IMG/VR virus record: IMGVR_UViG_3300033407_000006
Coordinates: 10,877-74,876 of that record
Reading direction: 5' to 3' (one strand)
DNA length: 64,000 nucleotides
Origin: a virus
Lineage: Duplodnaviria > Caudoviricetes
Shown here: one piece after another, positions 1-64,000 of the stretch
Numbering within the stretch: position 1 is the first letter of the stretch
How the letters are laid out: every line of letters starts with the position of its first letter
Notes under the pieces: model-generated
Told to the model about the DNA's origin: nothing
Database searches by the model: none
Seen by the model: only the letters and a program-made list of their open reading frames with translations
Made by a program: the position numbers and the translations under genes

Positions 1-509
1 GCGATACGGTCCACCTTGAAGATCTCGGATTGATTGAATTGGCCGGGGATGAACGACACGATATTGCCGGTCACGCTTTGGAGCATGCCGGGCAGGATCA
101 GGGCGATCATGCGATCTCGCATCATGGCCTGGGCGCTGTCGGCGGTGTCGAGCTTTGCGCTCTCGAAGATGCCCACGCCCTTAGCGTTACCATGGGAAAC
201 CGCGATAGCGTTTTCAGTGGCGGCGTAGGCGCTCGCCAGCAGGTCGTCGGAGGGCATGCGGCCACGGGTCAGGCAGTATTGCCGCACGGCGTTGGAGTGA
301 GTCGCCTGGATAAAGGCGGCGTTGGGACCGCAGGACTCGTAAATGGTGTGCTGAGTCTCGGCCTCAAGGCGCTCGTTGCGCTTGCCGCTCTCCAGGATGA
401 ACTTGCCGTTTTGGGGGTCGATGACGGGCTCGACAATAGCCTTCTTCAGCTTGGTGGCCTTGTCGAGTACGTCGGCAACCTGATTATCGTACTGATCAGT
501 TCCGCGCAT
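1..509 (-). CDS. Major capsid protein, P1 gp23-like (5' part; runs off window)
   Basis: Not in the ORF track. Manual translation MRGTDQYDNQ...RMPSDDLLASAYAATENAI...MIALILPGMLQSVTGNIVSFIPGQFNQSEIFKV resembles P1 gp23. AAGGAG RBS upstream. Confidence 0.8.
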   Translation of the reverse strand, partial: MRGTDQYDNQVADVLDKATKLKKAIVEPVIDPQNGKFILESGKRNERLEAETQHTIYESCGPNAAFIQATHSNAVRQYCLTRGRMPSDDLLASAYAATENAIAVSHGNAKGVGIFESAKLDTADSAQAMMRDRMIALILPGMLQSVTGNIVSFIPGQFNQSEIFKVDRI

Positions 510-578
510 TGGTTTTGCTCCTTTTTCTTTGGTGGACGTTTTGCGCGGCCAACCCGCGCCACTTTACAAATCTCTTGC

Positions 579-617
579 AGCCTACAACCCGGCGGCAAAA
601 CGGATAAACAGGCGCAA
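579..617 (-). promoter_or_regulatory. Putative late promoter TGTTTATC-N18-TAGGCT upstream of the capsid gene
   Basis: Same motif occurs upstream of portal (45976-46013) and darB (54940-54970). Confidence 0.55.
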
Positions 618-682
618 ATGCAAAAGATTTCGGGCGTCTACGCGGAAAAGATCGCTGTTGCCTTCTTCTCTTCTTTTTTGTG

Positions 683-711
683 TTGACATTTATACGGTGT
701 GAGACTACTGT
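683..711 (+). promoter_or_regulatory. Sigma70-type promoter TTGACA-N17-TACTGT
   Basis: Consensus -35 with 17-nt spacer. Near-identical context at 46079-46107. Heads a plus-strand gene island. Confidence 0.7.
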
Positions 712-1023
712 TTCACCATGCGAGGCGGCAATTGGTGGGAAAGCCTACGGGCAAGTAACGCCGCGAGTTGGTGGCTCGTTAAAATCACCCGGTCTTGGGT
801 TTCGCCAGCCCTCACCGTCACAAACGCAGGCGCGTCGGGATGGCACGCACCCGCGAGATCCGGCAGGCAGCAGGGCCTTGACCCTGTTCCGTTCCCCCTG
901 CCGAGAGCCTACCCGGCAAGGGGGAGAGCGGCCCCCTATGGTCCATTGTCGGCGGGTGCAATGGACAGGAGCCCCGGAAGAGGGGAATAGAGCCCGCACT
1001 TAACTTGCACTGGCAGGGGGAGC

Positions 1024-1440
1024 ATGAACGACACACAAAGCAAAGCCGCAATGAAGATGGTTTTTGAGATGGGGATCGCCCTTGGCGCGATTAGCGGCGA
1101 CAAGCGGCTGACCCTGATACAGGACGGGAAGGGGGATGTTCGTTGGCTCATTGATAATGCAACCCGGTTCAAGGTTCCGGGCGGGTCCATCATCGAACTG
1201 ATTTGCCGCGAAGGAGAAGACCCGAAAAAGCACTTCGGCGACATCTACGAAGCCCTTGTCGCGTTCTGGCCTGTCGATAACGACTTGGCCGGATTCGAGT
1301 CTCGGGCTGCGGGGCTGTTGAGGGATCTGTGGTTGGTAGAGCGTTCGCTAGGGCTTACCGATGCCGTGCGCTTGGCGCAGGAATTGACAACGGCCCTGTC
1401 GGCCAAGCGGAAGGAGGGCAACCATGCAGCAGCCTCCTGA
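1024..1440 (+). CDS. Hypothetical protein
   Basis: 138-aa ORF with GGGGGAG RBS, first gene of the plus-strand island. Confidence 0.65.
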   Translation: MNDTQSKAAMKMVFEMGIALGAISGDKRLTLIQDGKGDVRWLIDNATRFKVPGGSIIELICREGEDPKKHFGDIYEALVAFWPVDNDLAGFESRAAGLLRDLWLVERSLGLTDAVRLAQELTTALSAKRKEGNHAAAS

Positions 1441-1627
1441 GTGCCCCGTCTGCAAGGAAGCCATGACCTTCGTTCATGGCTGCGGTTGGGACTATGACCG
1501 CTGGTTTTGTACCAATATGGTCGGCAGGTTCGAGCTTTGTTCGGAGGAAATAGAGCTTGACGAATCGACGTACCCGGAAGGCGTCGGTGACGTGTCCGGG
1601 CTTGGACCGAAAGAGCGGAGGAAATAG
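1424..1627 (+). CDS. Small Cys-rich (Zn-ribbon-like) protein
   Basis: CPVC...C...C, RBS GGAGGG, overlaps previous stop. Confidence 0.55.
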   Translation: MQQPPECPVCKEAMTFVHGCGWDYDRWFCTNMVGRFELCSEEIELDESTYPEGVGDVSGLGPKERRK

Positions 1628-1691
1628 GGGCCTCTTCGCCCTTTTGCGTATCAAAACCAGTAAAAATGAGAAACAAGGGAGGTTGTGTATC

Positions 1692-1952
1692 ATGGGTGAA
1701 GCACAAGAGACTGAAAAGACCGACACTATTTTCGTTTTGGCCCGCAATATCGCCGACGCAAAGGCCTATGCACATAAGCGCAGGTTTGGTTTTTCTAGAA
1801 TGGTTTACGTCACACGGGTGAGCAAGATGAAGTCAATCAGCGGGAAAGCGCTCCATGTCGTCAATGGGGCACAGAATCGCGGCGATTATTCTAGGCTGCT
1901 GGAGGAAGCCAGAAAACATAACATTCAAATCCGACTTGTGGAATGCCCTTAG
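1692..1952 (+). CDS. Hypothetical protein
   Basis: GGAGG RBS before ATG 1692, followed by a terminator. Confidence 0.55.
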   Translation: MGEAQETEKTDTIFVLARNIADAKAYAHKRRFGFSRMVYVTRVSKMKSISGKALHVVNGAQNRGDYSRLLEEARKHNIQIRLVECP

Positions 1953-1981
1953 ACCGATAGGGTATCTCTTTCTCTTTCCTC

Positions 1982-2011
1982 AAAGGGCCTTGCGAACAAG
2001 GCCCTTTTTTA
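1982..2011. terminator. Bidirectional intrinsic terminator
   Basis: AAAGGGCCTTG-CGAA-CAAGGCCCTTT followed by a T-run, between convergent genes. Confidence 0.8.
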
Positions 2012-2018
2012 TTCCTGT

Positions 2019-2921
2019 CTACATCGGCGCGCTCGGCGTCGAGGTCGTCCCGCCGCCGTCGCCCGTCTCCTGGTGCGTGTGCGTATTGTAAACGCCCCTC
2101 ATAGCCGCCATGGTCCCGGTCGGGTCGGAAACGCTCGTTGCCGAAGAGAGCGCCCCGGTCACAACGGCTGTCCCGGCCACGGTCAACGCTCCCTGAACGG
2201 CCAAGTTCCCGCTGCACGTTGTCTGCGGAGCCGTCAAGTTGACGCTGGTTGCCGTTACCGTGGCGGTTTCCGTGGTAACGCTTGTGCTGCCCGTGATATC
2301 CGCCGTCAAGTTGCCCGTGACGGCGGCATCCACGTTGCCGCCCACGGTAATTTCGGCGTTCCCTTCGGCTGAAGCGTACAAATCGCCTTGGCCGTGAATG
2401 ATGATGTTCCCGTCCTTGTCGATAGCGATCTCTGACCCGGTGGCCCGGTGGACGACGGAGACAGCCCCTTGCCGCTTGACCTGGATCGAAATGCCGTGCT
2501 GAGTGAAAACAACGTCCTCATGGTAGGCGCTCGGGTCCGGCGCAGGCTGGCCCCCCGTGCGCGAGTGCTCATGCGCTTGCGCCCCGGAGAACGCTTCGTG
2601 GGGAACGTCCGGCACCTTGCCCGGCGCGAAGTGCATAGAGCCGGTGATCCTCGGGCGGCGGGTATCGCCTTGGTACGGGAAATCGACCCAGATCCAATCA
2701 CCCGTTTTCACCGGGCAGAATCCGCCCTCGTTGGCCCTGGCCCCCAGGGGTAGCCGGTATTCGGCCCAGGGGAGGCCGCTCTTGGGAACGTCGTCGGGGA
2801 AGATGCCCACGGGTCGGACTTGAACGCGCAACATCCCTTCCGGGTCATCCACGCTGACCACTTGCGCCGGAACCTCGCCGAAGACGCGGCTTGTTTCGGC
2901 CTTGTCGTGCTGTTTTTTCAT
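2019..2921 (-). CDS. Baseplate central spike (gpV/Gp5-like, P1 gp5-like)
   Basis: N-terminal OB-fold (VVSVDDPEGMLRVQVR...WA...P..G..VWV.F..GD..RP), beta-repeat body, C-terminal HTH (NTHTH) metal motif. Confidence 0.85.
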   Translation of the reverse strand: MKKQHDKAETSRVFGEVPAQVVSVDDPEGMLRVQVRPVGIFPDDVPKSGLPWAEYRLPLGARANEGGFCPVKTGDWIWVDFPYQGDTRRPRITGSMHFAPGKVPDVPHEAFSGAQAHEHSRTGGQPAPDPSAYHEDVVFTQHGISIQVKRQGAVSVVHRATGSEIAIDKDGNIIIHGQGDLYASAEGNAEITVGGNVDAAVTGNLTADITGSTSVTTETATVTATSVNLTAPQTTCSGNLAVQGALTVAGTAVVTGALSSATSVSDPTGTMAAMRGVYNTHTHQETGDGGGTTSTPSAPM

Positions 2922-3886
2922 AGGACGGCCCCTTTCACCCGGCAGACGTATTTCTGCGATTGGTAATGGTGCGCCACGGACTCCACAAGCACCTTCTCGG
3001 GCACGGACTCATCCAATGGGCTATCCACACGCTCCACGGCAAAGCGAAGCGCCAGTGTCAGCCCTGGAGCAATGCCTCCGTTCCCGCTGGCGGTGAAATC
3101 GATAGCCGGGACCGGAAGGGTCCAGTGATTGTCGAGCGCAAACGGCGTCCGGCAGGGAAGGAACTCTTCAGGTTCGCCCCGGCCCTTGCTGCCCCGCACT
3201 GGCCCCCGCACCATGTCCCAGCCGATGTACTGCCGGTCAATGCGGTCCCGAATCAACGAGGCCGCTCCGGGAAGGCTGTAGTGCGCGACGGAAAGCGGCT
3301 CCCTCGGGGCGTTGTGAAAGTAGGTCATGGCGGCTTCGGCGGCGAAGAGATCCGCCAGGGCCTCGAAGTGCAGAACCCCGCGCCGGTAGAAACAAGCCGC
3401 GCCGTTTTCCGTCGCCATTTGCCTCAGCAGCTTCGTGGGCCGCATTCCTGGCAAGAGGTGATAGGTCGCCTCCGGGAAGCGCCCGGCCTGATGCTTACCC
3501 GGCACCAGTTGAGCCAGGATGGTCTTGATGGGTTTGCGGGCGAAGAGCTGCGCCTTCTTGGCCGGTTGCTTCAGTGCCCAAACGGTGCTCTCGAACCCCT
3601 GGAAGGTCACATAGTCGCCTTTGACAACCGGCGTCGTGGTCGTGAGGCTGAAAACGCGGTCAAGCTGATCCTCGCCGAAGCGGTCTGAAAGAAAAACCTC
3701 GAACTCATCCCCTGCAACGACGCGGAGATCGTCCCGGAAGAGCCGGTAGGGGTCTCTCAGGGTGAACTCGAATCTCGGCCCGGACAGATCCATGGTCTCC
3801 ACCAGCGTGAAGGAACTCAGCCACGACAGATCCAGGTCTTGCCCGCTGCGCTTATGGGTGATTCGCTGGACGAGGATGTCCGCCAT
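2918..3886 (-). CDS. Baseplate hub protein (P1 gp6-like)
   Basis: 322 aa, immediately upstream of the spike, P1 gene order 7-24-6-5. Confidence 0.65.
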   Translation of the reverse strand: MADILVQRITHKRSGQDLDLSWLSSFTLVETMDLSGPRFEFTLRDPYRLFRDDLRVVAGDEFEVFLSDRFGEDQLDRVFSLTTTTPVVKGDYVTFQGFESTVWALKQPAKKAQLFARKPIKTILAQLVPGKHQAGRFPEATYHLLPGMRPTKLLRQMATENGAACFYRRGVLHFEALADLFAAEAAMTYFHNAPREPLSVAHYSLPGAASLIRDRIDRQYIGWDMVRGPVRGSKGRGEPEEFLPCRTPFALDNHWTLPVPAIDFTASGNGGIAPGLTLALRFAVERVDSPLDESVPEKVLVESVAHHYQSQKYVCRVKGAVL

Positions 3887-4572
3887 TACCGTATGAACTC
3901 CGTCATGTTGAAGATGACCGTCACCGGGTCCGCCGGGGTCGCGCCTTCGCCGAAAATGAGCTGCGTGTTGACCGTCAAGGACGTTGAGACCATGAACAGC
4001 CGCCCCTCGCTGCGCTGCTTGCTCTCGTCGGTGAGCAATACGGCCTTGTGGTCATTGATCGCCGCCCGGACATCGAACACGTCCGCTCCCAAGCGATAGG
4101 GCACGGTGAAGGCGTCATTGAACGCGGCATGGCGATACCACGCCAAGCACAGCTTATCCAGGGAGGGCTTATCCCATGAGGCGAAGCGCAAGGTGTATTC
4201 CAGTTGACAGGGCAGGACTTCGAGCTGGTAGGCGTTGCTCAGGGCGTCGTTGTAGCCCCAGCGGCCCCGGACGTTTCCATACTGATCCCCGTTGGTCAGG
4301 CCCGGCTTGCGGGTGTAGTAGGCCAGCGGGAGATCCACGGCGTTTGTGGTCTTCCCGTCAGCGGCGCGGGCCCCGGCCTTCTGCTTCAGCACGGCCTTGA
4401 GGACATCGGCGGGCATATCCCCGTCGTAGCGGAAGATCTGCCGATTCGTGGGCCGGGCAAGAAATCCCTGCCATTCCTTCGGCCCGGTGTTCGGGTTGTG
4501 CCCGGTGAAGGCGGCGGCAATGTAAGCACCTATGGCGAAATCGACGGCCTGGAGTTCGCTGGTTTCGATCAT
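3886..4572 (-). CDS. Tail/baseplate protein (P1 gp24-like)
   Basis: DLPLAYYTRKP motif and synteny. Confidence 0.55.
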   Translation of the reverse strand: MIETSELQAVDFAIGAYIAAAFTGHNPNTGPKEWQGFLARPTNRQIFRYDGDMPADVLKAVLKQKAGARAADGKTTNAVDLPLAYYTRKPGLTNGDQYGNVRGRWGYNDALSNAYQLEVLPCQLEYTLRFASWDKPSLDKLCLAWYRHAAFNDAFTVPYRLGADVFDVRAAINDHKAVLLTDESKQRSEGRLFMVSTSLTVNTQLIFGEGATPADPVTVIFNMTEFIR

Positions 4573-5069
4573 GGCGTGTTCCTTTCACCGTCGCCGAAGG
4601 CCCGGAACGGGACGCAGAAGTGCTTTTTCCAGATATGCGGGGCGCTGCCTATGGCCTCGCTGTTCTGAACGTAGTAGTTGACGATCACGGCCTCGTCCTG
4701 GTTGACGTATTCCTCGAACTGGATAACGGTCTGCTTCGGCACGTCGTTTTCACTCAGCAGCAGGAGGATCGGCTCATCGGTCTGCCCGTCGTTTTCGTCG
4801 CCGCCGTCATCCACCAGCCCCATGGCGAAGGGAGACGGCAGGCGCACGCGCACGGCCCGCGCTTCGATGGGGTCGCGGTATTCCATGTGCCGCTCATCCA
4901 GGTCCAGCGCCCCGACGACATCGGCGTTTTCGGCCACGGTTTCGGCGGTCGAATAATCAGGAACGAACAGCAGCACCTCGAAGGCGTCCGGGTGCATGTC
5001 GATATGCGTTTGCAGGTTCGACTTTACGGCGGCTGCCGTATCGCGGTAATCCCTCGGCTTCAAGGTCAT
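4569..5069 (-). CDS. Tail protein (P1 gp7-like)
   Basis: Synteny, 166 aa, overlapping start/stop codons. Confidence 0.5.
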   Translation of the reverse strand: MTLKPRDYRDTAAAVKSNLQTHIDMHPDAFEVLLFVPDYSTAETVAENADVVGALDLDERHMEYRDPIEARAVRVRLPSPFAMGLVDDGGDENDGQTDEPILLLLSENDVPKQTVIQFEEYVNQDEAVIVNYYVQNSEAIGSAPHIWKKHFCVPFRAFGDGERNTP

Positions 5070-6262
5070 AGCAGCCCCTCATCCTTGGCTATCTGCATCA
5101 GGTCGTCTTTGGATGCCCCAGGCGTGTTCTTTACCAAGTTATCGATCATCGTCTCCAGCGGGGCCCCGGTCGCCGCCAGGGTCTTGAGAATGCCGGTCCA
5201 CTGGTTGCGGACCTGCGTTTGCAGCCGCCTGCGCTCTTCGATCTCCCTCTTCGCAACCTTCTCGGCTACGGCCCTCTCCATTTTGGCCCGCATTGCTTTC
5301 TTGTTCGCCTCCCTGAGTCGTTCCTGTGCGTCTTTGGTGGCCTTGCTCGATGCTTTCCGGGCAAAGGCCTCTTGAGCCTTCTTGTAGAGCTGCCATTCCT
5401 TTTGTGCTTCCTGCTCTTCAAACTGCTTCCGGGCTCGCTCTGTCTTCTTGACCTCATCTTTCTTGAGGTACTTGGCGACGCGCTTCGGGTCGCCGGTGAA
5501 GGAAACCGCCGCGCTCTGCTCTTCGAGCTTCTTGGCGAGAATCCCTTGGACGGACGGCGATTGCAGCATGCTGATGCACTTCAGGACGTGCTTGCAGCAG
5601 GCCCCGCGCAGCTTGGGATTTCGGATTTTCGGAAAGGCATGCTCGAAGGGCCGCAGGGCGAAGCCGCCGATGGTGGCGATGTACCGATACCAGTATTGAT
5701 GCCGCCCGCAGTCGCAGTCAAAAGAGATCCGCCCCTTGGCGACGCGCCGCGCTGCCGGAAGGGGGGCTTCGATGCCGGTCACGGCGCTGTTCCACTCTTC
5801 GAGGCGGATTCTTACCTGATGGTGACGGTGCTCGCTGCGGTCTGAGGCGTTGACCCGAAAATGCGTCTCATCCCCCCGGACGGCGTAGAGGACGGCGGTG
5901 CGGATGCCGCTGCCGTCCTTGACCCGGTTATTCGCCCTGGCGAGGTCGATAGACTGGCTGGCGGATACCAGTTGCAGCGCCGGGACGCCCTTTGTGTCTT
6001 TGCCGAACTTCTTTGCGGCGGCATCCGCCTCTTTGGCGAACTTCTGGAGATCCTGAAGGCTGTACTGAACCGTGAGCCCCTGCCGCCCGTAATCCAGCAC
6101 CAGATCTTTGCCGGACTTGAGGTGCTTTCGCAGCAGGGTCGGGGTCAGCGTCCCGACGGCCTGGGTCCGCTTCTCGCTCTTGGCGGATCGGACGGCTTTG
6201 AATTGGCGGGAGAACCGCTTGAAATCGTCCTGGGTGTATTCGCGGTTCGTCTTCAGGGCCAC
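5066..6262 (-). CDS. P1 gp25-like protein with SWIM-type Zn finger
   Basis: FDCDCGRHQYWYRY...CCKH motif and synteny. Confidence 0.7.
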   Translation of the reverse strand: MALKTNREYTQDDFKRFSRQFKAVRSAKSEKRTQAVGTLTPTLLRKHLKSGKDLVLDYGRQGLTVQYSLQDLQKFAKEADAAAKKFGKDTKGVPALQLVSASQSIDLARANNRVKDGSGIRTAVLYAVRGDETHFRVNASDRSEHRHHQVRIRLEEWNSAVTGIEAPLPAARRVAKGRISFDCDCGRHQYWYRYIATIGGFALRPFEHAFPKIRNPKLRGACCKHVLKCISMLQSPSVQGILAKKLEEQSAAVSFTGDPKRVAKYLKKDEVKKTERARKQFEEQEAQKEWQLYKKAQEAFARKASSKATKDAQERLREANKKAMRAKMERAVAEKVAKREIEERRRLQTQVRNQWTGILKTLAATGAPLETMIDNLVKNTPGASKDDLMQIAKDEGLL

Positions 6263-6265
6263 GGG

Positions 6266-6541
6266 TTATTTCCCGTCACGCTCGTAAAGCGCCTGCCTGA
6301 GATAGACGGTCAAGTCGAGGGCTTCCTGATAGGCGTCCTTGAGCACGTCGCGCCCGTTGTGGGCCCGGAGTCGAACGCCGTGCTTCTTCTCGCCCATCTT
6401 GTCGCGCTCATCGATATCTTTGAGAACGAGATCCCACATGAACGGGCTTTCGCTGGGGATGGACTTGGGCTGCTTCTCGTTGTTGCTGGAGCAGGTGCAG
6501 TTCCCGCCGCAGCCGGTGATGGGGTTAGTCAACAAGTTCAT
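6266..6541 (-). CDS. Hypothetical phage protein
   Basis: GGAGAA RBS before ATG 6541, RDVLKDAYQEALDL motif. Confidence 0.6.
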   Translation of the reverse strand: MNLLTNPITGCGGNCTCSSNNEKQPKSIPSESPFMWDLVLKDIDERDKMGEKKHGVRLRAHNGRDVLKDAYQEALDLTVYLRQALYERDGK

Positions 6542-6554
6542 TTCTCCTTCTCGT

Positions 6555-6797
6555 TCACCTTTGAGGCGTGAAGGCTTGCGTAGCACGGGCACGAAGCTGG
6601 CTCTGAACATCCGGCAGGCTCATTTGCTCCTGCGTAGGCACGACGCGCATTCTCACAGGGTTTTCCTCTTTGCTGTCCAGCGTCCACCGGCTTTCGCATT
6701 TTCGGCACCTCGCTACAACGTCAACCTTCTTTTCGCCGTAATAGTCGATCCTGCCGTCGCACAGGGCACAGCAGGGCACTTCCTTAACCTCGCCCAT
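6555..6797 (-). CDS. Small Cys-rich hypothetical protein
   Basis: CCALC...CRKC, co-oriented with neighbours. Confidence 0.5.
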   Translation of the reverse strand: MGEVKEVPCCALCDGRIDYYGEKKVDVVARCRKCESRWTLDSKEENPVRMRVVPTQEQMSLPDVQSQLRARATQAFTPQR

Positions 6798-6962
6798 GTT
6801 GCCGCAGCAGTCGTTTCCGCTGGCGCTTGCTCATGCCGTCACCGTCAGGCCGGGTCGGTATCTCAACCGATCTGGGCAGAGTCGCGGGCGGCATGGTGCG
6901 CACGGGCGGGGCCGGGTGCGCATTGGCGGCAAGGCCGATCCAGAGCATGAGGGTTGCGATCA

Positions 6963-7409
6963 TCAGAAAGCCTTTCCGTGCAGATAGGGGCGGGCCGCGT
7001 TCTTCTCGATCTTCGTCAGCAGCGCCGTTGCCAGCAGGCCGCCCTGCCCATTGCCCCCGGCATAGGAGAAGACGCGGATCAGGATGTCCGCCAGCTCTTC
7101 ATAGAGTTTTTCACGATCCGCCACGCTGGAGCCGTCGCGGTAGCCTTCGGCCTCCTTGCGATACGTCTCGAACTCCTGCACCAGCATCCGCAGCCCCTTG
7201 ATGAACGCCGCCGTTACCGGGTTCTCGGGCAGCGTCAGATGCTCCAGGGCCTCGGCAACCTCCGTAGCTACCAGCGCAACCTGTGTCCCGTGTTGGCCGG
7301 TATCGAAACCCTTGCTCTTGGCGATGCTGCCGCAGAGTTCGCACAGGTCCGAGATCTGGTAAAAGATGGACCCGAGACTTTCGGGTATCACCGCTTGTTC
7401 TTGGCTCAT
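6963..7409 (-). CDS. MazG-like NTP pyrophosphohydrolase
   Basis: TEVAEALE...EELADILIR acidic motifs. Confidence 0.75.
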   Translation of the reverse strand: MSQEQAVIPESLGSIFYQISDLCELCGSIAKSKGFDTGQHGTQVALVATEVAEALEHLTLPENPVTAAFIKGLRMLVQEFETYRKEAEGYRDGSSVADREKLYEELADILIRVFSYAGGNGQGGLLATALLTKIEKNAARPYLHGKAF

Positions 7410-7501
7410 TTTCCCCTCCGGGCTTTCTTGAGGTCACAACCGCAAGTCGGGCAAAGGCGCTTCTCCTTGGCGACCTTCTTGCTGCATTCAGGGCATTTCA
7501 C
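7406..7501 (-). CDS. 31-aa Zn-ribbon miniprotein
   Basis: Manual translation MKCPECSKK...CPTCG, AAGGAG RBS, ATGA overlap with MazG gene. Confidence 0.5.
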   Translation of the reverse strand: MKCPECSKKVAKEKRLCPTCGCDLKKARRGK

Positions 7502-7562
7502 GATGTCAGTTCTCCTTATCTAGCACAGCCGGGCCGCTGCGCGAAACAGGGCCGGGCTCCGT

Positions 7563-8459
7563 TCATTGAATCATGTGATCGATCAGGGCGAGGATCTGGC
7601 GGGCGCGGGTGATATGGGCGGGGTTGTCGGGTTCGGACATGGCGTCTTCTGCGGCCCCCTGGATCAGCCGCCAGCCGTCGCGGGCGGTCAGGTTGAGGCT
7701 TCCGATAGCTTCAGGCAGTTGCTCCACTTGGCTTTCTCGCTCAGGGCTCGCCGCTGCGGCGTGAAGTCTTCCTTCTTCACGGGTTCGTCCAGGTGATAGT
7801 CCCACTCCATCTGAACTGTCTTCCCTGTCGCATCCTTCAGCGTCATTTTGCCGTAAATTTTGAGTACTTTCCTCAATCCCGCCACTTGTCGCCTCCTGTT
7901 GTGTTGGCTTTCCTTGGGGAAGATCCCACTCCTTGACGGTTTTGCCCCCGTTCTTAACCTTGAGCGGCAACGGGCCAAGGTCAACTGCTTCCCTTTTTTG
8001 CGGCTCTATTCCGTCTTCCTCGCAGGGCAAGCAGGTCAGGCACAGGTAATCGATGACAGCTTCGTTTTGGCAGTCCGGCATAATACATTTGCCCGCTCGA
8101 CCTGCTGCTTTGTTTTTTTGCATCCGCTTATAATCCCTTGTGCGAAGGCCCATGGCGTTATGTTCCCGGTCGCATCCGCGTACTTTGCAGAGCTTGGGCT
8201 CGGCTTTCGGTTTTTCCTTGACCGGCGCTGGCTGTAGAGGTTTGACGGGTTTCTTTTCCTCGATCATTTCGGGCCGGTGAGGTGTCCCGGCCTTGCATTT
8301 CGTGGCATTGCAGCCGCCGCCGGGGAGTTGTCGGGTGCGGCATTGTTGCGCCCAGAAGTTCAAAGATCCGCGCTTCCCGCCCGATTCGGGACAGTGCATG
8401 TCCGGCTCCAGTGCGGGGAGTTGGATGTCTTGGGGCTCTCCTGTCGAGAAACTAGGCAT
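7563..8459 (-). CDS. Cys-rich hypothetical protein (start may be internal)
   Basis: CKVRGCDREH and CIMPDC motifs typical of phage Zn-binding proteins. Confidence 0.5.
   Translation of the reverse strand: MPSFSTGEPQDIQLPALEPDMHCPESGGKRGSLNFWAQQCRTRQLPGGGCNATKCKAGTPHRPEMIEEKKPVKPLQPAPVKEKPKAEPKLCKVRGCDREHNAMGLRTRDYKRMQKNKAAGRAGKCIMPDCQNEAVIDYLCLTCLPCEEDGIEPQKREAVDLGPLPLKVKNGGKTVKEWDLPQGKPTQQEATSGGIEESTQNLRQNDAEGCDREDSSDGVGLSPGRTREEGRLHAAAASPERESQVEQLPEAIGSLNLTARDGWRLIQGAAEDAMSEPDNPAHITRARQILALIDHMIQ
7688..7885 (-). CDS. Possible nested out-of-frame small gene
   Basis: AGGAGG-N6-GTG start, AGLRKVLKIYG...EWDY...SEKAKW. Confidence 0.4.
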   Translation of the reverse strand: MAGLRKVLKIYGKMTLKDATGKTVQMEWDYHLDEPVKKEDFTPQRRALSEKAKWSNCLKLSEAST

Positions 8460-8574
8460 CGTGGCGCTCCATGGGCAGGCCGCAGCAGCGGAAGGCCCCG
8501 AAGGGCTTTCCGGGTGACGGGTGATAGCGCTCTTCGCGTCCGCACTTTCGACAACGGTAAACAGGCGTTTTCAT
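8452..8574 (-). CDS. 40-aa Zn-ribbon miniprotein
   Basis: Manual translation MKTPVYRCRKCG...CCGLPME. Confidence 0.5.
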   Translation of the reverse strand: MKTPVYRCRKCGREERYHPSPGKPFGAFRCCGLPMERHDA

Positions 8575-8594
8575 GACACGCTCCACGGTGTTCG

Positions 8595-9059
8595 TCAGAA
8601 GGGAATATCATCGTCAGGGTTGAAATCGGGCTCGACGCCTGCGTACCCGCCCTGGGGCCCGCCATAGCCGCCTCTCTGCTCCCCGCCCGGCTGCCCGCCG
8701 CGAGGTTGGTTGCCGCCTCCCTGGCCCTCTTCGCGTCCGCCAAGCATCTGCATCTGGTCGGCCACGATCTCGGTGACGTACCGCTTGTTGCCGTCCTTGT
8801 CGTCGTAGGAGCGGGTCTGGATTTTACCCTCGATATAGACCTGCTTGCCCTTGTGCAGGTACTTGCCGCAGATCTCGGCCAACTGCCGCCATGCTACGAC
8901 GTTGTGCCATTCGGTTTTCTCCTGCTGCTGGCCGTCGCGGTCCTTGAACCGCTCCGTCGTCGCCATTGAAAACGTAGCGACGGCTGTGCCGCCCGGAGTG
9001 TAGCGTAATTCGGGGTCTTTCCCGAGGTGTCCTACGAGTATCACTTTGTTGACGCTCAT
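8595..9059 (-). CDS. ssb: Single-stranded DNA-binding protein
   Basis: [21 protein letters not shown]..., TEWH, C-terminal DDDIPF. Confidence 0.98.
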
Positions 9060-9177
9060 GCTTCATTGCTCCTGTTCATTGAAAACTCCCCTCCCCCGCC
9101 CGTGTCCTGTGGATTCAATGGGTCAATCCCACGGGCTGGCCGGACCACCCGGCGCGAAGGGGAGGGGGTGCTATACC

Positions 9178-9480
9178 TTACTTAAATGAATCGCTTCGCC
9201 ATTCGCCCCTGTTCAAGCCAGCAGCTCCGTTCGCCTTTTTGACAAAGCCAGTTGCCTCGAAACGGAAGAATCCGCCGAAACAATCACGCAGGCCAACACG
9301 GTCAACCTGAATAGTTTTGCCTTTGTGGCTGTAAACATTGACGACAACATCATCACCGATCTTTACAGGGGAATGCCGTTCGATTATCTCTTGTTTGTGG
9401 GCCAAGGCCCGCTGTTCCGCAGCAACAACTTCAGCCTTGAGTTCTTCGAGTTTCTTGAGGTCTTCCGAAATGCTGTTCAT
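9178..9480 (-). CDS. Hypothetical protein
   Basis: 100 aa, AGGAGG RBS. Confidence 0.65.
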   Translation of the reverse strand: MNSISEDLKKLEELKAEVVAAEQRALAHKQEIIERHSPVKIGDDVVVNVYSHKGKTIQVDRVGLRDCFGGFFRFEATGFVKKANGAAGLNRGEWRSDSFK

Positions 9481-9500
9481 TTATTCCCTCCTTTTTCACC

Positions 9501-9532
9501 ACCATAGCACCGGGAATTTATCAACCCATTCA
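9501..9532 (-). promoter_or_regulatory. Repeated promoter/operator element, copy 1 (TGAATGGGTTGATAAATTC-N5-TGn-TATGGT)
   Basis: 19-bp motif repeated at 13904-13922 and 19309-19327 with constant spacing to an extended -10. Confidence 0.65.
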
Positions 9533-9826
9533 TTATTCCGACAGCGCCTTAATTCTTTCCCGCACAAACGTCAGCGGCGGCAGGATTATCTTCACGCCCG
9601 CCTCCATGGCCTCACGGGGGTCGTCCAGCCCTGCGGCAATTCGCACCGCCCAGGCCATGTCTTCGGTGCCGTAGTGGCGGTAGGCAATCAGCTCGGGGCG
9701 CAACACCTCATCGGGCTGGATTTCTCGTTCGCGCCAGCCCACGGCCCCGGCCCGGATCTCCCGGTAAAGAGTCGCCCGCTTCAGGTCGTCGGCAATGTTG
9801 TGGGGGGAGAGTCTCGACAGGGCCAT
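9533..9826 (-). CDS. Baseplate wedge protein (P1 gp26 / T4 gp53-like)
   Basis: RPELIAYRHYGTEDMAWAV...LDDP...G..I.LP, LysM-like pattern. Confidence 0.65.
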   Translation of the reverse strand: MALSRLSPHNIADDLKRATLYREIRAGAVGWREREIQPDEVLRPELIAYRHYGTEDMAWAVRIAAGLDDPREAMEAGVKIILPPLTFVRERIKALSE

Positions 9827-9828
9827 GG

Positions 9829-10032
9829 CTATTTCGCCTTTCCAGATGCGACGCGGGCACAGTAGCGGCCAAGAAGAAACAGGCACCAATAGAGAACTGT
9901 CACCGTCACAGCAAAGGGCCAAACCATCCATTCTGAAAGAAAAAATTTCCAGACGTATGCCGCGCCCCATGCCAAAGCGACACATGCGGCAATCACCGCC
10001 ATAAACCTGAAGAACGCTCCGTTTTCCGTCAC
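9829..10032 (-). CDS. Small membrane protein
   Basis: Two hydrophobic segments. Confidence 0.55.
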   Translation of the reverse strand: MTENGAFFRFMAVIAACVALAWGAAYVWKFFLSEWMVWPFAVTVTVLYWCLFLLGRYCARVASGKAK

Positions 10033-10683
10033 CTACTTGCTCCTTTCTTCTATGCCCGCAGCCAATGCGCGGGCCCGTTGTCTCTCGCCTTCTTCCAGCG
10101 CCCGCGCAAACGCGACAGCAGGGTGCAACTCTTCGTCGTCCGGCGTGTCCAGGTAGGTGCAAAACTCATCGATAAAGCGGCGGCTGACCGGCTCCTGCAT
10201 CGCGGCCACGGCGCACATGAGCACGGCGCGGAACCCGCCATTGAAGACGCTCCAGTTGACGTTGTAGACCGTGCGGCCCTTGTCGTCCTGGCGCTTCTCC
10301 ACCTTCGCGCCCTCGCCGCCGATACGGATCGCGTACTGCTGGCAGTCGGAGTGAAGGATCACGTTGTCCAGGTCCGAAAGGGCAAAGTACCAATCCAGTG
10401 CGTCATAGAAGTTGCTTTGGCCGCTGTCGCCTTCCTCTTCGAGCAGGTAGCGGGTGCCGTGGCGGGCGATATGATCAGTCCGCTCTTCGACGAGGACGGC
10501 GAACCCGGCGTCGCGCTTCTGTTTCACTTCGTCAATGAGGGGCTGCTTCCACGTCCCGAACATGCCGGTAATGGGGATCACGTCCGTCACCATGAGCTGT
10601 CCGGCGTCGTAGACGGCGTAGGCCTTGAACTTCTTCACGGACATCAGCGATACGGTCATGATTTTCAGGGTTTTTTCTGCCAC
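10033..10683 (-). CDS. Hypothetical protein
   Basis: 216-aa ORF with GAGG RBS, operon with gp26-like gene. Confidence 0.7.
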   Translation of the reverse strand: MAEKTLKIMTVSLMSVKKFKAYAVYDAGQLMVTDVIPITGMFGTWKQPLIDEVKQKRDAGFAVLVEERTDHIARHGTRYLLEEEGDSGQSNFYDALDWYFALSDLDNVILHSDCQQYAIRIGGEGAKVEKRQDDKGRTVYNVNWSVFNGGFRAVLMCAVAAMQEPVSRRFIDEFCTYLDTPDDEELHPAVAFARALEEGERQRARALAAGIEERSK

Positions 10684-10719
10684 CGGAAACCTCTTTTTTG
10701 CGGGTTAAAAAGCCGTGTT

Positions 10720-10739
10720 GGCGGGCTAAACTATGTTAT
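10720..10739 (+). repeat. Array head site GGCGGGCTAAACTATGTTAT (attI-like, copy 1)
   Basis: Identical 20-mer at 26005-26024, ends in a GTT core. Confidence 0.65.
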
Positions 10740-10942
10740 AAGTCGCTCGTCAATTTGAAGTTGAACGGCCTCTCCGGGGTGTAGTGCTCGCGGATTGAGC
10801 GGTCACGCTCTCGCAGTTGCTCAACGATCCAGGCCTCTGCGAACTTTTCCAGCGTCGGGTAAAAGGTTCGCGTTTTCGTGCTGTCGTTGCCGGTCACGAT
10901 ATAGCCGTTATCAATGCGCTCTATCTGTACGTCAATTTCCAT
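10736..10942 (-). CDS. Cassette ORF, hypothetical
   Basis: Stop TAA inside the GTTATAA core, GGAGG RBS. Confidence 0.7.
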   Translation of the reverse strand: MEIDVQIERIDNGYIVTGNDSTKTRTFYPTLEKFAEAWIVEQLRERDRSIREHYTPERPFNFKLTSDL

Positions 10943-10963
10943 CAGTACCTCCGTTTAGGCGAC

Positions 10964-11066
10964 TCATAACCCGTCGCTGAAGACGACGCGCAATAGCTGT
11001 CGGGTTCGCGTTCGATTCAGTGGTGCGCCGTCGTCGGCGCGGCGCGTCTTACCTTTGTCGTTATGC
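10964..11066 (+). repeat. attC site A1 (103 bp)
   Basis: TCATAAC-N5-GCTGAAGA...TCTTACC-N6-GTTATGC. Confidence 0.8.
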
Positions 11067-11279
11067 GCCAGCATCACCATCCATCAGTCCACAACCAATG
11101 GCGCAATCTTCACAGTGAGGGTTTCCATCACCATCCACAATAGAGTCCTCTTCGCAGTGGCCTGTCGGCTCCTCACATTTGCTGCAAAGCTGCAAAGTTC
11201 CAGGGTAGTTATCTGCGTTCCAATGGGCGTGCTCCTCTTGCGTCATTGCATGTCTGCGTCCGCCTGGCCATGTGTTCAT
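11061..11279 (-). CDS. Cassette ORF, Cys/His-rich
   Basis: CSKC...HC...HCEDC, stop TAA within R' of A1. Confidence 0.65.
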   Translation of the reverse strand: MNTWPGGRRHAMTQEEHAHWNADNYPGTLQLCSKCEEPTGHCEEDSIVDGDGNPHCEDCAIGCGLMDGDAGA

Positions 11280-11315
11280 GGTGTTTCTCCTGTCCGCAAG
11301 ATGTTTAGCTAATTG

Positions 11316-11654
11316 TTATGCGTACAAACATTCACGCCCAGCCATCTCTGCGGAAATCCAGTCTCCATCCATCGCATTTCCATTGATGGCCTTCTCCAGT
11401 TGCCGCAGCGTGTCCCGCAAGGATTTCTCTAAATCGTTTATCCGGTCTTGCTTTATGCTCACAGTACCCTTCAGCTTCACGTTCTCGTCCCGCAGGTCTT
11501 TCAGTTCTGCGGCTATCGTGTCCAAAAAACCAACTGGATCTGCACTTGCCAACAGATTACCGCCGCTTATCATGTCGGCGAGTCTTCCAAAAGCCGCGTC
11601 AATTCTCGCCAGTTTCCCTTTCATGCTTCCCATAGTTTCCTCCAAAATTCGCAT
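11316..11654 (-). CDS. Cassette ORF, coiled-coil hypothetical
   Basis: ATG inside R'' of A2, TAA inside orphan R' at 11315. Confidence 0.65.
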   Translation of the reverse strand: MRILEETMGSMKGKLARIDAAFGRLADMISGGNLLASADPVGFLDTIAAELKDLRDENVKLKGTVSIKQDRINDLEKSLRDTLRQLEKAINGNAMDGDWISAEMAGRECLYA

Positions 11655-11716
11655 AACCAGCGGGTCAACTCGGATTGCGCAAACTGCCGCGCAACCGGTT
11701 ACCCTTGTCGTTATAA
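11651..11716 (+). repeat. attC site A2 (66 bp)
   Basis: GCATAAC-N5-GGTCAACT...GGTTACC-N6-GTTATAA, extra C in L''. Confidence 0.85.
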
Positions 11717-11902
11717 ATCTTTGTGCGAAAGAGTGGCGGCACGTACGTACTCGCTTGGAGTAATTCCTGCCACCACAGCTTTGCGCTCTACCTCATCCCA
11801 CTCTTCAGCCGTCCAGCGGGTTTGCTTAACAACGTCCCGCACAGGTTTGCGGCTGGTCGATCCTTGCGGCCTGCCCCCGCCTCGCCATCCTCCTTTAGGC
11901 AT
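11711..11902 (-). CDS. Ribbon-helix-helix (MobC-like) DNA-binding protein
   Basis: GGWRGGGRP...RWTAEEW..VERKA..AGITPSEYVR. Confidence 0.7.
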   Translation of the reverse strand: MPKGGWRGGGRPQGSTSRKPVRDVVKQTRWTAEEWDEVERKAVVAGITPSEYVRAATLSHKDL

Positions 11903-12128
11903 GGTCGCCCTCCACAAATGAGCATGGTGCATAATCAAGAGGATCTCCACCGAGCATCCCCGGCTTTATGTTCCATCCACAGCGCCAGGGGTCAATCATA
12001 CTTGCCAGCTCCGAGCGCAGTGCGTTCTTTTGCAGGACAAAGCCGGTGAATCGCTGCCGGTATCTGCACCCCGCCGCACATTCGGGCGGGGTGCCGGTAT
12101 TCGTTGGGTCTGCCGGTAGTGGCCTCAT
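11895..12128 (-). CDS. Hypothetical protein
   Basis: ATGA-coupled to the upstream ORF within the promoter cassette. Confidence 0.5.
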   Translation of the reverse strand: MRPLPADPTNTGTPPECAAGCRYRQRFTGFVLQKNALRSELASMIDPWRCGWNIKPGMLGGDPLDYAPCSFVEGDHA

Positions 12129-12313
12129 ACCCACCCCCCAGTTTCTGGGTCATATGCTTGGCGGCCACAAAAAACCGGATCAGGGCTGTGCGAAACGCGC
12201 ACCAACGAAGCAGCACCAACAAGACGGGCAGACTCGAAGCGCAGGTACGCGAGGCCAGCAAGCGGGGTGGAATCAGCGAGGGTGCCATTGATGTGAATTT
12301 CATAAGTTTCCAT
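12125..12313 (-). CDS. Hypothetical protein
   Basis: AGGAG RBS downstream of a sigma70 promoter. Confidence 0.6.
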   Translation of the reverse strand: METYEIHINGTLADSTPLAGLAYLRFESARLVGAASLVRVSHSPDPVFCGRQAYDPETGGWV

Positions 12314-12344
12314 GTTTGTTCTCCTATGTCGTTAAGTTGATTTA

Positions 12345-12373
12345 AATATATTTCAACTTTGTTTTCTTGTCAA
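12345..12373 (-). promoter_or_regulatory. Cassette-internal sigma70 promoter TTGACA-N17-TATATT with overlapping inverted repeat
   Basis: AAGTTGA (12334-12340) / TCAACTT (12352-12358) flank the -10. Confidence 0.75.
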
Positions 12374-12425
12374 TACAAAAAAACAACTAAACTATTAATT
12401 TGCCACGGAAGAGACGCCCAAAGAT

Positions 12426-12483
12426 TTATAACAAGTCAATCAACCGGATTCGCTACGCTCTCCGGTTATTTCAGTCGTTAGAT
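12426..12483 (+). repeat. attC site A3 (58 bp)
   Basis: TTATAAC-N5-AATCAACC-GGATTCGCTACGCTCTCC-GGTTATT-N6-GTTAGAT, textbook architecture. Confidence 0.92.
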
Positions 12484-12500
12484 TCTAAATCTGCGCAAAA

Positions 12501-13295
12501 TCAGACAAAGCACATGCCGCTCGAACAGTATCCGCCCGCATCGAATAGGGTCGGTTCTGCGGTAAAGTCCACCTGGTCCAGCGGTGTGCATGATCGGTGC
12601 AGCCAGGCGCACGGGTCGAACGCCTGCATTTCCCTCTCGAACGCCACCGCTTGAGCAAATTCGTCCGGTGCGTTCTCCTTCAGGTCTTTCCATTCGTCGT
12701 CGGCTTGGTTCGGGCACATCCAGCAACGCGACCTGGGCGGCTTCGGCCACCCCATCTTCTCGACTTCGCGGATTCCGTGGTGCCTCTTCATCGGCACATC
12801 GTGAATCATCGGAAACCGGATAAGCCCTTTTTCCCATTCCGGCCCCGCCATCATTCGCAAAGCCCGGCGCGTTTCGTCCATGCTGAATCCGATCCACATT
12901 TTCACCTTTGAGCGGGTCAAACCGAATGTCTTGCTCAAAAAACTCTGAATGACTCGGTTTTTCCATTTGCTTGAACAAAACCCCGGCATCTTGCCGACGT
13001 TCCCGGTCTCGTCTGTCCATGTTGGCAAAATCATGGTCTTCCCGCTCGGGTCAAGCCAGTTCGGATCTTTTGCATAATGACCGCCCCACTCATCGCAGCA
13101 CACACGATGAATTTCTACCCCTACCCCTGCCAGTGCAGGCAACGTAACGGCGTTAAGGTATTGCCACGTTGTCCCGCATTCCCGACCAGTGTCGGCAATC
13201 ACCGCAAGATCCGGCTTCGGCAGCTTTCCTTGAATTATCAGCGAAGCGATACAGTTGCTTTGCGTCCCGCCTCCGCTGCTAAAAACCTCAACCAT
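12501..13295 (-). CDS. Cassette ORF: PP-loop adenine-nucleotide alpha-hydrolase (PAPS reductase/DndC-like) family protein
   Basis: SSGGGTQS PP-loop, ADTGRE, CSSKWK, RSRCWMCP, terminal CSSGMCFV. Confidence 0.7.
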   Translation of the reverse strand: MVEVFSSGGGTQSNCIASLIIQGKLPKPDLAVIADTGRECGTTWQYLNAVTLPALAGVGVEIHRVCCDEWGGHYAKDPNWLDPSGKTMILPTWTDETGNVGKMPGFCSSKWKNRVIQSFLSKTFGLTRSKVKMWIGFSMDETRRALRMMAGPEWEKGLIRFPMIHDVPMKRHHGIREVEKMGWPKPPRSRCWMCPNQADDEWKDLKENAPDEFAQAVAFEREMQAFDPCAWLHRSCTPLDQVDFTAEPTLFDAGGYCSSGMCFV

Positions 13296-13334
13296 TTAAC
13301 CCCCTATCGGGCTGCGCCCGAGCGCAGATTTAGA

Positions 13335-13392
13335 ACCTAACCCAGCGGTGAAGCGGATTCGCTCCGCTCTCCGCTTACCTCAATCGTTACCT
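13335..13392 (+). repeat. attC site A4 (58 bp)
   Basis: ACCTAAC-N5-GGTGAAGC-GGATTCGCTCCGCTCTCC-GCTTACC-N6-GTTACCT. Confidence 0.88.
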
Positions 13393-13537
13393 TGCAAGTT
13401 CTACATTTCATAGTTGCCTCCAACGCCTCAGACCCCGGCGCACAGGGCTGCCGCCAGGGTCGCCGCTGTCCACCTCAATGGCGATCTGGTCGTAGCTGGG
13501 CCGTATCCCCGCCGCCGCCTCGCCTGGGCTGTCAATT

Positions 13538-13867
13538 TCAAAGATGATTTTCTTCATAGACCTCTCCCTCGTTCAGCTCTTTTGCCATGCCGAGCGGCCA
13601 CCAGCGGGATATACAGCCGGGGCTCCGCATTGAAATGACCATCTCGGACGCTTCGAGCTTATTTAGAAGCCTGCGCGTGTTCTCAATGCTTTTCCCGGCA
13701 ACTTCGGCGATGCTGACGGTCAACGGCCCAATATCAACGGCCACGGCGTCGCCTTTTGAAACGTAGTAGTTCATGCAAAAACTGCTTTTAGCCACATGAG
13801 TCCGGCAGCAGGCTTTGAGCGCTTCGAGAACTTTTTCTGCTTCGGCGGAAATGACTCTGTTTTTCAT
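13538..13867 (-). CDS. Hypothetical, possible winged-HTH protein
   Basis: 109 aa, GGAGGGAG RBS, LTVSIAEVAGKSIENTRRLLNKL. Confidence 0.6.
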   Translation of the reverse strand: MKNRVISAEAEKVLEALKACCRTHVAKSSFCMNYYVSKGDAVAVDIGPLTVSIAEVAGKSIENTRRLLNKLEASEMVISMRSPGCISRWWPLGMAKELNEGEVYEENHL

Positions 13868-13890
13868 GGCTCCCTCCCTTCTATGCCTTC

Positions 13891-13922
13891 AGTATCGCAA
13901 AAGGAATTTATCAACCCATTCA
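13891..13922 (-). promoter_or_regulatory. Repeated promoter/operator element, copy 2
   Basis: TGAATGGGTTGATAAATTC-CTTTTGC-GATACT. Confidence 0.65.
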
Positions 13923-13926
13923 CTAT

Positions 13927-16407
13927 TCAATCGTTCCCTGCCAAAATCTTTTTGGCCCGCTCCAGCGCCTCGTTTCTCTCCCGGTCGCTGGCCTCTTCAA
14001 CCGGCGTGTAATCGACCAAGTAGAAGAAGCAAACGGTATCGAAAAGGTCCGGGGATTTGATGCCCTGCGAGGCCATTTGATCCTTGGGAAGGATGGAGTA
14101 GCGGCCCTTTTCGTCCATCTTGTAAGGGATTTTGCTGCCCTGCTCCACGATCTTCTTGTTGCGGGGGATATGAATGCGCTGCTGCCTTAAGGCCTCCCTG
14201 GCCTGATACGAGGCGTAGGCCCGCAGGTTCTTGTATCGGCGCTTGTCGGTCTCCGAAAACGGCGGAAGGCCCCAATGGATTGTTTCGCACGGAACGCCCA
14301 GCTCTTCGAGCGTCAGGATGACGGTGCGACCCGGCCCGTCGCCGTCGATTGCAACGGTGATGTTGGGGAAGTCTTGAACCCGCTGATAGATCTCTCGGGC
14401 AAAGGCCAATTCGTCCTTGTCCAGGTATTCGACCGTCTCCACGATATCGACCTTGCGATCCGGGCCGTAGCCGCTCACTTTGGCGATGGACCAAACGGAC
14501 GAATCCCGGAACTTCCCTTCAGCAACGTCTGCGGTCAGAATCCAGCCCCAGGCCTCTTTGTGCTCAATCTGATTGGTCTGCGCATCCTCAAGCCATGATT
14601 TCGGAATGAGAAAGCCGCTCATGTTGTCGGGTAGCCGCCCCAGAACCTTGATCTGGTACTCAGGGCTGTGGTGCCCGCCGTACTCAATCAGCTTCATTTC
14701 GATGAATTCGCGGGTGACAAGCGGACTTTCTTCGGAGTTGAGATTCAACGTCTTGTAAAGACTGGAGTTTTGCCCCCACGCGTCGGCAAAGTGACCGTTT
14801 GCCCGCGTCGGCTGCGAGACCATGATATATCGGTTTCCGGCTTGGGTCAGGGCGCCGCGCAAAACGCCGTGAATGACATCATCCACGCCCGAGGCCTCAT
14901 CCACCACGCACAGGTAATTTTCGTTGTGCTGGCCCGCCAGTGATTCCGGCTTGGACTTCGAGGCGGTACGGGGGATGACGTACCACGAATCTTTCCAGTG
15001 CTTGTTGAAGTACCGCTTTGTTTCCTTGACGAAGTGGCCCCGCTGGTAAGGGTTGATAGCCTCCACGTCGGCGATGACCTCATCCATGTACTTCCATACG
15101 CCCGTGCGGCACTGGTCGATGCTGTTTGCGGTCAATAGGGCGTTGCTCAAGGGGTAAACGCGAAGATGCCAATCGAAGAGCCAAGCGAGCAGAAAGGTCT
15201 TGCCGGTATTATGAAGAACGGTGAAGTCTCCACCAAGAAATTTGCTGTTTCCGTCGAGGATGAAGCCGTAATAGTCACCTTCGCCTAGTGGAGCGCAGCT
15301 TCTTATCCCGAAATTAAGGTTGGGCCGGTTCTTGTTTCTATCTATCGGTTTCCTTCTTTCTACTCGGACAGGTATCTTGTCGATATTTCTGCCTATGTTG
15401 ATCCGCCAATAATCTCCCACCGCTCCGGTGTTGCAGCATTTTTTTCGAGTCTTATTAACTGTAGCATGACAACCAATCGATTTAGCCAGCCACACAATAT
15501 CTCTTGCGAATCTTTCGCTCTTTTGAACAACGTCGAATGCTGTGCCCGCGCTTGCTAAAAACCCATCAGTATCAATAATGCCAGCCAAAAGCTCTAGCCT
15601 GTCTTGGTATGGCGCAAGCAAGTATTTTTTAGGTATGTGCAGTTCATCTGTTAAACCATGTGCTCGAAGAGTTTCGATGAATGGATTGGCCCTCCCTTTT
15701 CCTATCCCAATGTGCCACATCCTGGCTTTGCCGCTCGCCCCCCAATAGGTAAGCCTGTAGCCCTTAGAAACTGCATACCGGCCCCATGCCTCGCTTACTT
15801 CTCTATCTGGTGTCGTTATCGTTGGCGTGTGAATATGTCCATCTCCTAGCCAGAGTCCGAGTATATATGCCGGGATCGGTAGCTCTTCGGGCTCCCAGCC
15901 GAAATCATTTACACTCGCCCTGTAGACAGCATGGCAACGCTTTCTATCGGCTCCCCATTGCAGCCAATCCCTAACCGTCACCTCAGTTTTCTCTCCAGAC
16001 TCTCTGCGGCCTTTTGAGTTTGTTGCGACAAGGCAAAGGATATGACTTTCGTTGAAGACGTGGCTAGACCCGTCGTTGTAGGTGAAGCGATACAGCGCCT
16101 CCCGGCCACGTTTTAGCGCCAAGACGTTTCGCGGCGTACCGTCATCGCCCATAAGGATGTCGCCCACATTCACGCTCTCAACCGGCTTTATCTCGCCGCT
16201 ATGCAGCATGATTTCGGTTCCAAGGCCGAAGCAGCCGTGCCCGGACGCTACCGCAACCTGGGCCCCGTGCTCCTGCGCCAAGCGAATGAAATCCTCCTGC
16301 TGCCAGGACATCCGCTGTCGACAATGGTGATCGACGTAATCCATGAGGTTGTTACGGTAGCGGGCGCAGAAATCGATGTAATCGGGATTGGAAAAGAGGG
16401 TGCTCAT
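13927..16407 (-). CDS. terL: Terminase large subunit (P1 PacB-like) with intein
   Basis: SGHG|TGKT Walker A split by the intein, VVDEASGV Walker B, TADVA nuclease motif. True start ATG 16407 is coupled to the upstream stop. About 484 aa after splicing. Confidence 0.93.
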   Translation of the reverse strand: MSTLFSNPDYIDFCARYRNNLMDYVDHHCRQRMSWQQEDFIRLAQEHGAQVAVASGHGCFGLGTEIMLHSGEIKPVESVNVGDILMGDDGTPRNVLALKRGREALYRFTYNDGSSHVFNESHILCLVATNSKGRRESGEKTEVTVRDWLQWGADRKRCHAVYRASVNDFGWEPEELPIPAYILGLWLGDGHIHTPTITTPDREVSEAWGRYAVSKGYRLTYWGASGKARMWHIGIGKGRANPFIETLRAHGLTDELHIPKKYLLAPYQDRLELLAGIIDTDGFLASAGTAFDVVQKSERFARDIVWLAKSIGCHATVNKTRKKCCNTGAVGDYWRINIGRNIDKIPVRVERRKPIDRNKNRPNLNFGIRSCAPLGEGDYYGFILDGNSKFLGGDFTVLHNTGKTFLLAWLFDWHLRVYPLSNALLTANSIDQCRTGVWKYMDEVIADVEAINPYQRGHFVKETKRYFNKHWKDSWYVIPRTASKSKPESLAGQHNENYLCVVDEASGVDDVIHGVLRGALTQAGNRYIMVSQPTRANGHFADAWGQNSSLYKTLNLNSEESPLVTREFIEMKLIEYGGHHSPEYQIKVLGRLPDNMSGFLIPKSWLEDAQTNQIEHKEAWGWILTADVAEGKFRDSSVWSIAKVSGYGPDRKVDIVETVEYLDKDELAFAREIYQRVQDFPNITVAIDGDGPGRTVILTLEELGVPCETIHWGLPPFSETDKRRYKNLRAYASYQAREALRQQRIHIPRNKKIVEQGSKIPYKMDEKGRYSILPKDQMASQGIKSPDLFDTVCFFYLVDYTPVEEASDRERNEALERAKKILAGND
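15208..16233 (-). mobile_element. Intein with LAGLIDADG homing endonuclease (342 aa)
   Basis: Starts CFGLGTEI, ends VLHN followed by T. LLAGIIDTDG motif. Lower GC than flanks. Confidence 0.93.
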
Positions 16408-16691
16408 AGATGCAGCCAAGGCTTTGCGGCGATATCGGGGATCAACTCCAGAAGCTCCCCTTCGGTTGCGATTGAAGCCTCGAACGATTCTCTTCCGGCA
16501 TGGACGGCAACGCCCCGGCCCCCTTGCCGGTGATGTGCCGGGCAAAGGGGGATTCTCGGGGCGTTGCCGCGCTTTGAGCCACCGCGCCGGATATGGTGAA
16601 TTTCAGCCGGTGACGTGCCGTAGCCGAGGCGGTGACAGGCCATGCAGCCGAACGAGGCGAGTTGCGAATCGGTGAAGTCTGTGTCGGTCAT
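16404..16691 (-). CDS. Ref-like HNH nuclease
   Basis: GCMAC...EIHH...IPLCPAHH...VHAG, like the C-terminal domain of P1 Ref. Confidence 0.75.
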   Translation of the reverse strand: MTDTDFTDSQLASFGCMACHRLGYGTSPAEIHHIRRGGSKRGNAPRIPLCPAHHRQGGRGVAVHAGRESFEASIATEGELLELIPDIAAKPWLHL

Positions 16692-17320
16692 GTCGCGGCG
16701 GGAATATCTGCCAGGGCGAAGACGATCCCCCGGCAGAATTGTTCATCCTCTTCCACGATGATAAAAGTTTTGTGAGGGATATCGGTCTCGAATTCCCAAA
16801 AGGGATCACCCAGGTCGTTCCAGATAGCCTTGATCTTGGCCGCTTCTTCTTTCTGGCGGGAATACTGGCGGCACTCAGGGTTATGGCACTCGTTTCTGAG
16901 CAAGCCCTTGTCGGTCACAAAGATTTCGGTGCCGTTGTAGGCGTCAACTTCGTCATCGATTGCTCCAAGGAGCCGGACAAGATCGTCGCTGTCGCCATGG
17001 ACGATGACGATCCCGGCCTGCTTGGCCGCATCGATAATGAATTGCGGAACCATGTCGCGCCCGTATTCTGCGCCATAAAGATATCCTGCGATTTCCGTTG
17101 TGGTCATTGAATCCCCCCCCGCCCCGTAAGGCGCTCCGAGTTTGGAAGCAGCGGCATCCATCCTGCGCAGGTGCGTTTGCTGTTTTTTTTGCAGTTGGTT
17201 TATCACGCCAGAAGTGCCCTTGACCCGCTCAAGCAATTCTATGGCGGCATGGGTCAATTCGAAATCTGTGTGTGCGCGTTGGAATTCAATGAGATGCTTT
17301 CTTCGCGTCTTAGCGTCCAT
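16688..17320 (-). CDS. Hypothetical phage protein, possibly two fused ORFs (internal start 17107)
   Basis: G-rich RBS before internal MTTTE. C-terminal half has the GDSDDL...DE...FCRGIVF pattern. Confidence 0.65.
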   Translation of the reverse strand: MDAKTRRKHLIEFQRAHTDFELTHAAIELLERVKGTSGVINQLQKKQQTHLRRMDAAASKLGAPYGAGGDSMTTTEIAGYLYGAEYGRDMVPQFIIDAAKQAGIVIVHGDSDDLVRLLGAIDDEVDAYNGTEIFVTDKGLLRNECHNPECRQYSRQKEEAAKIKAIWNDLGDPFWEFETDIPHKTFIIVEEDEQFCRGIVFALADIPAAT

Positions 17321-17329
17321 CGTCTCCTC

Positions 17330-17617
17330 CTAGATTTTCCGTTTCAACTCAATATCGAGAAGCCCCTTTTGATAGGCCTCCCGGATCTGTGCCGTCACCT
17401 CCTCGCGGCCCATTTCGACCGCAGAGACCCATGACGGTGTTGTTCCCATAGCCTTTGCCAGCTCCCGGACGGTCACATCCTCGGCTTCCCGCAACTTCGC
17501 CAGGACTTTGCCGTCGCTGTAATGCGGGCCGCGAGATATGGGCAGTTGCCCATACTTTTGCTCATATTGCTCATGGGTGAGGAATTCGTGCTTTCCGTCT
17601 TTGTTGACGTGGGTCAT
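17330..17617 (-). CDS. XRE-family HTH protein
   Basis: LREAEDVTVRELAKAMGTTPSWVSAVEMG. Confidence 0.75.
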   Translation of the reverse strand: MTHVNKDGKHEFLTHEQYEQKYGQLPISRGPHYSDGKVLAKLREAEDVTVRELAKAMGTTPSWVSAVEMGREEVTAQIREAYQKGLLDIELKRKI

Positions 17618-17746
17618 GACCTCACCTCCATCAGCTTGCCGCAGCACTTCGGCGCTGTGCTGTCCTGAAAATACGGTATCCACGCCTTGCGAGTGCCGCA
17701 CTTGGGACATTCGTACTCCTTGGGGCCGGTCAGGATTCCCACTTTC

Positions 17747-18022
17747 CTACTCATGGCTGGCCTGCGGCTGGTCCGTGCCGCCCTCTTCATGGCGCAAGAC
17801 CTCTTCGGCCCGCGCCATGAAGTCGGCCATCATCTCCATGGTTTGCCGTGCCAGCCTGGGGTCTACGGGCAGTTGCACCCGGATCACCTTCTCACTCGCA
17901 AGGTTGTGGATAAGCGCCTGCCGTCTCATTCCTGCGGCAACGCCGACGTTGTAGGCCGTCACCACAAGGCCGATCAGGGCCACTACTGGAACTACCCAAG
18001 GTAAACAATTCATGGTCTTCAT
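17747..18022 (-). CDS. Membrane-anchored hypothetical protein
   Basis: N-terminal hydrophobic helix. Confidence 0.55.
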   Translation of the reverse strand: MKTMNCLPWVVPVVALIGLVVTAYNVGVAAGMRRQALIHNLASEKVIRVQLPVDPRLARQTMEMMADFMARAEEVLRHEEGGTDQPQASHE

Positions 18023-18065
18023 CACTTCCCCTTGTCTGAATGCGTCTCGAACCGTGCCGGAATAC

Positions 18066-18296
18066 TCACAAGCTATCAGAACCTTTGCCACTTTCTTCCC
18101 CTCCCAATACGTCGAAAATGCTCAACTGATTCAGGCCGTCGTTTATGCCGCCGCCGATCTTGGCCCTGCCGACACTCCCGCGCCGCCTCTTGGCGAACTC
18201 TCCGTGGGCCTTGAGCCAGCAGGTGCGGCCATAGCCCCGCTTGATGCTCTCGGCGTCCTTCAGCTCCCGGTGACAGAGATGACAACGCGGCTTCAT
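18066..18296 (-). CDS. DUF6011-like Zn-finger protein
   Basis: CHLCHRELKDAESIKRGYGRTC. Confidence 0.7.
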   Translation of the reverse strand: MKPRCHLCHRELKDAESIKRGYGRTCWLKAHGEFAKRRRGSVGRAKIGGGINDGLNQLSIFDVLGGEESGKGSDSL

Positions 18297-18577
18297 CCCG
18301 GATACCTCCGGAGTTGCCCGTCGTCCGCTTCAGCTTTGGCGATCCGGCGGCTCAGGTAGGCATCTAAAGGAAGAGTCAAAGGAAGCAAGAGCAGATACAG
18401 CAACCAGAGAGCCGCCCGAGTAAAGCCGAGCCCGGCGCAGGACAGGCCGGCGACGACATCGCCCGCGCCCGCCAGCGCATCCTTGCCGCCGCTGAAGAAC
18501 CAGATCCGCAGGCATTTACGGGCATGCCACCGCAGGGGCTTGGCCGCGAGTTGTTTTGTGGTGAGATACTGCGCCAT
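18293..18577 (-). CDS. Small membrane protein
   Basis: Hydrophobic segment, GGAG RBS. Confidence 0.55.
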   Translation of the reverse strand: MAQYLTTKQLAAKPLRWHARKCLRIWFFSGGKDALAGAGDVVAGLSCAGLGFTRAALWLLYLLLLPLTLPLDAYLSRRIAKAEADDGQLRRYPG

Positions 18578-18586
18578 GGCTCCCTC

Positions 18587-19273
18587 TCAGTGGAAAAGTT
18601 GACCCTGTTTCAATTCGTCTTCGATCCGCTTGCATGCCAAATCGAACGCCACCCGCCGGATCTCGCAGCCGATGAACTTTCGCCCGTTGGTCACGGCGGC
18701 AACGCCTGTTGTCGCCCGGCCCATGCAGGGGTCAAAAATGGTTTCCCCCACGTCGGTGAAGTCGTGAACGAAGTGGCTCAGGAGAGACAGCGGTTTCTCT
18801 GTCGGGTAGAGCGCTCCCCTGGCGACGGGTACGCTCCAGGTTCCCGCCTTGCCGCCACCGTTCCACCGCTTGCGGCCTTCCCGATGCAGGATTGCCACGG
18901 CCTCGAAACCTTGGCCCGGCCTGTCGCCGGAAATTTGCGGCGTCGGATTCGGCTTGACCCAGATCCCGTGCCGGACAAACTCGGGCCAATCGTACAGCAG
19001 CGGGATATGTTGGAAGTCGCAGGTGGAAACCACCCACCGCAGAGACACCCGCAGGAACTCCGCAAAGAACGTGGCGAATTCTTCGCCGCTGATGGAGCTA
19101 AAATCGATGAATTCCTCGGCCCCGGCCTTATTGGTCTTGGCGTTACTGTGCGTCCTGTTGTGGTACGGCACGTCGGTGATGATGTGATCAACGCTACCCT
19201 CTTCCCATGACGCCATCAGCTCCCGCGAGTCTCCCAGGTACAGCGTTGCGTCTCCGATAATTTCCTTTTCCAT
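18587..19273 (-). CDS. DNA N4-C/N6-A methyltransferase (variant motifs)
   Basis: LYLGDS, TDVPY (motif IV), YPTEKP, FDPCMGRATTG (motif I), FIGCE. Confidence 0.85.
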   Translation of the reverse strand: MEKEIIGDATLYLGDSRELMASWEEGSVDHIITDVPYHNRTHSNAKTNKAGAEEFIDFSSISGEEFATFFAEFLRVSLRWVVSTCDFQHIPLLYDWPEFVRHGIWVKPNPTPQISGDRPGQGFEAVAILHREGRKRWNGGGKAGTWSVPVARGALYPTEKPLSLLSHFVHDFTDVGETIFDPCMGRATTGVAAVTNGRKFIGCEIRRVAFDLACKRIEDELKQGQLFH

Positions 19274-19295
19274 GTTCCCTCCTGTCGGTCCAAAC

Positions 19296-19327
19296 ACCTT
19301 AACATTGTGAATTTATCAACCCACTCA
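19296..19327 (-). promoter_or_regulatory. Repeated promoter/operator element, copy 3
   Basis: TGAGTGGGTTGATAAATTC-ACAATGT-TAAGGT. Confidence 0.65.
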
Positions 19328-19361
19328 CTAAACGATGTCAGGAGAGAAAAAACAAAAAAAA

Positions 19362-19727
19362 TCAGGCCCGATACCATTTGCCATCCCGCCAATGAAAAGG
19401 GGCCGGGGCCGTGCCGCCGCGCTTGGCCTTGTCCACCCAGCGGCGATGCACGGCGCTACAGGTTTTGCACATGCGATATCTGGAGTTCCCGTCGAAGAAA
19501 TCCCCGTCGCAGCCGACAACGGTGCAGGGCGTCATCTGCATGCGGCTGATGGAGCCGAAAGTGACTTCCCGCGTCATCTTGCTGGAGACCTCCTGCTCCA
19601 CGCGCCAGCTACAGAGGCGGCAGCGCACGACTCGCACCAGAATCATCGCTTCGGTCAGGTAATCGTCTTCCACCACAAGGTTTGACCCTGGGGCCCGGCA
19701 TTTACCGCAAGCGCAATCACCGGCCAT
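19362..19727 (-). CDS. Multi-Zn-finger hypothetical protein
   Basis: CGKC, CRLC, CTVVGC, CKTC. Confidence 0.6.
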   Translation of the reverse strand: MAGDCACGKCRAPGSNLVVEDDYLTEAMILVRVVRCRLCSWRVEQEVSSKMTREVTFGSISRMQMTPCTVVGCDGDFFDGNSRYRMCKTCSAVHRRWVDKAKRGGTAPAPFHWRDGKWYRA

Positions 19728-20637
19728 CGCCTTCCTCCCATTGCTCAGAGTCTTTGAGGCGGGCCTTGCTCTCTTCGATTTCGGCCCGGCGCTGGGGTAC
19801 AAACTGCTCCCGCTGCTCTTCGCGGGCCTTTCGCATCTCGGCAGCCCGGCGCTCCAGCTCTTCCGTTGAAGGCGGCTTGGCGAACCTGTCTTCGAGGCCT
19901 TCTTCCTTCATGATCGCCAGTTCCAGCACCTTGGGCAGGGGCAGCCCCAGGCAAGCGAACTCGAAGCCGCCTTCCTTGGCCGTGATCTCCCCGCTCTGAA
20001 CCCGTCGCAGGATCTTGGCCTGGGCATCGGTGACGCGCTGGTGCGCCTCGCTGAAGAGCTTCTGATACCGACCCATCATCTCGCGGGCCTTCTGAACGTC
20101 GTGGGCCTTCACCTTGACTTTGCGGACCCGGCCCAGGACGGGATTGCCTTCGGCGTCGGTGTCGATTTCCTCCAACACCTCTTCCACGTCGATTTCCCGG
20201 ATCTGGGCAAGCTGGTCCGGGGTCGCCTTCTTCAGGTTGAGGATCGGCATGCCGCGCTCGTCCACGTCGAAGAAATCGAACATGCTGGCCCGCGCCGTAT
20301 TGGAAATCAGGCGCAAATTCTCATCAATGGTAAGAATCGCCTCTTTTTCCCGCCCGGCTATCAGTTCTTTCATGAGTTCTGCAACTTGAACCTTTTTAAA
20401 CAAGGCGCTGGCCTTGGTCCCGGCAGAGCTTTTGGAGTAGTTGGTGTAGATTTTCAGATAAGCGTTGGTCATGGAAAGCGTCGGATCTTTGACGCGCTCC
20501 ATGACGACAAGCCAATCCTTATGGGTAAGGCCGTAGCTGTTGCGTTTTACTGTAGGCTCTCGTTTTTTCTGGGTTTTTTTCTTCGCGGCAGGTTTTTTAG
20601 GCGCTGGTTTCGTGGCCCGTGCTTTCTTTTCAGTCAC
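19717..20637 (-). CDS. terS: Terminase small subunit (PacA-like)
   Basis: Basic N-terminus, SMTNAYLKIY...AGTKASALFKK, KVKVKAHDVQKAREMMGRY, P1 PacA-like C-terminal GLPLP. Confidence 0.75.
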   Translation of the reverse strand: MTEKKARATKPAPKKPAAKKKTQKKREPTVKRNSYGLTHKDWLVVMERVKDPTLSMTNAYLKIYTNYSKSSAGTKASALFKKVQVAELMKELIAGREKEAILTIDENLRLISNTARASMFDFFDVDERGMPILNLKKATPDQLAQIREIDVEEVLEEIDTDAEGNPVLGRVRKVKVKAHDVQKAREMMGRYQKLFSEAHQRVTDAQAKILRRVQSGEITAKEGGFEFACLGLPLPKVLELAIMKEEGLEDRFAKPPSTEELERRAAEMRKAREEQREQFVPQRRAEIEESKARLKDSEQWEEGDGR

Positions 20638-20830
20638 GGGCCCCTCCATCCACAAAGTCGAACCAGTTTTCTTTCCAGCGGTCCAGGTCCGTGACGCGCC
20701 CGCACCAGTGCCCTCCGATTTTGACGATGGGGATGTCGAGCCGCGCCTTCCACTTCTTGACCCAAGTGGGGGATCTGCCGATATGGTCGGCGATTGCCAC
20801 CATTCCCCAGATTTTGCCGTCGCGTGTCAT
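20630..20830 (-). CDS. Excisionase-like/HTH DNA-binding protein
   Basis: IWGMVAIADHIGRSPTWV...IPIVKIGG. Confidence 0.6.
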   Translation of the reverse strand: MTRDGKIWGMVAIADHIGRSPTWVKKWKARLDIPIVKIGGHWCGRVTDLDRWKENWFDFVDGGARD

Positions 20831-20874
20831 GCCTTCCTCCTTTTAAAGCCTTATTGCTGAATAACAATGAAAAA

Positions 20875-21072
20875 TCAAGCACTTTTCCAGATTGAAATAA
20901 CGCGGCGGTGCGCCAGCTTCCGTGTTGCTTTGCGGTATCCAATGCGGCGGATGATGCCCATGTGAGAGGCGGCAATGAACAGGCCGCCCCATGCGTTCGG
21001 GTGCGGCGGGTCGCCAACATTTCCTGCAATTTGCCATGAGCTACCCCCCTTTAGTCCGCGTTTTCGTACCAC
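20875..21072 (-). pseudogene. Possible C-terminal remnant of a phage protein
   Basis: PPHPNAWGGLF...GY.KA.R..AH.R motif without an N-terminal domain. Confidence 0.35.
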
Positions 21073-22115
21073 ACTATGACGGGCAGCATCGGACTCGGTG
21101 CCGTGGTTCTGTATTCCAGAAACCTCTTGAACTTCTCGCGGAAGAGGTTGAGGCCGGTCTCGATAAGCGCCAGCTTCTCGGTGCAGACCGCCAGCCGCTC
21201 AAGCTCTTCGTCGTCAGCGGCCTTGTCGAGCACGACAGAAGGGGTCTTCATGCTCTTGATGTCGAAAGTTTCTGCGTCCAGGTTGAAGGACCAGACATCT
21301 TCCCCTTTTTCCATGACGATGTGCGCTTCGACAATCGACTTGCCCGCCAGGAGGGCAGACTTTATTTCGGTGAAGCTGAACTCGGGTCCACTCACGGCGA
21401 CCTTGCCGCCGTCGTCTTTGAGGACCACCTTTTCGCAGATGTACGCAGAGCCGTCGTTGTCGGTGTCCGTCTTCCATGCCAGCCACTTCAGGAACTCTGC
21501 TCCGAGGTTCGAGTTTTGAGAGACGCGCAGCAGGTAATCATCGTCCTTGCTCCCCTCGTCCAGCCCGGCGGCTTTCTCGCCGAGCAGCTCGTAGGCGATA
21601 TCAATCGGCGCGATGGGAACGAATCTCAGGCCGGGCGCGGTCAATCGAAAGAGATCCGTCACCGTGTCGCACTCCCTGGCGGACGAGGTGAAAATCATGG
21701 CTGAAGTGCTGGAGATACAGAACTGCGTGACCTTCGCAATGGGGTAGGTTTTCGGCAGCAGTTCGGCGATCACCGCTTCGAGCATCGCCTCCTTCTTCCC
21801 CTTGGGAACACGCTTGAGGCCGGGGTGTTCTGCCAGGAAGGCCGCGCTTGCAGCCGCAAGGTGCCGCTTGACGACCGACGGGGGGATTTTCCGCCGGTCC
21901 TGGCGCATGGCGAACAGCCTGTTGTCTTCGTGGGTCAACCTGCTGAGTTCCGTGAAGCGCTCAGGGTCGAGCGGATCGACGAACCCGACGGATTCGGCTC
22001 TTGCCACCTCATCGATGGGCTGGAATGCCAGTTGGGTGATGTTCTTGCCCTCCTGGGCATCTTCGGCGACGACGCGGTATTGCTTGATTGCAGTTTTGCT
22101 TTTGAACAGGCTCAT
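21051..22115 (-). CDS. rdgC: Recombination-associated protein RdgC (P1 HrdC-like)
   Basis: AFQP.....SVGFVDP...FAMRQDRRKIPPSVVK, LGAEFLKWL. Confidence 0.8.
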   Translation of the reverse strand: MSLFKSKTAIKQYRVVAEDAQEGKNITQLAFQPIDEVARAESVGFVDPLDPERFTELSRLTHEDNRLFAMRQDRRKIPPSVVKRHLAAASAAFLAEHPGLKRVPKGKKEAMLEAVIAELLPKTYPIAKVTQFCISSTSAMIFTSSARECDTVTDLFRLTAPGLRFVPIAPIDIAYELLGEKAAGLDEGSKDDDYLLRVSQNSNLGAEFLKWLAWKTDTDNDGSAYICEKVVLKDDGGKVAVSGPEFSFTEIKSALLAGKSIVEAHIVMEKGEDVWSFNLDAETFDIKSMKTPSVVLDKAADDEELERLAVCTEKLALIETGLNLFREKFKRFLEYRTTAPSPMLPVIVWYENAD

Positions 22116-22127
22116 TTCTTCCCTCCG

Positions 22128-22463
22128 CTACACGGTTTTGATGATGACAGGGTACAGGTCTTCTACCTGGGCCCGCTTGAGTTTGAAGGTTTCGGTCTCA
22201 AATCCCTTGGTATCCACGAAATGAACGGTGCCATCCGCGTGAAACTCTTGGAAATCGATGACGTACCGGATATTCCCCGGTAGATGAAAAGGCACTTGCC
22301 GCAGGAAGAAAAGAACCTCCCCGGCCTTCTGTCTTAGCTTCAGCTCGCTGTAGTACCGCGCCTCTTTCTTGGAATCGAAGCGGATGCCGTCAACGACAAC
22401 GGCCTGTGCGGCGTACTTGCTTTTCTTCTGGCCCGTGAATTTGTGCCGGACGATTCTGGTCAC
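22128..22463 (-). CDS. DUF1064 family PD-(D/E)XK nuclease-like protein
   Basis: SKYAAQAVVVDGIRFDSKKEA...YVIDF...VDTKG. Confidence 0.85.
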   Translation of the reverse strand: MTRIVRHKFTGQKKSKYAAQAVVVDGIRFDSKKEARYYSELKLRQKAGEVLFFLRQVPFHLPGNIRYVIDFQEFHADGTVHFVDTKGFETETFKLKRAQVEDLYPVIIKTV

Positions 22464-22475
22464 TTGAGCTGCCTT

Positions 22476-22859
22476 TCAGTGGATTGTCTTCGATTGTGGC
22501 ACATTGAATTTGTCATCCCATTCACTAAAATCGTGGTCCCTCGACAAATCTGCGCCGCGATTGATGCCGAAGTGCTCCGACGAATGGTATTTGCCGCGCC
22601 CGAGGAAAAAGCCGTTGAGCCCCTGGGTCTGGAGCTTGCGGAAAAACGTGGGGTAGGGCACGTCCATCAACTCCGCAGCCTTGCGGCGGGAATAGCCCTG
22701 TTGGGCGAGTTCCTGAACGGCGTCTTTATCCAGCAGCCGGGAAGCCTCCAAGCACTCGCGGGAACAATAGCGCTGGTGCATCCGGCTTTCGGTGACGTGG
22801 AATTTCTGCCTGCATCGCTCGTTCTCGCACTCAACGGCGTACCTTGTGTGTCTACGCAT
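22476..22859 (-). CDS. Zn-finger/HTH protein
   Basis: CENERC...YCSREC, YSRRKAAELMDV. Confidence 0.6.
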   Translation of the reverse strand: MRRHTRYAVECENERCRQKFHVTESRMHQRYCSRECLEASRLLDKDAVQELAQQGYSRRKAAELMDVPYPTFFRKLQTQGLNGFFLGRGKYHSSEHFGINRGADLSRDHDFSEWDDKFNVPQSKTIH

Positions 22860-23136
22860 CTCCCTGCCCCCTTCTGGTTTTCATGGACGCTGCCGCGCCG
22901 CGCCGGGCGTAGGTTCTCAGGGACGTTGCCCATTTGCGGCCCGCTGGCTTCGATGACTTCTTCGCCAGCTTGTCCATGCTCTGCGCCTGGGTGCATCCGG
23001 CGCACAGCTCTCCGTTGTCTCCGTTGCGGTACTGCTCGCAGGCGAAGGGGGCGATCCTGGCGTTGTGCAGATCGCACTTGACCGCGTTTTTCTCCAACCA
23101 TTCCTCCTGGTGCGTCTTGTCCATGGTTCCCTCCAT
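22852..23136 (-). CDS. Cys-rich hypothetical protein
   Basis: KC...AC...CAGC. Confidence 0.55.
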   Translation of the reverse strand: MEGTMDKTHQEEWLEKNAVKCDLHNARIAPFACEQYRNGDNGELCAGCTQAQSMDKLAKKSSKPAGRKWATSLRTYARRGAAASMKTRRGQGDA

Positions 23137-23259
23137 GTCAAAGTTTTGAAATTTCAGTTTTAAGGCCGATATTTTTTTCGGGCCCTTGCCTTGGTATGTC
23201 TTCCTCGGCCTTTTGCGGCCCTAGGGGTCATTCTGTGCCGACTGCGTTGATTTACGGTC

Positions 23260-24063
23260 TTACTCTGTGAGGGCTGAAGATAATTTTTTTTGCAAATCGG
23301 ACTTGAGCTTCTCTTTCCGGTCTCGGATTTGAGCTATTTCCTGCCTAAGCTCTTCGTCCTTCATCCGCCGCTGCTGTTCATCACGAATTCTGCCCTTCTC
23401 TTCCAGGTCTTCGCGCAGCTTGCGAAGTTTCGCCAGAAAGACCGGCTTCAGGTTTTCAGTGGGTTGTTCAGCCCCGGCCACCATGGAAATGAGAGCCCGG
23501 CCTTCCGCAGTCGTATCCTGTTGCAGCAGGTTGGAGACAGCGGCCCTGGGCAAAATCCCTTGTTCAACCGCCTCCCGCGCCACGGCTGCGCGGTGTTCCG
23601 GGTCAAAGCCTTCGGAGAGATACCAGCGAGCCAGCCCGCCTCGTTCTTTTGCGCGAGCAACCGCCCGGTCGTATGCGTCCCGAAAGCAAACCCTCGCCCC
23701 AACCTCATCCCCGCTCTGAAAAATCGCCCGGCATGCGCTCCAGGCTTCCAAAATCTCCGGGCAGATGACGGCACTCTTGCTCTCGTCCGACAAGCCGAGC
23801 GCCTTTGCCCAGGCCTCGTTGCCGGACAAAAAGCCGTCAGGGTTTTCGGCTTCAATCGCTTCGATGAAATCGGCGGGGAGGGGGAAAGTCCGAAACTTGT
23901 GAGTTCGGCTCACCCTCTCTATCGCCCGAAAAACTTTGTCCTTGCCGTAGGGGGCCAGAATGTCCTCATAGGCCCGGATTTTGGTTGCAGAGACATCAAC
24001 GCTGATTAACTCCGACAAGGCAAAGAGTCTGCACCCTATCGCCTTCCTGGTTTCCTCGTTCAT
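23260..24063 (-). CDS. Replication helicase loader/accessory protein (lambda P-position)
   Basis: Follows the initiator, FPLPADF, EAWAKAL, ARVCFRDAYDR. Confidence 0.6.
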   Translation of the reverse strand: MNEETRKAIGCRLFALSELISVDVSATKIRAYEDILAPYGKDKVFRAIERVSRTHKFRTFPLPADFIEAIEAENPDGFLSGNEAWAKALGLSDESKSAVICPEILEAWSACRAIFQSGDEVGARVCFRDAYDRAVARAKERGGLARWYLSEGFDPEHRAAVAREAVEQGILPRAAVSNLLQQDTTAEGRALISMVAGAEQPTENLKPVFLAKLRKLREDLEEKGRIRDEQQRRMKDEELRQEIAQIRDRKEKLKSDLQKKLSSALTE

Positions 24064-24998
24064 CGGCCCTCCATGTATCGCCGGAACTCTTCCCGGTTCC
24101 GATCCGTCGTTGTGGCGGCGCGGCCTGCGTTGTTTTTAGCGCCACCACGGTCCTGCTCCCTTGAAAGCCAATTGACAAGGAACGCCTTGATCCCGCTTTT
24201 GGTTTTCCGACGCTTGGGGTTCGCGTCCGACCATGCCGCTGCCTTGCGAAGCTCCTGCAACACATCGACCGCCGGGAAAAGCTGCGTCCACTGGTCAATG
24301 TCCGACTGCGGGACGTGGTGCGCCTCGCCCCCTACCAGTGGGATCTGAATCACTGATCCGCCCTCGGGGGGCAAGACTTCGATGGTCGGCTCTGAGTTTT
24401 GCTCAGAGCAAGAATCTTCGTAAGAAGATTCCTCTCCTTTTGTTTTTAAAGGAGAAGGAGAAGGAGAAGGAGAAGGAGAAGGGGTTCGGTCGAACGTCCG
24501 AACGCTGCGTTCGGGGTTGTTCGATTTTCGTTGCGTAACATCTTGATTTTTACGGCTTTCTGTTTTTGCTTCGTTCGGGCTGTTTTTGGTGGTCGTTCGG
24601 GAGCCGTTCGGGAGAGGTTGCGCGGTCCCTTTTTGTGCCTTTCGAGCCGCCGCACTTGCCTTCCCGGCCTTCCTTGCAGCCGCCTTTCTTTGCTCACCGT
24701 TTACCGCCCAAGGCTGGTGTTCTTCCCAATCTTTCGGGGCGTACCCGTTGGGTGTTTCGATCAGGAACTTTGCTTCGAGCATGCCCCTTACGAACACGCC
24801 GGGCTCCCCTTCCCAGCCAGCAACGTCTTCAATGTCTTCGTTCGACCACCCGTTCAACACTCCGTTCGGGCGTTGTTCGGCAACTGTGGTCCAGAAGCAG
24901 ATCAGGTTTTCCATGGCGGTGGGGCCCACCATGCGTCGCAATCGCTTGAATTTCCTATGTCTCGGCAATTTCACGTCTATGCGAATGTCAGTGTTCAT
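24060..24998 (-). CDS. Phage replication initiator
   Basis: HRKFKRL...LICFW N-terminal wHTH, PS linker, C-terminal FPAVDVLQELRK..AW..ANP.RRKT..G...F..NWL. Confidence 0.8.
   Translation of the reverse strand: MNTDIRIDVKLPRHRKFKRLRRMVGPTAMENLICFWTTVAEQRPNGVLNGWSNEDIEDVAGWEGEPGVFVRGMLEAKFLIETPNGYAPKDWEEHQPWAVNGEQRKAAARKAGKASAAARKAQKGTAQPLPNGSRTTTKNSPNEAKTESRKNQDVTQRKSNNPERSVRTFDRTPSPSPSPSPSPLKTKGEESSYEDSCSEQNSEPTIEVLPPEGGSVIQIPLVGGEAHHVPQSDIDQWTQLFPAVDVLQELRKAAAWSDANPKRRKTKSGIKAFLVNWLSREQDRGGAKNNAGRAATTTDRNREEFRRYMEGR
24450..24482. repeat. (AGGAGA)5 tandem repeat encoding a PSPSPS linker
   Basis: Direct inspection. Confidence 0.9.
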
Positions 24999-25020
24999 TG
25001 GCTCAACCTAGTGCCTGGAG

Positions 25021-25218
25021 TTATTTCAAATCTGCATACCCTGGAACCTTCTTTGCTTCTTCTTCAAGTTGGCGGATTTTCTTGCGGTGCGCTGTTTGCG
25101 GCTCATGGTTTTCATTCTCCCATGTCCGCCAGGTGTTGCGGTGAACTTTAACCCTGGAAGCGGCTTGCTCCTGCGTCAATTCCAGCGCTTCCCGGATAAG
25201 CTCAAATCGGTTTTTCAT
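25021..25218 (-). CDS. XRE-family HTH protein
   Basis: IREALELTQEQAASRVKVHRNTWRTWE. Confidence 0.8.
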   Translation of the reverse strand: MKNRFELIREALELTQEQAASRVKVHRNTWRTWENENHEPQTAHRKKIRQLEEEAKKVPGYADLK

Positions 25219-25314
25219 GGCTTGGCCTTTCTTTTATTGTTGTTCTTTTTCTTACACTGTAAGGCGCACGAATGCCAGCCGTCAATCCCTTTTTCGCAAA
25301 AACGCGAAAAGGTC

Positions 25315-25662
25315 TCAGCTCATGCCGTAGCCGCGCTGCTCAGAGCGCCTGCTTGCCTCTCTGGTGCGCAGCAACTCCGCTTCGAGGCTCACTCCCTCCA
25401 TGCGGACGCGCAGCGACTCATAGGCGATTGTGGCCCGCTCCAAGTCGTCCAGATAGACCATGTACCCGTCACTGGCGTAGGCCTCCCGCTCCTGTGCCGC
25501 CGCTGTCTTGTGGCCCTCCTTCCCGGCTTGCACCATTTCGAGCGCAAGCCGGGTTTTTTTCATCTCTTCGAGCTTCTTCATGCGGGCTTTGGCAACGGGG
25601 ATTTCGGCGGCGCAGCGGCGATACTCCGACATCAGCCTTTCAATTTTTATGTCAAGATCCAT
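25315..25662 (-). CDS. Coiled-coil hypothetical protein
   Basis: 115 aa, helical. Confidence 0.65.
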   Translation of the reverse strand: MDLDIKIERLMSEYRRCAAEIPVAKARMKKLEEMKKTRLALEMVQAGKEGHKTAAAQEREAYASDGYMVYLDDLERATIAYESLRVRMEGVSLEAELLRTREASRRSEQRGYGMS

Positions 25663-25665
25663 GCG

Positions 25666-25761
25666 TTACCGGCACGGGCTGTAGCCGCAATGGGGGTAGA
25701 TAGGGCACCCTCCTTGCGGGATCATTTTGTTGCCGCAGTCGGGGCAGGTTGTAGCCTTCAT
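25666..25761 (-). CDS. 31-aa Zn-ribbon miniprotein resembling the class II RNR C-terminal tail
   Basis: Manual translation MKATTCPDCGNKMIPQGGCPIYPHCGYSPCR, GGAGGAAG RBS. Confidence 0.45.
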   Translation of the reverse strand: MKATTCPDCGNKMIPQGGCPIYPHCGYSPCR

Positions 25762-25958
25762 TCGTCAACTTCCTCCTTCATAAATTCATGGTACGGGCTG
25801 CCATTGATGAGTCCGTGCATGGCGTCTTCCCTGGCACCTTCTGAGCGGTAGCGTCTGAAGACAATCCATTCGTCGCCGTAGAGGCGTTGCCCGTTTTTGT
25901 CCGGCTTGCTCCGGTACAGAATCGCATAGGGCTTTCGATGTTGAGGGCGGTAGGCCAT
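25758..25958 (-). CDS. Hypothetical protein
   Basis: 66 aa, AAGGAG RBS. Confidence 0.6.
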   Translation of the reverse strand: MAYRPQHRKPYAILYRSKPDKNGQRLYGDEWIVFRRYRSEGAREDAMHGLINGSPYHEFMKEEVDE

Positions 25959-26004
25959 AAGGCTCCTTCATTCTTGGTTTGGACCGGAATTAGACGGCCA
26001 GATC

Positions 26005-26024
26005 GGCGGGCTAAACTATGTTAT
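26005..26024 (+). repeat. Array head site GGCGGGCTAAACTATGTTAT (attI-like, copy 2)
   Basis: Identical to 10720-10739. Confidence 0.65.
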
Positions 26025-26257
26025 GCCTTAAAGCCGTACGATTTACGGCCCCTCCCAAAAGGTCCGGCATTTATCCTCTCCTCCCCTGCTCGCGCTGTCC
26101 ACTTCGCCTTCCAAATTTTCTTCCCAGGCTCGGTATCTTGTGTTCCCTCAATGACATCCCCACCCCAAGCTTTTTCGATAGCCTCGGCTTCGGTGGCTGC
26201 CTCAACGCAACACATTGTTTGGGTGCTTTCGTAGCCTTCCACGTAAAAAATAGGCAT
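26021..26257 (-). CDS. Cassette ORF, hypothetical
   Basis: ATG in R'' of B1, TAA in the head-site core. Confidence 0.65.
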   Translation of the reverse strand: MPIFYVEGYESTQTMCCVEAATEAEAIEKAWGGDVIEGTQDTEPGKKIWKAKWTARAGEERINAGPFGRGRKSYGFKA

Positions 26258-26311
26258 AACCAATCCTTTCAGCGGACTCGCTCCGCTCGCGGCTGAAGTC
26301 AGTTGTTAGGC
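26254..26311 (+). repeat. attC site B1 (58 bp)
   Basis: GCATAAC-N5-CTTTCAGC-GGACTCGCTCCGCTCGCG-GCTGAAG-N6-GTTAGGC. Confidence 0.88.
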
Positions 26312-26634
26312 AGCCCCAACAGTTGCCGAGCCGCCGCAATGTCGGCAGCGGTCACGCCGGTCGGCACGCTCTTGTACTCAAGGTCGCGCTTCAAGCCGTC
26401 CCATGCTTTGTGTAGCGCCATCACGCCTTCATGGTGTTCTTGGCTCAGGTAGCAGCAGCCAGGCGCCGAGAAACCCCCTCCGTCAGCCACCAGCGTTTCG
26501 AGATCAATCCGCTCGCGGTTGTCGAGTTGAGCCCACTTGCGGCCGACCTTCGTCACTGTCACTTCTCGTGGCAGCGCGTGCCGCTGGCTTTGCGGCACCC
26601 ACCAAAGTATTTGCCCTTCCGTCAGTTTTTCCAT
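26299..26634 (-). CDS. Cassette ORF, hypothetical (beta-barrel-like, VTVTKVGRKW)
   Basis: 111 aa between B1 and B2. Confidence 0.7.
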   Translation of the reverse strand: MEKLTEGQILWWVPQSQRHALPREVTVTKVGRKWAQLDNRERIDLETLVADGGGFSAPGCCYLSQEHHEGVMALHKAWDGLKRDLEYKSVPTGVTAADIAAARQLLGLPNN

Positions 26635-26645
26635 TCTCCGATCCC

Positions 26646-26737
26646 TTCTAACTTATCGTTGCAGGCGACCGCCGAACAGCCGCCTATAGCTTCCTCTTGC
26701 GCTCCTGCGCGGCGTCGCCTGAACTCAGACGTTATCT
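26646..26737 (+). repeat. attC site B2 (92 bp)
   Basis: TTCTAAC-N5-GTTGCAGG...CCTGAAC-N6-GTTATCT. Confidence 0.85.
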
Positions 26738-26935
26738 GCTCAGTGCCTCACCGATAGCGGTTACCAAATTACTTTGATCTTGGCTTTTGCACTCAATGTG
26801 TGGCAGCGCATCGGTCAGCATTTTTCTAAGGGTTTCGTTTTCTTCCCTCAACTCATCCGAGCAGGCCCGCGACATCCGCAGGTGCATTTCAATGTCGGTG
26901 ATTTTGTCTACTAACTCTCTTTCTCGTTTGTCCAC
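26732..26935 (-). CDS. Cassette ORF, coiled-coil hypothetical
   Basis: GGAGG RBS with GTG start, stop in R' of B2. Confidence 0.6.
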   Translation of the reverse strand: MDKRERELVDKITDIEMHLRMSRACSDELREENETLRKMLTDALPHIECKSQDQSNLVTAIGEALSR

Positions 26936-26948
26936 TTTTGACCTCCGC

Positions 26949-27013
26949 AGATAACCAATCGTTGCAAGCGGACTCGGCAAACTGCGCCGAGCCCTTGACC
27001 TCAGTCGTTATGC
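26949..27013 (+). repeat. attC site B3 (65 bp)
   Basis: AGATAAC-N5-GTTGCAAG...CTTGACC-N6-GTTATGC. Confidence 0.85.
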
Positions 27014-27276
27014 AACTCGTCACCGCCCCACGGCGCTCCCGACTCCCGCAACGCCAACTTGAGCGGCAGAAGCGTGCATACATCACCGTCGGCCAGGTGG
27101 CCGTTTGCGTCGAGCGTCTGGCAAATTGCGGCGCGCAGCCTTTCAACTTCCGCCGAAAGAATCTCGGCAATATCCACACTGCCGTAACCGCTGCCGGTCA
27201 TGTCGTCATCTTCGTCGGTCGGCCCGGCTATCTCGTAGCAAAGGCGCCTCGCCAAATCTATGCTGCCTCGTTTCAT
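27001..27276 (-). CDS. Cassette ORF, hypothetical
   Basis: GGAGG RBS, ENGHLADGDVCTL-type motif (ANGHLADGDVCTL). Confidence 0.65.
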   Translation of the reverse strand: MKRGSIDLARRLCYEIAGPTDEDDDMTGSGYGSVDIAEILSAEVERLRAAICQTLDANGHLADGDVCTLLPLKLALRESGAPWGGDELHND

Positions 27277-27291
27277 TTCTCAACCTCCGTT

Positions 27292-27359
27292 GCATAACCC
27301 GGCAGTCCACCTGACCTGCCGCATAAAGCCGCGTCAGTCAGGTGACTTTTGCGTTAGGG
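27292..27359 (+). repeat. attC site B4 (68 bp)
   Basis: GCATAAC-N5-AGTCCACC...GGTGACT-N5-GTTAGGG, extra C in L''. Confidence 0.85.
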
Positions 27360-27548
27360 TGCTTCGGGGCGGCTCTGTTTTGCGTACAGCTCCAGCCACG
27401 CAAAAGCCAAACCCGGCGGGCGTCTCCCGCTCGGCCCGTCATCTTCCCAACTCTGCCAAGTGCGGTACGGTGTCCCCGTCAACCTGGCCGCTTCTGCCAT
27501 AGAGAGACCCGACTTCTGCCGGGTCTCTCTCAGTTCCTTGGCAGTCAC
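27354..27548 (-). CDS. Cassette ORF, XRE-family HTH protein
   Basis: ELRETRQKSGLSMAEAARLTGTPYRTWQSWE. Confidence 0.8.
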   Translation of the reverse strand: MTAKELRETRQKSGLSMAEAARLTGTPYRTWQSWEDDGPSGRRPPGLAFAWLELYAKQSRPEAP

Positions 27549-27781
27549 TGGTTGCCATCCGGACGGACGATTTCTGCCCCTTCCTCGACAAGACGGGAGC
27601 AAAGGTCAATACACTCCTGACTTCCTACTCCATAGCCAATTTTTCCGCGCAGTTCGTCGGGGACAGGACAGGCCGCGACCCCTTCGTCACTCATTGGATC
27701 GCCGTCGTAACTTTTGACCTGTTCCGCATTCGCCGGCCAGCAGAATTGTCCGTCATTCATTACTACGTATTTGCTTTTCAT
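27545..27781 (-). CDS. Cassette ORF, hypothetical, coupled to the HTH gene
   Basis: AAGGAG RBS downstream of a promoter. Confidence 0.65.
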   Translation of the reverse strand: MKSKYVVMNDGQFCWPANAEQVKSYDGDPMSDEGVAACPVPDELRGKIGYGVGSQECIDLCSRLVEEGAEIVRPDGNQ

Positions 27782-27830
27782 GGCTGTACTCCTTCTGGTT
27801 TGGGTTATTTGTTCCGCTTTCTTGATTCTA

Positions 27831-27880
27831 ATTATATGCACATTGTGACTGATTGCAAGTAAAATAATTCACTTTGTGCA
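27831..27880 (-). promoter_or_regulatory. Cassette-internal promoter TTGCAA-N16-TATAAT with operator-like inverted repeat
   Basis: TGCACATTGTGA (27837) / TCACTTTGTGCA (ending 27880). Confidence 0.7.
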
Positions 27881-27905
27881 TTTTTATTTGAGCGGCGCAA
27901 AATCA

Positions 27906-27974
27906 CCCTAACCAGTCGGTCAATCGGACCGTCGCGAAAGTGCCGCGCCGATCCGCTTACCTTTATCGTTAGTT
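27906..27974 (+). repeat. attC site B5 (69 bp)
   Basis: CCCTAAC-N5-GGTCAATC...GCTTACC-N6-GTTAGTT. Confidence 0.85.
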
Positions 27975-28220
27975 TGCTTGTGGCACTTCCAGCGGCCCGT
28001 ACCACTTCCCACCGATCTTATTGACACGCTCGCGGTAGCCGGTAAGCGGGCGGCACCCAACAAAACCACACGCGGCTTTAATGACTTGGTAAATTTCTAC
28101 GCTGTTCGCCCTTCCTCCGCCGTCATCGTTCCAATAAAAACCTTCGGCGGTCGGTTCCTCTTTCGACCAGCGCAAACTAACACCAGTTTCGAGCGGACGG
28201 TTTTCACTTTCCGTTTCCAT
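27969..28220 (-). CDS. Cassette ORF, hypothetical (WSKEEPTAEGFYW...WYGPLE.P)
   Basis: Starts inside the B6 stem, stops in R' of B5. Confidence 0.65.
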   Translation of the reverse strand: METESENRPLETGVSLRWSKEEPTAEGFYWNDDGGGRANSVEIYQVIKAACGFVGCRPLTGYRERVNKIGGKWYGPLEVPQAN

Positions 28221-28260
28221 GGGTTGCGGCCTCCTCCGCCGCTCAAACTAAACGTTAGGC
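28175..28260 (+). repeat. attC site B6 (86 bp)
   Basis: AACTAAC-N5-TTTCGAGC...GCTCAAA-N6-GTTAGGC, extra C in L''. Confidence 0.9.
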
Positions 28261-28325
28261 CAGATATTCAGCTTCTCAAGGGTTTCACGATCTTTGAGCC
28301 TCTCGTAAATCACTCCCACCTCCTC

Positions 28326-28577
28326 CTACCAAGCCAACCCCTTGACGCTGAAAAACTCGCCGCACCCAGAACACCGAACGCTTTTCACTTCAAACTTTTC
28401 ATGCGCTTCGAGCCAATGCCCCTGATAAGGGCAGGCCTGCTTGATAATAGCGCCATCTTCGTTCAAATCCTGGTGCGCGGTATCGTCCGTATCCAGCAGG
28501 TTCAAATACTTGTCGCAATGAGGGCAGTCAACGACTACTTCGATAATGAGGTTTGCTTCAACTGTTTTGCCTGCCAT
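28326..28577 (-). CDS. Zn-ribbon protein
   Basis: CPHC...CSGC. Confidence 0.65.
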   Translation of the reverse strand: MAGKTVEANLIIEVVVDCPHCDKYLNLLDTDDTAHQDLNEDGAIIKQACPYQGHWLEAHEKFEVKSVRCSGCGEFFSVKGLAW

Positions 28578-28580
28578 ATA

Positions 28581-28826
28581 TCAATCTCCATTGCTTTTTG
28601 CTGATTTAAGTTCTGATTCGGCTTTCTTTAGCGCCTTGAGCAGATCTCTGCAAAGAGAATCAAGACCAACAAGGCTGGTCTTTGCCTCCATAAGGTTGTA
28701 TTGGTCTCCAAGGCTAATGTTATAATCTTCTTCTTTTGCGATGCCACTCAATGCACTTGCAAGCATTTTTGTGTCATCAAAGTTTTTATACACGTTCAAG
28801 AGTTGGTCGTAGTTGGGCTTGCTCAT
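28581..28826 (-). CDS. Hypothetical protein
   Basis: 81 aa, low GC. Confidence 0.55.
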   Translation of the reverse strand: MSKPNYDQLLNVYKNFDDTKMLASALSGIAKEEDYNISLGDQYNLMEAKTSLVGLDSLCRDLLKALKKAESELKSAKSNGD

Positions 28827-28845
28827 ATCAGACTCTCGCTTTCTC

Positions 28846-28883
28846 GCCGTATGTTCCCGAAATCTGTTTCGGGAACATACGGC
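28846..28883. repeat. Perfect 17-bp inverted repeat with 4-nt loop
   Basis: GCCGTATGTTCCCGAAA-TCTG-TTTCGGGAACATACGGC. Confidence 0.9.
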
Positions 28884-28895
28884 AAATAGTTGTTT

Positions 28896-31331
28896 TTATT
28901 GGATAGTCACGCCACCTCGATCGAGGCGGATGCAGGCGTCGGCAGCTTCGATCAGCTCCGGGGTCTGCGTGATGAAAAACTCCCGGCTGTGCGTCCCGAT
29001 TTCCTGCGCCCGGCGCTTGATGGCGATGAATTCGACCTTGCGATCCGCGTCAAGAGCGCCGTCTTTTTCGTCGGTGAACAGCGTCTCGAATGGGCGGCTT
29101 GTGCGGCTCAGGGAAACCAGAGCAAAGGCCCTGGTGATAGCGTCTTCAATAATGGTCACTTCCCCGCCGGACATATCCCGGATGCTCTTCTCTTCGTTGC
29201 GCTCCCCATCGTAAACGGTGATGTCGAAAGTCTCCTTCAGGCCACCGTCAACTTTCTCCTTCTGGGTCTCCAGCCGCACCGAGAACCGGGGGCCGTAGCA
29301 GGACCGAAGCAGGTCGTTTGTGAGGCTGGAGATCATCGGCCCGGAATCGTCGATTTCGAGCTGGATGATTCCGTCGTTGCTGCATGCCTTCGCCAGCACT
29401 TTCCAGCCGGTCATTTCGTCGTTCAGTCGCTCAATTTCTTCCGCGATGATCTGGGCCTTCTCCCGCTTCTCCTTCAGCGCTTCAATGCGGCCACGAATGG
29501 AGCCGAGGCGTTCCGAAGCCGCTTTCAGCTCGGCCTCTTTCCCGTCGAGGGCGATGGTGCGGAAGCGGCGCTTTTCCTTGAGTTCGGCCAGGGTCTTTTC
29601 CATGTCGCCGCTCAGGGTCGCTTCGAGCTGGGAGATCTCCACCTTCAGTTCAGCGATGACCGCTTCCGCCGCAGCCAGGAGCTTGACGGCCTCGCGTTCC
29701 ACGATCTCCTTTTCATTTTCGGATTGTCTCGACTCGGCCAAGAACTCGGTTTCCGCTTTGGAGTAGCGATCCTTTGCCCCGTCAAGATCCGCCTGAATCT
29801 CAGCGATGCGCATTGAGGCGCTTTCCAACTCGGGCAGCTTCGCCGCCAGGGCTTTGAGCCGGTTCGCCCTGCTGGTTGTCTCTTCGAGAGTTTGCCGCAG
29901 CTTTGCCCCGTGGGCTTCCAGCCGCCGCAGCTCTTCGGTGAGCGAGGGCAGCTCTTCGAGCTTCAGGGCATGGCCGCTGATTCGCTCCTGAATGACGGGA
30001 ATCAGCCCCTTGGCCTCCACGGCGTCCTTGAGCAGGGGGCATGCCTCGTTGACCCATGAACTGCCGTCAGCGCGGCAATCCAGCGCACCCAGCGCGGACA
30101 CGCGACGTTGCAGCGAGGCGAGTTCGACCTGCGCCGTCTCCATGGCAGCCTTGATGCCGCTCAGGGCCGTCACCTTCTCCCGTGCCTCCGAATAGGCGCT
30201 ACGGGTCGCCTCAAGCTCGGCCTGCGTCGTCTGGATATCGGACTCGCACTTTGCGAGGGCCTGCGCCGCGCTGCGGATGTCCTCGCACATGGCAACGATG
30301 GCGTCCAGTGTCTTGGCGCGAGCCTCCAAGGTAGTGACCGTGTTTTCGAGTTCGGCCTTGGCCGACGTGTACTTCCGACTCAGCGCTTCCGCTTTGGCCG
30401 CATACTCCCGCCGCTTCTTTTCGAGCTGACCGTTCAGGGCGGCGGCGTTGTCCTTTGCCTTGTCCAGCGCCCGGCGCTTATCGTCAAGGCGATTCCTGGA
30501 GACGGCTTCGGCGGCGTTGGTAAGCTCCACGTCGCGGATCTGGCTGTCCATTGCCGCAACCGCGTCGCGCAGGGCCGCGATGTCGGATGCTCCGACTTCC
30601 AAGGCCGCAACAGCTTCGGCTTCCTGCTGGGTGAGTCTGTCGAAAATGGACGTCTCGGCTTCGATGGCGTTCAAGTCCCGTGTCCGGCTGACTACCTGAT
30701 CGGCGAGGTGGTTCACGACGCCCTGGGCCTTTTCGCCCTGCTGCCGGATGTGATCCAGATCGAGCAGCTCGGTGACGATGCCGAGGATTTCAGAGCGGGG
30801 GTAGCTGGAGAGCTTGCGGGCCTCCTGGGCCCTGAAAACGCTGGTGAAGAACAGCGACGGAGAGCCCACCAGCTCTTCGATGGCGGCGTCATAATCGCGG
30901 GTCTTGCCGTCCTTGACCGATTCGTTGTAGGGAACCCAAGCGGACTGGTTGGGGTTGTTCCACTGAAGGCCGGATTCGTCCCGGAACAGGTAGCACTCCT
31001 GCTTGCGCTTCTCTGCGTCGATCAGCAGCAGGGAACGATAGACGCAGCCGCCCACCTCGAAAATCAGTTCCTTCATGGCGTCGCGGCCATAGCACTGATC
31101 GTAGTAGCTGAAGGCGTTCGGGCTCCAGTCTTTGCTTTCCCGCAACTTGTAGGGCATCAGACGGTAAGGGTGCAGGTTGTCGGTGATGGTCGTCTTGCCG
31201 CTGCCGTTGCTCCCGCAGATGGCAATCAGCCCTTTGGCCGGAAGCGTTGTCAGGTCCAGGACGAGTTCTTCCAGCCCCATCCCTGCGCGGATACCCTTGA
31301 ATCCTCGAAGCGTCAATTTAATCGGTTTCAT
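28896..31331 (-). CDS. sbcC: SbcC/Rad50-like SMC ATPase
   Basis: GSNGSGKTT Walker A, long coiled coil, MSGGE signature, FTDEKDGALD Walker B/D-loop. Confidence 0.93.
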   Translation of the reverse strand: MKPIKLTLRGFKGIRAGMGLEELVLDLTTLPAKGLIAICGSNGSGKTTITDNLHPYRLMPYKLRESKDWSPNAFSYYDQCYGRDAMKELIFEVGGCVYRSLLLIDAEKRKQECYLFRDESGLQWNNPNQSAWVPYNESVKDGKTRDYDAAIEELVGSPSLFFTSVFRAQEARKLSSYPRSEILGIVTELLDLDHIRQQGEKAQGVVNHLADQVVSRTRDLNAIEAETSIFDRLTQQEAEAVAALEVGASDIAALRDAVAAMDSQIRDVELTNAAEAVSRNRLDDKRRALDKAKDNAAALNGQLEKKRREYAAKAEALSRKYTSAKAELENTVTTLEARAKTLDAIVAMCEDIRSAAQALAKCESDIQTTQAELEATRSAYSEAREKVTALSGIKAAMETAQVELASLQRRVSALGALDCRADGSSWVNEACPLLKDAVEAKGLIPVIQERISGHALKLEELPSLTEELRRLEAHGAKLRQTLEETTSRANRLKALAAKLPELESASMRIAEIQADLDGAKDRYSKAETEFLAESRQSENEKEIVEREAVKLLAAAEAVIAELKVEISQLEATLSGDMEKTLAELKEKRRFRTIALDGKEAELKAASERLGSIRGRIEALKEKREKAQIIAEEIERLNDEMTGWKVLAKACSNDGIIQLEIDDSGPMISSLTNDLLRSCYGPRFSVRLETQKEKVDGGLKETFDITVYDGERNEEKSIRDMSGGEVTIIEDAITRAFALVSLSRTSRPFETLFTDEKDGALDADRKVEFIAIKRRAQEIGTHSREFFITQTPELIEAADACIRLDRGGVTIQ

Positions 31332-32539
31332 ACCTTCCCTCCCCTGGTCATCTCAATCAGCTCTGCGTGTTCGCGGCCCTCAATCACTTCGGCGATCTCC
31401 AGCGTTGCCGCCGGGATCTCAATCGCGTTTGCCTCGCCCCATCGCCGGACCTTCTCGGGCAAAGAAGACATCTGCGATATCCCCGCCGCCCGTTGCCGGG
31501 TCACGGGAATGATGGTCATTTCGATTTTCACACTGCGGGCTCCGGCCTGAAGCAATTTCGCCTCGAAAGCCTCGCGGTCAACCTTATGGCGCTCTTCGTC
31601 GGGGATGCTGTACCGCACCCGAACCGTTGCGTTGTCCACGCCGTCCATGATGGCCTCAGCGACGGCTATTTCGATACGCTCCCAGGCGTCTTCAATGGTC
31701 AGCAGGCGGCGGGCCGGGGTTTTGTGGAAAGTGGAAGCCTTTACTTCGCCGATCTCATGCAGGAAAAAGCCTTTCTCTTCCGCCTCGCCGAAATTCAACC
31801 GCCCAGGGCTGCCGCTGTAATGGATGTTGCCGGGGAAGGATTGCATCTTGTGAACGTGGCCGAAGCAGGAAACGTCACAATGCGCGGCCTGAATATCGGA
31901 CACCGAAAACTCGAAATCCTCCCCGGTCGCGGTCACGCCGCCGTAGGCCGCGCCCGTGATCATTCCGTGGGCAACAAGAACCGTCGGGCGGTTGGTGACG
32001 GCATTGGCCGCTCCGAACGCCGCCAGCACGTCGCCGATAGCTTCCCGCGCCAGCATGGATGTCACCTTGCGGGACTCGCCGCCGAACTGTGCGATCAGAT
32101 TCGCTTTGTCGGGGCTGGGGATGCAGGTGAAGACCGCAGCGGGGGCGATAGAGATGGTTCCGGGCTCCACGAACTCCGCGCCGCCGACGTGCTGATGCAG
32201 TTCGACCTGCTCGATCTCTGTTGCGACGTGGATGGGAAACTTCGAGCGCAGCGCCCGGAAGATGTACGGAGCTTCCCGGTCGTGGCTGCGGGTGCCGCGC
32301 ACGATGAGGACCGGGCAGATATCGGCCAGCGCGGACACGAACCGGATCGCGGCCCTGGCGGCGTCCGAATCCAGCCGGATCGGGCCGTCGTGTTCGTCTA
32401 CGGTATCCCCGGCCAGAACGGAGACATCCGGTTCCAGATTCGCGGCCTGCTTCAGAATGTAATTTGTGACGGTGATGGTCTCTGCCAGTTTCTCGGGCTT
32501 ATTCGAGAAGTGCAGATCGGCGGTGTGCAGGATTTTCAT
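31328..32539 (-). CDS. sbcD: SbcD/Mre11-like metallophosphoesterase nuclease
   Basis: HTADLH, AGD, GTRSHD, AHG, FGHVH, YSGS motifs. Confidence 0.93.
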   Translation of the reverse strand: MKILHTADLHFSNKPEKLAETITVTNYILKQAANLEPDVSVLAGDTVDEHDGPIRLDSDAARAAIRFVSALADICPVLIVRGTRSHDREAPYIFRALRSKFPIHVATEIEQVELHQHVGGAEFVEPGTISIAPAAVFTCIPSPDKANLIAQFGGESRKVTSMLAREAIGDVLAAFGAANAVTNRPTVLVAHGMITGAAYGGVTATGEDFEFSVSDIQAAHCDVSCFGHVHKMQSFPGNIHYSGSPGRLNFGEAEEKGFFLHEIGEVKASTFHKTPARRLLTIEDAWERIEIAVAEAIMDGVDNATVRVRYSIPDEERHKVDREAFEAKLLQAGARSVKIEMTIIPVTRQRAAGISQMSSLPEKVRRWGEANAIEIPAATLEIAEVIEGREHAELIEMTRGGKV

Positions 32540-32724
32540 TTTCCCTCCAAAATATCGGTTACAGGAACCAGATCAAGGGCCGGGGGCAACTCGACAAGTT
32601 TAATTCCCCCGCCGCAAGCGGCGGCGATCATAGCTACCAGCGCGTTTATACTGACAGTGCCAGTATCGACAAGGTAATTCTTGCCTTCGCTTGTCATGTA
32701 GATGGTGACATTCTCGACGTTCAT
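32536..32724 (-). CDS. Hypothetical protein
   Basis: 62 aa, GGGAGGG RBS. Confidence 0.55.
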   Translation of the reverse strand: MNVENVTIYMTSEGKNYLVDTGTVSINALVAMIAAACGGGIKLVELPPALDLVPVTDILEGK

Positions 32725-32733
32725 TCCCTCCCC

Positions 32734-33963
32734 CTATTCCGTCACGCCGAACTCTTCGGCTCTCGCTTTGACTGCTGCCCCGAAACCCTCGGGGTTTGTG
32801 CGCACTTCCTCGCGGATCTTGTTCGCCAGCGCCCTGAGTTGGTCCAGGGGAAGATCCGAGACGGAAACGCCGTCGGTTTCGTCCAGCGCCGCCCATGCGA
32901 CGAGCTGCTGATAGCTGACACCGATATGCTTTGCAGCTCCGGTCATGTAGCTGTGAATTCTGGCCCTTGCCTCTTCTTCCGTGGGCCCTGTGTCAGAAAG
33001 GCGTTCCTTTGGTGCAGGCTCGGCTTCCTTGACGGCGGGCTTCGCGTTGAAGACCTTGGCGGCTTTCTGCCCTCGCTCGGCGCGGCCTTCGGCGTACCGG
33101 GCCAGCTCCATGGCATCGATGGACAGCTCCAACAGCGGAATCCACTGAGTCTGTTTTTTCCCCTCGGGCGTCGTGACCTCTTCGGGGCTCTTGACGATCT
33201 CCAGGTATGATTCGCCGCCAAGCAGCCCGTCGAACCGCCCGAGAATGGACCGGATGCGGCGCAGCAACGCCACGCTGTAGCTGAAGCCGTACCAGCTCTT
33301 CGAGGGGATCATGATTTCGTCCAGGCCTCGCAGCCCGGCGACGTGGAAACGGTAGATGCCGCCGAACTGCATGACGCGGCCCGTGGGGTCCACCGGCTTT
33401 TCAGGGTTGAGCGGCGCAACCTTCCAATCGTCCTTGGTCGCACGTCCCTTGTGGCCCTTGGGCAGGTAGCGCACCATGAGCTTCGATCCCTCGTAGAAAC
33501 TCGCGGCTTGAACGCTGCCGCTGCCGTCGAAGGCCTTGAATCCGTGATGCAGGGCCTTTTCCAGCTCCCCGACGGACAACCAGACGGGAATGCGCCGAAC
33601 ATGCCCGTCCGGGTCGGCATAGTTTCCCCGAATGAACTGAGCATCGGCGGGCCGCGTGAAATCGCAATCCCGAATCACGAAATGATCCGCGTTCTTCGGG
33701 TAAAGCTTCGATGTCCGCGTCTTGGGCGCTCCCCCCAGGGCCCGGTCGATCTCGTCGTAGGGCATGCCCTGGGCTTCCAGTTCCTTGAACTTGGCGAGTT
33801 CCTGGGTACTGAGGCCCTGCTTCGGCACCTTGACGCCCGTGCGGATGATCCCCCCGCAACGAACGCGGTCCTTGTGGCCCAGGAGAAGCGCGACTTCCTC
33901 TTCATCGCCTCCTTCGATGGCGTATGCCATGGCCGTGTTGTGGTCCAAATTTTCTTCCATCAT
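32734..33963 (-). CDS. Putative recombination protein (Gp3-like/RDF-like family)
   Basis: YPKNADHF, G...F...L.G, SKSWY pattern, directly upstream of sbcDC. Confidence 0.5.
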   Translation of the reverse strand: MMEENLDHNTAMAYAIEGGDEEEVALLLGHKDRVRCGGIIRTGVKVPKQGLSTQELAKFKELEAQGMPYDEIDRALGGAPKTRTSKLYPKNADHFVIRDCDFTRPADAQFIRGNYADPDGHVRRIPVWLSVGELEKALHHGFKAFDGSGSVQAASFYEGSKLMVRYLPKGHKGRATKDDWKVAPLNPEKPVDPTGRVMQFGGIYRFHVAGLRGLDEIMIPSKSWYGFSYSVALLRRIRSILGRFDGLLGGESYLEIVKSPEEVTTPEGKKQTQWIPLLELSIDAMELARYAEGRAERGQKAAKVFNAKPAVKEAEPAPKERLSDTGPTEEEARARIHSYMTGAAKHIGVSYQQLVAWAALDETDGVSVSDLPLDQLRALANKIREEVRTNPEGFGAAVKARAEEFGVTE

Positions 33964-33983
33964 TCCCTCCCGTTTCTGCCCCT

Positions 33984-34184
33984 TCAGGGCTTCTTTGCCC
34001 GGCGGCGCTCCGCCGTTCTTTTTTTGATTCGCTCCGCATTCGCGGCCACCGGGTCCGCTGAACCCAAGATGCTTACCATGGCTATTCCGCCCGCCGGTTC
34101 CGGCTGGGCCTTCTCTGCGCGTAAGAGACCCACCTCACGACGTAAGGCCCTCAGCTCCGACAAAATGACATCAGCTTTTTCCAT
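33984..34184 (-). CDS. Hypothetical protein
   Basis: 66 aa in the early operon. Confidence 0.5.
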   Translation of the reverse strand: MEKADVILSELRALRREVGLLRAEKAQPEPAGGIAMVSILGSADPVAANAERIKKRTAERRRAKKP

Positions 34185-34322
34185 GCACCGGCCCCATGGA
34201 GATTTCGCCGCGCTTTTCCGCCTCGGATACCGGCAAACCGTCCGCCCAGCGGCCCACGCAAAAGCTGAAACTCAGGATGAACACCAAGATAGAAACCCCG
34301 TAACAAAATACGGCAACGATTT

Positions 34323-34514
34323 TCATAGCAATCCATCCTCCCTGAGCTTTGCGAGCACCTGCTCGGTTGTTGTTCCCTTGCGGACTCCGCTGATCGCAGC
34401 GTAAACCGAGGACCGTTTGAACCCGTTCTTCTCGGCCCAGACAGGGACCGTGAGCCCCTTGGCCGTCATTTTTGCGCGGACCCTTTGAGAGACATTTCTT
34501 TTTTGCGTTGACAT
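34323..34514 (-). CDS. Cro/Ner-like HTH repressor
   Basis: GLTVPVWAEKNGFKRSSVYAAISG, divergent from the CI-like gene. Confidence 0.75.
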   Translation of the reverse strand: MSTQKRNVSQRVRAKMTAKGLTVPVWAEKNGFKRSSVYAAISGVRKGTTTEQVLAKLREDGLL

Positions 34515-34621
34515 GCTATTTCCTTTCTGTAGTGTGGACGAAGTTCACGCTGTTCCGTGTATTTCGTCCACGGGTAAGGAATATTCCACAGCGTAAAAAC
34601 ATTGTCAACGGAGATTTTACG
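34515..34621. promoter_or_regulatory. Divergent cro/cI control region
   Basis: Minus-strand TTGACA at 34603-34608, inverted repeat GTGGACGAA (34534) / TTCGTCCAC (34563). Confidence 0.55.
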
Positions 34622-34957
34622 ATGTCGGATGTTTTGGCCGTTATCGACCGGATGAAGCGAGCCCTTGGCGTTGATACGGACTCGCAAATGCTCGAAACCC
34701 TTAAACTTTCTTCCGGGGCTGCGGCTCAGTGGAAAAAGAGGGGGAAAGTCCCGAGGCCTTACGTCCAGCTCGTCAGCGAGCGCACAGGCTACCGAGAGCA
34801 ATGGATCGAAACAGGTAGCGGCGAGGTCCGGTTTGAGCGCAAAAAAAGGGCGCTGGATTCGCTGCCGAAGGGGCGGGCCACCAACGCTTGCGCCATGATG
34901 TTTAAAAGGTTTAAGGGCCGGACGAAAAGCCTAAGACGAAACACGGATTACCACTAA
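34622..34957 (+). CDS. CI-like repressor (HTH only, no peptidase domain)
   Basis: VIDRMKRALGVDTDSQMLETLKLSSGAAAQWKKRGKVP...WIETGSG. Confidence 0.75.
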   Translation: MSDVLAVIDRMKRALGVDTDSQMLETLKLSSGAAAQWKKRGKVPRPYVQLVSERTGYREQWIETGSGEVRFERKKRALDSLPKGRATNACAMMFKRFKGRTKSLRRNTDYH

Positions 34958-35016
34958 GGTAAGAGTCGCAAGACATTAACCATTGATTCGTAAGTGAAAA
35001 TCAGCTCGATTCGTTT

Positions 35017-35062
35017 ACTGAAAATCCTCGTGTCGGCGGTTCGATTCCGTCTCTGGGCACCA
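35017..35062 (+). other. attP-like core: 3' half of tRNA-Phe(GAA)
   Basis: ACTGAAAATCCTCGTGTCGGCGGTTCGATTCCGTCTCTGGGCACCA (anticodon loop, T-arm, CCA). No D-arm or 5' acceptor strand upstream. Confidence 0.85.
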
Positions 35063-35067
35063 AAAAC

Positions 35068-35103
35068 AAAGGGATTCCGGCCGCTTGTCGGAATCCCTTT
35101 TTC
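35068..35103 (+). terminator. Intrinsic terminator after the tRNA fragment
   Basis: AAAGGGATTCCG...CGGAATCCCTTTTT. Confidence 0.8.
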
Positions 35104-35139
35104 TTCGCCCTCGCCTATGGCTTACCACGGCTTACCACT

Positions 35140-35673
35140 TCAGCCGATGCGCTGATACAGGTCGATTACCGGCTGATCCGCCGTCACCAACTGGTTCGGA
35201 AAGGCCTTGCTCGAAAGCGTGTAGCAGCCGCCGCGCACCACGTCGAACGTGGCGACTCCGCCAGCGTCCGTCGTCACCTCGAATTTGCCGGGATGCAGCA
35301 CGGACGCCGCCGCCAGGGTCGGATGGTCCTGGAGCGTCACGGCGATCTTGACCCCGGCAGCCGGGGCACCGCTGATGTGCCGCACCGTGACGGTCAAGGT
35401 CGAAAGATCCGGGTCCGCCGGGGCTGGAACGATCCCCCTCGAATCTCCTTCGACCTCCACGGCACCGACGACGCGCACGAACGACAGCCAGGAGTATTGA
35501 GCCGGGTCGGCGGCGGCTTCGGCGAGGATTTTTTTTCCCGCGCCGTCATCTGGCAGGGCATCAACGTCGGTGTCCGTGCCGACAATAGATCGTGCGCCGT
35601 CCGCCGTGGCGCTTTGCCGCAGCCGGACGAACAGCCCGGCCTCTGCCGGGGGAGTGAATTTGAACGTGAGCAT
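35140..35673 (-). CDS. Virion-associated hypothetical protein (Ig/CarboxypepD-reg-like C-terminus)
   Basis: TLTVTVR...G.PAAGV.I...VTTDAGGVATF. Confidence 0.6.
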   Translation of the reverse strand: MLTFKFTPPAEAGLFVRLRQSATADGARSIVGTDTDVDALPDDGAGKKILAEAAADPAQYSWLSFVRVVGAVEVEGDSRGIVPAPADPDLSTLTVTVRHISGAPAAGVKIAVTLQDHPTLAAASVLHPGKFEVTTDAGGVATFDVVRGGCYTLSSKAFPNQLVTADQPVIDLYQRIG

Positions 35674-35682
35674 TTGCAGCCC

Positions 35683-35865
35683 CTATCCGTATACGAGGTT
35701 TTCAACGGGCGGAACGGTCAGAATCTCAAGCCCCTGGGGCGTCTCCGGCGATGCTTGTGCGGACCCCGAGAGCGTTCCGGTCAACTCATCAAAGTCGCCA
35801 TAGACGACGCCGGACTGAACGGCGCTTTCCTGCGGATAATTGCCCACAAAGCCGACGGAAAACAT
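35683..35865 (-). CDS. Hypothetical protein
   Basis: 60 aa, coupled to upstream stop. Confidence 0.5.
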   Translation of the reverse strand: MFSVGFVGNYPQESAVQSGVVYGDFDELTGTLSGSAQASPETPQGLEILTVPPVENLVYG

Positions 35866-36311
35866 TATTCGACGTTCCTCTTCAGGTGCGGCGACAGCAG
35901 CAGGTCGCGGGGCGTGATCCGGCTCAGGCTACCAAAATTGAGCAGCCCAGGTAAAGCATGCGCAGCCAGCTCCGAACAGACCCAAGCCGAAGGATCTTGC
36001 CAGTGCCGATGGAAAAACAGAAACCCGCCAATCCAGCGGACATCGTAGGGGCGTCCGATCTGCCGATTCGCCCTTTTAAATGCTTCTTCGCGCTGCTGTT
36101 CGGGTAAATCGATCCGATACCGCTCCACCCTTGTTCCGGGCGAAAACGTCCGGTCAAACCGGCGGACCACGCCATAGGGCCAAAGGGATTCGATCATGCT
36201 CCCGTCTGAGAGTTCAAGCAAAACATGGGATGACCAATGGATCGTTGCGAGCCTGATTGCCACGGCTCCGATCTCGCGGCTTCCGATGAAAATCAAGTTC
36301 TCGACTCTCAT
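35865..36311 (-). CDS. Permuted papain-like amidase (YiiX/YaeF-like)
   Basis: WSSHV His near N-terminus, QIGRPYD, WVCSEL Cys near C-terminus. Confidence 0.8.
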   Translation of the reverse strand: MRVENLIFIGSREIGAVAIRLATIHWSSHVLLELSDGSMIESLWPYGVVRRFDRTFSPGTRVERYRIDLPEQQREEAFKRANRQIGRPYDVRWIGGFLFFHRHWQDPSAWVCSELAAHALPGLLNFGSLSRITPRDLLLSPHLKRNVE

Positions 36312-36952
36312 GGTCTCAGTGCCTCCAGTGCGGCAAGCGCCGTTTCCCTGGCAGTATCCATGTCGGCCTTGTCCTGCGCGGCTGCAACGGCGATTTTGCC
36401 GCTTCTGCGGTACAGTTCGATCTGCGCTGCAAGCTGAACCCATTGATCCCTCTGGGCAAGAATGATGTCACAAGCTACTTGGCCTGTAACGCCTTGGGTA
36501 GTAGCCTCTGCGTTCACCATAGGGTAGCTGGCAATTTCCGCTTCAGGATACCCTGTGGACTTGAAAGCCTCGCACTGGGCTTCCTTGATTTGGTAGGTTA
36601 CTTCCTGCCCCGGAGACACGGTAATATATATACTACGAATCTCACCTGCTTTAGCATCAATCTCTTGAGAGGCTGCTGCTTTGAGCGTTAGAAGCTCTTC
36701 TGGTGTAGGCTCCGGTATGAGCACCGCAGGCACTCTCAGGATATGGCCCTCGACGATACCGTCCTCGATGCTGCCCCGCTGCTCACCTGCTGCCGGGGTG
36801 TCGTGCTGCACCTCGTAGATGCGGCGCTCGATGAGTCCGGCAGGGGTGAGGCGTCCGGGCTGTGTGCCCCAGGCTTGAGTCGTGGTGGAGCATCTTTTGG
36901 TTTCGATGTTGGTCGTTGCCGGATAGCCCGGCAGGTATGCGTAGGTTTTCAT
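36308..36952 (-). CDS. Tail fibre assembly/chaperone-like protein
   Basis: EIDAKAGEIR...GQEVTYQIKEAQ, follows fibre genes. Confidence 0.65.
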   Translation of the reverse strand: MKTYAYLPGYPATTNIETKRCSTTTQAWGTQPGRLTPAGLIERRIYEVQHDTPAAGEQRGSIEDGIVEGHILRVPAVLIPEPTPEELLTLKAAASQEIDAKAGEIRSIYITVSPGQEVTYQIKEAQCEAFKSTGYPEAEIASYPMVNAEATTQGVTGQVACDIILAQRDQWVQLAAQIELYRRSGKIAVAAAQDKADMDTARETALAALEALRP

Positions 36953-36955
36953 TTA

Positions 36956-37561
36956 CTATACCGCTCCTTTCGGCCACCCTGGAATAAACCCCTCAATTGG
37001 GTACTTTAGGGGGGTTGCTCCTGCATTCACTCTCAGCCCCAACCCACCCAAGTAAAGCGAGATAGCCGGGCTGAAGTATCTATTCGTCATAGTAGTCCAA
37101 GTTTCAGTGAACGACAATGTTCCGTTTATGTAGGCATGGTATGCAATAGCGGCCAAGTCTATACCTATTGTCAGGGTATCCCCAACCTGTGCAATTGGCC
37201 TATTTCTATATTGTGCACCGTTATAATAAAATCTACCTGCGTGTACCATCCACGACCCGTTAGGGTATTTCCTTTGGTGATCATCGTAGTTACCAAAAAA
37301 GACGCCATACTCCCCTACTCCCACCATGCAAGCATTAGTGTCTAGCAGCTCAACCTCGAAAATCATTTTTCCGGGGTTATTTTGTGGTGTGTATATGTCA
37401 TCTGCAAACGCAGTTGCCCACCCATCCGGAGCGAGCTTTGTCAGCATTAAACCGCTTTCTGATACCGTGATATTTGGGCTTTTTATTGTCGTAAAGACAG
37501 TACCATCTATACCTTGTGCCACCTGCGGCCTATGCACCCGTCTCAATCCACAAGCCTTCAT
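36956..37561 (-). CDS. SPRY/B30.2-like domain protein
   Basis: GKMIFEV, MVGV, GDTLTIGIDL...YING, YFSPAIS, low GC. Confidence 0.7.
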   Translation of the reverse strand: MKACGLRRVHRPQVAQGIDGTVFTTIKSPNITVSESGLMLTKLAPDGWATAFADDIYTPQNNPGKMIFEVELLDTNACMVGVGEYGVFFGNYDDHQRKYPNGSWMVHAGRFYYNGAQYRNRPIAQVGDTLTIGIDLAAIAYHAYINGTLSFTETWTTMTNRYFSPAISLYLGGLGLRVNAGATPLKYPIEGFIPGWPKGAV

Positions 37562-39996
37562 GGCGCGGCCACCTGCACCAGATATGGCTGGTCCACAATC
37601 GACCAGTAGGCGCTCCCAGCAATCCTCGCCCAGCTCACCACCTCCGTCTCCCCTGCTGCCGTAGCAGCCCATTCAGACGGGGCCTCGATGTTCGCGGTGT
37701 TGATTCCAATAGCATGAGGTCCGCCTGTGTGAGTGATTGACACCACCACCTGTATTTCCTCTCCGGCACTCAGGGAGTCCAGAATGTCATTGATGGTAAA
37801 TGCTCCATTGGCGTCTATATGCACCCTGGCAGCTTTGCCTGTTGCTGCGCCGGTTGCGTCGATATCAATACTGCCCGTTGGGTTAGCGATGGTCTGAAAC
37901 TCCCATTTGGGGCTGCGAAAGAGGGCATTCAGCACGGCTGATTTTATAGCCTGCCAAACCCGCACAACGCTCCAACTCCGCAGTGCAACCTCCGTCCCGG
38001 CCTCGGCTTCTCCTTGCGTTACCGCAGTAGGGTTAGCCTCGGCATTGCTAGGAGCATGGGCTGATTGGCTGTGCGCCAGGGCCGCAGCCAAGTCAGCCGC
38101 CTCCTGAACCGTCAGGAATGAGCTTGGCTTGCCGGTGATGTTGCTCCAATCGACGACGATATCCAGCCCTTCCTGTTCGCTGAGCTTCACCCAGGACGGA
38201 TTCACCCAGCGGTAAATCGCCCATCCGCTATCCACGGTCGCGTCGGCGCTGGCATCGGCAACAAACACATGTGGGTACTGCGCCCCGTCCAGCAAATCTC
38301 TGGCGGCGATGTCGAGGACACCCAGGGCGGGCTGGCGGGACTCGGGCGGCAGTTGGGAAAGCGGAACCAAGCCGCCCACCAGATCCGCCTTTGCATTCAA
38401 GGCCGCCTGCTGCGCCGTCGATACCGGCTTGTCCGCGTCCGCCGTGTTGTCCACGTTGCCGAGGCCGATATCGGCCTTTGTCGTGCCATGCGGGTTTCCG
38501 GTCACGTCCCGGTGCGCGTTGTTGGCGGTGATGTCGGCCTGCTCCTGCGACGTGGTGCCGTGCTGCGTCCCTGCGAGGTGCGCCGCAACGGCCCCTTGCG
38601 CCTCGAAAGCTCCCCGGCTCCCGTCCGCGAGGGCGTATTGCGGGTGATCATCGTCAGTCAGCCCCGTAGAGCTGCCATGGTCCTGTTGGGCGGACTGCGT
38701 GATGCTGGCCCGGCTTCCGACGACCTTGACCAGCCGGACAATCGCCGCCCGGATGCTGTTGGTGTAGGCTTGGGGAGCGTTTGCGTTACGGCGCAGCGTC
38801 ACCTGAGCAATCGGGGCCATTTCCTGAAACGGCAATTCATCCCAGGTGATGTTTGCCACCGTCTCGGCATGAGCGGCCTCCGGTGTTGCGAAAACCTGTT
38901 GCCCAGGAACGATGACGATTTGCCGGGTTGCTGCTGGCGTCGGGGTAATGGCCGTCGTCGGCAGGGCCGGGAGGGCGAAAACAAAGACGTTGCAGTAATT
39001 GTCTTCAGGCACGGCGGTGCGCTGCCAGGTCGCGCCCGTGAACTGGTTGTACTGAAGCAGGTTCCCGCTGTAAAGACAGGGCAATGCCTGATTCGGCGTG
39101 AGAATCCAGGTGCCGTCCGCCCCGGCCCGCTCGGCCAGCATGTAGGGGCCACCCACCGGCAGCGCCTCGGTGACAACCGAGATGTCTTCGTCCACCACCG
39201 TTCCAGAGGCCACGGCAAACGTCAGCGCCGCGTCGCTGGCTCCGTCGTCAAGGACGTACCCACTGACGCCGAAACCCTCGTAGCTCATGGTCCCGTCAAG
39301 CAGGTGCAGGCGTTGATGCAGCCATACGTCGCGCCCGGCATGGTGCAGCTCGAAGAAGGGGATCGCCACCGAGTTCGTCATGCACCACATGACGTAGGAG
39401 ACCGGCGCGGTCTGAGGCAGATACCAGACGGATTGAGATGTCACCAGCGACCCTGTGTTGTCCACATAGATGAAGTGTCCGCCCTGCGTCGCCGGGTGCT
39501 GAATGGATCGCGCCCCGGTAAAGACATACTCCGTGCCGTCCACGAAGACGCTGAAGGTCGCTCCCGTGGGCGTAATGGTCAGCGTTCGAGTCGTTTCGTT
39601 GTAGTTCAGCGAGACGAAATAGTTGCCCTCGGCATCCGCCGGGAAGCCGCTCAACCTCGCCCGTGCTGAAATGGCCGCAGCCGTCGCTGCCGCGTCGGCT
39701 TTGTCCGCCGGGTCGATATGGGTCTGGTATTTCAGCCAAATTCCGGCCCCGCCGTTGTACGCGGCATCCGCAGGAAGCCCGCCGATCCGCAGGTGATAGA
39801 CGCCGGTGTCCGCCCGGTGAAAAAGCTCGCCGTCCTCCGGGGCCGGATACGGATTCGGCAGCGGGTTGCCGTCCACGTCGGCAATGGCCGCCAGGGTGCC
39901 CGTGTTGGTCCCGTGGTCAAAGCCTTGCGCCTCGTAGACGGCAATGCTTGTCCCGGCTGGAAACGGCGCGATGCGGACGTTCTGCGCGGCTTCCAT
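37558..39996 (-). CDS. Tail fibre protein 2 (812 aa)
   Basis: N-terminus shared with the 40730-41833 fibre, NPHGTTKADIGLGNVDNTADADKPVSTAQQAAL fibre motif. Confidence 0.85.
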   Translation of the reverse strand: MEAAQNVRIAPFPAGTSIAVYEAQGFDHGTNTGTLAAIADVDGNPLPNPYPAPEDGELFHRADTGVYHLRIGGLPADAAYNGGAGIWLKYQTHIDPADKADAAATAAAISARARLSGFPADAEGNYFVSLNYNETTRTLTITPTGATFSVFVDGTEYVFTGARSIQHPATQGGHFIYVDNTGSLVTSQSVWYLPQTAPVSYVMWCMTNSVAIPFFELHHAGRDVWLHQRLHLLDGTMSYEGFGVSGYVLDDGASDAALTFAVASGTVVDEDISVVTEALPVGGPYMLAERAGADGTWILTPNQALPCLYSGNLLQYNQFTGATWQRTAVPEDNYCNVFVFALPALPTTAITPTPAATRQIVIVPGQQVFATPEAAHAETVANITWDELPFQEMAPIAQVTLRRNANAPQAYTNSIRAAIVRLVKVVGSRASITQSAQQDHGSSTGLTDDDHPQYALADGSRGAFEAQGAVAAHLAGTQHGTTSQEQADITANNAHRDVTGNPHGTTKADIGLGNVDNTADADKPVSTAQQAALNAKADLVGGLVPLSQLPPESRQPALGVLDIAARDLLDGAQYPHVFVADASADATVDSGWAIYRWVNPSWVKLSEQEGLDIVVDWSNITGKPSSFLTVQEAADLAAALAHSQSAHAPSNAEANPTAVTQGEAEAGTEVALRSWSVVRVWQAIKSAVLNALFRSPKWEFQTIANPTGSIDIDATGAATGKAARVHIDANGAFTINDILDSLSAGEEIQVVVSITHTGGPHAIGINTANIEAPSEWAATAAGETEVVSWARIAGSAYWSIVDQPYLVQVAAP

Positions 39997-40727
39997 CAGG
40001 CAAAGGCTCCTGCGACAAGGGCGTCAATTTCTTCCCTTGTGGCCGTTTCCGGCAGAGCCGCAAGGGCATCAAGCGCGGCCTGCTGTTTGCCGAGAATCGC
40101 CCCGGAAGCGGCCTTGAAGGCGTTCGCGTTCGCCAAGATCTTCCCGGCAAGTTCGGCCTTGGAGATGCCGCGCCCGGCGGCGAGAGCGTCAAGCATCGGC
40201 GTCTCAGCGGAAGGGTCGGCAAGGTGCGCCCTGGCCTCTGCCTGCTGATCGGCCCAGGTCTCGCGCTCTTCGGGGCGATAGGGGGTTGCCAGCGCCTTCA
40301 GCCGATTTGCCCCTTCGCCACGGACGCGCTTTTTTGCGAGTTCGAGCAGTTGGGCCACGGTCAGCGGATCGGGATAAACAGCAACGGGAAAGCCGTTTTC
40401 ATCGGGCTGAATCGTCGCGCCGAGACTTTGCTCTTTCAGAATCTCCGCATGCCGTTCTTCGGTGATCTCTACGGCGTCATCCGGGATCGATGAGGCCAGA
40501 TTCGGGATATCCACCGTGGGCGGCTGAACGGAAAAGTCCGGGACGGAAACCGTGACGGTCTCTTCCGTGTCGTTGCGGCGCTCTTCACCGTGGACCGTGA
40601 CGGCCTCCCCAGGCTCCAAGCTGAACTCCACCATGGGCCTTACCCAATCAGGATCTTGGACCGTGAGCTTTTTCGCGCCATGGATGTCGTCTCGATAAAA
40701 CCCAGCCTTGTAATAGATTTTTCCCAT
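39996..40727 (-). CDS. Tail fibre assembly chaperone
   Basis: KIYY...GFY..DIHG, DAVEIT.E.H, Y...ERETWADQQAEA...PML..LA..RG. Confidence 0.8.
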   Translation of the reverse strand: MGKIYYKAGFYRDDIHGAKKLTVQDPDWVRPMVEFSLEPGEAVTVHGEERRNDTEETVTVSVPDFSVQPPTVDIPNLASSIPDDAVEITEERHAEILKEQSLGATIQPDENGFPVAVYPDPLTVAQLLELAKKRVRGEGANRLKALATPYRPEERETWADQQAEARAHLADPSAETPMLDALAAGRGISKAELAGKILANANAFKAASGAILGKQQAALDALAALPETATREEIDALVAGAFA

Positions 40728-40729
40728 CG

Positions 40730-41833
40730 CTATCTCCCTATCGCAAGCCAGAAAAAACCGTAGCCGGTCTTGTCGGAGTCCGCATTTGCGTCATGGACTT
40801 TGTAAGTGAAGCTGGCAAGGTCGTTGTTGGCAAAATCGACTACCTCGGTGAACGTGTCCCAGTTGACGGTTGAGGCAGTCCGCTTGTTGGTGATCTGGAT
40901 ATTGTCGCAGGAGGCCGTAAATTGAACGGGGAAGTTGATGGTCGCGTCATAGAAATCGGAGAACTCGCCGATAGTGACGAACCCCCACTGGATGATCGTC
41001 CTGGCGTCAGGCAAGCCAAACCCTGCCGGGAGGATCTGGTATCCGCTTGTTCCGCCGTGGACGCTGTGGAATGCGGCGCTGTATCGGTGCAGAACGCTCC
41101 CGCCCGTCAATGCCCATGCCGAACCCGTGAAGGTGAATGTCGCGGAATCCCCGATCTCCAGGATCACCCCGCTGGTAACTCCGCTGTCCGGAGGGACCAG
41201 CATGTTCGATCCGGTCAGTTGCAGGTAGTCGCTTCCGTGGTTGACCACTTCAATTTTTTGCCCGGCGGACAAGGACGCCGTTGGCGGCATGGCAACCGTG
41301 CTTGCAGAGTCTATGGCTACCCGGACGGTTTTGCCGACGTGCGTTGCGTCCAGGTCGCCTCCGCTGGTTTTGGTGACGTACCCGCTACGCAGACCCACGG
41401 CGGAAACGGCTCCGGGCAAAACAGCCGGGGTCATTACCCTGGCCGCGTCCGTCAGTGCGTTGGCCTCGGCTTGGGTCGCCAGTTCCACCACGCCCGCCGC
41501 TTCCGTCGTGGCCGCGCCCGCTGCCGCAGGAATATCCGCCGGGTCGAAGTGGGTCACGAAGAGCATCCAGGCACCAGCCCCGCCGTTATAGGCGTTGTCC
41601 GCCGCGCTGCCGCTTCCGCCGATCCGCAGATGGTAGATGCCCGAGGCGGCCCGGTGAAAAAACTCGCTGTAGGCCGTCGTTGCGTAAGGGTTCGCCAGGG
41701 CGTTGCCGCTGGCGTCGAAGATGCTGGAGAGCGTTCCCGTCTTGGTTCCCAGGTTGAAGCCCGCGCTATTGTAGACCGCGACGGTAACGCCAGCAGGGAA
41801 AGGCGGGACGCGAAGGTTCTGAATCGCTTCCAT
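40730..41833 (-). CDS. Tail fibre protein 1 (367 aa)
   Basis: AGVVELATQAE, C-terminal IIQWG...INFP..F...FFWLAIG. Confidence 0.85.
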   Translation of the reverse strand: MEAIQNLRVPPFPAGVTVAVYNSAGFNLGTKTGTLSSIFDASGNALANPYATTAYSEFFHRAASGIYHLRIGGSGSAADNAYNGGAGAWMLFVTHFDPADIPAAAGAATTEAAGVVELATQAEANALTDAARVMTPAVLPGAVSAVGLRSGYVTKTSGGDLDATHVGKTVRVAIDSASTVAMPPTASLSAGQKIEVVNHGSDYLQLTGSNMLVPPDSGVTSGVILEIGDSATFTFTGSAWALTGGSVLHRYSAAFHSVHGGTSGYQILPAGFGLPDARTIIQWGFVTIGEFSDFYDATINFPVQFTASCDNIQITNKRTASTVNWDTFTEVVDFANNDLASFTYKVHDANADSDKTGYGFFWLAIGR

Positions 41834-41847
41834 GGTTGGTCCTTGTG

Positions 41848-42126
41848 TCAGCAGTTGTTTTTAAGTTCGCACTTTGTCTCGACTTTTTTTAGACGTTCCC
41901 GGAGATCGCTGTTTTCGTCTTTGAGCGTGTCAATGCGGGCATGGAGTTTCGCGTTTTCCGCTTCCATTTTTTTCATCGACCGTTCGACCACTTCACCATG
42001 CTCATCGATGGTCCGCTCAAGCCGTTTGAAGTAGTCTTTCCAGGACTTAAAAAGCAGCCCGACGGCGGCAACGAACAAGGCCAAAAGGATATCAGTGTGC
42101 TCTGTCAGGCTCCCCGGATTCGTCAT
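41848..42126 (-). CDS. Small membrane/coiled-coil lysis-region protein
   Basis: One TM segment followed by a coiled coil. Confidence 0.55.
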   Translation of the reverse strand: MTNPGSLTEHTDILLALFVAAVGLLFKSWKDYFKRLERTIDEHGEVVERSMKKMEAENAKLHARIDTLKDENSDLRERLKKVETKCELKNNC

Positions 42127-42343
42127 TGGTCGCGTCCTTCTCTAGTTTTTGAAGTCTTTCTTTCCGACGCGCCAAAGTCTCTTCCCGTTTTTTACAGAGG
42201 CGGCGCAAGTCCCACCATGCTTTCGCCATCAACGCAACAAGCATGATCCCGATTACGATAACCAAGGGAACGCCTAAGTAACAAAAAACGCAGGCGAGAC
42301 AAGCAGAACCGGCGGTATGAGGGTCAGGTAGTGTGCTAATCAC
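42092..42343 (-). CDS. Small membrane protein
   Basis: One long hydrophobic helix, basic C-terminus. Confidence 0.5.
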   Translation of the reverse strand: MISTLPDPHTAGSACLACVFCYLGVPLVIVIGIMLVALMAKAWWDLRRLCKKREETLARRKERLQKLEKDATNDESGEPDRAH

Positions 42344-42828
42344 TTACCGCCCCCTTTGCTCTCCATGAGCTTGATGATCAGCGGCATGACGTTTTTTACG
42401 GCCCGCTCACCAAAGAGGAAGCCCAGGACCAGGATATTGATGATGATCAAAGCGTTCTCTTGCTTCACGGTAAACGTGCCACCGGAAAAGAACCATTGGC
42501 AGTCAATCCAGAAAGTTCCGAACCCCCACACAATGCGCTGAGAGCCCCGAAAAAACAGCATCAGCGGCCCGAAGAACCTGATCTCCTTTAGGTCGGAAGC
42601 CGTTCCCTCCATCTCTTTTGTCCGGTCGTTGAACTGCGCCGTAGCCTCATTGACGAGTTGCTGTGTCTGCAAATCCCTGGCGGCTTCGGCGTCCTTGATC
42701 TTGATGGACAACTCCGCTTTTTCTTTTTCGGTCATGGACGGGGGGAAGTATTTCGTCACCGTGTCCACGATGGAACTCCCGCCGCCCAGGAAAGATGTGA
42801 CGGCCTTCCCGATACTCAAAATATCCAT
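42340..42828 (-). CDS. Holin-like protein (3TM/GTA-holin-like)
   Basis: TEKEKAELSIKI...SQRIVWG, VLGFLFGERAVK. Confidence 0.7.
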   Translation of the reverse strand: MDILSIGKAVTSFLGGGSSIVDTVTKYFPPSMTEKEKAELSIKIKDAEAARDLQTQQLVNEATAQFNDRTKEMEGTASDLKEIRFFGPLMLFFRGSQRIVWGFGTFWIDCQWFFSGGTFTVKQENALIIINILVLGFLFGERAVKNVMPLIIKLMESKGGGK

Positions 42829-42832
42829 GGTG

Positions 42833-43279
42833 CTACGCCTCCACGATTTCGATAGTGACTTCTTCGCCGCGCTCCAGCAGGGCCAAAGCTGCCAGTTGGT
42901 AGAGTTCGGTGTAGGCCTCCACGGAACGCCCGACGGAAAACTCGTTGTCCGTGCAGATCCCCGTGAAGCCCACCAGCAAACAGCCCTCGGTATGCTTTTC
43001 GGTGTTCCCGATATGCAGATAGATGTACTCGAAACCCGGCACGTCGCGCAGCCAGAGCATGCCCTTGTGAAACGGAAACCGCTCGGCGTATTTCTGCGTC
43101 ATGCCGCCTTCGGTTCTCAGCGTGATTCGGTACGTCCCGGCGGGGATGCGGGTCTCCCCGGCCACCTTCACGGCCCGCGCCTCATCCTCGCAGACGTGGC
43201 AGAAGAAAACGCCGTTGACGAACAGGAGCGATCCGGTTGAGTTCTTGCCGTGTCCGTAGCGGTAGAGCCTCAGTTTCAT
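42833..43279 (-). CDS. DUF5675-family putative endolysin
   Basis: STGS.LFVNG...GETRIPAGTY...LHIGN....TEGCLLVG, next to the holin. Confidence 0.75.
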   Translation of the reverse strand: MKLRLYRYGHGKNSTGSLLFVNGVFFCHVCEDEARAVKVAGETRIPAGTYRITLRTEGGMTQKYAERFPFHKGMLWLRDVPGFEYIYLHIGNTEKHTEGCLLVGFTGICTDNEFSVGRSVEAYTELYQLAALALLERGEEVTIEIVEA

Positions 43280-43286
43280 GGCGGCC

Positions 43287-44297
43287 TCAGATCAGGGTGT
43301 TGGGGTCGGAGAACTCGGGGGCGCTGTTGGCCCGCCCGAAGTGGACATCCTGCTTTTTCGTTTCGGTCGTCTTCGACAGGTAGATTGCCCGGCTTTCACC
43401 GATAGGCAGACCCGAGATATTCACCGTTTTCGCGCTCTCGAAGAAGCCGACAAGGGTGTTGAAATCGTCTTCCCCGGCCATGCTGATAATGGCCTTGACC
43501 ACTTTGTCGGGAACAACGACGGGGCTTTTCTTGGCGGCCTCGAAGATCATCTGTTCCCGTAGAGACTGAGATGCTTTCCCGTTCTTCAGCGCCTCCAGTT
43601 CGCGGCGGGCGGCGGCGAGGTCATCGCGCAAGGCGCTCTCCAGAATGGCGGCTTCTTCAAGGTGTCCCTGCATTTCAATGGCGCGGACGTGCTCGGTTGC
43701 CGCCCAATACTGAAGGTAGCCCTCGGCCTTGCCTTCCTTGATTCCGGCGGACTTGCAGATGCTTTCCAGGATCAGATCGTGGACCTTGCCCCCGTCTCCG
43801 GCGCTCTCCAGGATGTAGCCGCGATTCAGCGCGAATCCGGGGTTCATCACATAGTCGAACCCCTGGATTTCGGTGATCTTGGTCGCACCCATCGCGCCGC
43901 CGTCGCTGCCGCCGCAGGCCCAGGAAAACCCGCCCACGCGAGACTCATTCAGCGCCTTGACGACCTTGCCCGGCTCGGTGTTCATGATCTCCTGCGTGTG
44001 CGTGACGTTGCCGTTGTCGTCGATTTCCAGTGCGGTCGTGACGTTGGAAGGCACGTTTTCCACCAGCAACGGCGCTCCTGTGGGGCCCTTGATGATCTCC
44101 ACCTCGGAGACGGCCAGCTTGCGGGCGATTTCGCGCCGCCCGTGCCCGAGATACCCCAGGAGTTCCCGCAGCCTCATCGCCTCTCTCGTTTCGGGGGCGT
44201 AACAGGCTTTGCGGGCGTTCTCCAGGATGTACTTTCGATGGTGCCCGGTGTACTTCCGGCCTTCCTCGAACAGATTGAATCTGCACTCAATTTTCAT
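43287..44297 (-). CDS. pro: Prohead protease (P1 Pro-like)
   Basis: ERRKYTG pattern (GRKYTGHHR), YLGHGRR, GGFSWA, GFDYVMNPGF, follows the portal. Confidence 0.8.
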   Translation of the reverse strand: MKIECRFNLFEEGRKYTGHHRKYILENARKACYAPETREAMRLRELLGYLGHGRREIARKLAVSEVEIIKGPTGAPLLVENVPSNVTTALEIDDNGNVTHTQEIMNTEPGKVVKALNESRVGGFSWACGGSDGGAMGATKITEIQGFDYVMNPGFALNRGYILESAGDGGKVHDLILESICKSAGIKEGKAEGYLQYWAATEHVRAIEMQGHLEEAAILESALRDDLAAARRELEALKNGKASQSLREQMIFEAAKKSPVVVPDKVVKAIISMAGEDDFNTLVGFFESAKTVNISGLPIGESRAIYLSKTTETKKQDVHFGRANSAPEFSDPNTLI

Positions 44298-44300
44298 CGT

Positions 44301-45947
44301 TCAGTCCTTTCCCTCGTACAGCCGGTCAAGGTAGTCATTGACTGACCTGTCCAGCGCCGATTCAAACATGGCATCATCTTCCGGAGGTTCCTCGCCGCCC
44401 TCTTCCTGGGGGGCTTCGGCTTTCTTCGCCGGGAAAATCTGCGCGTATTTCTCTTCGGGAACCTTCATCACGTCGGTCCACAAGTAATTGTGGAGAGCGG
44501 GCCGGTCCACGGTTTGAAATTCGGGGTCCGTGGTCTGGATGAGCTGCCCCATCATGGTTGCGAACGTGGCCCGGCTTTCCATGTTCTCCTGCTCCTCGCG
44601 CTCCATCGCCGTCGAGACGCTGTTGAAGACGATGCGCCAGGGGCGTTCGTTGGGCAGGAAGACCTTGCCGTATTTGTAGGCGACGTGAATGTCGCACAGC
44701 CGCATTGCCGCGTCGGATACGGCCTTTCGGAGCATCTGGGCCTTGATTGCCGCCTGAATGGAGAGGCGGAAGAAGCCCCCGTCGCCAAGCCCGCCGGAGA
44801 GCAGTTCCCCGAAGCCAAGCAGCGCCGGATCGATGCCGACGGCGGACCCGAGGCGCTTGACGTGAAACTCGATATCCGCCAAGGCCTCGATATTCGGCGT
44901 CCCCTCAATAGCGTTGATGTCCAGCCGGGCCCGCCCGTCGCCGAAGATGGGGATCAGGTGATTCACGACGGTTTGAACGAAGCCCCGCTTCAGGCTGCGC
45001 TCTGCGTCCGCCTTGTTGGCGTTGTGGATCTGCTTCGCCACCACGTTGAGATATTCGGCGGCCTTGCGCGGGTCCAGCTTGCCGGTGTTGACGCCCACCA
45101 TGCGCTCCAGGCGGCTGGCATTCTTCCGGCTCATGTTCAGCGACACGATTGCGTCCTGAAGGTCCATCCACGGGACATAGGCCGTTTCAATAAGGCTGGT
45201 TCCGTAATTCTGGCTTTCGTGGATCGGCTCGTTGTCGAGGTCTTCCGAAGAGAGGTCGAACAGGTTTGCATCGATGCGCAACGGCTCAACGTCCGGCGTC
45301 TGCCAGAGCGGGATGCGAATCGGGATCAGCTTCCAGGGCTCCAGCAGTCTCAAGCCCCCGGCCTGGGCCTGCTGATAGGTGGAGACGTAGCCTACGATCT
45401 GCCCGCCGCGCTCATAGGCGGCAATGTTTTTCGGGTGCGTGTAGAAGTCGCTGCGGACGTTGGTGATGCCCTTTCCACGGTCGCCATAGACGCGGGCGAA
45501 GTAGCTGCCATACAGGGCCGCGTTGTAGGCCCAAAAGTGGCAATTACTGTTCAGGATGTCGGCAAGGGCGTTGCGCAGCTCAAGGACGATGGGGTTCTTT
45601 TCGTCGCCGATGGATTCGATAGCGATGATCTCGCCGGTGTCTTTCCGGGGCGAGAGTGCCTCGGTGACGTGCATCTTCAGGGCGCTGTCAATCGTGGGGT
45701 CTTCGGCCATGGCCCGGTAGATGCCGTAGCGCTCAAGACGGGATTTTGGCAGCTCGTAAATGGCCTTGCCGTCGCTGTCCTTCGCCGTCGTCGCCAGCGC
45801 CGACTGAATACCGCCGCCCAAGAAATCCTCATAGGCCGTGGCGGGGGGCGCTATCGCCGATGCGGCAAGGGCGCTCGATTGGTGATCGGTGCTGGTCGTC
45901 CCTGGGAAGAGCTGGCCCCAGATCGTTTTTTTCTTTTTCTCAGCCAC
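44301..45947 (-). CDS. prt: Portal protein (P1 Prt-like)
   Basis: MAEDPTIDSALKMH, YGTSLIETAY, LGFGELLSGGLGDGGFFRLS, W...FNS.STA. Confidence 0.85.
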   Translation of the reverse strand: MAEKKKKTIWGQLFPGTTSTDHQSSALAASAIAPPATAYEDFLGGGIQSALATTAKDSDGKAIYELPKSRLERYGIYRAMAEDPTIDSALKMHVTEALSPRKDTGEIIAIESIGDEKNPIVLELRNALADILNSNCHFWAYNAALYGSYFARVYGDRGKGITNVRSDFYTHPKNIAAYERGGQIVGYVSTYQQAQAGGLRLLEPWKLIPIRIPLWQTPDVEPLRIDANLFDLSSEDLDNEPIHESQNYGTSLIETAYVPWMDLQDAIVSLNMSRKNASRLERMVGVNTGKLDPRKAAEYLNVVAKQIHNANKADAERSLKRGFVQTVVNHLIPIFGDGRARLDINAIEGTPNIEALADIEFHVKRLGSAVGIDPALLGFGELLSGGLGDGGFFRLSIQAAIKAQMLRKAVSDAAMRLCDIHVAYKYGKVFLPNERPWRIVFNSVSTAMEREEQENMESRATFATMMGQLIQTTDPEFQTVDRPALHNYLWTDVMKVPEEKYAQIFPAKKAEAPQEEGGEEPPEDDAMFESALDRSVNDYLDRLYEGKD

Positions 45948-45975
45948 GTTGCCCCCGCTTTTCGGATTCTGCAAC

Positions 45976-46013
45976 AGCATAGGAGAGGGACAAGGGTAGA
46001 TAAACAAGCGCAA
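45976..46013 (-). promoter_or_regulatory. Putative late promoter TGTTTATC-N17-TATGCT
   Basis: Shares TTGCGCYTGTTTATC with the capsid promoter. Confidence 0.55.
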
Positions 46014-46078
46014 GGCGATTGAAAACATTGCGCTTTCCCGGCTACGGCCCCGGTTTCTCTTCTTGTATCTTTTTTGTG

Positions 46079-46107
46079 TTGACAGATATAGGATGTGAGA
46101 CTAGAGT
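46079..46107 (+). promoter_or_regulatory. Sigma70-type promoter TTGACA-N17-TAGAGT
   Basis: Twin of 683-711. Confidence 0.7.
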
Positions 46108-46176
46108 TTCACCATGAAAGGCGGCGCGGGGCTGCCGGGGCGGACAAGCCGACTCAGGGAGAGGGAGGAAATAGTC

Positions 46177-46419
46177 ATGGGTGCTCAGTTGGTAGAATCG
46201 ACATGCTCTTACTGCAAAGGTAGCGGAAAGGCTGAGAGATTGATGGAACAAAACTTCACCGGGGATTGGGTTCCTAACACCATACTAGGGCACGACATTG
46301 CAGACGCATGGATCGCCGAGGACAATCAAGCCCCGATACGCTGGGAGGATTGCGAGTGTCCGATTTGCGCAGGTGTTGGTAAGTATGAGCTGGAGACAAC
46401 GCCTTGCCGGATATTTTAA
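46177..46419 (+). CDS. DnaJ-type Zn-finger protein
   Basis: CSYCKGSG and CPICAGVG, GGAGG RBS. Confidence 0.65.
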   Translation: MGAQLVESTCSYCKGSGKAERLMEQNFTGDWVPNTILGHDIADAWIAEDNQAPIRWEDCECPICAGVGKYELETTPCRIF

Positions 46420-46468
46420 CAACTTGAAGCTACGGGAAACCGGGCTGCCCAACAAAAAGGAGGCAATC

Positions 46469-46999
46469 ATGAGCACATATCGCGTGAGAATCCACGAACT
46501 TTCAAGACGCGAGGACGCGGTTGATTTGACAACCAACGTCCGCGCCGAAGACCGCAAGGAAGCTGTCGAAAAGGCTACCAAGAAGCTCTTTGGGAAAAAC
46601 TGCTTCTGGTTCCCGGACAGCGGCCTCGGCTTCTTTTACGGCCAAGTCTTCAAGCCCGTGTCGCAGAAGCTCGGGGGCGGAAACTCGTCTCAGACCTGCC
46701 GGGCCCGCGCCTACGTGGAAGCGGTCGGCTTCGAGTCGGTTTGGTATTCGCCGCGCAACTTCAACAACGAGGGCTATTATATTTACGGGTCCGCAGGCGA
46801 GATCCACGCCTTTTTCAAGGAAAAGGTTGCCGGAGACGCGGATTCGGGATGGGGCATGCACCGGGACCACCGAACCCTTGAGGGGGCCAGGAACCGGGCC
46901 GAAAAGTCCGCACGAAGCGACAATGCCGGACACATCCGTTGCGGAGAGATTGCCTGTATCTCTGCGGTCCACGTCTCGGAGATTTGGGAGGGAAAATGA
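46469..46999 (+). CDS. Hypothetical protein
   Basis: AAGGAGG RBS, 176 aa. Confidence 0.65.
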   Translation: MSTYRVRIHELSRREDAVDLTTNVRAEDRKEAVEKATKKLFGKNCFWFPDSGLGFFYGQVFKPVSQKLGGGNSSQTCRARAYVEAVGFESVWYSPRNFNNEGYYIYGSAGEIHAFFKEKVAGDADSGWGMHRDHRTLEGARNRAEKSARSDNAGHIRCGEIACISAVHVSEIWEGK

Positions 47000-47331
47000 A
47001 AACCTATCGTTTTGACGGTAACAGCCATTGTGCCCCGGCCTATACATGCAGCATCCCCGGCGACAACTCCGGGGATTACCTTCGTCTTGAAGAGGTAGAA
47101 GAGGTCATGGCTGCCGAGATCCTGCGGCTGGAAGAAAAGGGGCTCCATGCCGCCATGAATCTGGGAATTGGCGCCCAGGTAGCGATCCACGCCGATGAAA
47201 GAGCGGCGCGGTTTCATTTCGCACTGGTGACAGGGACCGCAGTTTCTGGACATCACCTTGAGGAACGCCTTGCAAAAGCCAAGGCACGGGTCAGGGCGAA
47301 GCAGGAGGCAAATCGTGTTCGTGGTGGTTGA
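46996..47331 (+). CDS. Hypothetical protein
   Basis: ATGA coupling, GGAGGG RBS. Confidence 0.6.
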   Translation: MKTYRFDGNSHCAPAYTCSIPGDNSGDYLRLEEVEEVMAAEILRLEEKGLHAAMNLGIGAQVAIHADERAARFHFALVTGTAVSGHHLEERLAKAKARVRAKQEANRVRGG

Positions 47332-47553
47332 TACGGCGGAACAGGGCAGCGGCTACCTGGGCCGGATCTTGTCGCAGCATCGCAGTATCGCAGTTGCGGA
47401 AAAGCACCGGCCCGATGCACAGGGTATCCGCGTTGTGGAGACATGTTGTTTACTCAGGCGCGGCGAGAAGCTGCATTGGACGGAAGTGAAAGCGTAGAGG
47501 GTGCGGAATCGAGACTTTTTTAAAGCGGCCATAACGGCCAAAGGAGAACACCA

Positions 47554-47730
47554 ATGCCAAAACACGAAATAAAACATACCTCTGGTGGAAGTGCCGAAAT
47601 GAGCTGGATTCAACCTGTTTGTTCCTGTGGCTGGGTCGGGTCGAAACGCTACGGCTACGAAGATTACCAGTACGCATTGGTCAAGCAACAAGAAGCGGCA
47701 CACCTTGCAAGACCGGACCAGTCGCCGTAA
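47554..47730 (+). CDS. Small hypothetical protein (CSCGW motif)
   Basis: AAGGAG RBS, manual translation. Confidence 0.55.
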   Translation: MPKHEIKHTSGGSAEMSWIQPVCSCGWVGSKRYGYEDYQYALVKQQEAAHLARPDQSP

Positions 47731-47775
47731 AACGAATCTCGTTCATTGAACGAGATTCTTCACATTTCAACGCAT

Positions 47776-47809
47776 AAAAAAAGGCCCCTCGTTTCCAAGG
47801 GGCCTTTTT
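47776..47809. terminator. Bidirectional intrinsic terminator
   Basis: AAAAAAAGGCCCCT...AGGGGCCTTTTT between convergent genes. Confidence 0.8.
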
Positions 47810-47832
47810 CGTGCACCGATAGGGAGGGAGGT

Positions 47833-48258
47833 CTATCGGTACAGCTTCCGGGCAATCGAAACGCGCTCTGCGTCGTCGTCGGTAAGCGTATAGCTGAGAG
47901 TTTCGCCGCCGTCAATCTCGAAAGTGTGAACAACCCGGTTGCGGTCGATCTCGAACATGACGTTGTAATAGCTCATGGCGGCAAGTAGGTTCGTGGTTTC
48001 ATCGCCGTAATCCAGGGCGGCGAAGGCGGCGTCATCGATATCTTCGCCGAAGTCGAGAGTCCCACGGTCAATCAGGGCCTTCTTCACCAGCCACCAGTAA
48101 GGACCGAAGGCCCGGTAATGGTCGGGGTTCCTGATCAGATACCGGGTCATGGTTGCGGTGAATTTGTTTGCCCAATCCTCGGGCTTGATCTTGGCCGTGG
48201 CCTGCAACAGCAGGGGGGCAAGCTCTTCCTTGGTCGGTTTGCGGATTCGCTCTATCAT
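47833..48258 (-). CDS. ulx: Ulx-like protein (DarB packaging factor in P1)
   Basis: KP.K..L...RNPDHYRAFGPYWWLVKKALIDRG..FG matches the recalled P1 Ulx pattern, downstream of darB. Confidence 0.7.
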   Translation of the reverse strand: MIERIRKPTKEELAPLLLQATAKIKPEDWANKFTATMTRYLIRNPDHYRAFGPYWWLVKKALIDRGTLDFGEDIDDAAFAALDYGDETTNLLAAMSYYNVMFEIDRNRVVHTFEIDGGETLSYTLTDDDAERVSIARKLYR

Positions 48259-48497
48259 AGCAGGGCCTCTTTCAAAAGTTGCTCGCACAAGGGGGCGAGT
48301 TCGTGGTTTTGTTCGCTCAGAACCTTCAGCGCCTTCTCCAGCGCCGCCGTTTCGTGAAAGCGGGTCTCTTTCATCCCGGTGACTTCCGCCGCGAACTGGA
48401 AGACCTTTTTTGCGTCCGCGCTGATGCGGTAATGAACGTGCTCTCGCCGTCCACCTCGGGGAACCTTGAATTTTCCGTACTTTCCGGCCTTGGGCAT
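48255..48497 (-). CDS. Ribbon-helix-helix DNA-binding protein
   Basis: EHVHYRISADAKKVFQFAAEVTGMKETRF. Confidence 0.6.
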   Translation of the reverse strand: MPKAGKYGKFKVPRGGRREHVHYRISADAKKVFQFAAEVTGMKETRFHETAALEKALKVLSEQNHELAPLCEQLLKEALL

Positions 48498-48551
48498 TTG
48501 CTACCTCCTTGTGAAGAAGGTAGCAAGCCCATCTTTTTTGTCAACACAAAA

Positions 48552-51500
48552 TTACGACAGGATTTCGTACAGGTCTTCGAGGTTGACCGTCGAAGGCACA
48601 TGCCACCAAGAGCCCTTGAACTCTCCGGGTTCATCAGAAAAGTACTTGGCATCGTAGCGGGCTTTAAGGGTTTCTTTCCGCGCTCTCAGGTTCCCGTTCC
48701 ATCCCTTTGTATCCTGAATCAGCAGGCGGCTGAACGGGGCGAAGGTCTTGCGGGAAACGACAAGGTTGCCGGTGTTGATTTTCACGATCATGCCGATTTT
48801 ACGGAAAGCCTCAACGATGTTTTCGGGCACTTCCTTGTAATTCGGGTCGGCCTTCAGGGCTTCCTGCTTGGCCAGCTCCGCTTCTTCCTGCTCGGCCCTG
48901 GCGATCCGCTCGGCCTCTTCCTTGATGGCCTGGGCCCGCCCGTCGATTTCCGACTTCTTGGCCTTCATGAAGTCATTCGCCCATTGCTGGATTTCGGCCC
49001 GGTTGTCTCCAAGCGCGAAGCCAGCGCTTTGAAGCGCGGTTGACCAACTCCCCACCGAACGCCAGGGCCCGTAATAGCCCCCGTTGTTGATGGCCTCCTT
49101 CAGGATCGCGTCCGTCCAGGGACCGGACGTGTTCGCCGCCTTGGCCGATTCGACAAAGGCTTCATGAGCGGACGCCAGCGCCTCCAGCACGTCGCCTTGC
49201 GTTGCTCTTGTCCCGTACTCGACAGCCTGGGTCTCAAATCCGGCCCCGAAAAGTTCGGCCATGGTCCGTTTGACGGCGTAGAGGCTTGATGCTCCCGAAC
49301 GGACCATGCCCAGGTAAAACTTGAAAGCGATCTCTCTGAACGAGGAATCGTTTTTGTCCGGGTAAAGCAGGGTGTTTTTCTCCCGGTCGAAGTAATCGAA
49401 CGCGACGCCTCCATCAGGGTTGCGAACGAAAACAGGGTTGTAGACCTGGACCTTCACCTTGTCGTAATGCTCCAGAAAGGTTTCCTTGTCGATTCCGGCA
49501 GCCAAGTCCGCATAGGCAAACTCGGTATTGAGCACCTTCACCAGATTGAGTTCGGCCTCGGAGTAAGTGACCTGCATCGCCTCTTCACGGTCAAGCGTCC
49601 GAATCTCGCGCCAGCCGTGGACCGTCTTGCCCTCGAAGTCTTTCGCGTACTCGAATTTCGTGGCGGGCAGCGAATTGCCGATGATCATCTCTGCGGTGAA
49701 GCCGCGCAATTCGTGGTTCACCTCCTTGATTTTGAAAATGCGCGTCGTGCTGCTATCGGCCCGATATTCCCAGGTATCGCCCACGGCAACCAGCTTCCCG
49801 CCTGGCGTCGATAGGACTTCCCCGGCCCGCTCTATCAGCTCGGCATCGAATGGCAGGTCGTTCTTCGCCGCCTTGGCCTTCAGTTCGAGCTTTGTCCGGG
49901 TGATCTTGGCCGCCAGATCCGTCTTCTTGGCGTCGAAGCGAACGTCAAGCGTTGCCAGCAGGTTTTCGGCCTTCTTGAGGTTGTCCTGCTTTTTCCCGAT
50001 TTTGGACCCGATAGATTTCCGCTCGTCGCCGGTTGCGCTTTGGCCTTTGGTTTTCAGGGCGTCGATTTCCAGGGTCAGAGTGCGGATCTCTTCGGCGAGG
50101 TTCTTGCGCTGCTCTTCACGGCCTGCTTCCAGCTTGGAGAGCGCCGCCTCGTTGGATGCGAGTACCTGGAGTTTGTTGACCGATGCGGCCCGGCTGCGCT
50201 CCCGGTCTTTTTCCTCCTTGGCCTTCCTGATTTCAGCGAGCTTTTGCTTTGCCGCCTCGGGGTCCGCCTCGAACATCAGCATGAGTTCGTCGGTGTCCGT
50301 GGCGTTGGCGTTCTTTGCCGTGGCCTCGCCGTTTTTGCTGAACAGTTCGTTGAGCCAGCCCTTCTTGGTGTTGAGCGTGTTCAGCCGGTAGCTGTCGAAA
50401 CTGCGCTTGGCCTGATAGTAGTAGATTCGGACCTTGCCCGCCGTGTTGCCCTGGCGCAGGCCGCGCCCGTTGCGCTGGGTGATGCTTGCCGGGGTCCAGG
50501 GGAAGGTCAGGTGGTGGATTCCCGTCGTCCCCTTCTGGAGATTCAGGCCCACCTCGGCCTTCTTGTTGGCGATGACGATGCGGACGGAACCGGAGTTGTA
50601 CGCCGCCGCGATTTGCTGAACCACATCGTCCTTGGCTTCGTCGGCATTGATGATGGCGATCTTGGTTTCGTCCATGCCGAGATTGTGCGCCAGGATGCGC
50701 CGCAGCTTGCCGTGCTGGGTCTTCTCGTCGGTGAAGATGATTTGCTTTCCGTTCGCCTCCACCTCCGTGCGGCAATTCTCTACCAGCTTGGCGTACTTGG
50801 GGGTCAGGGGGTGCGATACCGATTGAGGGTCGATTTTGAATTTGCCGAACTTCTTGACGATCTCGCCCTCGTAGCCCTGATTGACCGTCACGATGTAGGT
50901 TTCGCCGGATTCCTTTTTCACCAGTGCGTCAGCAAGGCGAATGGTGCGCTTGATGGCTTTTTGAGGCTTGCCCTGCTCCGAAAGATCCTCGTTGAAGTCC
51001 GGGTCTCCGATCCGGGGGGTGACGCTGATTTCAATCGACTCCTTTTGAGCCGCGAGCAGGGCATCCACCTTGCTCTTTTCGGACGCCTGAAAATGGAAGG
51101 TGATAACGCCCCGGAAAAGATCCATGTCGGTCGTCACCGTCTCCATGTCGCGCATGATGGAGAAGATCGGCCTGGGGTTCGCGCTCGGTACGCCCTTGAG
51201 CATGTCGGACGCTTCGCGGCGCAGGCGTTCGTAGTTGGTCTCCTGCTCCGGGGCCATGCCCACTTCTTCGTTCAGCTCTTCGCCTTCTGGCAGCTCCAGC
51301 CCTACATCGTTGGCGTTTTTGAGCGTCGCGTATTTGTTGAACAGCGCCCGCAGGCCGTCAAGGTTCTTGAAGCCGACAAGGCCCTCCTTGGTGACGGTTT
51401 CGGCGGCAACGGTCAGCTTGTCCACCATGGCCGTCTCCCCGAACTCGCGCATGAAATCGTCGGGGTTGGAGATGCCCCTCGCCTCGAATTCCTCGAAAGG

Positions 51501-54500
51501 AATCACCTGGGCCAGGGAGTTGAAGATCTCCAGCGGGGAGTTGGTCACGGGGGTTGCCGAGAGCTGATAGACGCCGCGCCCGCCGTTCATCTCCCGGATG
51601 ACATCGGCCTTGAGCTGCATGTCAAGGCCGCGCTGAGAGGGGTTGATCTGGGAGACGAAAGCGAGGCTGCTGGTTTTCTCCCCTCCGGCGAAGCTGTTCT
51701 TGAACGCATGGGATTCGTCGGTGATGATGTCAGTAAAGCCCAGATCTTCCAGGTAGGGGAGCTGGTCTTTTTTGTCTCCGATGTTCGAGAGGTCTCCCTC
51801 CAGCCGCTCGGCCTTTACGGCATCGCCGTAAGAAACCTTGTCGTTCTTCTCGGCATCTTTCAGGGTTTTTTCGTCCATCAGGCCGCGCTTCGTCCATTTA
51901 TCGACGAAGGCGCTCATGGTTGCGGGCTTGACGGGGATATCCTTGAGCTTTTCGTGTGTCATGACGATCAGGGAGTAGTTCGACTGCGGAATCCTCCACA
52001 TATCCCGAAGCACGTCTTCCCGGTCGTTCCGCACGATGAGCCGATCCCGCCACATGGGATTGCCGTTCTTGTCCGTGGCCTGATTGCCCTCTTCGTCAAG
52101 AACGGGCTCCTGCATGACGGTTCCGTCTTTGCCGAGTTCGGGCTCCAGCCCGACGAAAAGAACCTGATCCATGTTGCCGAGGAAGGTCTTGGATTCGTGA
52201 TACCAGTTCGACAAGACTGAGTTGGGAACGGCGATGCAGGTTCGCTTGGAGCGTCCCATCTGCTTGTTGTAGGCGTAGAGGCCCAGGGCGGTGAACGTCT
52301 TGCCCACGCCGACATCGAAACCGATAAGACCGCCGCCCATTTCGGAGCGGTTGCGGATCTCTTCGTTCTGGTGAGGCTTCAGCGTGATTTGCCCCGAGAC
52401 GTTTCTCAGCCCCAGGTCTTCGCCGCTGTGCTCGAAGGGCAGATACCCGTTGTATTTACGGTCGTAGGCGTCCAGAACGTCGGATATGTCGCCGTGGCTC
52501 TTCATCCAGGCGTTGAACTGCTCTTCGATCCCCTGGATATACTCGAAGTATTCCGTTTTCGCCTCAGAAGCGGTTGCATCGGCCCGGTTGCCCCCGCGCA
52601 CGTTGTCACCGTTGAGGTACTTCTCGAACTGGTTGCGCTCTTTCTGGAGCGACTTTCCAGCCTCAAGCTGCCACTCACCGAAGGGGTTGTCCGTGTTCTC
52701 CACAAACTGTTTTTTCTCTTCGGTCTGCCCGTTGTAGGGGTTCTCCGTCGTCACCAGCTCAACGGCCCCGTAGCGGGCCTTGGGGAATCCGAATTGACGC
52801 AGGAACGCCAGGGGATACTTCTTGTCGATCCACTTGGAACGCAGGGAGAATGTCAGGCGCTCGGGGTCGATGCGGGGGCGCAGTTCATCGATCCGGCGGA
52901 CCTGTGACAGGAATTTCGCCCGAAGGCGTTCGTCCTTTTCCGAAGCCGCAGCGTCGTACAGGGCCGCGATCTTCGGGAAGATATCGCCGCTGCAATACCG
53001 CCCCATGGGTTCAATCATGCCGCCGGGGGTAATGGCGATACCCTCCACGTCCGCCAGATCGGCCATGGATTCGATTTTGCGCCCGCCGGTATAGAGATCC
53101 TTGATGGTCTCCAGGTCGATTTCCGTGATCCCTTCGCGGACAAACAAATGCTCCACGATGGCCTGAACGTCGTCGGTCGCAAATTGCAGCGTCCGCCCCG
53201 TACCTTCCAGCGTCCCGGCCAACAGGTCCGAGAATGCGCCGTTTCTGTCCACGCTGGCGGCGAAGGCCCCGAATGCCCGGGAGGAGCTGCCGGTCACGTT
53301 CAGCTTCTTGTTGTTGGCCGGGTGCCCGTAGCGCTCGATTTCGGCAACGATGAGTTCCTGAAGGGCAAGGCGCTCCGACTCGTCACCCGCCCCGTCGGAG
53401 ACGGCATTTTGATAGCGCCCGATCATGCCGCCGATGATGGACCCGCGCCAAAGCTGTTCACTGAGCTTGGGGTTTTGGCTCATGGCAAACTGAATGGACT
53501 CGGAAGCCAGTGCGCCCATTCGGTCGCCATAGGCCTTGAAGGCCCTCCATGCCTGGGCGGCGGTGAGCTTGAGGCAGGTTCTCGGGTTGTTCAGGATGTC
53601 CAGCAGCTCTTCCACGGTCCCGGCTCCGAACTGCTCCCGGTCAATCGGGTGATCGGGGTCCGCTGATTCCAGCCGGGTCCAGCCGTTTTCGCCGAACTCA
53701 TATTCGATGCCGTTGATGGTCTTGCGGTCTCCGGGGGCGTAGTTCTTCGCTTCGGGTTCCACCAGTTCCAGCGCCGCCCAATCGATGCGGCTCGCAAACT
53801 TCTGAGCCAGCCGCGCCTTGAGCCCGGCGTCGTCCACGTCACCGTCTACGCGCTCGCGGCTCCAGCGGTCTCCGTCCACCTTGGGAAAGTATTGGCCCAT
53901 GATGAACCGCTTGCCCTCCCCCAGCCAGTACCGGCCCTCAATGAACTCATCGAAGAAAACGCGGGTAGATTCGAGCGTGTCCTTGTCCAGCTCTTCGAGC
54001 TTGGCCGCCACCTCCGCAATGTGCTTGCGCAGAACCACAACGTCCGTGACGGTATCGGTGCCCTGGCTCGCAAAGGTCTTGCTGGGCAGCTTGTGCGCCC
54101 CGAGGAATTCGGCCTTGCGGCTGATGCCCCGCCGCCAGTTCTGCCATGCCGCCTGTTTGTTGCCGACAACCGACGTGGGGCAGATGAGTACCGCCAGCCC
54201 GCCCGGCTTGATCTTGTCCAGGATGCGGGTGATGAAATAGCGCTCCAGACTGCTCTCGTTGCGGAATGCCTTGTCGATATGCCGGGAAGCGCCTCGGGCG
54301 TTGCCAAAAGGCACGTTGGTCACGCAGGAATCGAAGGTGCCGTCGGGCGTGTCCATGACAAGCTGCTCGAACGGCTTGTTGCTGATCTTGTCCTCGGGGT
54401 TGAGCAGGGCGGCAATCTGGCTGCCGTCCTTGTCGATATCGCAGCCGGTGACGATGACATCCCCTTTAGGCTTCGTCGCGCTGAACATCCCGTGTCCGGT

Positions 54501-54905
54501 TGACGGGTCCAGGACGTTGCCGTTGACGAAGCCATTGGCCTTCAGGGCGTCCCAGACGCCTTCGGCGACATGCTTGGGGGTGTAATATTCGTACTGGCTG
54601 TTCTGGGTAAGCCCACCGCGTCCGCTGTATTGCTTCAGGGTTTCAATCTGCTCCGGGGTCAGGTCTCCGGGGCGGGGGTTGCTGTCCAGAATCTTGCGGG
54701 CCTCCTCGTTGATGCGCTCGCGGGTTTTGATGCCGCTGGCCTTGAGGCCGTACTCGCTCGTCTCGTCCTTGTAGCTGGTCCGGTTCTCGGGCTGCTTCGG
54801 CTTCACGGACAGGCCGAAGATAGCCGAAAACGACTCCTTGACCTCCCTGATGCTGGTTGCGCCACGGATTGCCGCCAGGGCTTCGGCGCGGGTCATGTTG
54901 GGCAT
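48552..54905 (-). CDS. darB: DarB-like N6-methyltransferase/SNF2 helicase (2117 aa)
   Basis: VLDPSTGHG, TNVPFG, GFDVGVGKT, ITDESH, LSATP, EVGLNLQ, QRNGRGLRQGN. Confidence 0.92.
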   Translation of the reverse strand: MPNMTRAEALAAIRGATSIREVKESFSAIFGLSVKPKQPENRTSYKDETSEYGLKASGIKTRERINEEARKILDSNPRPGDLTPEQIETLKQYSGRGGLTQNSQYEYYTPKHVAEGVWDALKANGFVNGNVLDPSTGHGMFSATKPKGDVIVTGCDIDKDGSQIAALLNPEDKISNKPFEQLVMDTPDGTFDSCVTNVPFGNARGASRHIDKAFRNESSLERYFITRILDKIKPGGLAVLICPTSVVGNKQAAWQNWRRGISRKAEFLGAHKLPSKTFASQGTDTVTDVVVLRKHIAEVAAKLEELDKDTLESTRVFFDEFIEGRYWLGEGKRFIMGQYFPKVDGDRWSRERVDGDVDDAGLKARLAQKFASRIDWAALELVEPEAKNYAPGDRKTINGIEYEFGENGWTRLESADPDHPIDREQFGAGTVEELLDILNNPRTCLKLTAAQAWRAFKAYGDRMGALASESIQFAMSQNPKLSEQLWRGSIIGGMIGRYQNAVSDGAGDESERLALQELIVAEIERYGHPANNKKLNVTGSSSRAFGAFAASVDRNGAFSDLLAGTLEGTGRTLQFATDDVQAIVEHLFVREGITEIDLETIKDLYTGGRKIESMADLADVEGIAITPGGMIEPMGRYCSGDIFPKIAALYDAAASEKDERLRAKFLSQVRRIDELRPRIDPERLTFSLRSKWIDKKYPLAFLRQFGFPKARYGAVELVTTENPYNGQTEEKKQFVENTDNPFGEWQLEAGKSLQKERNQFEKYLNGDNVRGGNRADATASEAKTEYFEYIQGIEEQFNAWMKSHGDISDVLDAYDRKYNGYLPFEHSGEDLGLRNVSGQITLKPHQNEEIRNRSEMGGGLIGFDVGVGKTFTALGLYAYNKQMGRSKRTCIAVPNSVLSNWYHESKTFLGNMDQVLFVGLEPELGKDGTVMQEPVLDEEGNQATDKNGNPMWRDRLIVRNDREDVLRDMWRIPQSNYSLIVMTHEKLKDIPVKPATMSAFVDKWTKRGLMDEKTLKDAEKNDKVSYGDAVKAERLEGDLSNIGDKKDQLPYLEDLGFTDIITDESHAFKNSFAGGEKTSSLAFVSQINPSQRGLDMQLKADVIREMNGGRGVYQLSATPVTNSPLEIFNSLAQVIPFEEFEARGISNPDDFMREFGETAMVDKLTVAAETVTKEGLVGFKNLDGLRALFNKYATLKNANDVGLELPEGEELNEEVGMAPEQETNYERLRREASDMLKGVPSANPRPIFSIMRDMETVTTDMDLFRGVITFHFQASEKSKVDALLAAQKESIEISVTPRIGDPDFNEDLSEQGKPQKAIKRTIRLADALVKKESGETYIVTVNQGYEGEIVKKFGKFKIDPQSVSHPLTPKYAKLVENCRTEVEANGKQIIFTDEKTQHGKLRRILAHNLGMDETKIAIINADEAKDDVVQQIAAAYNSGSVRIVIANKKAEVGLNLQKGTTGIHHLTFPWTPASITQRNGRGLRQGNTAGKVRIYYYQAKRSFDSYRLNTLNTKKGWLNELFSKNGEATAKNANATDTDELMLMFEADPEAAKQKLAEIRKAKEEKDRERSRAASVNKLQVLASNEAALSKLEAGREEQRKNLAEEIRTLTLEIDALKTKGQSATGDERKSIGSKIGKKQDNLKKAENLLATLDVRFDAKKTDLAAKITRTKLELKAKAAKNDLPFDAELIERAGEVLSTPGGKLVAVGDTWEYRADSSTTRIFKIKEVNHELRGFTAEMIIGNSLPATKFEYAKDFEGKTVHGWREIRTLDREEAMQVTYSEAELNLVKVLNTEFAYADLAAGIDKETFLEHYDKVKVQVYNPVFVRNPDGGVAFDYFDREKNTLLYPDKNDSSFREIAFKFYLGMVRSGASSLYAVKRTMAELFGAGFETQAVEYGTRATQGDVLEALASAHEAFVESAKAANTSGPWTDAILKEAINNGGYYGPWRSVGSWSTALQSAGFALGDNRAEIQQWANDFMKAKKSEIDGRAQAIKEEAERIARAEQEEAELAKQEALKADPNYKEVPENIVEAFRKIGMIVKINTGNLVVSRKTFAPFSRLLIQDTKGWNGNLRARKETLKARYDAKYFSDEPGEFKGSWWHVPSTVNLEDLYEILS

Positions 54906-54939
54906 GGCATTGCTCCTGAAAGTGAAAGTTGGATGTCAC

Positions 54940-54970
54940 ATTGTAAGGGGGCGGGGCGCAGCGATAAACA
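54940..54970 (-). promoter_or_regulatory. Putative late promoter TGTTTATC-N17-TACAAT upstream of darB
   Basis: Third copy of the motif. Confidence 0.6.
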
Positions 54971-56104
54971 TCAGTTTGCGGTCTTCTCTTTTTCCCTGCG
55001 GTATCGGTTGAGGAAGACATCGGCTTCGGCCTGCCTCAGCTTGTGCAGATCGGCCACCACGGCAACGCCCCGGCGAAGGGCGACCTCAACCACGATGGTC
55101 ACGTTCTGCATGGCGTCTGCTGCCGAAAGCAGGATTGAGGCGTCGCGGCGATTGGCTTCTGTCGGCAAGATTTCCGCCGGGTTCGCAATGGCCTCGCGCA
55201 TGGTTTCGGCGTCGCGCTTGTAGAGGCGGTCCCGGTACTTCTTCGCGGCATTGGCCGCCGCGTTGGCGTCAAGGACAACCGCCTGATCCCCGAATTCGAG
55301 TCCCATGGCCGCGACCTCTTCCAGGACGCGCCCGCGCAAGCGACCGATCACGGACGGCCCCGCATTCCATGGGAGTTGATTCGGCAAAGAGGGCAGGGAC
55401 GCGGCGGATTCAAAAATCCCGTACTCGGCAGGCTTTGAGGTGTCGCCTTCCTTGGCCCAGCGCTTGAACTGTTCGATGCTCATGGAGACGGTTTCGCCCA
55501 TGGTCCAGCCCTCTGCGTAATTGGCCTTGTACCCTTCGATAGCCTCTTCACGGTAGCTGAAACCCAGCATGACCTTGTGCTCGTCGAACTGCCCGTCTTC
55601 GTCCACCTGATTCACGATAAAGACAAGCCCTGAGTCATGGTGCGGCCCGATGAATACGTCCAGGTGATCCTTGTCCTTGCCCACGGTGCCCTTGATGTAA
55701 CCGTAATGGTGCGCCATGACGGTTTCCCACGGGGTTCCGTCCGGTGCCGTCCCGCTGCGGACGCTTCCGGCGGGGTTTTCGATGGAGATATCTAGGCCGT
55801 AAAGGCGCACATGCCCCATTTTGTACTGACCCGATAGCTTCTGGGCTTCGGTCGGCTCCGAATAAGCGTTGTGAGGGGAAGTCGCGGCTTCATGGGCCGC
55901 TGCATCCAAGGCCGTTGCGCTCTCCATGATCCCCATGCTGCGCTTGAAAACGCCGGTCACATAGCGCCAGAACTCTTCGCCGTCCGCCTCCGTCTTGCCG
56001 GTTTCCTCTTCGGCGATCTCCTTGGCCTGCTTCCAGCGCTTTTCGGCCTCAAGGAAACTCAGATCCGCCCGCCGCGCAAACGCCTTGACCAAATCACTCG
56101 GCAT
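54971..56104 (-). CDS. Polyvalent-type protein: inorganic-pyrophosphatase-like domain plus possible PBECR-like C-terminus
   Basis: ISIENPAGSVRSG...HYGYIKGTVGKDKDHLDVFIGP...FDEHKVMLGF. Confidence 0.75.
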   Translation of the reverse strand: MPSDLVKAFARRADLSFLEAEKRWKQAKEIAEEETGKTEADGEEFWRYVTGVFKRSMGIMESATALDAAAHEAATSPHNAYSEPTEAQKLSGQYKMGHVRLYGLDISIENPAGSVRSGTAPDGTPWETVMAHHYGYIKGTVGKDKDHLDVFIGPHHDSGLVFIVNQVDEDGQFDEHKVMLGFSYREEAIEGYKANYAEGWTMGETVSMSIEQFKRWAKEGDTSKPAEYGIFESAASLPSLPNQLPWNAGPSVIGRLRGRVLEEVAAMGLEFGDQAVVLDANAAANAAKKYRDRLYKRDAETMREAIANPAEILPTEANRRDASILLSAADAMQNVTIVVEVALRRGVAVVADLHKLRQAEADVFLNRYRREKEKTAN

Positions 56105-56426
56105 CGTCTTCTTCCTCTTCTTCCTCGAACAGGCCCCAGGGATCGTCTTCGTGGGGGACATAGCCCAGCACGGCAAGATCGGTGATGCGCCCCTGATGGG
56201 CCAGCATCGTCAAAGCCTCATGAAGCTGCCTGGGGCTGGCGCTGTTCACATCGATGATCTTGCCGTCCGCGTCGGTCTGGTCCCGCAAAAGATCCTGAAT
56301 GTGTGCCGGGTAGAAGCCGCTGTAAAAAACCGTCGAAGTCTTGTTCCAAGGGGAGATGACGGTGACGGTACTCAGGCCGTAAGGGCTGGAGAAATTGAAA
56401 TAGTAGGGGAGTTTCGGATAGTTCAC
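56094..56426 (-). CDS. Acidic small protein (P1 hxr position)
   Basis: 110 aa, directly after the ddrB-position gene. Confidence 0.5.
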   Translation of the reverse strand: MNYPKLPYYFNFSSPYGLSTVTVISPWNKTSTVFYSGFYPAHIQDLLRDQTDADGKIIDVNSASPRQLHEALTMLAHQGRITDLAVLGYVPHEDDPWGLFEEEEEEDDAE

Positions 56427-58243
56427 AGCGGGCCTCCTGCGAGAATGGAATCGGCATTATCAAGGACTTCCTGGGGCAGCTTCTTGGCGTAAGACAGGTT
56501 CATCAAGGAAAGAGGGCCGGTGCCGGGCTGCCCTGCGGCGATGTGAATCCACAAGATCCGCCTCAGCGCCTTTTCCGAGGTAAAATAACCAGACATTGAG
56601 CGTCTCCCGTTTTCGTTCTCTGGGCCATAGGCGTAGTACATGGGCGTCTTGCGTCCGTAACGCCGATATGTGTCCATCAGAAACCCGCGCTCGGTCCAGA
56701 AGTCGCCAGCCGCCGCGATTTTCTTTTCAAGCTGCTTCTCGAAATCAACCTTCTTGCCTTCCGTCTCAATCGCTTGCGCCTGCGCCGCTTGCTGCGCCTG
56801 AACCTTGTCCTCATCCGGGACCGGCGGCGTCGCGACGAAACCCAGCATGAAATTGAAGTGGTCCGGGTCTCTTTCCGCCAGCGTCATAAGACTGCGAGGA
56901 TCGGCAAAATACTGAAGCCCCATGGAAAAAACTTCGGTGATCCCGTTCGGGTAGCTCTTGCCGACATAGGGGTTGATAAAGCCGCCGTCCCATGCCCGCT
57001 CGCCGGGCTTGTAGTTCGCCCCGGTCATGGCCTTGAGGCCCTGGGCCCTCTTGCCCTCTTTGCGCCCGGTCCTGCGGTCAAGAAACTCGTTGGAAGCGGC
57101 CTTGTTGCGTTCATCGTCTTCGAGGACGTGGGCGAGTTCATGAAACAGGGTTGCCTTGCTGAACTCCCCGGCGACGTAGACCACGCCGGTCAAAGGCTGC
57201 GCCGCCGCCCGGCCACCACCCTTGAGGTCAAAGGAGATGCGGGACAACCGGCCCCCGGTCAGCCGGTAGAACTCGGTCATGTCCGACTTGAGCTTGCCGG
57301 TGTCATACCCTCTGCGCTTGAGCGCCGTCATTGAACGCTTGTCGGCCAAAACCATTGTGTCGAACCACTGATCGGCCTGTTCCTGGGAAACCTGCGACTG
57401 TTCTGAAATGGACTTCAGCAGCTTCTCCCCTTCAAGGGCCAGGGCAAGGCTCAACTCGAAAGCGGCAACTTTGGCCCGCTCCTGCGCTTCCGTTTGCTTG
57501 GCCGCCTGCTGCTCGAACCGCTCCCTCAATCCGTCGTTGACCTTGTAGGTAACTTGGTTCAACTCTTCGGCGGCTTTGTCCCTCGCCGCTCTCAGCTCCG
57601 GGCCGGGGTCGGCTCCGGTGCGGTCAAATTCCGCGTAAAACCTTTTCGCGGCCTCTTCATATCGCTGCTCTGCCGCCGCGTAGCCGTGCTTTTCTTTGAG
57701 TTCAGCTTGCGCTGCGGCAAAGTTGTACCTCCCGCCTTCTTGGGCCCGTTCGGCCCGAATTTTTTCCGCCTCGGCCCTGATCTCTGCTTCCGCCGCCGCC
57801 TTTCTGGAGAGTGCCGCGTCAATCGCCGTCCGGTTAAAACTGTGCTGCTTCATCAGTTCTTCACCCTTGGCCTTGAAGCTGTCCAGCGCGGCCTTGGCGT
57901 AGTCAGCCAGTGCCAGATATTTTTCCTTTACTCCGGCGGCCTCAAGCACCCTGTCGCCGTCGAATGTTCGCGCACCTCCACCGTTGATTTTCTTCTGGAG
58001 AATCCACTGTTCATCCAGGCCAAGGTCAGGATCGGCCAAGCGTCGGGCCAGCGGCAAGCGTTCCTTGATGACCTGAACTTGCGACGCAACGTAGTCGCCG
58101 AAGGTTTTGATAAAAGCGTCTTCGATGTCCGCCAAGGTTGCCGCCTGCACCAGCAATGCGGAAGCCTTGTCCGCTCGCGGCCCCGCCTCGAATATCGCCA
58201 CCAGCCCGCGCCAATCGTGGGCTTCCTCATAAATCGGGTCCAT
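56423..58243 (-). CDS. DdrB-position protein with zincin-like HExxH metallopeptidase domain
   Basis: LFHELAHVLE, YVGK.Y....TEVFSMG. Confidence 0.7.
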   Translation of the reverse strand: MDPIYEEAHDWRGLVAIFEAGPRADKASALLVQAATLADIEDAFIKTFGDYVASQVQVIKERLPLARRLADPDLGLDEQWILQKKINGGGARTFDGDRVLEAAGVKEKYLALADYAKAALDSFKAKGEELMKQHSFNRTAIDAALSRKAAAEAEIRAEAEKIRAERAQEGGRYNFAAAQAELKEKHGYAAAEQRYEEAAKRFYAEFDRTGADPGPELRAARDKAAEELNQVTYKVNDGLRERFEQQAAKQTEAQERAKVAAFELSLALALEGEKLLKSISEQSQVSQEQADQWFDTMVLADKRSMTALKRRGYDTGKLKSDMTEFYRLTGGRLSRISFDLKGGGRAAAQPLTGVVYVAGEFSKATLFHELAHVLEDDERNKAASNEFLDRRTGRKEGKRAQGLKAMTGANYKPGERAWDGGFINPYVGKSYPNGITEVFSMGLQYFADPRSLMTLAERDPDHFNFMLGFVATPPVPDEDKVQAQQAAQAQAIETEGKKVDFEKQLEKKIAAAGDFWTERGFLMDTYRRYGRKTPMYYAYGPENENGRRSMSGYFTSEKALRRILWIHIAAGQPGTGPLSLMNLSYAKKLPQEVLDNADSILAGGPL

Positions 58244-58298
58244 GATTTCCCCTGCTATGAAAAAGCCCGCCCCGGTGAAGGGCGGGCCGTGTTCGCCG

Positions 58299-59669
58299 TT
58301 ACGCTGCCCCGCAGAGCATCGCGGTGATGGATTCGAGGATGATGTCGCCCTCGTTCGCCTCGATATAGGAGATCGCGGCGGGAATCAGGCTCTTGACCTC
58401 GCCGGTGATTTCTGCGGCCTCTTGGAACAAGGCGAGGAACTGAGCCGGGGTCTTGTCGTTGTGCTTTCCGCTCAAGAGATCGGTGATACGGGGGTCTTGC
58501 TTGGGAGGAAGGTGCCTGCGGATCGCCGCAACAATGTCGGCAACCGTTCCACCCTTGGCAAGCTCCACGACGGCTGCCCCTGCTGGCGCAGAACTACTCG
58601 GATTGTAAACCGTCACGTCAGAGCGATTGGAAATCTTGATCTCCAGTGCAGACCCGTCCACTGTGAGTTTGGCCTCGTCCCAGAAATCCGAATCGCCATT
58701 CATCTTCCCCCACTGGCCCAGCTTGCCGCCCACTTCTTCGGCAGCCTTCTCGGCGGCCTTTCGGGCCTCTTCTTTCAGGGCGTTTTCTTTGGAATCCTCT
58801 TCGCCCTTGCCCTTCAAACTCCCCAGCGTCTTCGGCTCAAAATAGAAATCCAGCTCCACGCCGTATTTCAGCAGCTCCTTGATGCTGATGTACCCGAGTT
58901 CGGCGTTTTGCTTGTCGCCATTCAGGACCGCATAGCCGAAGGCCTGAAGCTGCTCGGCTTCGCTATCCTTCTCGGTGATGTACCAATCGGAACTGTTTTT
59001 GAAGTAATGCAGGAAGACCTTCGCCTTGTCTCCGAGGCCGTCCTGTCCGTAAACCTTCGGCATGGTGCGGATTCGCTCGGCAAGCTCGGCCATTTTATCC
59101 AGGAAAAATTGGCCCTCTTCGCCCCGGATTCCCTGGGCAACGGCCTCAATCTGGCTGGTGCCCATGAATTCCTTGAGAACGGGCAGATCGCGCTTGATGA
59201 AGGTGTCGCGGGTGTTGACCTGCGGCTCGACCTTGGCCGGGGCTTTGCCCTGAAGCGTCGAAACTCCGGTACTGACCTCCTTTTGCTTGGCCCGCTTCTC
59301 GGCGAAACTCAGCTTGCCGCGCAGGGCCGTCACGCCTTCGCGCACGGTCTTTTGAAGCTGCCGCTTCTCGCCGAAGGAAAGAGCGGACTCCAGCAACATC
59401 CCCCATCGCTGGTTCAGGATGTCGTACTCCTTCATGAACCGGATCGCCGTCTTCTGGGCATCCTGCGGCCCGGCCACGTCTTCATGGTAGAGCACCTTCT
59501 TCGCCTTCTGGGCCAGAACGCGGAAGCCGTTGGGAAGCGCCATGACCGTGACGTATTCATTGGCCTTGCGCTCATAGGTCTTGCGGTTGTCGGGTTGCGC
59601 GACCGCAGCCCCCCGGAGTGTCCAGGGGGCGGGGATTTTCATGTCGGGGATCTGGGCCACCATTTTCAT
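58299..59669 (-). CDS. Dar-operon protein with DUF2958-like domain
   Basis: HYF..SSDWYITE.D....AFG.......AELGYISI.EL....ELDFYF. Confidence 0.7.
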   Translation of the reverse strand: MKMVAQIPDMKIPAPWTLRGAAVAQPDNRKTYERKANEYVTVMALPNGFRVLAQKAKKVLYHEDVAGPQDAQKTAIRFMKEYDILNQRWGMLLESALSFGEKRQLQKTVREGVTALRGKLSFAEKRAKQKEVSTGVSTLQGKAPAKVEPQVNTRDTFIKRDLPVLKEFMGTSQIEAVAQGIRGEEGQFFLDKMAELAERIRTMPKVYGQDGLGDKAKVFLHYFKNSSDWYITEKDSEAEQLQAFGYAVLNGDKQNAELGYISIKELLKYGVELDFYFEPKTLGSLKGKGEEDSKENALKEEARKAAEKAAEEVGGKLGQWGKMNGDSDFWDEAKLTVDGSALEIKISNRSDVTVYNPSSSAPAGAAVVELAKGGTVADIVAAIRRHLPPKQDPRITDLLSGKHNDKTPAQFLALFQEAAEITGEVKSLIPAAISYIEANEGDIILESITAMLCGAA

Positions 59670-59682
59670 TGTGTCGTCTCCC

Positions 59683-61215
59683 TTATACGTTCGCGGCTTC
59701 TTCGGCCAGCTTCTCGGTGAGATAGTCCGCCGCTTCATTCAGGAGGTCGTCGTACTGCTCCATCAGGCCAGCGGCTTCCAGCGCTGCGGCGGCCTCGTCA
59801 AGGGCTGCGTCGATTTCGTCAATGCTCTCGTAACGCCCGTCGAGAATATCCCTGAGAATGCCGACGCCGGGGGAGAAGGCCGGGGCTTCACTCTCCTTGC
59901 CAGCCTGAGCCGCCCGAAGCTGAAGCACATATTCCGTCTTGTACGCGATGTCGTGGGGCGTGAGCTTGTGAAATTCGGCGTTGTCGATAATCGCCTGTTC
60001 GCCGTCCGCAAGCTCTCGGATCTGATCGGCGGAAAGCTCTTCCATCGCGGACTTGACATCCCACTGGATCGATTTCTTGTCCGATGCACTGAGAGCCACG
60101 GGGCCCGCCTGCTTACTCACCGGCACGAACTCGCTTCCGTTGTCGGTGTAGTCGATAACCTTCTGGTCCTGGTCCCGGACAACGCGGACGTTTGCGAATT
60201 TGCCGTATGCCTGCTGCATCCATCCGTCAAGTTCGTCCTGGCCCAGGGTTTCCTTGTTCGACAGGCTTCCGTCCAGGTTGCGCTTGTAGACGGTGTAGGT
60301 GTAGGGGCCGTTTTTGCCTCCGGCTGCCCCGCCTTTGCCCTCGTTCCCGGTCTGCTTCGCCTGGAGCGCCGCCAGCTCGTTTTCGAGTTCGGCGTTTCTG
60401 GCCTTGAGCGCGTCAAGGTCGGCCTGCGCCTTCCGGATCTGCTCATCGATGGCCGCCAGGGTTGCGGCGACATCGTTGGCGCTGTTCACGCGGGTTTCGT
60501 TGGCTTCCTGCTCCTGGGCAAGAACGGTGTCAAGTTCGGTGAGCTTGGCCTTCTGCTCAAGGACTTCCTGATTGCGCTTCTGGAAGCGGCTGCTGTTCTT
60601 CTCCGCCAGCATGGCAACGCGCTTGCCCACCTCCACAAGGGAAACGTCGCCCTCGCCCTCGGGGGAGACGGCAACGGTGATATCCCGCTTGTTCAGCAGC
60701 CACCGGAACGCGAGAATTTCATCGTCCGGCATGATCTTCATCTTGTTGTTGTCGGGGCTGTGGAACACGATGGAAACAACCTGCCCGTCCGAAAGGGGAA
60801 GCTGCACGGTTACGGTTGCGAACAGGCCGGTTTTGCGGGGCTTGCCGATAAGGGGCTCTCCCACGGTGATGCCGCTGTCGGCAAAATGGCGGCTCATGGC
60901 CCGCTTGAGCGCCGTCATGGTCTGCATCGTCCTGGAGTATTTGCGCACCCGCACGGCCTCGAAGATCATTTCTTCGGTGTAGAGCCTGCCGGTGTCGATT
61001 CCCATCATGTCAGCGGCATCCTGAGCGGACATGACTTCGCCGGGGTTGTAGCACTCTTCGATCTCTTCGATACCAGCGCATTCGCAGATCATGTGCGCGT
61101 CGCGCTTCGCCATGATCAGACCGGCATAGGCCTTGTCGAGCCCCGCCGGGGTAAAGCCTTTGGCGTAAGGGTCTTCCCCCAGGTGATAGCGCTTGCCTTC
61201 GTGGATCTTGTTCAT
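59683..61215 (-). CDS. darA: DarA-like defence-against-restriction protein
   Basis: VQLPLSDGQVVSIVFHSP...AFRWLLNKRDIT..VSPE...NS.RFQ, follows hdf. Confidence 0.85.
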   Translation of the reverse strand: MNKIHEGKRYHLGEDPYAKGFTPAGLDKAYAGLIMAKRDAHMICECAGIEEIEECYNPGEVMSAQDAADMMGIDTGRLYTEEMIFEAVRVRKYSRTMQTMTALKRAMSRHFADSGITVGEPLIGKPRKTGLFATVTVQLPLSDGQVVSIVFHSPDNNKMKIMPDDEILAFRWLLNKRDITVAVSPEGEGDVSLVEVGKRVAMLAEKNSSRFQKRNQEVLEQKAKLTELDTVLAQEQEANETRVNSANDVAATLAAIDEQIRKAQADLDALKARNAELENELAALQAKQTGNEGKGGAAGGKNGPYTYTVYKRNLDGSLSNKETLGQDELDGWMQQAYGKFANVRVVRDQDQKVIDYTDNGSEFVPVSKQAGPVALSASDKKSIQWDVKSAMEELSADQIRELADGEQAIIDNAEFHKLTPHDIAYKTEYVLQLRAAQAGKESEAPAFSPGVGILRDILDGRYESIDEIDAALDEAAAALEAAGLMEQYDDLLNEAADYLTEKLAEEAANV

Positions 61216-61228
61216 CGGTCAATCTCCT

Positions 61229-61825
61229 TTACGCTGCCTTGAGGGCGTCGATTTGATTTTGCAGTTCTTCGCCGCGCTGCTGCTCGCTGCGGATCTGTCC
61301 GTTCAGCTCCGTCAGCGTTGCGTCCTTGGTGCTGGCCTCGGATTGGAGATCCGTCAAGCGGCGTCCGGCCTCTTCATTGTCCGCCTGGAGCTGCGCCAGG
61401 GCCGCGCTCTTGGCGTCAATCTGCTCCTGGAAGGAAGAGCTGCCCCCCTTGAGAGACGGAAGGGCGACGCGGGCCTTGCGGACGGCTGCGCGTTCGCGGT
61501 TCTTGGCGAAGCTCGGGGCGTTCTGGGTGATGTAGTCGGCGACTTCCTTCATGAAGGTGTCGGGCTCATGGTACTTCTTGATCGCCAACAGCTTGTTGTT
61601 CAGCTTGGCCTGATACAGGCTGCCCTCGGCCTTCACCTTCAGCTCCAGGACTTGACCGTCCTCGAAGGTCAACTTGGCGGCCTTGATGGGATACCCGGCT
61701 TCGCGCTTCTGGGTGTTGTTGGCCTCGATATCCGATACCTTGTGCCCCTCCCCCTTGAGGAAGGTCACGACGGACTTGAGCCCGGCCTTGTCGAATTTGC
61801 TGTAGTCGATTTTTACCTTTGCCAT
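61229..61825 (-). CDS. hdf: Hdf-like protein
   Basis: KREAGYPIK...FEDGQ.LEL.VK..GSLYQAKLN.K, coiled-coil C-terminus. Confidence 0.8.
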   Translation of the reverse strand: MAKVKIDYSKFDKAGLKSVVTFLKGEGHKVSDIEANNTQKREAGYPIKAAKLTFEDGQVLELKVKAEGSLYQAKLNNKLLAIKKYHEPDTFMKEVADYITQNAPSFAKNRERAAVRKARVALPSLKGGSSSFQEQIDAKSAALAQLQADNEEAGRRLTDLQSEASTKDATLTELNGQIRSEQQRGEELQNQIDALKAA

Positions 61826-61852
61826 GTTGGGGCTCCTTTGGGGCTATTTGTT

Positions 61853-62974
61853 TTACGAGAGGTTCCAACCGGAAACTTCGAGTCTTCCTGATGCGTTGCT
61901 GCCAGCACCGACAACTGTGCCGTCCGATTTGAGACCTATCGCGTGTAAGTCTCCAGCAGAAATGGCAACAATGTCGATCCATCCAGACGTGTCTATTGTT
62001 CCATATACCTCAAGTGCCGTTGAAACCAGAACAGTTCCATCCTGCTTGAGTCCGAGAACATACGATTGTCCAGCAGATATAGCAACGATCTCTGTCCACC
62101 ATGAGACATCTAAAAAATCAAAGCCCCAAGCGTCTTTACCGCACGTTACCGCCGTTCCATCAGACTTTAACCCGACAGAAAATGACGAGCCTGCGGCAAC
62201 TGACACAATATCTGTCCATGCAGAAACATCCAATTGACTAGAGGAGTTGTTCCCGGCTCCAATAACAGTGCCGTCAGACTTGACCCCCAAAGAAACTTCG
62301 TATCCGGCAGATATAGAAACGATTCCGGCCCACCCAGAAACATCTATCTGACCGAAATAGTTTGATCCCGTTCCGATAACAGTGCCGTCAGATTTAAGCC
62401 CAATGGAGTGGTAGTCTCCAGCGGAAATGGCAGTAATGCCCGTCCATTCGTTCGTGTTGATTTGGGCCGACGAGTTGTCTCCGATGGCCAAAACTGTTCC
62501 ATCGGACACAAGGCCCAGCGAGTGAGCATACCCGGCAGATAGTGACACGAGACCGGACCACCCGGATACACCTGTTTGCCCCAAAGCGTTGTCTCCCACC
62601 GCAAGGACTGAGCCGTCCGATTTAAGCCCGAGGGTATGATCTCCCCCCGCAGCTATTCTGTATGCCACGCTAACCCCACCAGACTCGACAATAACCATAA
62701 AATCCGAGATCTTTCCTTCCGGGCTCGTTAGCCTCAAAACACCTCCCGGCTCCTGCATCCCGGTCAGAACGGCCCGGTTCAGATCATCGGTTGTAACCGT
62801 TGCCCATCCGCCCACGGCCTCCCAGGCAAACAGGGCCCGGTTCGGCCCGGCCCCTGCCCCCCACTTCCAGAGAATGTCGAACACGCCGGGGGAAACCTCG
62901 AAAATAGAAAAGAAACCGGCCCCTTTCCGGGCCTTTTCGGGGTTCATCGCTATGCGCCCGAAGCCGTTTGCCAT
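61853..62974 (-). CDS. RCC1/BLIP-II-repeat beta-propeller protein
   Basis: Seven ~38-aa repeats (ISAG..HS.GLKSDGTV...G.N..GQ.DVS.W), lower GC in the repeats. Confidence 0.9.
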   Translation of the reverse strand: MANGFGRIAMNPEKARKGAGFFSIFEVSPGVFDILWKWGAGAGPNRALFAWEAVGGWATVTTDDLNRAVLTGMQEPGGVLRLTSPEGKISDFMVIVESGGVSVAYRIAAGGDHTLGLKSDGSVLAVGDNALGQTGVSGWSGLVSLSAGYAHSLGLVSDGTVLAIGDNSSAQINTNEWTGITAISAGDYHSIGLKSDGTVIGTGSNYFGQIDVSGWAGIVSISAGYEVSLGVKSDGTVIGAGNNSSSQLDVSAWTDIVSVAAGSSFSVGLKSDGTAVTCGKDAWGFDFLDVSWWTEIVAISAGQSYVLGLKQDGTVLVSTALEVYGTIDTSGWIDIVAISAGDLHAIGLKSDGTVVGAGSNASGRLEVSGWNLS

Positions 62975-62983
62975 GGGATTATC

Positions 62984-64000
62984 CTAGAGGGTGTCCAGAT
63001 TGCACATTTGGACCTTGAAGTTCATGACCGTTTGCGCGGCCTTGGTTCTGGGCTCGATATGCTTGATCGCCAGCATTTGCCCGAAGGAGTCGAAGAGCCC
63101 GATCTCGGAAACGTCCACGCCGTCCAGGTCGCTGTATCCGATCTGCCCGGTCACTTCCAGGGTGTTCGCATCAATGACCCTGTTGGCGAAGACGCGAACA
63201 CGCAAAAGCTCGTTGCTCAGGCCGGTCGCCGCGCTGTTTTCCGGGTCCGGCGTCCCGCCCGTGTGCCCGCCGTCGCCGAAGGCCATGAAGAACGGGACGG
63301 GGAAGGGCTCAGTGACTCCAACGGGCGATGAAAAGGCGTATTCGTCGTATCCGTCGCCAAGGGCCAGAACCGTTGCGTCGAAAGGATAGCTTAATTTGTA
63401 AGCCGCGATAAACCCTGTAAAAAAGTCGGTCAGGACGCTGCACCCGGCCCGGTAGATGTTGCGGTATCCACCAAGGACAATATGCAGCGGCTTGACGGCC
63501 AAGACGCGCTCTTCGATCTCCGCAAGGTCAACGGCCCCGTCCGTCACATCCACTTCGATAACGCCCCTGGAAGTCAGCGCCACGTCAACAAGGCCAGGAT
63601 TCTCCACGTCGAAGCCCATGGTCAGCAACTCCGAAGCCGTCAGGCAATCGTCGGGATAAGTGCCGCCGTCCATGAGGTAAAGCGGGGCCCATTCGCTCGT
63701 TTGGAATCCGGCCCGGCGAAGCACCCGCTCCATGGGGATGAATGTCTCTTTTTGCAAAACCTCAATTCGGCGCATCGCAACGGCCATTTGCCGGTTGCCT
63801 TCGGTCAAGGCCTGCTCGTAATAGCCCCCCAGCTCCTTGACGATCTGGAGCTGCCCGTCTTCGTCCGCCGTGTAGATGGAGCGAAGCGCGACGGCGCGGT
63901 CGAACTCGGGGTAAAATTCCTGCTCCCAAAGTTCTTCGTTGGCCTCTGCCAGCTCTTGCCAGCGGTCGCTTTCCTGCCGGAACTTGGCGAGTCGTTTTTT
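62984..64000 (-). CDS. P1 gp16-like baseplate protein with C-terminal tail-collar (gpR-like) domain, 5' end beyond window
   Basis: Frame is open to base 64000 (KKRLAKFRQES...). TSRG and KPLHIV motifs, EIGLFD...LA C-terminus. Confidence 0.7.
   Translation of the reverse strand, partial: KKRLAKFRQESDRWQELAEANEELWEQEFYPEFDRAVALRSIYTADEDGQLQIVKELGGYYEQALTEGNRQMAVAMRRIEVLQKETFIPMERVLRRAGFQTSEWAPLYLMDGGTYPDDCLTASELLTMGFDVENPGLVDVALTSRGVIEVDVTDGAVDLAEIEERVLAVKPLHIVLGGYRNIYRAGCSVLTDFFTGFIAAYKLSYPFDATVLALGDGYDEYAFSSPVGVTEPFPVPFFMAFGDGGHTGGTPDPENSAATGLSNELLRVRVFANRVIDANTLEVTGQIGYSDLDGVDVSEIGLFDSFGQMLAIKHIEPRTKAAQTVMNFKVQMCNLDTL

Follow-up and report, generated by a model that had tools for sequence, protein, structure and literature searches.

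Clusters of attC sites lacking an integrase gene (CALINs) have been described in phages by Qi et al. 2023 (PMC9892861), who reported 17 of them and tested six phage attC sites, five of which were recombined by IntI1. The original prediction for the locus analysed here had held that capture of cassettes by a phage through an IntI encoded elsewhere was not a well-described phage mechanism, which has to be corrected because phage CALINs are already published. What is new here is that two such arrays are headed by attI-type sites and carry their genes antisense to attC. A text search of PMC9892861 for gene orientation gave no mention of a reversed polarity.

The phage (G000) is a soil phage known from a record of 74,876 bp with 127-bp direct terminal repeats. 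The window, that is, the whole stretch of DNA that was analysed, comprises 64,000 nucleotides of this record, and all coordinates refer to the window. It contains ten attC sites of 58-103 nt, all on the + strand and less than 1 kb apart within two arrays, at 10720-13392 (four sites, array A) and 26005-28260 (six sites, array B). The ten elements of canonical architecture that had been predicted are thus all present, and both clusters are real arrays that are CALINs by definition, with at least two clustered attC sites and no intI in the 74.9-kb record. The site count stood for attC and missed an eleventh cassette junction, at 11315, which is a short attI-like site and not an attC. Together the two arrays hold about a dozen small accessory genes. 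The features are given below; each attC site is supported by structure and by a covariance model trained on the ten phage sites alone (model R1, score in bits).

10704-10741, + strand: head A; GTTAAAA box, 15 nt, CTAAAC box, TAT, G↓TTAT; crossover after G10735
10736-11060, + strand: cassette A1, 325 bp; ORF 10736-10942 (-), 68 aa; attC 10964-11066, R1 54.9
11061-11315, + strand: cassette A2, 255 bp; ORF 11061-11279 (-), 72 aa, Cys-rich; short attI-like junction 11300-11321 in place of attC
11316-11710, + strand: cassette A3, 395 bp; ORF 11316-11654 (-), 112 aa, coiled-coil; attC 11651-11716, R1 55.9
11711-12477, + strand: cassette A4, 767 bp; ORFs 11992-12303 (-), 103 aa, and 11711-11950 (-), 79 aa, the latter NikA-like ribbon-helix-helix (Pfam PF21983, E 2.7e-8); promoter-like site 12373-12345 (-), match 11/12; attC 12426-12483, R1 60
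12478-13386, + strand: cassette A5, 909 bp; ORF 12501-13295 (-), 264 aa, PAPS-reductase-like (phrog_424, E 3.9e-27); attC 13335-13392, R1 59.1
25989-26026, + strand: head B; ATTAGAC box, 15 nt, CTAAAC box, TAT, G↓TTAT; crossover after G26020
26021-26305, + strand: cassette B1, 285 bp; ORF 26021-26263 (-), 80 aa, unsupported; attC 26254-26311, R1 56.9
26306-26731, + strand: cassette B2, 426 bp; ORF 26299-26634 (-), 111 aa, phage ProQ C-terminal-like (PF24203, E 1.1e-15); attC 26646-26737, R1 48.1
26732-27007, + strand: cassette B3, 276 bp; ORF 26732-26980 (-), 82 aa (phrog_6097, E 2e-4); attC 26949-27013, R1 55.9
27008-27353, + strand: cassette B4, 346 bp; ORF 27001-27276 (-), 91 aa, no family; attC 27292-27359, R1 60.2
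27354-27968, + strand: cassette B5, 615 bp, with 23-nt inverted ends; ORFs 27545-27841 (-) and 27354-27602 (-); family match phrog_2104, E 1.3e-6; promoter-like site 27858-27831 (-); attC 27906-27974, R1 66.4
27969-28254, + strand: cassette B6, 286 bp; ORF 27969-28220 (-), 83 aa, starting inside attC; attC 28175-28260, R1 49.2

The attC sites are built as an R'' box (xxxTAAC), a 5-nt spacer, an 8-nt L'' box, a stem, a 7-nt L' box, a spacer of 5-6 nt and GTTAxxx, a layout identical to that of a real attC, the aadA1 site of R100. The extra base that makes L'' longer than L' lies at L'' position 4 in all ten sites, and the spacers measure 5 and 6 nt in nine of them. The L''/L' helix is 89% paired, with compensatory changes in six of the ten pairs, and its covariation score (0.392, against 0.133 in shuffles) was equalled by none of 500 shuffles. 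Bottom-strand folding energies showed only a modest gain over shuffles (z +0.1 to -3.4). The covariance-model check that the original prediction had named was run reciprocally: when applied to eight class 1 integrons (88.8 kb), R1 recovered 20 curated, bona fide attC sites (E 3e-9 to 0.03), all at full length and on the correct, ORF-sense strand, together with one marginal extra match. It also detects attC sites adjoining IntI genes in viral contigs, and on the window it yielded no further site at E<=10. Structure, covariation and this reciprocal test show that the ten elements are genuine attC sites.

Furthermore, R'' pairs with the R' of the preceding site over 8-20 nt in nine of the ten sites, and with its own R' over 4-6 nt only. 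This cognate pairing reaches 20 nt with one mismatch for A5, 18 nt for A4 and 10 nt for both B4 and B6; for the first cassettes, whose partner is the R' of the head, it extends over 12 nt with one mismatch (A1) and 9 nt (B1). B2 is the sole cassette in which it is weak (5 nt). As read from the sequence, such pairing is the signature of cassettes able to circularise. That the elements are regulatory hairpins only, terminators or RNA structures lying between phage genes, is in our view scarcely credible. One attC site does score as terminator-like, and attC can be weak terminators according to literature quoted in PMC9892861, but terminator-like sites are not enriched (22 found against 24.8 expected), and hairpins alone would leave the bulged asymmetry, the pairing across cassettes, the reciprocal attC match and the exchange of cassettes unexplained.

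Both clusters begin, as had been noticed, with a common 20-bp sequence: the 20-mer GGCGGGCTAAACTATGTTAT occurs exactly twice in the window, at 10720 and 26005 (chance expectation 0), with no further copy within 3 mismatches there. The layout of the heads parallels attI1, and head A aligns gap-free with the intI-adjoining attI regions of six viral contigs (L135, L104, G009, L105, L107 and L108). In an anchored scan of 15,294 GTT positions with the heads, the three best positions (L140, 26/36; L139, 24/36; L135, 23/36) are the attI sites beside the full-length integron integrases of these viral contigs. Head B and the attI of L135 have GGAATTAGAC in common and match at 29 of 40 aligned positions. 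Similarity between heads and attI amounts to about 65-72% over 36-40 nt, and the 19/20-mer of the heads had no exact match in viral, metagenome or genome collections. These alignments show that both heads are putative attI sites, homologous to those beside intI in other viral contigs. Hence a co-resident phage and the host chromosome are equally likely suppliers of IntI.

Neither the window nor the full record of 74,876 bp yielded an integron integrase or any other tyrosine recombinase, and no serine recombinase was detected in either; intI was searched with the profiles TIGR02249 and PF00589 (the latter with 0 matches even at E<=1). The absence of an integrase, proposed for the 64 kb, is upheld and extends to the full record. 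In the phage, then, no intI adjoins attI as it does in a complete integron, and neither a host nor a cognate IntI of the arrays was identified. A search for sister genomes found no close relative of the phage. The proposal that the phage is P1-like found no support: its portal is of the T4 type, it has baseplate genes and a DarA_N domain, and megablast against phage and plasmid collections returned 0 matches.

An enzyme other than IntI, unrecognised and outside the tyrosine and serine families, might be imagined to move the cassettes through their hairpins. For many ORFs of the phage there is no family match, and the place left of head A where intI classically lies is occupied by a gene of unassigned function (10033-10683, - strand, phrog_1837). 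We consider this highly improbable, since SSB and a single small ORF are all that the attC-bearing viruses have in common at the protein level, the heads are homologous to attI beside genuine IntI genes, and the sites fit the canonical attC known as IntI substrates.

The orientation of the cargo sets these arrays apart. Without exception, the supported cassette genes run against the polarity of attC: the eight ORFs with families or relatives lie on the - strand and the ten attC sites on the + strand. Integron gene cassettes are recognised by ORFs in sense with the attC top strand, an orientation seen in our controls (class 1 integrons, L014/L015 and G010) and reversed here. In eight cassette ORFs the TAA stop is supplied by the TTA of the R' box. 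That the supported genes are all antisense implies that these are no bacterial cassettes of the ordinary kind that the phage merely transports. Since the genes lie opposite to attC and point toward attI, they would be read by the one-directional transcription of the phage and not from an integron promoter. Most cassettes are devoid of a promoter-like site; the multi-gene cassettes A4 and B5 have one. As to its origin, reversed polarity may have arisen where intI was co-directional with the phage genes: recombination chemistry would then fix the polarity of attC, expression would be limited to antisense cassettes, and the phage pool would be split from the bacterial pool.

Individual cassettes were also found in other contexts. 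The A2 region (11060-11318) occurs at 99-100% identity, with different flanks, in contigs of three other metagenomes, and A3 at about 97% identity, again with different flanks. Altogether, A2 and A3 recur in four other runs from soil and sediment, in samples of different years, the evidence being short assembled contigs and not reads. The A2 protein has 13 metagenome relatives, and the A4-type attC is present in many other contigs and in virus G008. Breakpoints fall at G↓TT, namely at 11060, at 11315-11318 and, in contigs with the A4-type attC, at 12479-12481. These comparisons support the view that the cassettes are modular units that are found elsewhere with other neighbours and appear to break at G↓TT.

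Near-identical cassettes in other contexts and in samples of different years argue for recent movement. This bears on the possibility that the arrays are fossils of an intI-bearing ancestor, no longer recombined and with attC sites as mere spacers between genes. Such a history would agree with a record without intI, with the poor cognate pairing of B2 and with A2, which lost or never had an attC; in addition, contig G009 shows that intI does decay beside such arrays. However, in all ten sites the geometry is complete, with the extra base and the compensatory pairing preserved, and nine retain cognate R''/R' pairing of up to 20 nt. Together with the recurrence of the cassettes, this makes the fossil scenario unlikely, although it is the least improbable of the alternatives. 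Another possibility is that attI and attC serve as attachment sites at which a host IntI inserts the phage as a whole into an integron of the chromosome, allowing lysogeny without a phage integrase in place of cassette exchange. Indeed, the phage has no integrase though its distant relatives are classed as proviruses, and attI × attC and attC × attC reactions could in principle fuse replicons. A single site would suffice for this, whereas we observe eleven cassettes with cognate ends, of which cassette-sized units recur elsewhere; moreover, two direct arrays 15 kb apart could cost the phage essential genes, among them that for the small terminase subunit. We therefore give attachment very little credence.

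Related integrons were found in other viral contigs, where intI, attI and cassettes occur together, the genes being likewise backwards and including DNA methylases and PAPS-reductase-like genes. Some of these contigs carry primase, terminase or portal genes. All 15 intI ORFs from viral contigs that were scored with TIGR02249 pass its cutoff for bona fide IntI (299-488 bits; cutoff 265 bits). Phage contig G009 has cassettes with DHH, N6_N4 methylase (E 1e-49) and PAPS-reductase-like genes and a relative of A3, with attC on the strand opposite to the genes, and its attI is adjoined by a truncated intI that shares 71% identity with a bona fide IntI across 56 aa. L139 shows the same backwards layout, with four cassettes, two of them with phrog_67 methylases (E 1e-41), followed by attI and a 344-aa IntI-like ORF assigned by its grouping in the tree with the TIGR02249-scored IntI of L135; the IntIs of L135, L139 and L140 form one clade (support 100/100). 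The attC strand is opposite to the gene strand in L115, L112, L105, L109, L104 and L114 as well.

Our phage has in common with these viral integrons their polarity, their type of attI and several cassette relatives. In L114, two attC sites flank a 68% relative of the A1 ORF, likewise antisense; the A3 protein has an 85% identical relative adjoining attC in G009, with the same polarity; B5 has a 48% relative between attC sites of the intI-bearing phage contig L104; and relatives of A5 are found inside cassettes of G009, L105 and L109. Phage-borne integrons with backwards cassettes are a grouping that we draw from these viral contigs, not a published family.

We conclude, with a probability of about 0.7, that the two clusters are orphan phage-type integron arrays, each made of an attI and five or six mobile, attC-bounded cassettes, with IntI coming from elsewhere. 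It is plausible that IntI acts on the phage sites in trans, in which case G↓TT would be the point at which it excises, inserts and rearranges cassettes. The enzyme could be supplied by a co-infecting or resident phage with an integron of the L135/L139/L140 type, or by the host's own integron. On a broader scale, the odds seem to us even that phages keep an integron system of their own apart from the bacterial one, with its IntI clades, cognate attI sites and backwards cassettes, in which integrase-less phages join. If so, distinct IntI clades would be encoded within operons of phages, one example being a position just upstream of terL, and the backwards pool would spread methylases, PAPS-reductase-like and ProQ-like genes and others of accessory or counter-defence function between phages that are unrelated. 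Phages without integrase would participate through attI-headed arrays serviced in trans by the IntI of a co-resident phage. Reversed polarity would then be a barrier between phage and bacterial cassette pools, and may let the recombinogenic strand coincide with the one that is exposed while phage DNA is replicated and transcribed.

Among known systems, the phage CALINs of PMC9892861 resemble these arrays in having attC without intI, in temperate and virulent genomes, in their methylase cargo and in the proposal that IntI acts in trans. They differ in that here two arrays of five and six cassettes have a common attI-type head, which the portion of that paper considered here does not describe for its arrays, that all genes are antisense to attC, and that cassettes and attI are common to IntI-encoding viral contigs. 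The Delta-attI-type cassettes of mobile integrons (Sci Rep 2026, PMC12901181) are comparable to A2, a unit ending in a short attI-like junction, although they come from a clinical plasmid and not from a phage, and the A2 junction is a putative IntI site.

Classical integrons, whether class 1 or sedentary chromosomal, have the same attC spacers, position of the extra base, G↓TT crossover and cognate R''/R' pairing, as well as an attI with direct-repeat box, L box and R box, relative to which attC has the canonical polarity. In contrast, the phage arrays lack intI and make no use of a Pc promoter, their genes occupy the opposite strand and run toward attI, their cassettes are probably read via phage read-through or internal promoter-like sites, and what they carry is accessory genes of phages. 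Inverted cassettes do occur in chromosomal integrons, mostly as toxin-antitoxin cassettes with their own promoters (see PMC13108822). The ORFs of these cassettes are antisense to attC as in the phage, where A4 and B5, with promoter-like sites and two small genes each, come closest to them. However, most phage cassettes have no promoter-like site, and inverted cassettes, a minority within sense arrays in bacteria, are the rule in the viral arrays examined.

The original prediction had credited ten elements with canonical attC architecture, and this description is borne out by their layout, by L''/L' covariation and by a reciprocal model test. The elements (58-103 nt) read xxxTAAC, 5 nt, an 8-nt L'' box, a variable stem, a 7-nt L' box, 5-6 nt and GTTAxxx. 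In the ten-site alignment the L''/L' helix is 89% paired, and in six of its ten pairs both partners change. The alignment has a covariation score of 0.392 versus 0.133 in shuffles, a value that none of 500 shuffles reached and that collapses once partners are slid by one column. As reference we curated attC sites from eight class 1 integron arrays, fetched via attI1 (88.8 kb). MAFFT aligned 14 real attC sites, which are short, too poorly to build an independent covariance model, and the test was hence reversed: a model built from the ten phage sites alone (R1) was searched against the class 1 integrons. It recovered 20 bona fide attC sites at full length and on the ORF-sense strand (among them those of aadA1, GES-24, aac(6')-Ib, catB8, dfrA22, cmlA, arr-2, dfrA14, catB2, dfrA1 and an orf), with one marginal extra match. 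Within the window R1 matched the ten sites only, all of them on the + strand. On these sequence grounds, the ten phage elements are real attC sites. A regular-expression scanner was unspecific (17 matches against 11 in shuffles) and the covariance model was used instead. attC is not represented in Rfam, of which no family attains its gathering score in the window.

In cassette arrays the last six bases of the R' box are part of the next cassette, so that the R'' box of a cassette should pair with the R' box of the preceding site. Indeed, R'' pairs over 8-20 nt with the preceding R' in nine of ten cases, and over 4-6 nt with its own R'. The sites hence bound real cassettes, measuring 325, 255, 395, 767 and 909 bp in array A (A1-A5, 10720-13392) and 285, 426, 276, 346, 615 and 286 bp in array B (B1-B6, 26005-28260). 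Array A counts five because of a junction at 11315, where a short attI-like site (GATGTTTAGCTAATTG/TTATGC, the slash marking the junction) takes the place of an attC site. Four further public runs, from soil and sediment, contain A2 (11060-11318; 99-100% identical) and A3 (11311-11656; about 97% identical) between other flanking sequences on both sides, in assembled contigs, not reads. Matches break off at 11060, which is the G of an R' box, and at 11315-11318. A2 has no attC site, yet it moves as a unit. The A4-type attC site recurs by itself in numerous unrelated contigs, whose matches break off at 12479-12481. Arrays A and B share no homology at their distal ends. Strong sigma-70-like promoter matches lie on the - strand of the two-gene cassettes A4 (12373-12345, 11/12) and B5 (27858-27831, 10/12). 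A4 and B5 could be self-expressed modules, for example toxin-antitoxin or regulator pairs.

The genes of these cassettes run against the usual polarity. In R100, used as reference, the aadA1 attC site reads R''-5-L''(8)...L'(7)-6-R' on the aadA1-coding strand. The phage sites give this reading on the + strand, in agreement with R1, and the cassette genes lie on the - strand. Since polarity calls based on ORF length are often ambiguous in high-GC loci, our counts rest on homology-supported ORFs only:

NikA-like protein (E 2.7e-8), - strand
phage ProQ-C-like protein (E 1.1e-15), - strand
PAPS-reductase-like protein (phrog_424, E 3.9e-27), - strand
phrog_2104 protein and phrog_6097 protein (family matches), - strand
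A2 protein (13 metagenome relatives), - strand
A3 protein (85% relative in G009, a lambdoid-type phage fragment), - strand
A1 protein (68% relative in the viral locus L114), - strand

Eight ORFs have their end precisely at the TTA just after the crossover G, which means that the R' box provides their TAA stop codon. Seen in gene sense the array looks ordinary, with a stop codon in the R box and a ribosome-binding site past the next R box, and only the asymmetric features of attC are mirrored. Controls with sense ORFs were the class 1 arrays, two metagenome arrays with A2 relatives (L014 and L015) and G010, a contig with a bona fide IntI. In the two low-GC metagenome arrays, A2 protein relatives (57-72%) lie in sense cassettes (L014 734-1044, L015 305-1021), so the A2 gene family occurs in both cassette orientations. 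IntI recombination alone cannot convert A2-family cassettes from sense to antisense.

In IMG/VR, scanning for the attC motif revealed arrays in eight further viral contigs. G009 carries genes for a repressor, primases, a Rha-like regulator, TerL, a portal and a protease. Its four cassettes hold a DHH phosphoesterase, an N6_N4 methylase (E 1e-49), a PAPS-reductase-like gene and the A3 relative, all four antisense to attC. Past the cassettes come an attI site and a truncated intI, with 71% identity to a bona fide IntI over its last 56 aa. This remnant of 80 aa is placed between attI and terL, indicating that intI is decaying in place. The ORF (11827-12069 of locus L101) joins a new N-terminus to the catalytic C-terminal end of an integron integrase (RHSFATHLLE...MIYTHV...SPMD).

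A search with the G009 intI fragment yielded 43 viral loci. All 15 intI ORFs scored reached 299-488 bits on TIGR02249, the integron integrase model. In six loci (L103-L107 and L110) a full-length intI, of 275 aa in L110, lies immediately upstream of a co-directional terL, and L109, as G009, has only a truncated intI at this position. All 47 R1 matches in the 43 loci are on the strand opposite to intI, and 46 are upstream, as is canonical (the exception is L113 8236-8292). Homology-supported cassette genes in the viral intI loci are co-directional with intI. Locus L139 has four cassettes, two of them with phrog_67 methylases (E 1e-41), and its last ORF ends at the attI crossover; further co-directional genes are a C5 methylase (L115), a PAPS_reduct gene (L112) and PAPS-reductase-like relatives (L105 and L109). 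A relative of the phage B5 gene in a cassette of L104, and one of A1 in L114, run with intI as well. Some IMG/VR contigs, L111 and L125 among them, have ordinary sense arrays by ORF length, and these may be host DNA.

Arrays A and B were predicted to share their first 20 bp, and they do open with an identical 20-mer that has no further copy in the window; the crossover, G/TT, is at its end (after G10735 and G26020). The head motif was considered as a general phage promoter, which its two copies rule out. The first cassette of each array shows cognate pairing with its head. The head consists of a GTTRRRY-like box, 15 nt, CTAAAC, 3 nt and GTTAT, in parallel with attI1 (GTTACGC, 15 nt, CTAAAAC, AAA, GTTAGGC). 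We compared the 36 nt upstream of the crossover of each head with the 36 nt upstream of all 15,294 GTT positions in the 43 viral loci. The three best-scoring positions, in L140 (26/36), L139 (24/36) and L135 (23/36), sit exactly at attI, immediately upstream of a full-length intI ORF. The L135 IntI scores 299 bits on TIGR02249 (cutoff 265), and the three integrases form one clade with 100/100 support in a tree of 23 rows that leaves out fragments, L106 (an L105 near-duplicate) and loci not assessed. We take the array heads to be attI-type sites. The head 19/20-mer had no exact match in viral, metagenome or genome contig collections. G008, a complete, unrelated virus of 41.9 kb, has two attC clusters, each headed by a common site of about 40 nt (L095 5712-5760, L096 5512-5560). 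This head, which differs from that of the present phage, has a TATACAG-G(n)-CTGTATA hairpin followed by AGCCTT/GTTA. Twin identical heads hence recur, and their sequence is phage-specific.

The reported absence of an IntI-like recombinase from the 64 kb extends to the whole record of 74,876 bp, where a six-frame search gave no match to TIGR02249, PF00589 or PF00239. In 14 control genomes, TIGR02249 and PF00589 matched in all 14 and PF00239 in 13. Left of head A, where intI would classically lie, there is a gene of phrog_1837, a phage family without known function. The attC-bearing viral contigs G007 and G008, both rated 100% complete, also gave no tyrosine recombinase.

The record has exact direct terminal repeats of 127 bp and is that of a tailed phage from a soil metagenome. 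Nearly all its genes are on the - strand, which is also the G-rich strand throughout. They include those for a T4-type portal, a DarA_N protein, baseplate and tail-fibre proteins, SSB, an N6/N4 DNA methylase, a small terminase subunit, RdgC, and an SbcC-like protein paired with a metallophosphoesterase (SbcD-like by position). Outside the arrays lie:

13927-16545, - strand, intein-bearing protein of 872 aa (Hom_end_hint, E 5.6e-17; LAGLIDADG homing endonuclease)
18587-19297, DNA methylase
48552-54905, - strand, ORF of 2117 aa
59683-61215, - strand, DarA_N (defence against restriction) protein

The last three suggest an investment in counter-defence outside the arrays. The phage had been called P1-like, a label that we found unsupported: no feature links it with P1, and the window gave zero megablast matches to phage and plasmid collections. 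A search for a close sister phage through the SbcC-like protein returned just 33-37% relatives (L001 and L002), whose whole records have no attC sites, and no relatives were found for the 216-aa neighbour of head A. The viral contig G006 was rejected as a syntenic relative, SSB being the sole gene in common. In this 37-kb contig (L088), otherwise unrelated to the phage and with its own non-integron tyrosine integrase, the SSB gene (78% identical) adjoins an attC array (31698-33272). A tRNA T-arm-like sequence, GGCGGTTCGATTCCGTC, is present at 35035-35051 (+) in the intergenic stretch 34945-35138; ARAGORN found no tRNA in the window. In genome contigs the attC motif matched Thalassomonas, Colwellia, Desulfobacteraceae, Rhodothermales and other marine or sediment taxa, a spread over so many taxa that it does not name the host. 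Metagenome runs with small shares of the window added no habitat beyond the soil and sediment contexts of the cassette-bearing contigs.

In the mechanism that we consider most likely, an IntI from a co-resident phage integron, or from the host, would fold the attC bottom strands, which in the phage arrays are the gene-sense - strand, and cassettes would be exchanged at G/TT, either attC × attC or into the attI heads. Because the reaction fixes the polarity of attC relative to attI and intI, an intI that runs with the phage operon permits expression of antisense-gene cassettes only. Such a restriction would set up a cassette pool specific to phages. In transcription the - strand would be the non-template strand, and it would also be the lagging-strand template, provided that replication runs with transcription; the recombinogenic strand would thereby be the exposed one.

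Integrons are bacterial devices for stockpiling and shuffling genes, and to our knowledge they are on record in phages as rare passengers only. If our reading is true, unrelated phages would exchange accessory genes site-specifically and one by one, beside homologous mosaicism, and the participation of a phage without any recombinase would be explained. The DNA methyltransferases and DNA-modification-like enzymes among the cargo are plausible counter-defence genes. Surveys that presume sense ORFs or need an adjacent intI would mis-annotate or overlook such arrays. Furthermore, the strand reversal offers an experimental handle on the interplay of attC strand choice, transcription and replication.

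Cassette shuffling had been considered not well described in phages. This has to be corrected, since Qi et al. 2023 (PMC9892861) report CALINs (clusters of attC sites without integrase) and a few integrons in phages, as well as recombination of phage attC sites by IntI1. Neither there nor in the further literature searched did we find a description of orphan arrays headed by attI, of phage IntI genes linked to terL or of a reversal of gene polarity. The locus, together with its relatives, is suggestive of an integron form adapted to phages, with a dedicated attI, cassettes expressible in the phage orientation only, and phage-type cargo.

Follow-up and report, generated by a model that had tools for sequence, protein, structure and literature searches.

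A probable integron-type cassette array with an attI-like head and reversed gene polarity inside a phage operon

Four attC sites set among the structural genes of a tailed phage (Caudoviricetes; IMG/VR record IMGVR_UViG_3300033407_000006) most probably form an integron-type cassette array, in the form of an attC cluster without integrase (CALIN) that lies inside a phage operon, begins at an attI-like head, carries its genes on the attC bottom strand and relies on an integrase acting in trans. The elements of the array are true attC-type sites in the strict sense, and in site geometry, placement of the head and chained complementarity of the cassette ends the array follows bacterial integrons. 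Coordinates are those of the window, a 64,000-nt stretch of the record, in which we designate this array A and a sister array, starting with the same head, array B (Table 1).

Site identity and layout of array A

We built a covariance model (R1) trained on this phage's ten sites alone, and its matches to array A coincide with the four attC sites of the initial annotation, all on the + strand and at 55-60 bits. A scan of the whole 74,876-bp phage returns the four sites of array A, the six of array B and nothing else even at E<=10. Each site consists of RYYYAAC, 5 nt, an L'' carrying an extra base, loop, L', 6 nt and GTTRRRY, with TAAC and GTTA invariant in the alignment, and the asymmetry that defines the strand (the extra L'' base, a C five times, a G four times and a T once, and the unequal 5/6-nt central spacer) is found on the + strand in 10 of 10. 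The L-box helix is 89% paired, with compensatory changes in 6 of its 10 pairs, against 23-44% of cells paired after the partners have been displaced by 1-3 columns, and the observed level of covariation is reached by 0 of 500 shuffles. Both the geometry and the covariation thus observed speak for a bulged hairpin, the fold obtained for the bottom strand of A2 (z -2.2). The proposal that the four elements are attC sites is further supported by the range of what this phage-only model recognises: the class-1 site attC_aadA1 (46.5 bits, E 4e-10 on the top strand; 12.4 bits on the reverse strand) and likewise attC_dfrA1, the attC beside IntI in two integrons of one MAG, sites beside three true intI genes, and the attC of the published CALINs of phage TJE1 and prophage M16-3, the match to control attC falling on the cassette-coding strand in every case.

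Table 1. Features of the two arrays in window coordinates; the arrow marks the predicted crossover point.
Feature	Positions	Strand	Description
Head of array A	10720-10741	+	attI-like half-site GGCGGGCTAAACTATG↓TTATAA; predicted crossover between G10735 and T10736
Cassette 1	10736-11060	+	contains attC A1
ORF, cassette 1	10736-10942	-	68 aa; GGAGG ribosome-binding site; no family match
attC A1	10964-11066	+	103 nt; R1 54.9 bits; box geometry
Cassette 2	11061-11710	+	two minus-strand ORFs and A2
ORF, cassette 2	11061-11279	-	72 aa; Cys-rich
ORF, cassette 2	11316-11633	-	105 aa; coiled coil
attC A2	11651-11716	+	66 nt; R1 55.9 bits
Cassette 3	11711-12477	+	three minus-strand ORFs and A3
ORF, cassette 3	11711-11902	-	63 aa; NikA/MobA-like ribbon-helix-helix
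ORF, cassette 3	11895-12128	-	77 aa
ORF, cassette 3	12125-12313	-	62 aa
Predicted promoter, cassette 3	12373-12345	-	TTGACA-17-TATATT; overlaps palindrome
attC A3	12426-12483	+	58 nt; R1 60.0 bits; family of A4 and B1
Cassette 4	12478-13386	+	one minus-strand ORF and A4
ORF, cassette 4	12501-13295	-	264 aa; PAPS-reductase-like (phrog_424)
attC A4	13335-13392	+	58 nt; R1 59.1 bits; last array-A site, phage DNA beyond
Array B	26005-28260	+	sister of A; same 20-nt head, six attC
attC of array B	26254-26311, 26646-26737, 26949-27013, 27292-27359, 27906-27974, 28175-28260	+

Array A consists of the head GGCGGGCTAAACTATG↓TTAT and, behind it, four cassettes, each of which starts with the TT that follows one G↓TT crossover, ends with the G of the following one and carries its attC hairpin at the + strand 3' end. 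This orientation makes the + strand the top strand of attC and the minus strand its predicted recombinogenic bottom strand. The location of the array between morphogenesis genes and terminase was correctly annotated: baseplate-wedge-like and phrog_1837 genes flank it on the left, and on the right lies the gene of a large terminase that contains an intein. Four sites on one strand within 2.4 kb, with no intI nearby, place the array among CALINs (at least two attC in a few kb), and not among complete integrons, in which intI adjoins the array. Most cassette genes are orphans. The protein of cassette 4 finds its best match in Geobacter pelophilus (protein KI809_18830, 64% identity), encoded on a 75.7-kb contig, the sole hint at the suggested kinship with chromosomal integrons of Desulfobacterota, and its homologues adjoin antisense attC in four viral loci (L104, L012, L003, L006). 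An orphan GTTATGCG at 11315, inside cassette 2, may be what is left of a former attC.

The head lacks a hairpin partner, and its 20-mer occurs identically at 10720 and 26005 only (0 expected), in both cases as the top-strand 5' end of an array and amid unrelated flanking DNA. Past the G↓TT, its bases match the reverse complement of the R'' of A1 at 11 of 12 positions. The trinucleotide CTA stands at -9/-10 from the head G, as it does in 14 of 29 candidate heads of other viral contigs, and at -10 in attI1 and the Shewanella attI, compared with 0 of 225 attC 3' ends at the equivalent position; this architecture is common to other viral arrays, attI1 and the Shewanella attI. The motif is absent from the attI of the bacterial MAG integron L022. 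Exact searches gave no match to the head in viral (18-mer), metagenome or genome (19-mer) collections, which leaves it unconnected to any known integrase.

A3 and A4 had been described as near-identical, a description that does not hold at 75% identity over 52 nt: the stems differ by compensatory changes, and what the two have in common is the nearly identical central loop, GGATTCGCT[A/C]CGCTCTCC. The proposed kinship with B1 is borne out by family membership at 73%, and the family is real, recurring in viral contigs L180, L149 and L190; the core of A4 has a counterpart at L180:1152-1208 with 97% identity over 31 nt. Copies of A2 at 83-84% are found in three further viral loci (L129, L118, L154). 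The cassettes were also said to be visibly AT-rich, and their GC content does lie below that of the genome, by a margin too modest for that adverb (array A 0.537, array B 0.556, genome 0.587; 2.5-kb windows, mean 0.587, sd 0.021, 1st percentile 0.537, 5th percentile 0.553). GC3 is 0.48-0.71 in the cassette ORFs and 0.72-0.81 in large core genes.

Cassette boundaries and reversed gene polarity

Each R'' pairs with the R' that opens its own cassette on the left, through a perfect run of 8-14 nt in 8 of 10 cassettes and at 11/12 and 19/20 positions in the remaining two, whereas its match to the adjacent R' extends over 4-6 nt only. In array A, this terminal complementarity reaches a 14-nt perfect run (17/20) in cassette 3 and 19/20 in cassette 4, and the cassettes of L104 likewise start with sequence complementary to their own R''. 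An array-B cassette (27354-27968) recurs in the unrelated viral contig L220, where homology is bounded exactly at two G↓TT points, starting at GTTAGGG (27353), ending at CGTTAG (27968-27973) and absent outside; these limits indicate that the mobile unit comprises the gene or genes together with the attC beside the gene start. Array A shares with other contigs its attC copies and the cassette-4 gene only, and searches of IMG/VR and GenBank phages with the left-flank protein, an 811-aa protein and the C-terminal half of the terminase recovered no close relatives with an empty or different array.

All cassette ORFs with a ribosome-binding site or a family match lie on the attC bottom (minus) strand in both arrays, the family matches being phrog_424, NikA-like, Phage_ProQ_C_like and HTH_31, and all genes of array B are on the minus strand. 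The control arrays (class-1, MAG integrons, TJE1, M16-3) have their genes on the attC top strand, the canonical polarity, so that in place of the usual integron cassette, with its ORF on the top strand and expression from Pc, the phage presents the opposite arrangement. Being on the bottom strand, the cassette genes are co-directional with the phage genes and would be transcribed by read-through from promoters of the phage. In bacterial arrays, only a minority of cassettes is reversed. We found no published description of reversed polarity or of a shared head in the literature. Polarity calls from GC3 minus GC1 did not hold up on the controls and were dropped, and calls from the longest ORF are noisy (one TJE1 spacer is miscalled) and indicate a trend only.

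A strict attC pattern has matches in at least 120 IMG/VR contigs, in which R1 makes 369 matches; the pattern of this survey derives from this phage's attC type and may favour arrays of the same polarity. Within integrase-less arrays, 17 of 104 ORFs antisense to attC have a Pfam match, versus 0 of 90 sense ORFs (the antisense matches being mostly DNA methylases, Mom, Lar and Acb2/Tad1), and spacers with a diverged homologue on one strand only number 21 antisense and 3 sense. Canonical-polarity arrays occur in phages too, as in TJE1 and M16-3. Polaribacter phage P12002L has a single R1 match, antisense to two methylase genes, which at 15.6 bits is too weak to count.

A proposed integrase in trans and alternative explanations

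Models PF00589, TIGR02249, PF00239 and PF01797 have zero matches in the whole 74.9-kb record, and the phage encodes no tyrosine recombinase, serine recombinase or Y1 transposase; because these three families are missing, we infer an integrase acting in trans from the host. In the mechanism that we propose, a host integron integrase would insert cassettes at the head and excise them between attC sites, new cassettes entering at what would be the transcriptional 3' end of the array. Phage promoters would transcribe the cassettes by read-through, to which cassette 3 would add its own predicted promoter, and the recombinogenic strand would be the one not used as template in transcription, which might make it easier for that strand to fold. 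Reversed coding polarity would restrict the expression of phage cassettes to phage platforms, as a phage cassette in a bacterial integron, or a bacterial one captured at the head of a phage array, would lie in antisense and remain silent. More tentatively, these features could reflect a general situation in which phages keep integron-like platforms of their own, each an attI-like pad with bottom-strand cassettes, served by bacterial integrase and drawing on a phage-expressed, polarity-isolated pool rich in counter-defence genes (methylases, Mom, Lar, Acb2/Tad1 and the like); array A would be one such platform, and its attC type is the one carried by the 120 or more IMG/VR contigs.

It is unlikely, in our view, that the cassettes are instead moved by a tyrosine recombinase of the phage world, lost here or borrowed from a co-resident phage, and not by a bacterial integron integrase. 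Viral contigs L124 and L127 do carry a gene for a ~320-aa Xer-like tyrosine recombinase 220-240 nt from the head and divergent from the attC top strand, a placement resembling that of intI in integrons, with products that reach 28-35 bits only on the integron-integrase model versus a cut-off of 265, and L138 contains a fragment of such a gene. However, an Xer-like gene is found near the head in just 3 of ~120 loci, and the N-termini of these proteins resemble those of ordinary lysogeny integrases, the genes of which often adjoin accessory regions. The sites of this phage, which is devoid of any tyrosine recombinase, are moreover of the same type as class-1 attC, and phage attC work with IntI1 (PMC9892861).

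A host integron integrase acting on live arrays also accounts better for the data than a reading of both arrays as dead cargo, pieces of bacterial chromosomal integrons acquired by illegitimate recombination and with no ongoing exchange in the phage. The lack of an integrase, the somewhat lower GC and GC3 relative to the phage core and the mostly orphan genes would all suit such debris, yet the same 20-nt head starts two separate arrays, every gene runs in the direction of the phage operons whereas arrays beside true integrases have sense-oriented genes, the contents are typical of phages (in this one phrog_424 and Phage_ProQ_C_like; in sister arrays methylases, Mom, Lar and Acb2/Tad1), and the single cassette in common with another viral contig ends exactly at the crossover points, which makes dead cargo quite improbable. 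That the hairpins are intergenic regulatory or terminator-like phage repeats and not recombination sites is hardly credible, for all their folding, their intergenic position and the one terminator-like match that overlaps A1, given the strand specificity of R1 and its recognition of true attC, the chained complementarity of cassette ends, the homology breakpoints exactly at G↓TT, the absence of T tracts from the hairpins and an Rfam search of the array region that matched no family.

Integrons are gene-capture devices of bacteria in which, according to recent work, anti-phage defence cassettes are stored. If phages run a mirror-image device with the host's enzyme, both sides of the arms race would draw on one recombination system, and reversed polarity would explain the functional separation of the two cassette pools. 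Ten attC sites and a 20-nt head offer defined substrates for testing, and the PAPS-reductase-like gene, which is found as a cassette as well as among ordinary phage genes, bears on how cassettes arise.

Relation to known integron systems

CALINs in phage genomes have already been published (Qi et al. 2023, Front Microbiol, PMC9892861), in a study that showed phage attC to recombine with IntI1 and attI1, listed DNA methyltransferases among the cargo and did not discuss gene polarity relative to attC. This phage resembles those genomes in carrying attC arrays and no intI, and differs from them in its two arrays, ten sites and one head common to both; the genes of TJE1 are on the attC top strand, whereas all of those described here are on the bottom strand. 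Another parallel is Shewanella prophage M16-3, which has a complete integron together with a CALIN, each of which begins with an attI of the Shewanella type (PMC9892861). Its CALIN, like array A, has an attI-type half-site at its start and lies between tail and terminase genes, and CTA stands ~10 nt before G↓TT in both phages. M16-3, however, has its own intI and an attI matching the known attI of its host, in contrast to the missing integrase and orphan head sequence of this phage, and the genes in its cassettes are in sense relative to attC and in antisense to the phage genes next to them, whereas here cassette and phage genes are co-directional.

With sedentary chromosomal and mobile integrons, the arrays share the box geometry, the extra L'' base, the asymmetric 5/6-nt spacers, G↓TT and complementarity to the cassette's own R'', and some cassettes have their own promoter, like the toxin-antitoxin cassettes of integrons; they differ in having no intI, no Pc and a coding polarity reversed in all cassettes. 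IntI can also place integron cassettes outside integrons, at non-classical attG sites (bioRxiv 10.1101/2022.09.11.507474). The solitary cassette of L220, at a plain GTT site, corresponds to such an attG insertion, whereas arrays A and B start from a defined and repeated attI-like head and not from an arbitrary GTT.

Site architecture and recognition by a covariance model

The four hairpin elements of array A lie exactly where the initial annotation had placed them, and its sister array B (26254-28260) comprises six further sites of the same design, each reading on the + strand RYYYAAC, 5 nt, L'' with one extra base, the loop, L', 6 nt and GTTRRRY. Aligned, the ten sites show an L-box helix with 89% pairing and compensatory changes in 6/10 pairs, covariation that is reached by none of 500 shuffles; shifting the 3' partners by 1-3 columns leaves only 23-44% of the cells paired. 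A3 and A4, at first taken to be near-identical, share 75% identity, with a common loop but stems that differ by compensatory changes, and B1 does belong to their family.

No Rfam family falls in the array region. A covariance model (R1) was trained on these ten sites only, with no bacterial site included. Against the whole phage at E<=10, R1 returns just its ten training sites, all on the + strand. In the class-1 integron of a Salmonella plasmid it matches attC_aadA1 (46.5 bits, E 4e-10, with 12.4 bits on the reverse strand) and attC_dfrA1 (23.7 bits) on the coding strand of dfrA1/aadA1; in a MAG whose three true integron integrases score 371-435 bits (cut-off 265) the matches lie just past intI on the opposite strand, with co-directional cassette ORFs; and they again share the strand of the genes in two phage genomes, Tetrasphaera phage TJE1 with its published CALIN (attC cluster without integron integrase) and Shewanella prophage M16-3, where both an integron and a CALIN are matched. 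Architecture and profile thus identify the phage elements as attC sites, and the polarity that R1 assigns is that of the canonical top strand.

Both arrays open at their + strand 5' end with the 20-mer GGCGGGCTAAACTATGTTAT (2 copies in the window vs 0 expected by chance), an attI-like half-site without hairpin partner, to the left of which the DNA of the two copies is unrelated. The bases 3' of the G|TT crossover point of this head are complementary to R'' of the first attC at 11/12 positions. Across the ten cassettes, the left-end R' pairs with the R'' of its own cassette in a perfect run of 8-14 nt in eight cases, and over 11/12 and 19/20 positions in the remaining two, whereas adjacent R' and R'' match over 4-6 nt only; such chained end complementarity is the expected signature of cassettes circularising at G|TT. 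Repeated insertion at an attI-type site, with + as the top strand, would leave a half-site at the left end and a complete hairpin at the right end, as seen in array A, where the last site, A4, abuts phage DNA; this layout agrees with bulge geometry. After the last crossover of array A comes the palindromic ACCTTGCAAG (G|TTACCTTGCAAG, 13386-13400), which also stands ~20 nt upstream of the heads of two comparison loci (L186 and L216), a recurrence that may be due to chance.

Among 29 arrays with a cognate left end of at least 9 nt, 14 heads, compared with 0/225 attC 3' ends, carry CTA 9-10 nt 5' of G|TT, often within TG..G.YCTA. The window's head conforms to this pattern, and CTA occurs at -10 in both attI1 (CCCTAAAACAAAG|TTA) and the Shewanella attI (CACTAATAAAATG|TTA). 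A second head type, distinct from this one, consists of a CGTTAACG palindrome followed by GTCGA..A.AC.CG|TTAGG and is found in four loci: L104 (IMGVR_UViG_3300049841_000025), L190, L131 and L198.

Features of array A and its flanks (window coordinates)
Feature	Position	Remark
Baseplate-wedge-like gene	9533-10162	left of array A
phrog_1837 gene	10033-10683	left of array A
Head of array A	10720-10741	attI-like half-site
Cassette 1	10736-11060	
attC A1	10964-11066	
Cassette 2	11061-11710	holds two ORFs; orphan GTTATGCG at 11315
attC A2	11651-11716	
Cassette 3	11711-12477	
attC A3	12426-12483	
Cassette 4	12478-13386	
attC A4	13335-13392	
Two small ORFs		right of array A
Large terminase, 872 aa	13927-16545 (-)	right of array A; Hint/LAGLIDADG intein (Hint ~aa 105-193, LAGLIDADG homing endonuclease ~aa 317-369) flanked on both sides by terminase-like parts

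Gene polarity in this phage and in other viral contigs

The minus strand of the phage record (IMG/VR, 74,876 bp with 127-bp direct terminal repeats, the window spanning 10877-74876) carries nearly all genes around array A, and all credible genes of both arrays. Each cassette gene has a GGAG-type ribosome-binding site, placed between the R'' of the cognate attC and the start codon, and the preceding G|TTA supplies the TTA in which several of these genes end. All family matches are on the minus strand as well: a NikA/MobA-like ribbon-helix-helix protein in cassette 3, the PAPS-reductase-like phrog_424 in cassette 4, and Phage_ProQ_C_like and HTH_31 in array B. Cassette 3 has its own minus-strand promoter (12314-12425), a near-consensus sigma-70 element (TTGACA-17-TATATT) overlapping the palindrome AAGTTGA...TCAACTT. 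Since genes, family matches and this promoter share the minus strand, it is the bottom strand of attC that encodes the cassette genes, the opposite of every control (class-1 integron, MAG integrons, TJE1 and M16-3).

The array-B cassette at 27354-27968 is arranged like cassette 3, a small ORF preceding an HTH gene; each of the two cassettes has the look of a self-regulated module, possibly of toxin-antitoxin-like type. Elsewhere, a 22-nt motif, GAATTTATCAACCCATTCACTA, has four intergenic copies with at most 2 mismatches (9514, 13904, 19309 and 22506 in + coordinates, the functional strand probably being minus), ~35-60 nt 5' of the starts of genes on the minus strand and in one case upstream of the operon containing array A; the motif probably acts as a promoter or regulator site of the phage. 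The 58-nt segments at 672-729 and 46068-46125, 45 kb apart, form another repeat (86% identity), which contains TTGACA, ends with an ATG and looks like a duplicated promoter/leader region.

A strict attC-type pattern matched at least 120 IMG/VR contigs, vs ~0.2 expected by chance on our own estimate; near-copies of A2, A4, B3 and B5 are found in them alongside other cargo, and R1 gave 259 and 110 matches, always on one strand per locus. True IntI genes are present in three loci, all of canonical layout, and in one of these the genes are called sense to attC in 9/13 spacers and antisense in 0/13. For the integrase-less loci the longest sense and the longest antisense ORF of every spacer were searched against Pfam, which matched 0/90 sense vs 17/104 antisense ORFs: N6_N4 methylases (five), Mom (three), C5, D12 and MT-A70 methylases, Lar, Acb2/Tad1, RNA ligase, radical SAM, DUF1643 and DUF4406. 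By homology, 21 spacers were antisense-only vs 3 sense-only. The survey shows that a large class of backwards arrays exists and, because its pattern was derived from this phage's own site type, gives no share among all phage arrays.

Homologues of the cassette 4 gene number 607, the best match, with 64% identity, being from Geobacter pelophilus. In 79/80 IMG/VR loci this PAPS-reductase-like gene (L027-L106) is an ordinary hairpin-free phage gene, and it is a cassette in one of the 80 and in this phage, a pair of states that could reveal the route from gene to cassette. L104, one of the 80, has eight R1 matches (33-46 bits), all antisense to its genes, with cognate end matches of 10-12 nt and an attI-like head; three prophage-like MAG loci with a homologue give weaker matches of the same antisense polarity.

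Recombinase, origin and mobile unit

The whole record yielded no tyrosine recombinase (PF00589, E<=1), integron integrase (TIGR02249), serine recombinase (PF00239) or Y1 transposase (PF01797). Phage attC sites are functional with IntI1 (PMC9892861), and the simplest inference is that a host integron integrase acts in trans. The true enzyme could instead be a phage-type Xer-like tyrosine recombinase, whose gene adjoins the head in L124 (3319-4272, -) and L127 (7913-8884, -), with a fragment in L138 (857-1306, -); these genes share 31% identity with each other, do not qualify as integron integrases under TIGR02249 and stand 220-240 nt from the heads of backwards attC arrays, the position of intI in integrons, but the enzyme is rare among the loci, resembles a lysogeny integrase and is absent from this phage.

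As to origin, several cassettes had been described as visibly more AT-rich than the flanking phage genes, and the arrays prove moderately GC-poor (0.537 for A and 0.556 for B vs 0.587, at about the 1st and 5th percentiles of 2.5-kb windows), with GC3 of cassette genes below that of core genes; this is compatible with foreign origin without being decisive. The duplicated head, cargo of phage type and uniform polarity make passive capture of a bacterial array a poor fit.

L220 has exactly one array-B cassette in common with the phage, the similarity running from GTTAGGG (27353) through the HTH gene, promoter and attC B5 to CGTTAG (27968-27973), with none on either side. These bounds indicate a mobile unit made up of gene(s) plus the attC at their 5' end, as the top-strand model would predict. 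Purely regulatory hairpins would explain neither these breakpoints at G|TT nor the cross-recognition of real attC sites.

Phage CALINs are already published (17 in 10,705 genomes, including the attI-headed CALIN of M16-3) in a study in which gene polarity is not treated (PMC9892861), and in our literature search no account was found of phage arrays that run backwards, share a head or carry counter-defence cargo. In L220 (6744-7476) the HTH gene, promoter and attC are conserved, the middle gene is replaced, and the single cassette is apparently inserted at a plain GTT, without attI-like head or upstream attC; this solitary cassette resembles an attG-type insertion.

What the first reader, a model, noticed from the sequence alone, without database searches (positions are those of the whole stretch)
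10720..26024. Identical 20-bp attI-like head site begins both arrays
GGCGGGCTAAACTATGTTAT occurs at 10720-10739 and 26005-26024, in otherwise unrelated intergenic DNA 15 kb apart, each time as the 5'-most GTT core of an array and with no hairpin partner. It resembles the attI1 simple site (CCCTAAA-N5-GTT) but has a 4-nt spacer. Inference: this is the insertion platform. The predicted empty sites are ...CTATG|TTACCTTGC (A) and ...CTATG|TTAGGCCAG (B).
Basis: partly seen in the sequence, partly recalled or inferred. Interest (0 to 1): 0.8.

Follow-up and report, generated by a model that had tools for sequence, protein, structure and literature searches.

The report
attI-like head site on phage cassette arrays
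A 75-kb temperate phage with no recombinase of its own carries two rows of integron-type gene cassettes, and both rows begin with the same short DNA site, which sits exactly where a bacterial integron has its cassette-capture site (attI) and resembles one.

Summary
Observation confirmed. GGCGGGCTAAACTATGTTAT occurs exactly twice in the 74.9-kb phage record, at 10720-10739 and 26005-26024.

A covariance model built from the phage hairpins finds 10 attC sites. All lie on the + strand, in two arrays of 4 and 6, and each array starts at one copy. The same model scores the genuine attC of aadA1 (plasmid R100) at 43.5 bits on the gene strand and 13.8 on the other. It also finds attC sites beside intI in 15 bacterial integrons, in the canonical direction wherever I checked it. 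So the 20-mer sits in the attI position.

One correction: the crossover is G|TT. Only the first 16 bp are site-specific. The final TTAT belongs to each first cassette, because it is complementary to that cassette's own R''.

The site has no hairpin, promoter or terminator. On a matrix of ten real attI left halves the two heads rank 7th and 11th of 2019 GTT sites in the phage.

Two other integrase-less phages show the same design: two arrays each, with attI1-like heads.

Not shown: IntI binding, ongoing capture, or empty sites. No close relative of this phage or of the 20-mer exists in the collections searched.

All cargo genes are antisense to attC polarity. This scan has noted mirror-image cassette arrays in other phages. 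Phage CALINs are published (Qi et al. 2023).

The parts
10720..10735 (+). Head A: invariant left half of the attI-like site (GGCGGGCTAAACTATG). The crossover lies after G10735.
   Evidence: Exact repeat. Junction fixed by cognate complementarity of 10735-10746 with the R'' flank of attC A1, 11/12. Ranks 11 of 2019 on the attI matrix.
26005..26020 (+). Head B: the same 16-mer. The crossover lies after G26020.
   Evidence: Cognate 9/12 with the R'' flank of attC B0. Ranks 7 of 2019.
10736..10739 (+). TTAT: start of cassette A1. It is the distal part of that cassette's R' and holds the stop codon of minus-strand ORF 10736-10942. It belongs to the cassette, not to the site.
   Evidence: ORF list.
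26021..26024 (+). TTAT: start of cassette B0, holding the stop codon of minus-strand ORF 26021-26263.
10705..10719 (+). Weakly conserved upstream part of head A (TTAAAAAGCCGTGTT). It shares 8/15 bases with head B. Its TTA lies 30 nt before the crossover, close to the 31 nt between DR1 and the crossover in attI1.
   Evidence: Repeat family D15; alignment. Its function is inferred only.
25990..26004 (+). Weakly conserved upstream part of head B (TTAGACGGCCAGATC).
10961..13396 (+). Array A: four attC sites (10961-11070, 11648-11720, 12423-12487, 13332-13396). The cassettes are 10736-11060, 11061-11710, 11711-12477 and 12478-13386. The last crossover is G13386|TTACCTTGC.
   Evidence: R1 scores of 56.6-61.8 bits; structure with an extrahelical base in the 5' arm; boundaries.
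26251..28264 (+). Array B: six attC sites (26251-26315, 26643-26741, 26946-27017, 27289-27363, 27903-27978, 28172-28264). The cassettes are 26021-26305, 26306-26731, 26732-27007, 27008-27353, 27354-27968 and 27969-28254. The last crossover is G28254|TTAGGCCAG.
   Evidence: R1 scores of 42.3-67.7 bits; boundaries.
10736..13295 (-). Cargo genes of array A, all antisense to attC polarity. They include a NikA-like RHH protein (11711-11950) and a PAPS-reductase-like protein (12501-13295).
   Evidence: Pfam; PHROGs phrog_424; homologues.
26021..28220 (-). Cargo genes of array B, all antisense. They include a ProQ_C-like protein (26299-26634) and an HTH_31 protein (27354-27602) with an upstream partner ORF (27545-27841).
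   Evidence: Pfam; PHROGs.
10033..10659 (-). Phage gene next after head A in the direction of transcription (phrog_1837, unknown function).
   Evidence: It is not a paralogue of the gene after head B.
25758..25958 (-). Phage gene next after head B in the direction of transcription (66 aa, unknown function).

Best explanation
The shared sequence is the invariant left half of an attI-type, double-stranded recombination site, present once at the head of each of two integron-type cassette arrays. The 16 bp GGCGGGCTAAACTATG end at the crossover G. A weaker 15-bp upstream element may also belong to the site. The TTA that follows the crossover is supplied by whichever cassette lies first. Cassettes were inserted here, and may still be exchanged here, when the folded bottom strand of a cassette's attC recombines with this site. 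An integron-type integrase made by the host cell would catalyse this, because the phage encodes no tyrosine or serine recombinase. SHOWN: the exact repeat; its position at the top-strand start of both arrays; the G|TT crossover; that the hairpins fit the attC pattern of genuine integrons; a modest but significant likeness of the head to real attI left halves; recurrence of the same design in two other integrase-less phages. INFERRED: that an IntI binds and cuts the site, that the enzyme comes from the host, and that capture happens in the phage rather than before the arrays arrived.
For: (1) The repeat is exact and unique, and lies only at the two array heads. The chance that 16 specified bases match at two predefined junctions is 4^-16. 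(2) Polarity: R1 scores attC-aadA1 of R100 at 43.5 bits on the aadA1 strand and 13.8 on the reverse. In 15 bacterial loci with IntI above the NCBIfam cut-off it finds attC sites on the strand opposite to intI; for nine of them the attI junction was mapped 150-225 nt from the intI start. The phage + strand is therefore the attC top strand, and the 20-mer is at the attI end. (3) Crossover: the first 12 nt of each cassette, counted from the G, match the reverse complement of that cassette's own R'' flank at a mean of 9.8/12, against 6.2/12 for 110 non-cognate pairs. The two head junctions give 11/12 and 9/12. (4) The head is not an attC half: R1 does not hit it and it has no fold. (5) No sigma-70-like promoter or terminator lies within 250 nt, and the downstream genes are unrelated. 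(6) Likeness to attI: a matrix of 10 real attI left halves ranks the heads 7th and 11th of 2019 GTT sites in the phage, while the attC R' junctions rank 43rd-1950th. Global alignment to attI1 gives shuffle p = 0.003 and 0.028. (7) Replicates: viral record G006 (no PF00589) has two arrays, and both begin with CGTTAACGnGATGTCGAAAACACG|TTAGGC. Record G008 (CheckV 100%, no PF00589) has that same head on a small array. Its 13-site array begins with GCCTAAAACACG|TTGTGCTTC, which is cognate to the first attC's R''. Both resemble attI1 (GCCCTAAAACAAAG|TT) and a real attI beside intI (GTCGAAAAACAAG|TT, L116). (8) The sequence to the right of the last attC is never conserved, here or in the other phages. 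That fits Loot et al. (bioRxiv 10.1101/2022.09.11.507474), who report that the right part of attI1 can be replaced.
Against: No intI or other site-specific recombinase is encoded in the record. CheckV rates the record 77% complete although it has terminal repeats. The head has none of the GTCKAC-type core seen in most of the sampled bacterial attI sites. The matrix is built from only ten sites, and the two heads are not independent of each other. No related phage or empty site could be found, so turnover at this site has not been observed. All cargo is antisense to attC polarity, unlike the sense cargo in 7 of 9 sampled bacterial first cassettes. The cassettes therefore do not simply come from ordinary host integrons. 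How a second copy of the head arose is unexplained, because IntI reactions never move DNA that lies to the left of the crossover.
Confidence: 0.55

Rival explanations
1. Inert relic. The heads are short leftovers of a bacterial integron's attI that arrived together with the arrays. Alternatively, they are the product of one internal duplication. Either way they no longer take part in recombination in the phage.
For: No integrase in the phage. No evidence of turnover, because no relatives exist. Qi et al. 2023 (PMC9892861) suggest that integron fragments enter phages by illegitimate recombination.
Against: The two heads are identical over 20/20 bases while the DNA on both sides is unrelated. 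The same pattern holds in G006 and G008, where only 23-25 nt of attI-like DNA are shared at three loci. Capturing just the minimal left half several times by illegitimate recombination is unlikely without selection. The first cassettes at the two heads differ, so this is not a simple segmental duplication.
Confidence: 0.2
2. The site is the target of a recombinase other than an integron integrase, for example host XerCD or an unrecognised phage enzyme. On this reading the arrays belong to a phage-specific integron-like system that only looks like IntI/attC.
For: All cargo is mirror-image relative to canonical cassettes. Unchecked notes from this scan link similar phage arrays to small Xer-like recombinases in other phage groups. 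By eye, the left arm of the head loosely resembles the XerC arm of dif (my own comparison, not tested).
Against: The hairpins score as well on the aadA1 attC and on attC sites next to intI genes as on each other. No PF00589 match exists in any frame of G000, G006 or G008. The heads of G006 and G008 are near-copies of real attI cores.
Confidence: 0.1
3. The site is a regulatory element of the phage (promoter, operator or RNA signal) for the gene that follows each array. Cassettes happened to insert at its GTT.
For: Both copies lie 47-60 nt upstream of the next gene in the direction of transcription. They are intergenic. IntI can use many GWT sites.
Against: No promoter-like or terminator-like match on either strand. 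No dyad symmetry and no fold. The downstream genes are unrelated. There are only two copies in the genome, and both end exactly at a cassette crossover. Other repeated intergenic motifs of this phage, D2 and D5, look different.
Confidence: 0.08
4. Two independent insertions at ordinary secondary (attG-type) sites, with the shared bases arising by chance.
For: attG sites need only GWT. The head of the array in viral contig L027 (CACAATCAGTAG|TTATAAATC) shows no attI-like motif and may be such a case.
Against: Sixteen identical bases left of both crossovers, plus 8/15 further upstream, cannot be chance.
Confidence: 0.02

Closest known systems
attI sites of integrons (attI1 of class 1; attI sites next to intI in gammaproteobacterial chromosomal integrons)
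   Same: Position at the top-strand start of the array. G|TT crossover, with the distal R box supplied by the first cassette. Double-stranded, with no hairpin. Only the left half is conserved. A TAAAC/TAAAAC-type inverted box lies 2-3 nt before the GTT, and a TTA motif lies about 30 nt upstream, as DR1 does in attI1.
   Different: No adjacent intI or Pc promoter. Two copies per genome. Transcription runs towards the site rather than away from it. The sequence is not close to any sampled attI (best ungapped match 9/16, counted by eye). Binding by IntI is untested.
CALINs in phages (Qi et al. 2023, Front Microbiol, PMC9892861), including Shewanella prophage M16-3, which has an attI at the start of both its complete integron and its CALIN
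   Same: attC clusters without an integrase inside phage genomes. In M16-3 the same attI heads two arrays.
   Different: M16-3 encodes IntI and its attI is the known Shewanella type. Here the phage has no integrase, the head matches no described attI, and every cargo gene is antisense to attC polarity. That paper does not report a conserved head site for its integrase-less phage CALINs.
attG secondary insertion sites (Loot et al., bioRxiv 10.1101/2022.09.11.507474)
   Same: Double-stranded targets recombined with attC at a G|WT outside an integron. The authors propose that attI sites evolved from such hotspots.
   Different: attG sites share only GWT. Here 16-31 nt are conserved between the two loci.
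Heads of the cassette arrays in viral records IMGVR_UViG_3300049841_000025 (G006) and IMGVR_UViG_3300009031_000015 (G008), found here
   Same: Integrase-less phages with two arrays each. Cargo is antisense. Each array begins with a conserved attI-like left half that ends at G|TT, and the right flanks are unrelated.
   Different: Their heads (GTCGAAAACACG, GCCTAAAACACG) are much closer to attI1 and to a real attI (L116). They share only the CTAAA/GAAAA-N4-GTT skeleton with the G000 head.

Membership tests
attI (integron attachment site) | Lies at the top-strand 5' end of the cassette array, directly before the first cassette | tested here: met
   All 10 attC sites are on the + strand and both arrays start at a copy of the site. 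Polarity was calibrated on aadA1/R100 and on 15 loci that carry intI.
attI (integron attachment site) | Crossover at G|TT, with the bases after it belonging to the first cassette (complementary to its R'') | tested here: met
   11/12 and 9/12 at the two heads, against a mean of 6.2/12 for non-cognate pairs.
attI (integron attachment site) | Recombined as duplex DNA, with no attC-type hairpin | tested here: met
   Fold z-scores of -0.2 to -1.4; no R1 hit. This shows only the absence of structure, not the reaction itself.
attI (integron attachment site) | Adjacent to an intI gene (and its Pc promoter) | tested here: not met
   No PF00589, TIGR02249 or PF00239 match anywhere in the 74.9-kb record.
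attI (integron attachment site) | Sequence likeness to known attI left halves (L box near the GTT, upstream direct repeat) | tested here: inconclusive
   Ranks 7 and 11 of 2019 GTT sites on a 10-site matrix. Shuffle p = 0.003 and 0.028 against attI1. The AAAC-N3-GTT register is shared. However, the GTCKAC core of most sampled attI sites is absent.
attI (integron attachment site) | Bound and cleaved by an integron integrase | not testable with these tools
   Needs EMSA and attI x attC assays.
attC (cassette recombination site), for the hairpins of the arrays | R''-L''/L'-R' imperfect inverted repeat with an unpaired central spacer, an extrahelical base in the 5' arm of the top strand, and TAAC...GTTA ends | tested here: met
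   Consensus structure with 6 covarying pairs. R1 scores attC-aadA1 at 43.5 bits, strand-specifically, and finds attC sites next to intI.
attC, for the 20-mer itself | Forms or completes an attC hairpin | tested here: not met
   No R1 match at E <= 10; no partner arm.
CALIN (cluster of attC sites lacking an integron integrase) | At least two attC sites in a row with no intI nearby | tested here: met
   Arrays of 4 and 6 sites; no intI.
Canonical integron cassette | Cargo gene on the attC top strand, with the attC downstream of the gene | tested here: not met
   Every Pfam/PHROG-supported cargo gene is on the minus strand, while all attC sites are on the + strand. In 7 of 9 bacterial first cassettes the long ORF is on the sense strand.
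attG secondary site | Only a GWT consensus, with unrelated flanks at independent insertions | tested here: not met
   16 identical bases plus 8/15 further upstream.
Sigma-70 promoter / intrinsic terminator | Two hexamers with 16-18 nt spacing, or a GC stem followed by a T run | tested here: not met
   0 sites in 10500-11000 and 0 in 25800-26300. The scan is simple and does not cover other promoter types.

The most novel reading that the evidence does not exclude
Integrase-less temperate phages keep dedicated attI-type landing pads, two per genome, and use them to borrow the host cell's integron integrase. With them they collect a phage-specific pool of mirror-image cassettes, in which the cargo is antisense to attC so that the folded bottom strand lies on the coding strand. 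This would be a parasitic, platform-only integron in which new cassettes enter at the transcriptionally distal end of an operon. In G006 and G008 the conserved head begins exactly at a second G|TTAACG. That raises the further possibility that the attI core can itself travel as a mini-cassette.
Probability: 0.35. Interest if true: 0.8.

Novelty: new variant of a known kind. Interest (0 to 1): 0.6.

Why it matters
Integrons are treated as bacterial devices: an integrase, an attI site and cassettes. Phage CALINs were reported in 2023, but how cassettes enter a phage genome was left open. A conserved attI-like head on every array, in three unrelated phages that lack an integrase, would mean that these phages maintain the capture site itself and depend on the host enzyme. 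That gives a concrete, testable route for gene flow between phage and integron cassette pools, which include defence, counter-defence and toxin-antitoxin genes. The consistent mirror-image cargo also bears on two open questions: how cassettes are made, and why strand choice matters.

Tried and rejected
**Searches for the site elsewhere**
- The 18-mer (which also covers both predicted empty sites) gave no hit in IMG/VR or in the GTDB representative genomes.
- It gave 4 metagenome hits. All are followed by TT or CC rather than AT, and none has an attC site, so I take them as chance.
- The 15-mer GGCTAAACTATGTTA gave 20 IMG/VR hits, none near an attC site, so again chance.

**Searches for relatives**
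- The SbcC-like protein found only two phages, at 33-37% identity. They have no arrays, no head-like sequence, and no synteny beyond SbcCD.
- The gene downstream of head A has no viral-contig relative. It has only 8 metagenome homologues, on short contigs.

**Host identification**
- The best PAPS-reductase homologue is from Geobacter pelophilus, on a 75.7-kb contig. I could not reach that contig.
- None of the five MAGs or genomes searched through those loci has an IntI above the cut-off.

**Readings considered and rejected**
- The reverse-polarity reading, in which the minus strand is the attC top strand and the 20-mer is the tail. This is rejected by the 30-bit strand difference on aadA1 and by the loci that carry intI.
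- The head as a truncated attC half. My by-eye alignment to the L'-R' consensus is poor, and R1 gives no hit.
- The head as the terminal inverted repeat of a transposon. No inverted copy exists.
- Mirror-image cargo as the product of top-strand recombination. By reasoning, inverting a cassette flips the attC together with the gene, so their relative orientation does not change.

**A weak result**
- The shuffle test of attI1 against the G006 head was not significant under my scoring (p = 0.44), although the cores look alike by eye.

Full report
**1. The observation**

GGCGGGCTAAACTATGTTAT occurs at 10720-10739 and 26005-26024 on the + strand. No other copy exists with up to 3 mismatches in the window, and none appeared in 100 shuffles. 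The whole record holds no further copy with up to 2 mismatches.

The record is an IMG/VR virus contig of 74,876 bp with direct terminal repeats. The window is bases 10877-74876 of it.

Its genes mark it as a temperate tailed phage:
- a CI-type repressor, a Gp3-like recombination directionality factor, SbcCD and a T4-like portal
- an intein inside an 872-aa protein

Six-frame searches found no tyrosine recombinase, no integron integrase and no serine recombinase.

**2. The arrays are real attC arrays, and their polarity can be fixed**

Nine hairpins that I found by eye and by script align to a common plan:
- xTAAC
- a 5-nt unpaired spacer
- a stem with one extra base in the 5' arm
- a variable loop
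- the return stem
- a 6-nt spacer
- GTTAx

Six of the 13 consensus pairs covary. A covariance model built from this alignment (R1) finds ten sites in the 75 kb. All are on the + strand and all lie in the two arrays: 4 in A and 6 in B, one of which I had missed. There are none elsewhere.

To learn which strand is the attC top strand I did not rely on memory.
- I located the aadA1 attC in plasmid R100 (100% match) and fetched In2 with its annotation.
- R1 scores that attC at 43.5 bits on the aadA1 coding strand and 13.8 bits on the other.
- I then sampled 401 genomes of the class of one of my handles. IntI scored above the NCBIfam cut-off in 147 of them. That tally includes four unpublished genomes, G047, G316, G304 and G149; no sequence from them is used here.
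- In 15 of 29 intI loci, R1 finds attC sites on the strand opposite to intI, which is the canonical divergent layout. For nine of them I mapped the attI junction 150-225 nt from the intI start.

So the window's + strand is the top strand, and the 20-mer sits where an integron has attI.

**3. Where the crossover is**

In an integron, the bases after G|TT at the start of a cassette are complementary to that cassette's own R'' flank. I scored the first 12 nt, counted from the G, against the reverse complement of the R'' flank.

| Comparison | Matches out of 12 |
|---|---|
| Cognate pairs, mean | 9.8 |
| 110 non-cognate pairs, mean | 6.2 |
| R''/R' of the same site in situ, mean | 6.4 |
| Head A against the first attC of A | 11 |
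| Head B against the first attC of B | 9 |

The crossover is therefore G10735|T10736 and G26020|T26021. The last four bases of the 20-mer (TTAT) come from the first cassettes, where they also hold the stop codons of the minus-strand ORFs. The site-specific part is the 16-mer GGCGGGCTAAACTATG.

The repeat finder extends the similarity leftwards to 35 nt at 80% identity (D15). The extra 15 nt match at 8 positions and begin with TTA, 30 nt before the crossover. In attI1 of R100 the DR1 GTTA lies 31 nt before it.

The arrays end at G13386|TTACCTTGC and G28254|TTAGGCCAG. The right-hand flanks are unrelated to each other.

**4. What the head is not**

- It is not an attC or half of one. R1 does not hit it, no partner arm exists, and its folds are no better than shuffles.
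- It shows no sigma-70-type promoter and no intrinsic terminator on either strand.
- It has no dyad symmetry.
- The genes that follow the two heads are not paralogues.
- It is not a transposon end, because no inverted copy exists.
- It is not widespread:
  - The 18-mer, which also covers both empty-site predictions, is absent from IMG/VR and from the GTDB representatives.
  - Its four metagenome hits, and the 20 IMG/VR hits of a 15-mer core, lie in unrelated DNA without attC sites.

**5. Does it look like an attI?**

On R100, attI1 reads ...GTCGCCCTAAAACAAAG|TTAAAC. Both sites carry an AAAC box three bases before the GTT.

Global alignment of the 40-nt heads to attI1 beats shuffles at p = 0.003 for head A and p = 0.028 for head B.

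From the intI loci I recovered nine attI junctions by the cognate-R'' rule, each 150-225 nt from the intI start. A 26-column matrix of these nine plus attI1, scored over all 2019 GTT sites of the phage on both strands, ranks the heads 7th and 11th. The ten attC R' junctions rank 43rd to 1950th.

This supports the reading, but only modestly:
- The matrix is small.
- The two heads are not independent.
- The GTCKAC core of most sampled attI sites is missing.

**6. Independent replicates**

The PAPS-reductase-like cassette (12501-13295) has many homologues in phages. R1 found attC arrays beside it in viral contigs L079 and L027, and in two short MAG contigs. In every case the attC sites are antisense to the gene.

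- **G006** (the L079 record, 31.9 kb, no PF00589) has two arrays. Both begin with the same roughly 37-bp sequence, CGTTAACGnGATGTCGAAAACACG|TTAGGCCCCAAG, set in unrelated flanks.
- **G008, small array.** That 21-mer core recurs once more in IMG/VR, in a mosaic relative (44 kb, CheckV 100%, no PF00589). There it heads an array with a different first cassette, next to a homologous phage gene.
- **G008, large array.** The same phage has a 13-site array whose head is GATGCTGCCTAAAACACG|TTGTGCTTC. This is cognate to the first attC's R'' (GAAGCACAAC).

These heads are close to attI1, and closer still to a real attI next to intI (GGGGGTCGAAAAACAAG|TTAGGC, L116). They share the CTAAA/GAAAA-N4-GTT skeleton with the G000 head. 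The sequence after their last attC is never conserved.

So three integrase-less phages each have two arrays, and every array starts with the conserved left half of an attI-like site. One counter-example exists. The L027 array starts at CACAATCAGTAG|TTATAAATC, with perfect cognate complementarity but no attI-like motif. It may be an attG-type insertion.

**7. Mechanism proposed**

The head is the invariant half of a duplex attI-type site. An IntI supplied by the host recombines the folded bottom strand of a cassette's attC with it at G|TT. This inserts the cassette between the 16-mer and whatever lay to its right.

Loot et al. report that the right part of attI1 can be replaced without loss of activity, and that secondary (attG) sites share only GWT. 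The first point fits conservation of the left half only. The second rules out two chance insertions.

| Shown | Inferred |
|---|---|
| Anatomy of the arrays and heads | IntI binds the head |
| Polarity | The enzyme comes from the host |
| Position of the crossover | Capture takes place in the phage |
| Likeness to attI | |
| Recurrence in other phages | |

What remains unexplained is how the head was duplicated, since IntI never moves DNA that lies to the left of the crossover. In G006 and G008 the conserved head begins exactly at a second G|TTAACG. There the attI core may have travelled as a mini-cassette. In G000 the left edge reads G|TTA in head A but A|TTA in head B, so I do not extend the idea to it.

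**8. The mirror-image cargo**

Every cargo gene that has a family hit lies on the minus strand. These include the NikA-like, ProQ_C-like, HTH_31 and PAPS-reductase proteins. That is antisense to attC polarity.

In nine bacterial first cassettes, scored with the same model, the long ORF is on the sense strand in seven.

Transcription therefore runs from the far end of each array towards the head, and new cassettes would enter at the distal end of the operon. Inverting a cassette flips the attC together with the gene, so these cannot be ordinary cassettes inserted backwards.

One possible reason is that, if the phage's genes are co-oriented with replication, this layout puts the recombinogenic bottom strand on the lagging-strand template. 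This is my inference only.

Notes from this scan report similar mirror-image arrays in other phages, some of them linked to Xer-like enzymes. Those notes are unchecked, and no such enzyme is present here.

**9. Comparison with what is known, and verdict**

Phage CALINs and their IntI1-competent attC sites were published by Qi et al. 2023 (PMC9892861). That paper also describes a Shewanella prophage that encodes IntI and has the Shewanella attI at the head of both its integron and its CALIN. I found no paper describing conserved attI-like heads in integrase-less phages, or systematic antisense cargo.

The finding is therefore a new variant of a known kind. One correction applies: the site is 16 bp, not 20.

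Noticed in passing
window 10736-13295 and 26021-28220 (minus strand); also L079, L108, L027, L010, L017: Every cargo gene in these phage and MAG-contig arrays is antisense to attC polarity. In 7 of 9 bacterial first cassettes scored with the same model, the long ORF is on the sense strand. Several cargo start or stop codons lie inside the R''/R' boxes.
   Followed up: partly
L079 8100-8064 and 3842-3806 (minus strand); L107 996-1036: The conserved attI-like head of these phages begins exactly at a second G|TTAACG motif. The 23-nt attI core is thus itself bounded by two GTT sites, like a mini-cassette. This may explain how the core spreads to new loci.
   Followed up: no
window 9485-9538, 13875-13928, 19280-19333: Three copies of an intergenic motif of about 54 nt ending in GGAATTTATCAACCCAyTCAyTAwwC (repeat family D2). 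One copy lies upstream, in the transcription sense, of the small gene that precedes array A. It could be a phage promoter or regulatory site.
   Followed up: no
window 672-729 and 46068-46125: Two copies (86% identical) of a 58-nt element containing TTGACA (repeat family D5). This looks like a duplicated promoter/operator.
   Followed up: no
window 12320-12420 and 27800-27900: AT-rich stretches inside cassettes, upstream of two-gene modules: the 103-aa ORF with the NikA-like RHH protein, and the 98-aa ORF with the HTH_31 protein. One stretch carries an imperfect palindrome, GTTGA-N12-TCAAC. These look like self-promoted toxin-antitoxin-type cassettes, as in chromosomal integrons.
   Followed up: no
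window 13927-16545 (minus strand): The 872-aa protein contains an intein (Hint plus LAGLIDADG homing endonuclease). The host protein matches phrog_5902 and phrog_34449, both of unknown function.
   Followed up: no
window 32734-34957: A CI-type repressor and a Gp3-like recombination directionality factor are present, yet the DTR-bounded record holds no tyrosine or serine integrase. CheckV rates it 77% complete.
   Followed up: partly
L103 (G007:C1:28624-28785): The viral record that holds L027 has a PF00589 fragment with an in-frame TGA, lying among its attC sites. This may be a decayed integrase next to a phage cassette array.
   Followed up: no
sample (class of G005): IntI scores above the curated cut-off in 147 of 401 sampled genomes of this class, an unusually high share. 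The tally includes four unpublished genomes (G047, G316, G304, G149).
   Followed up: no
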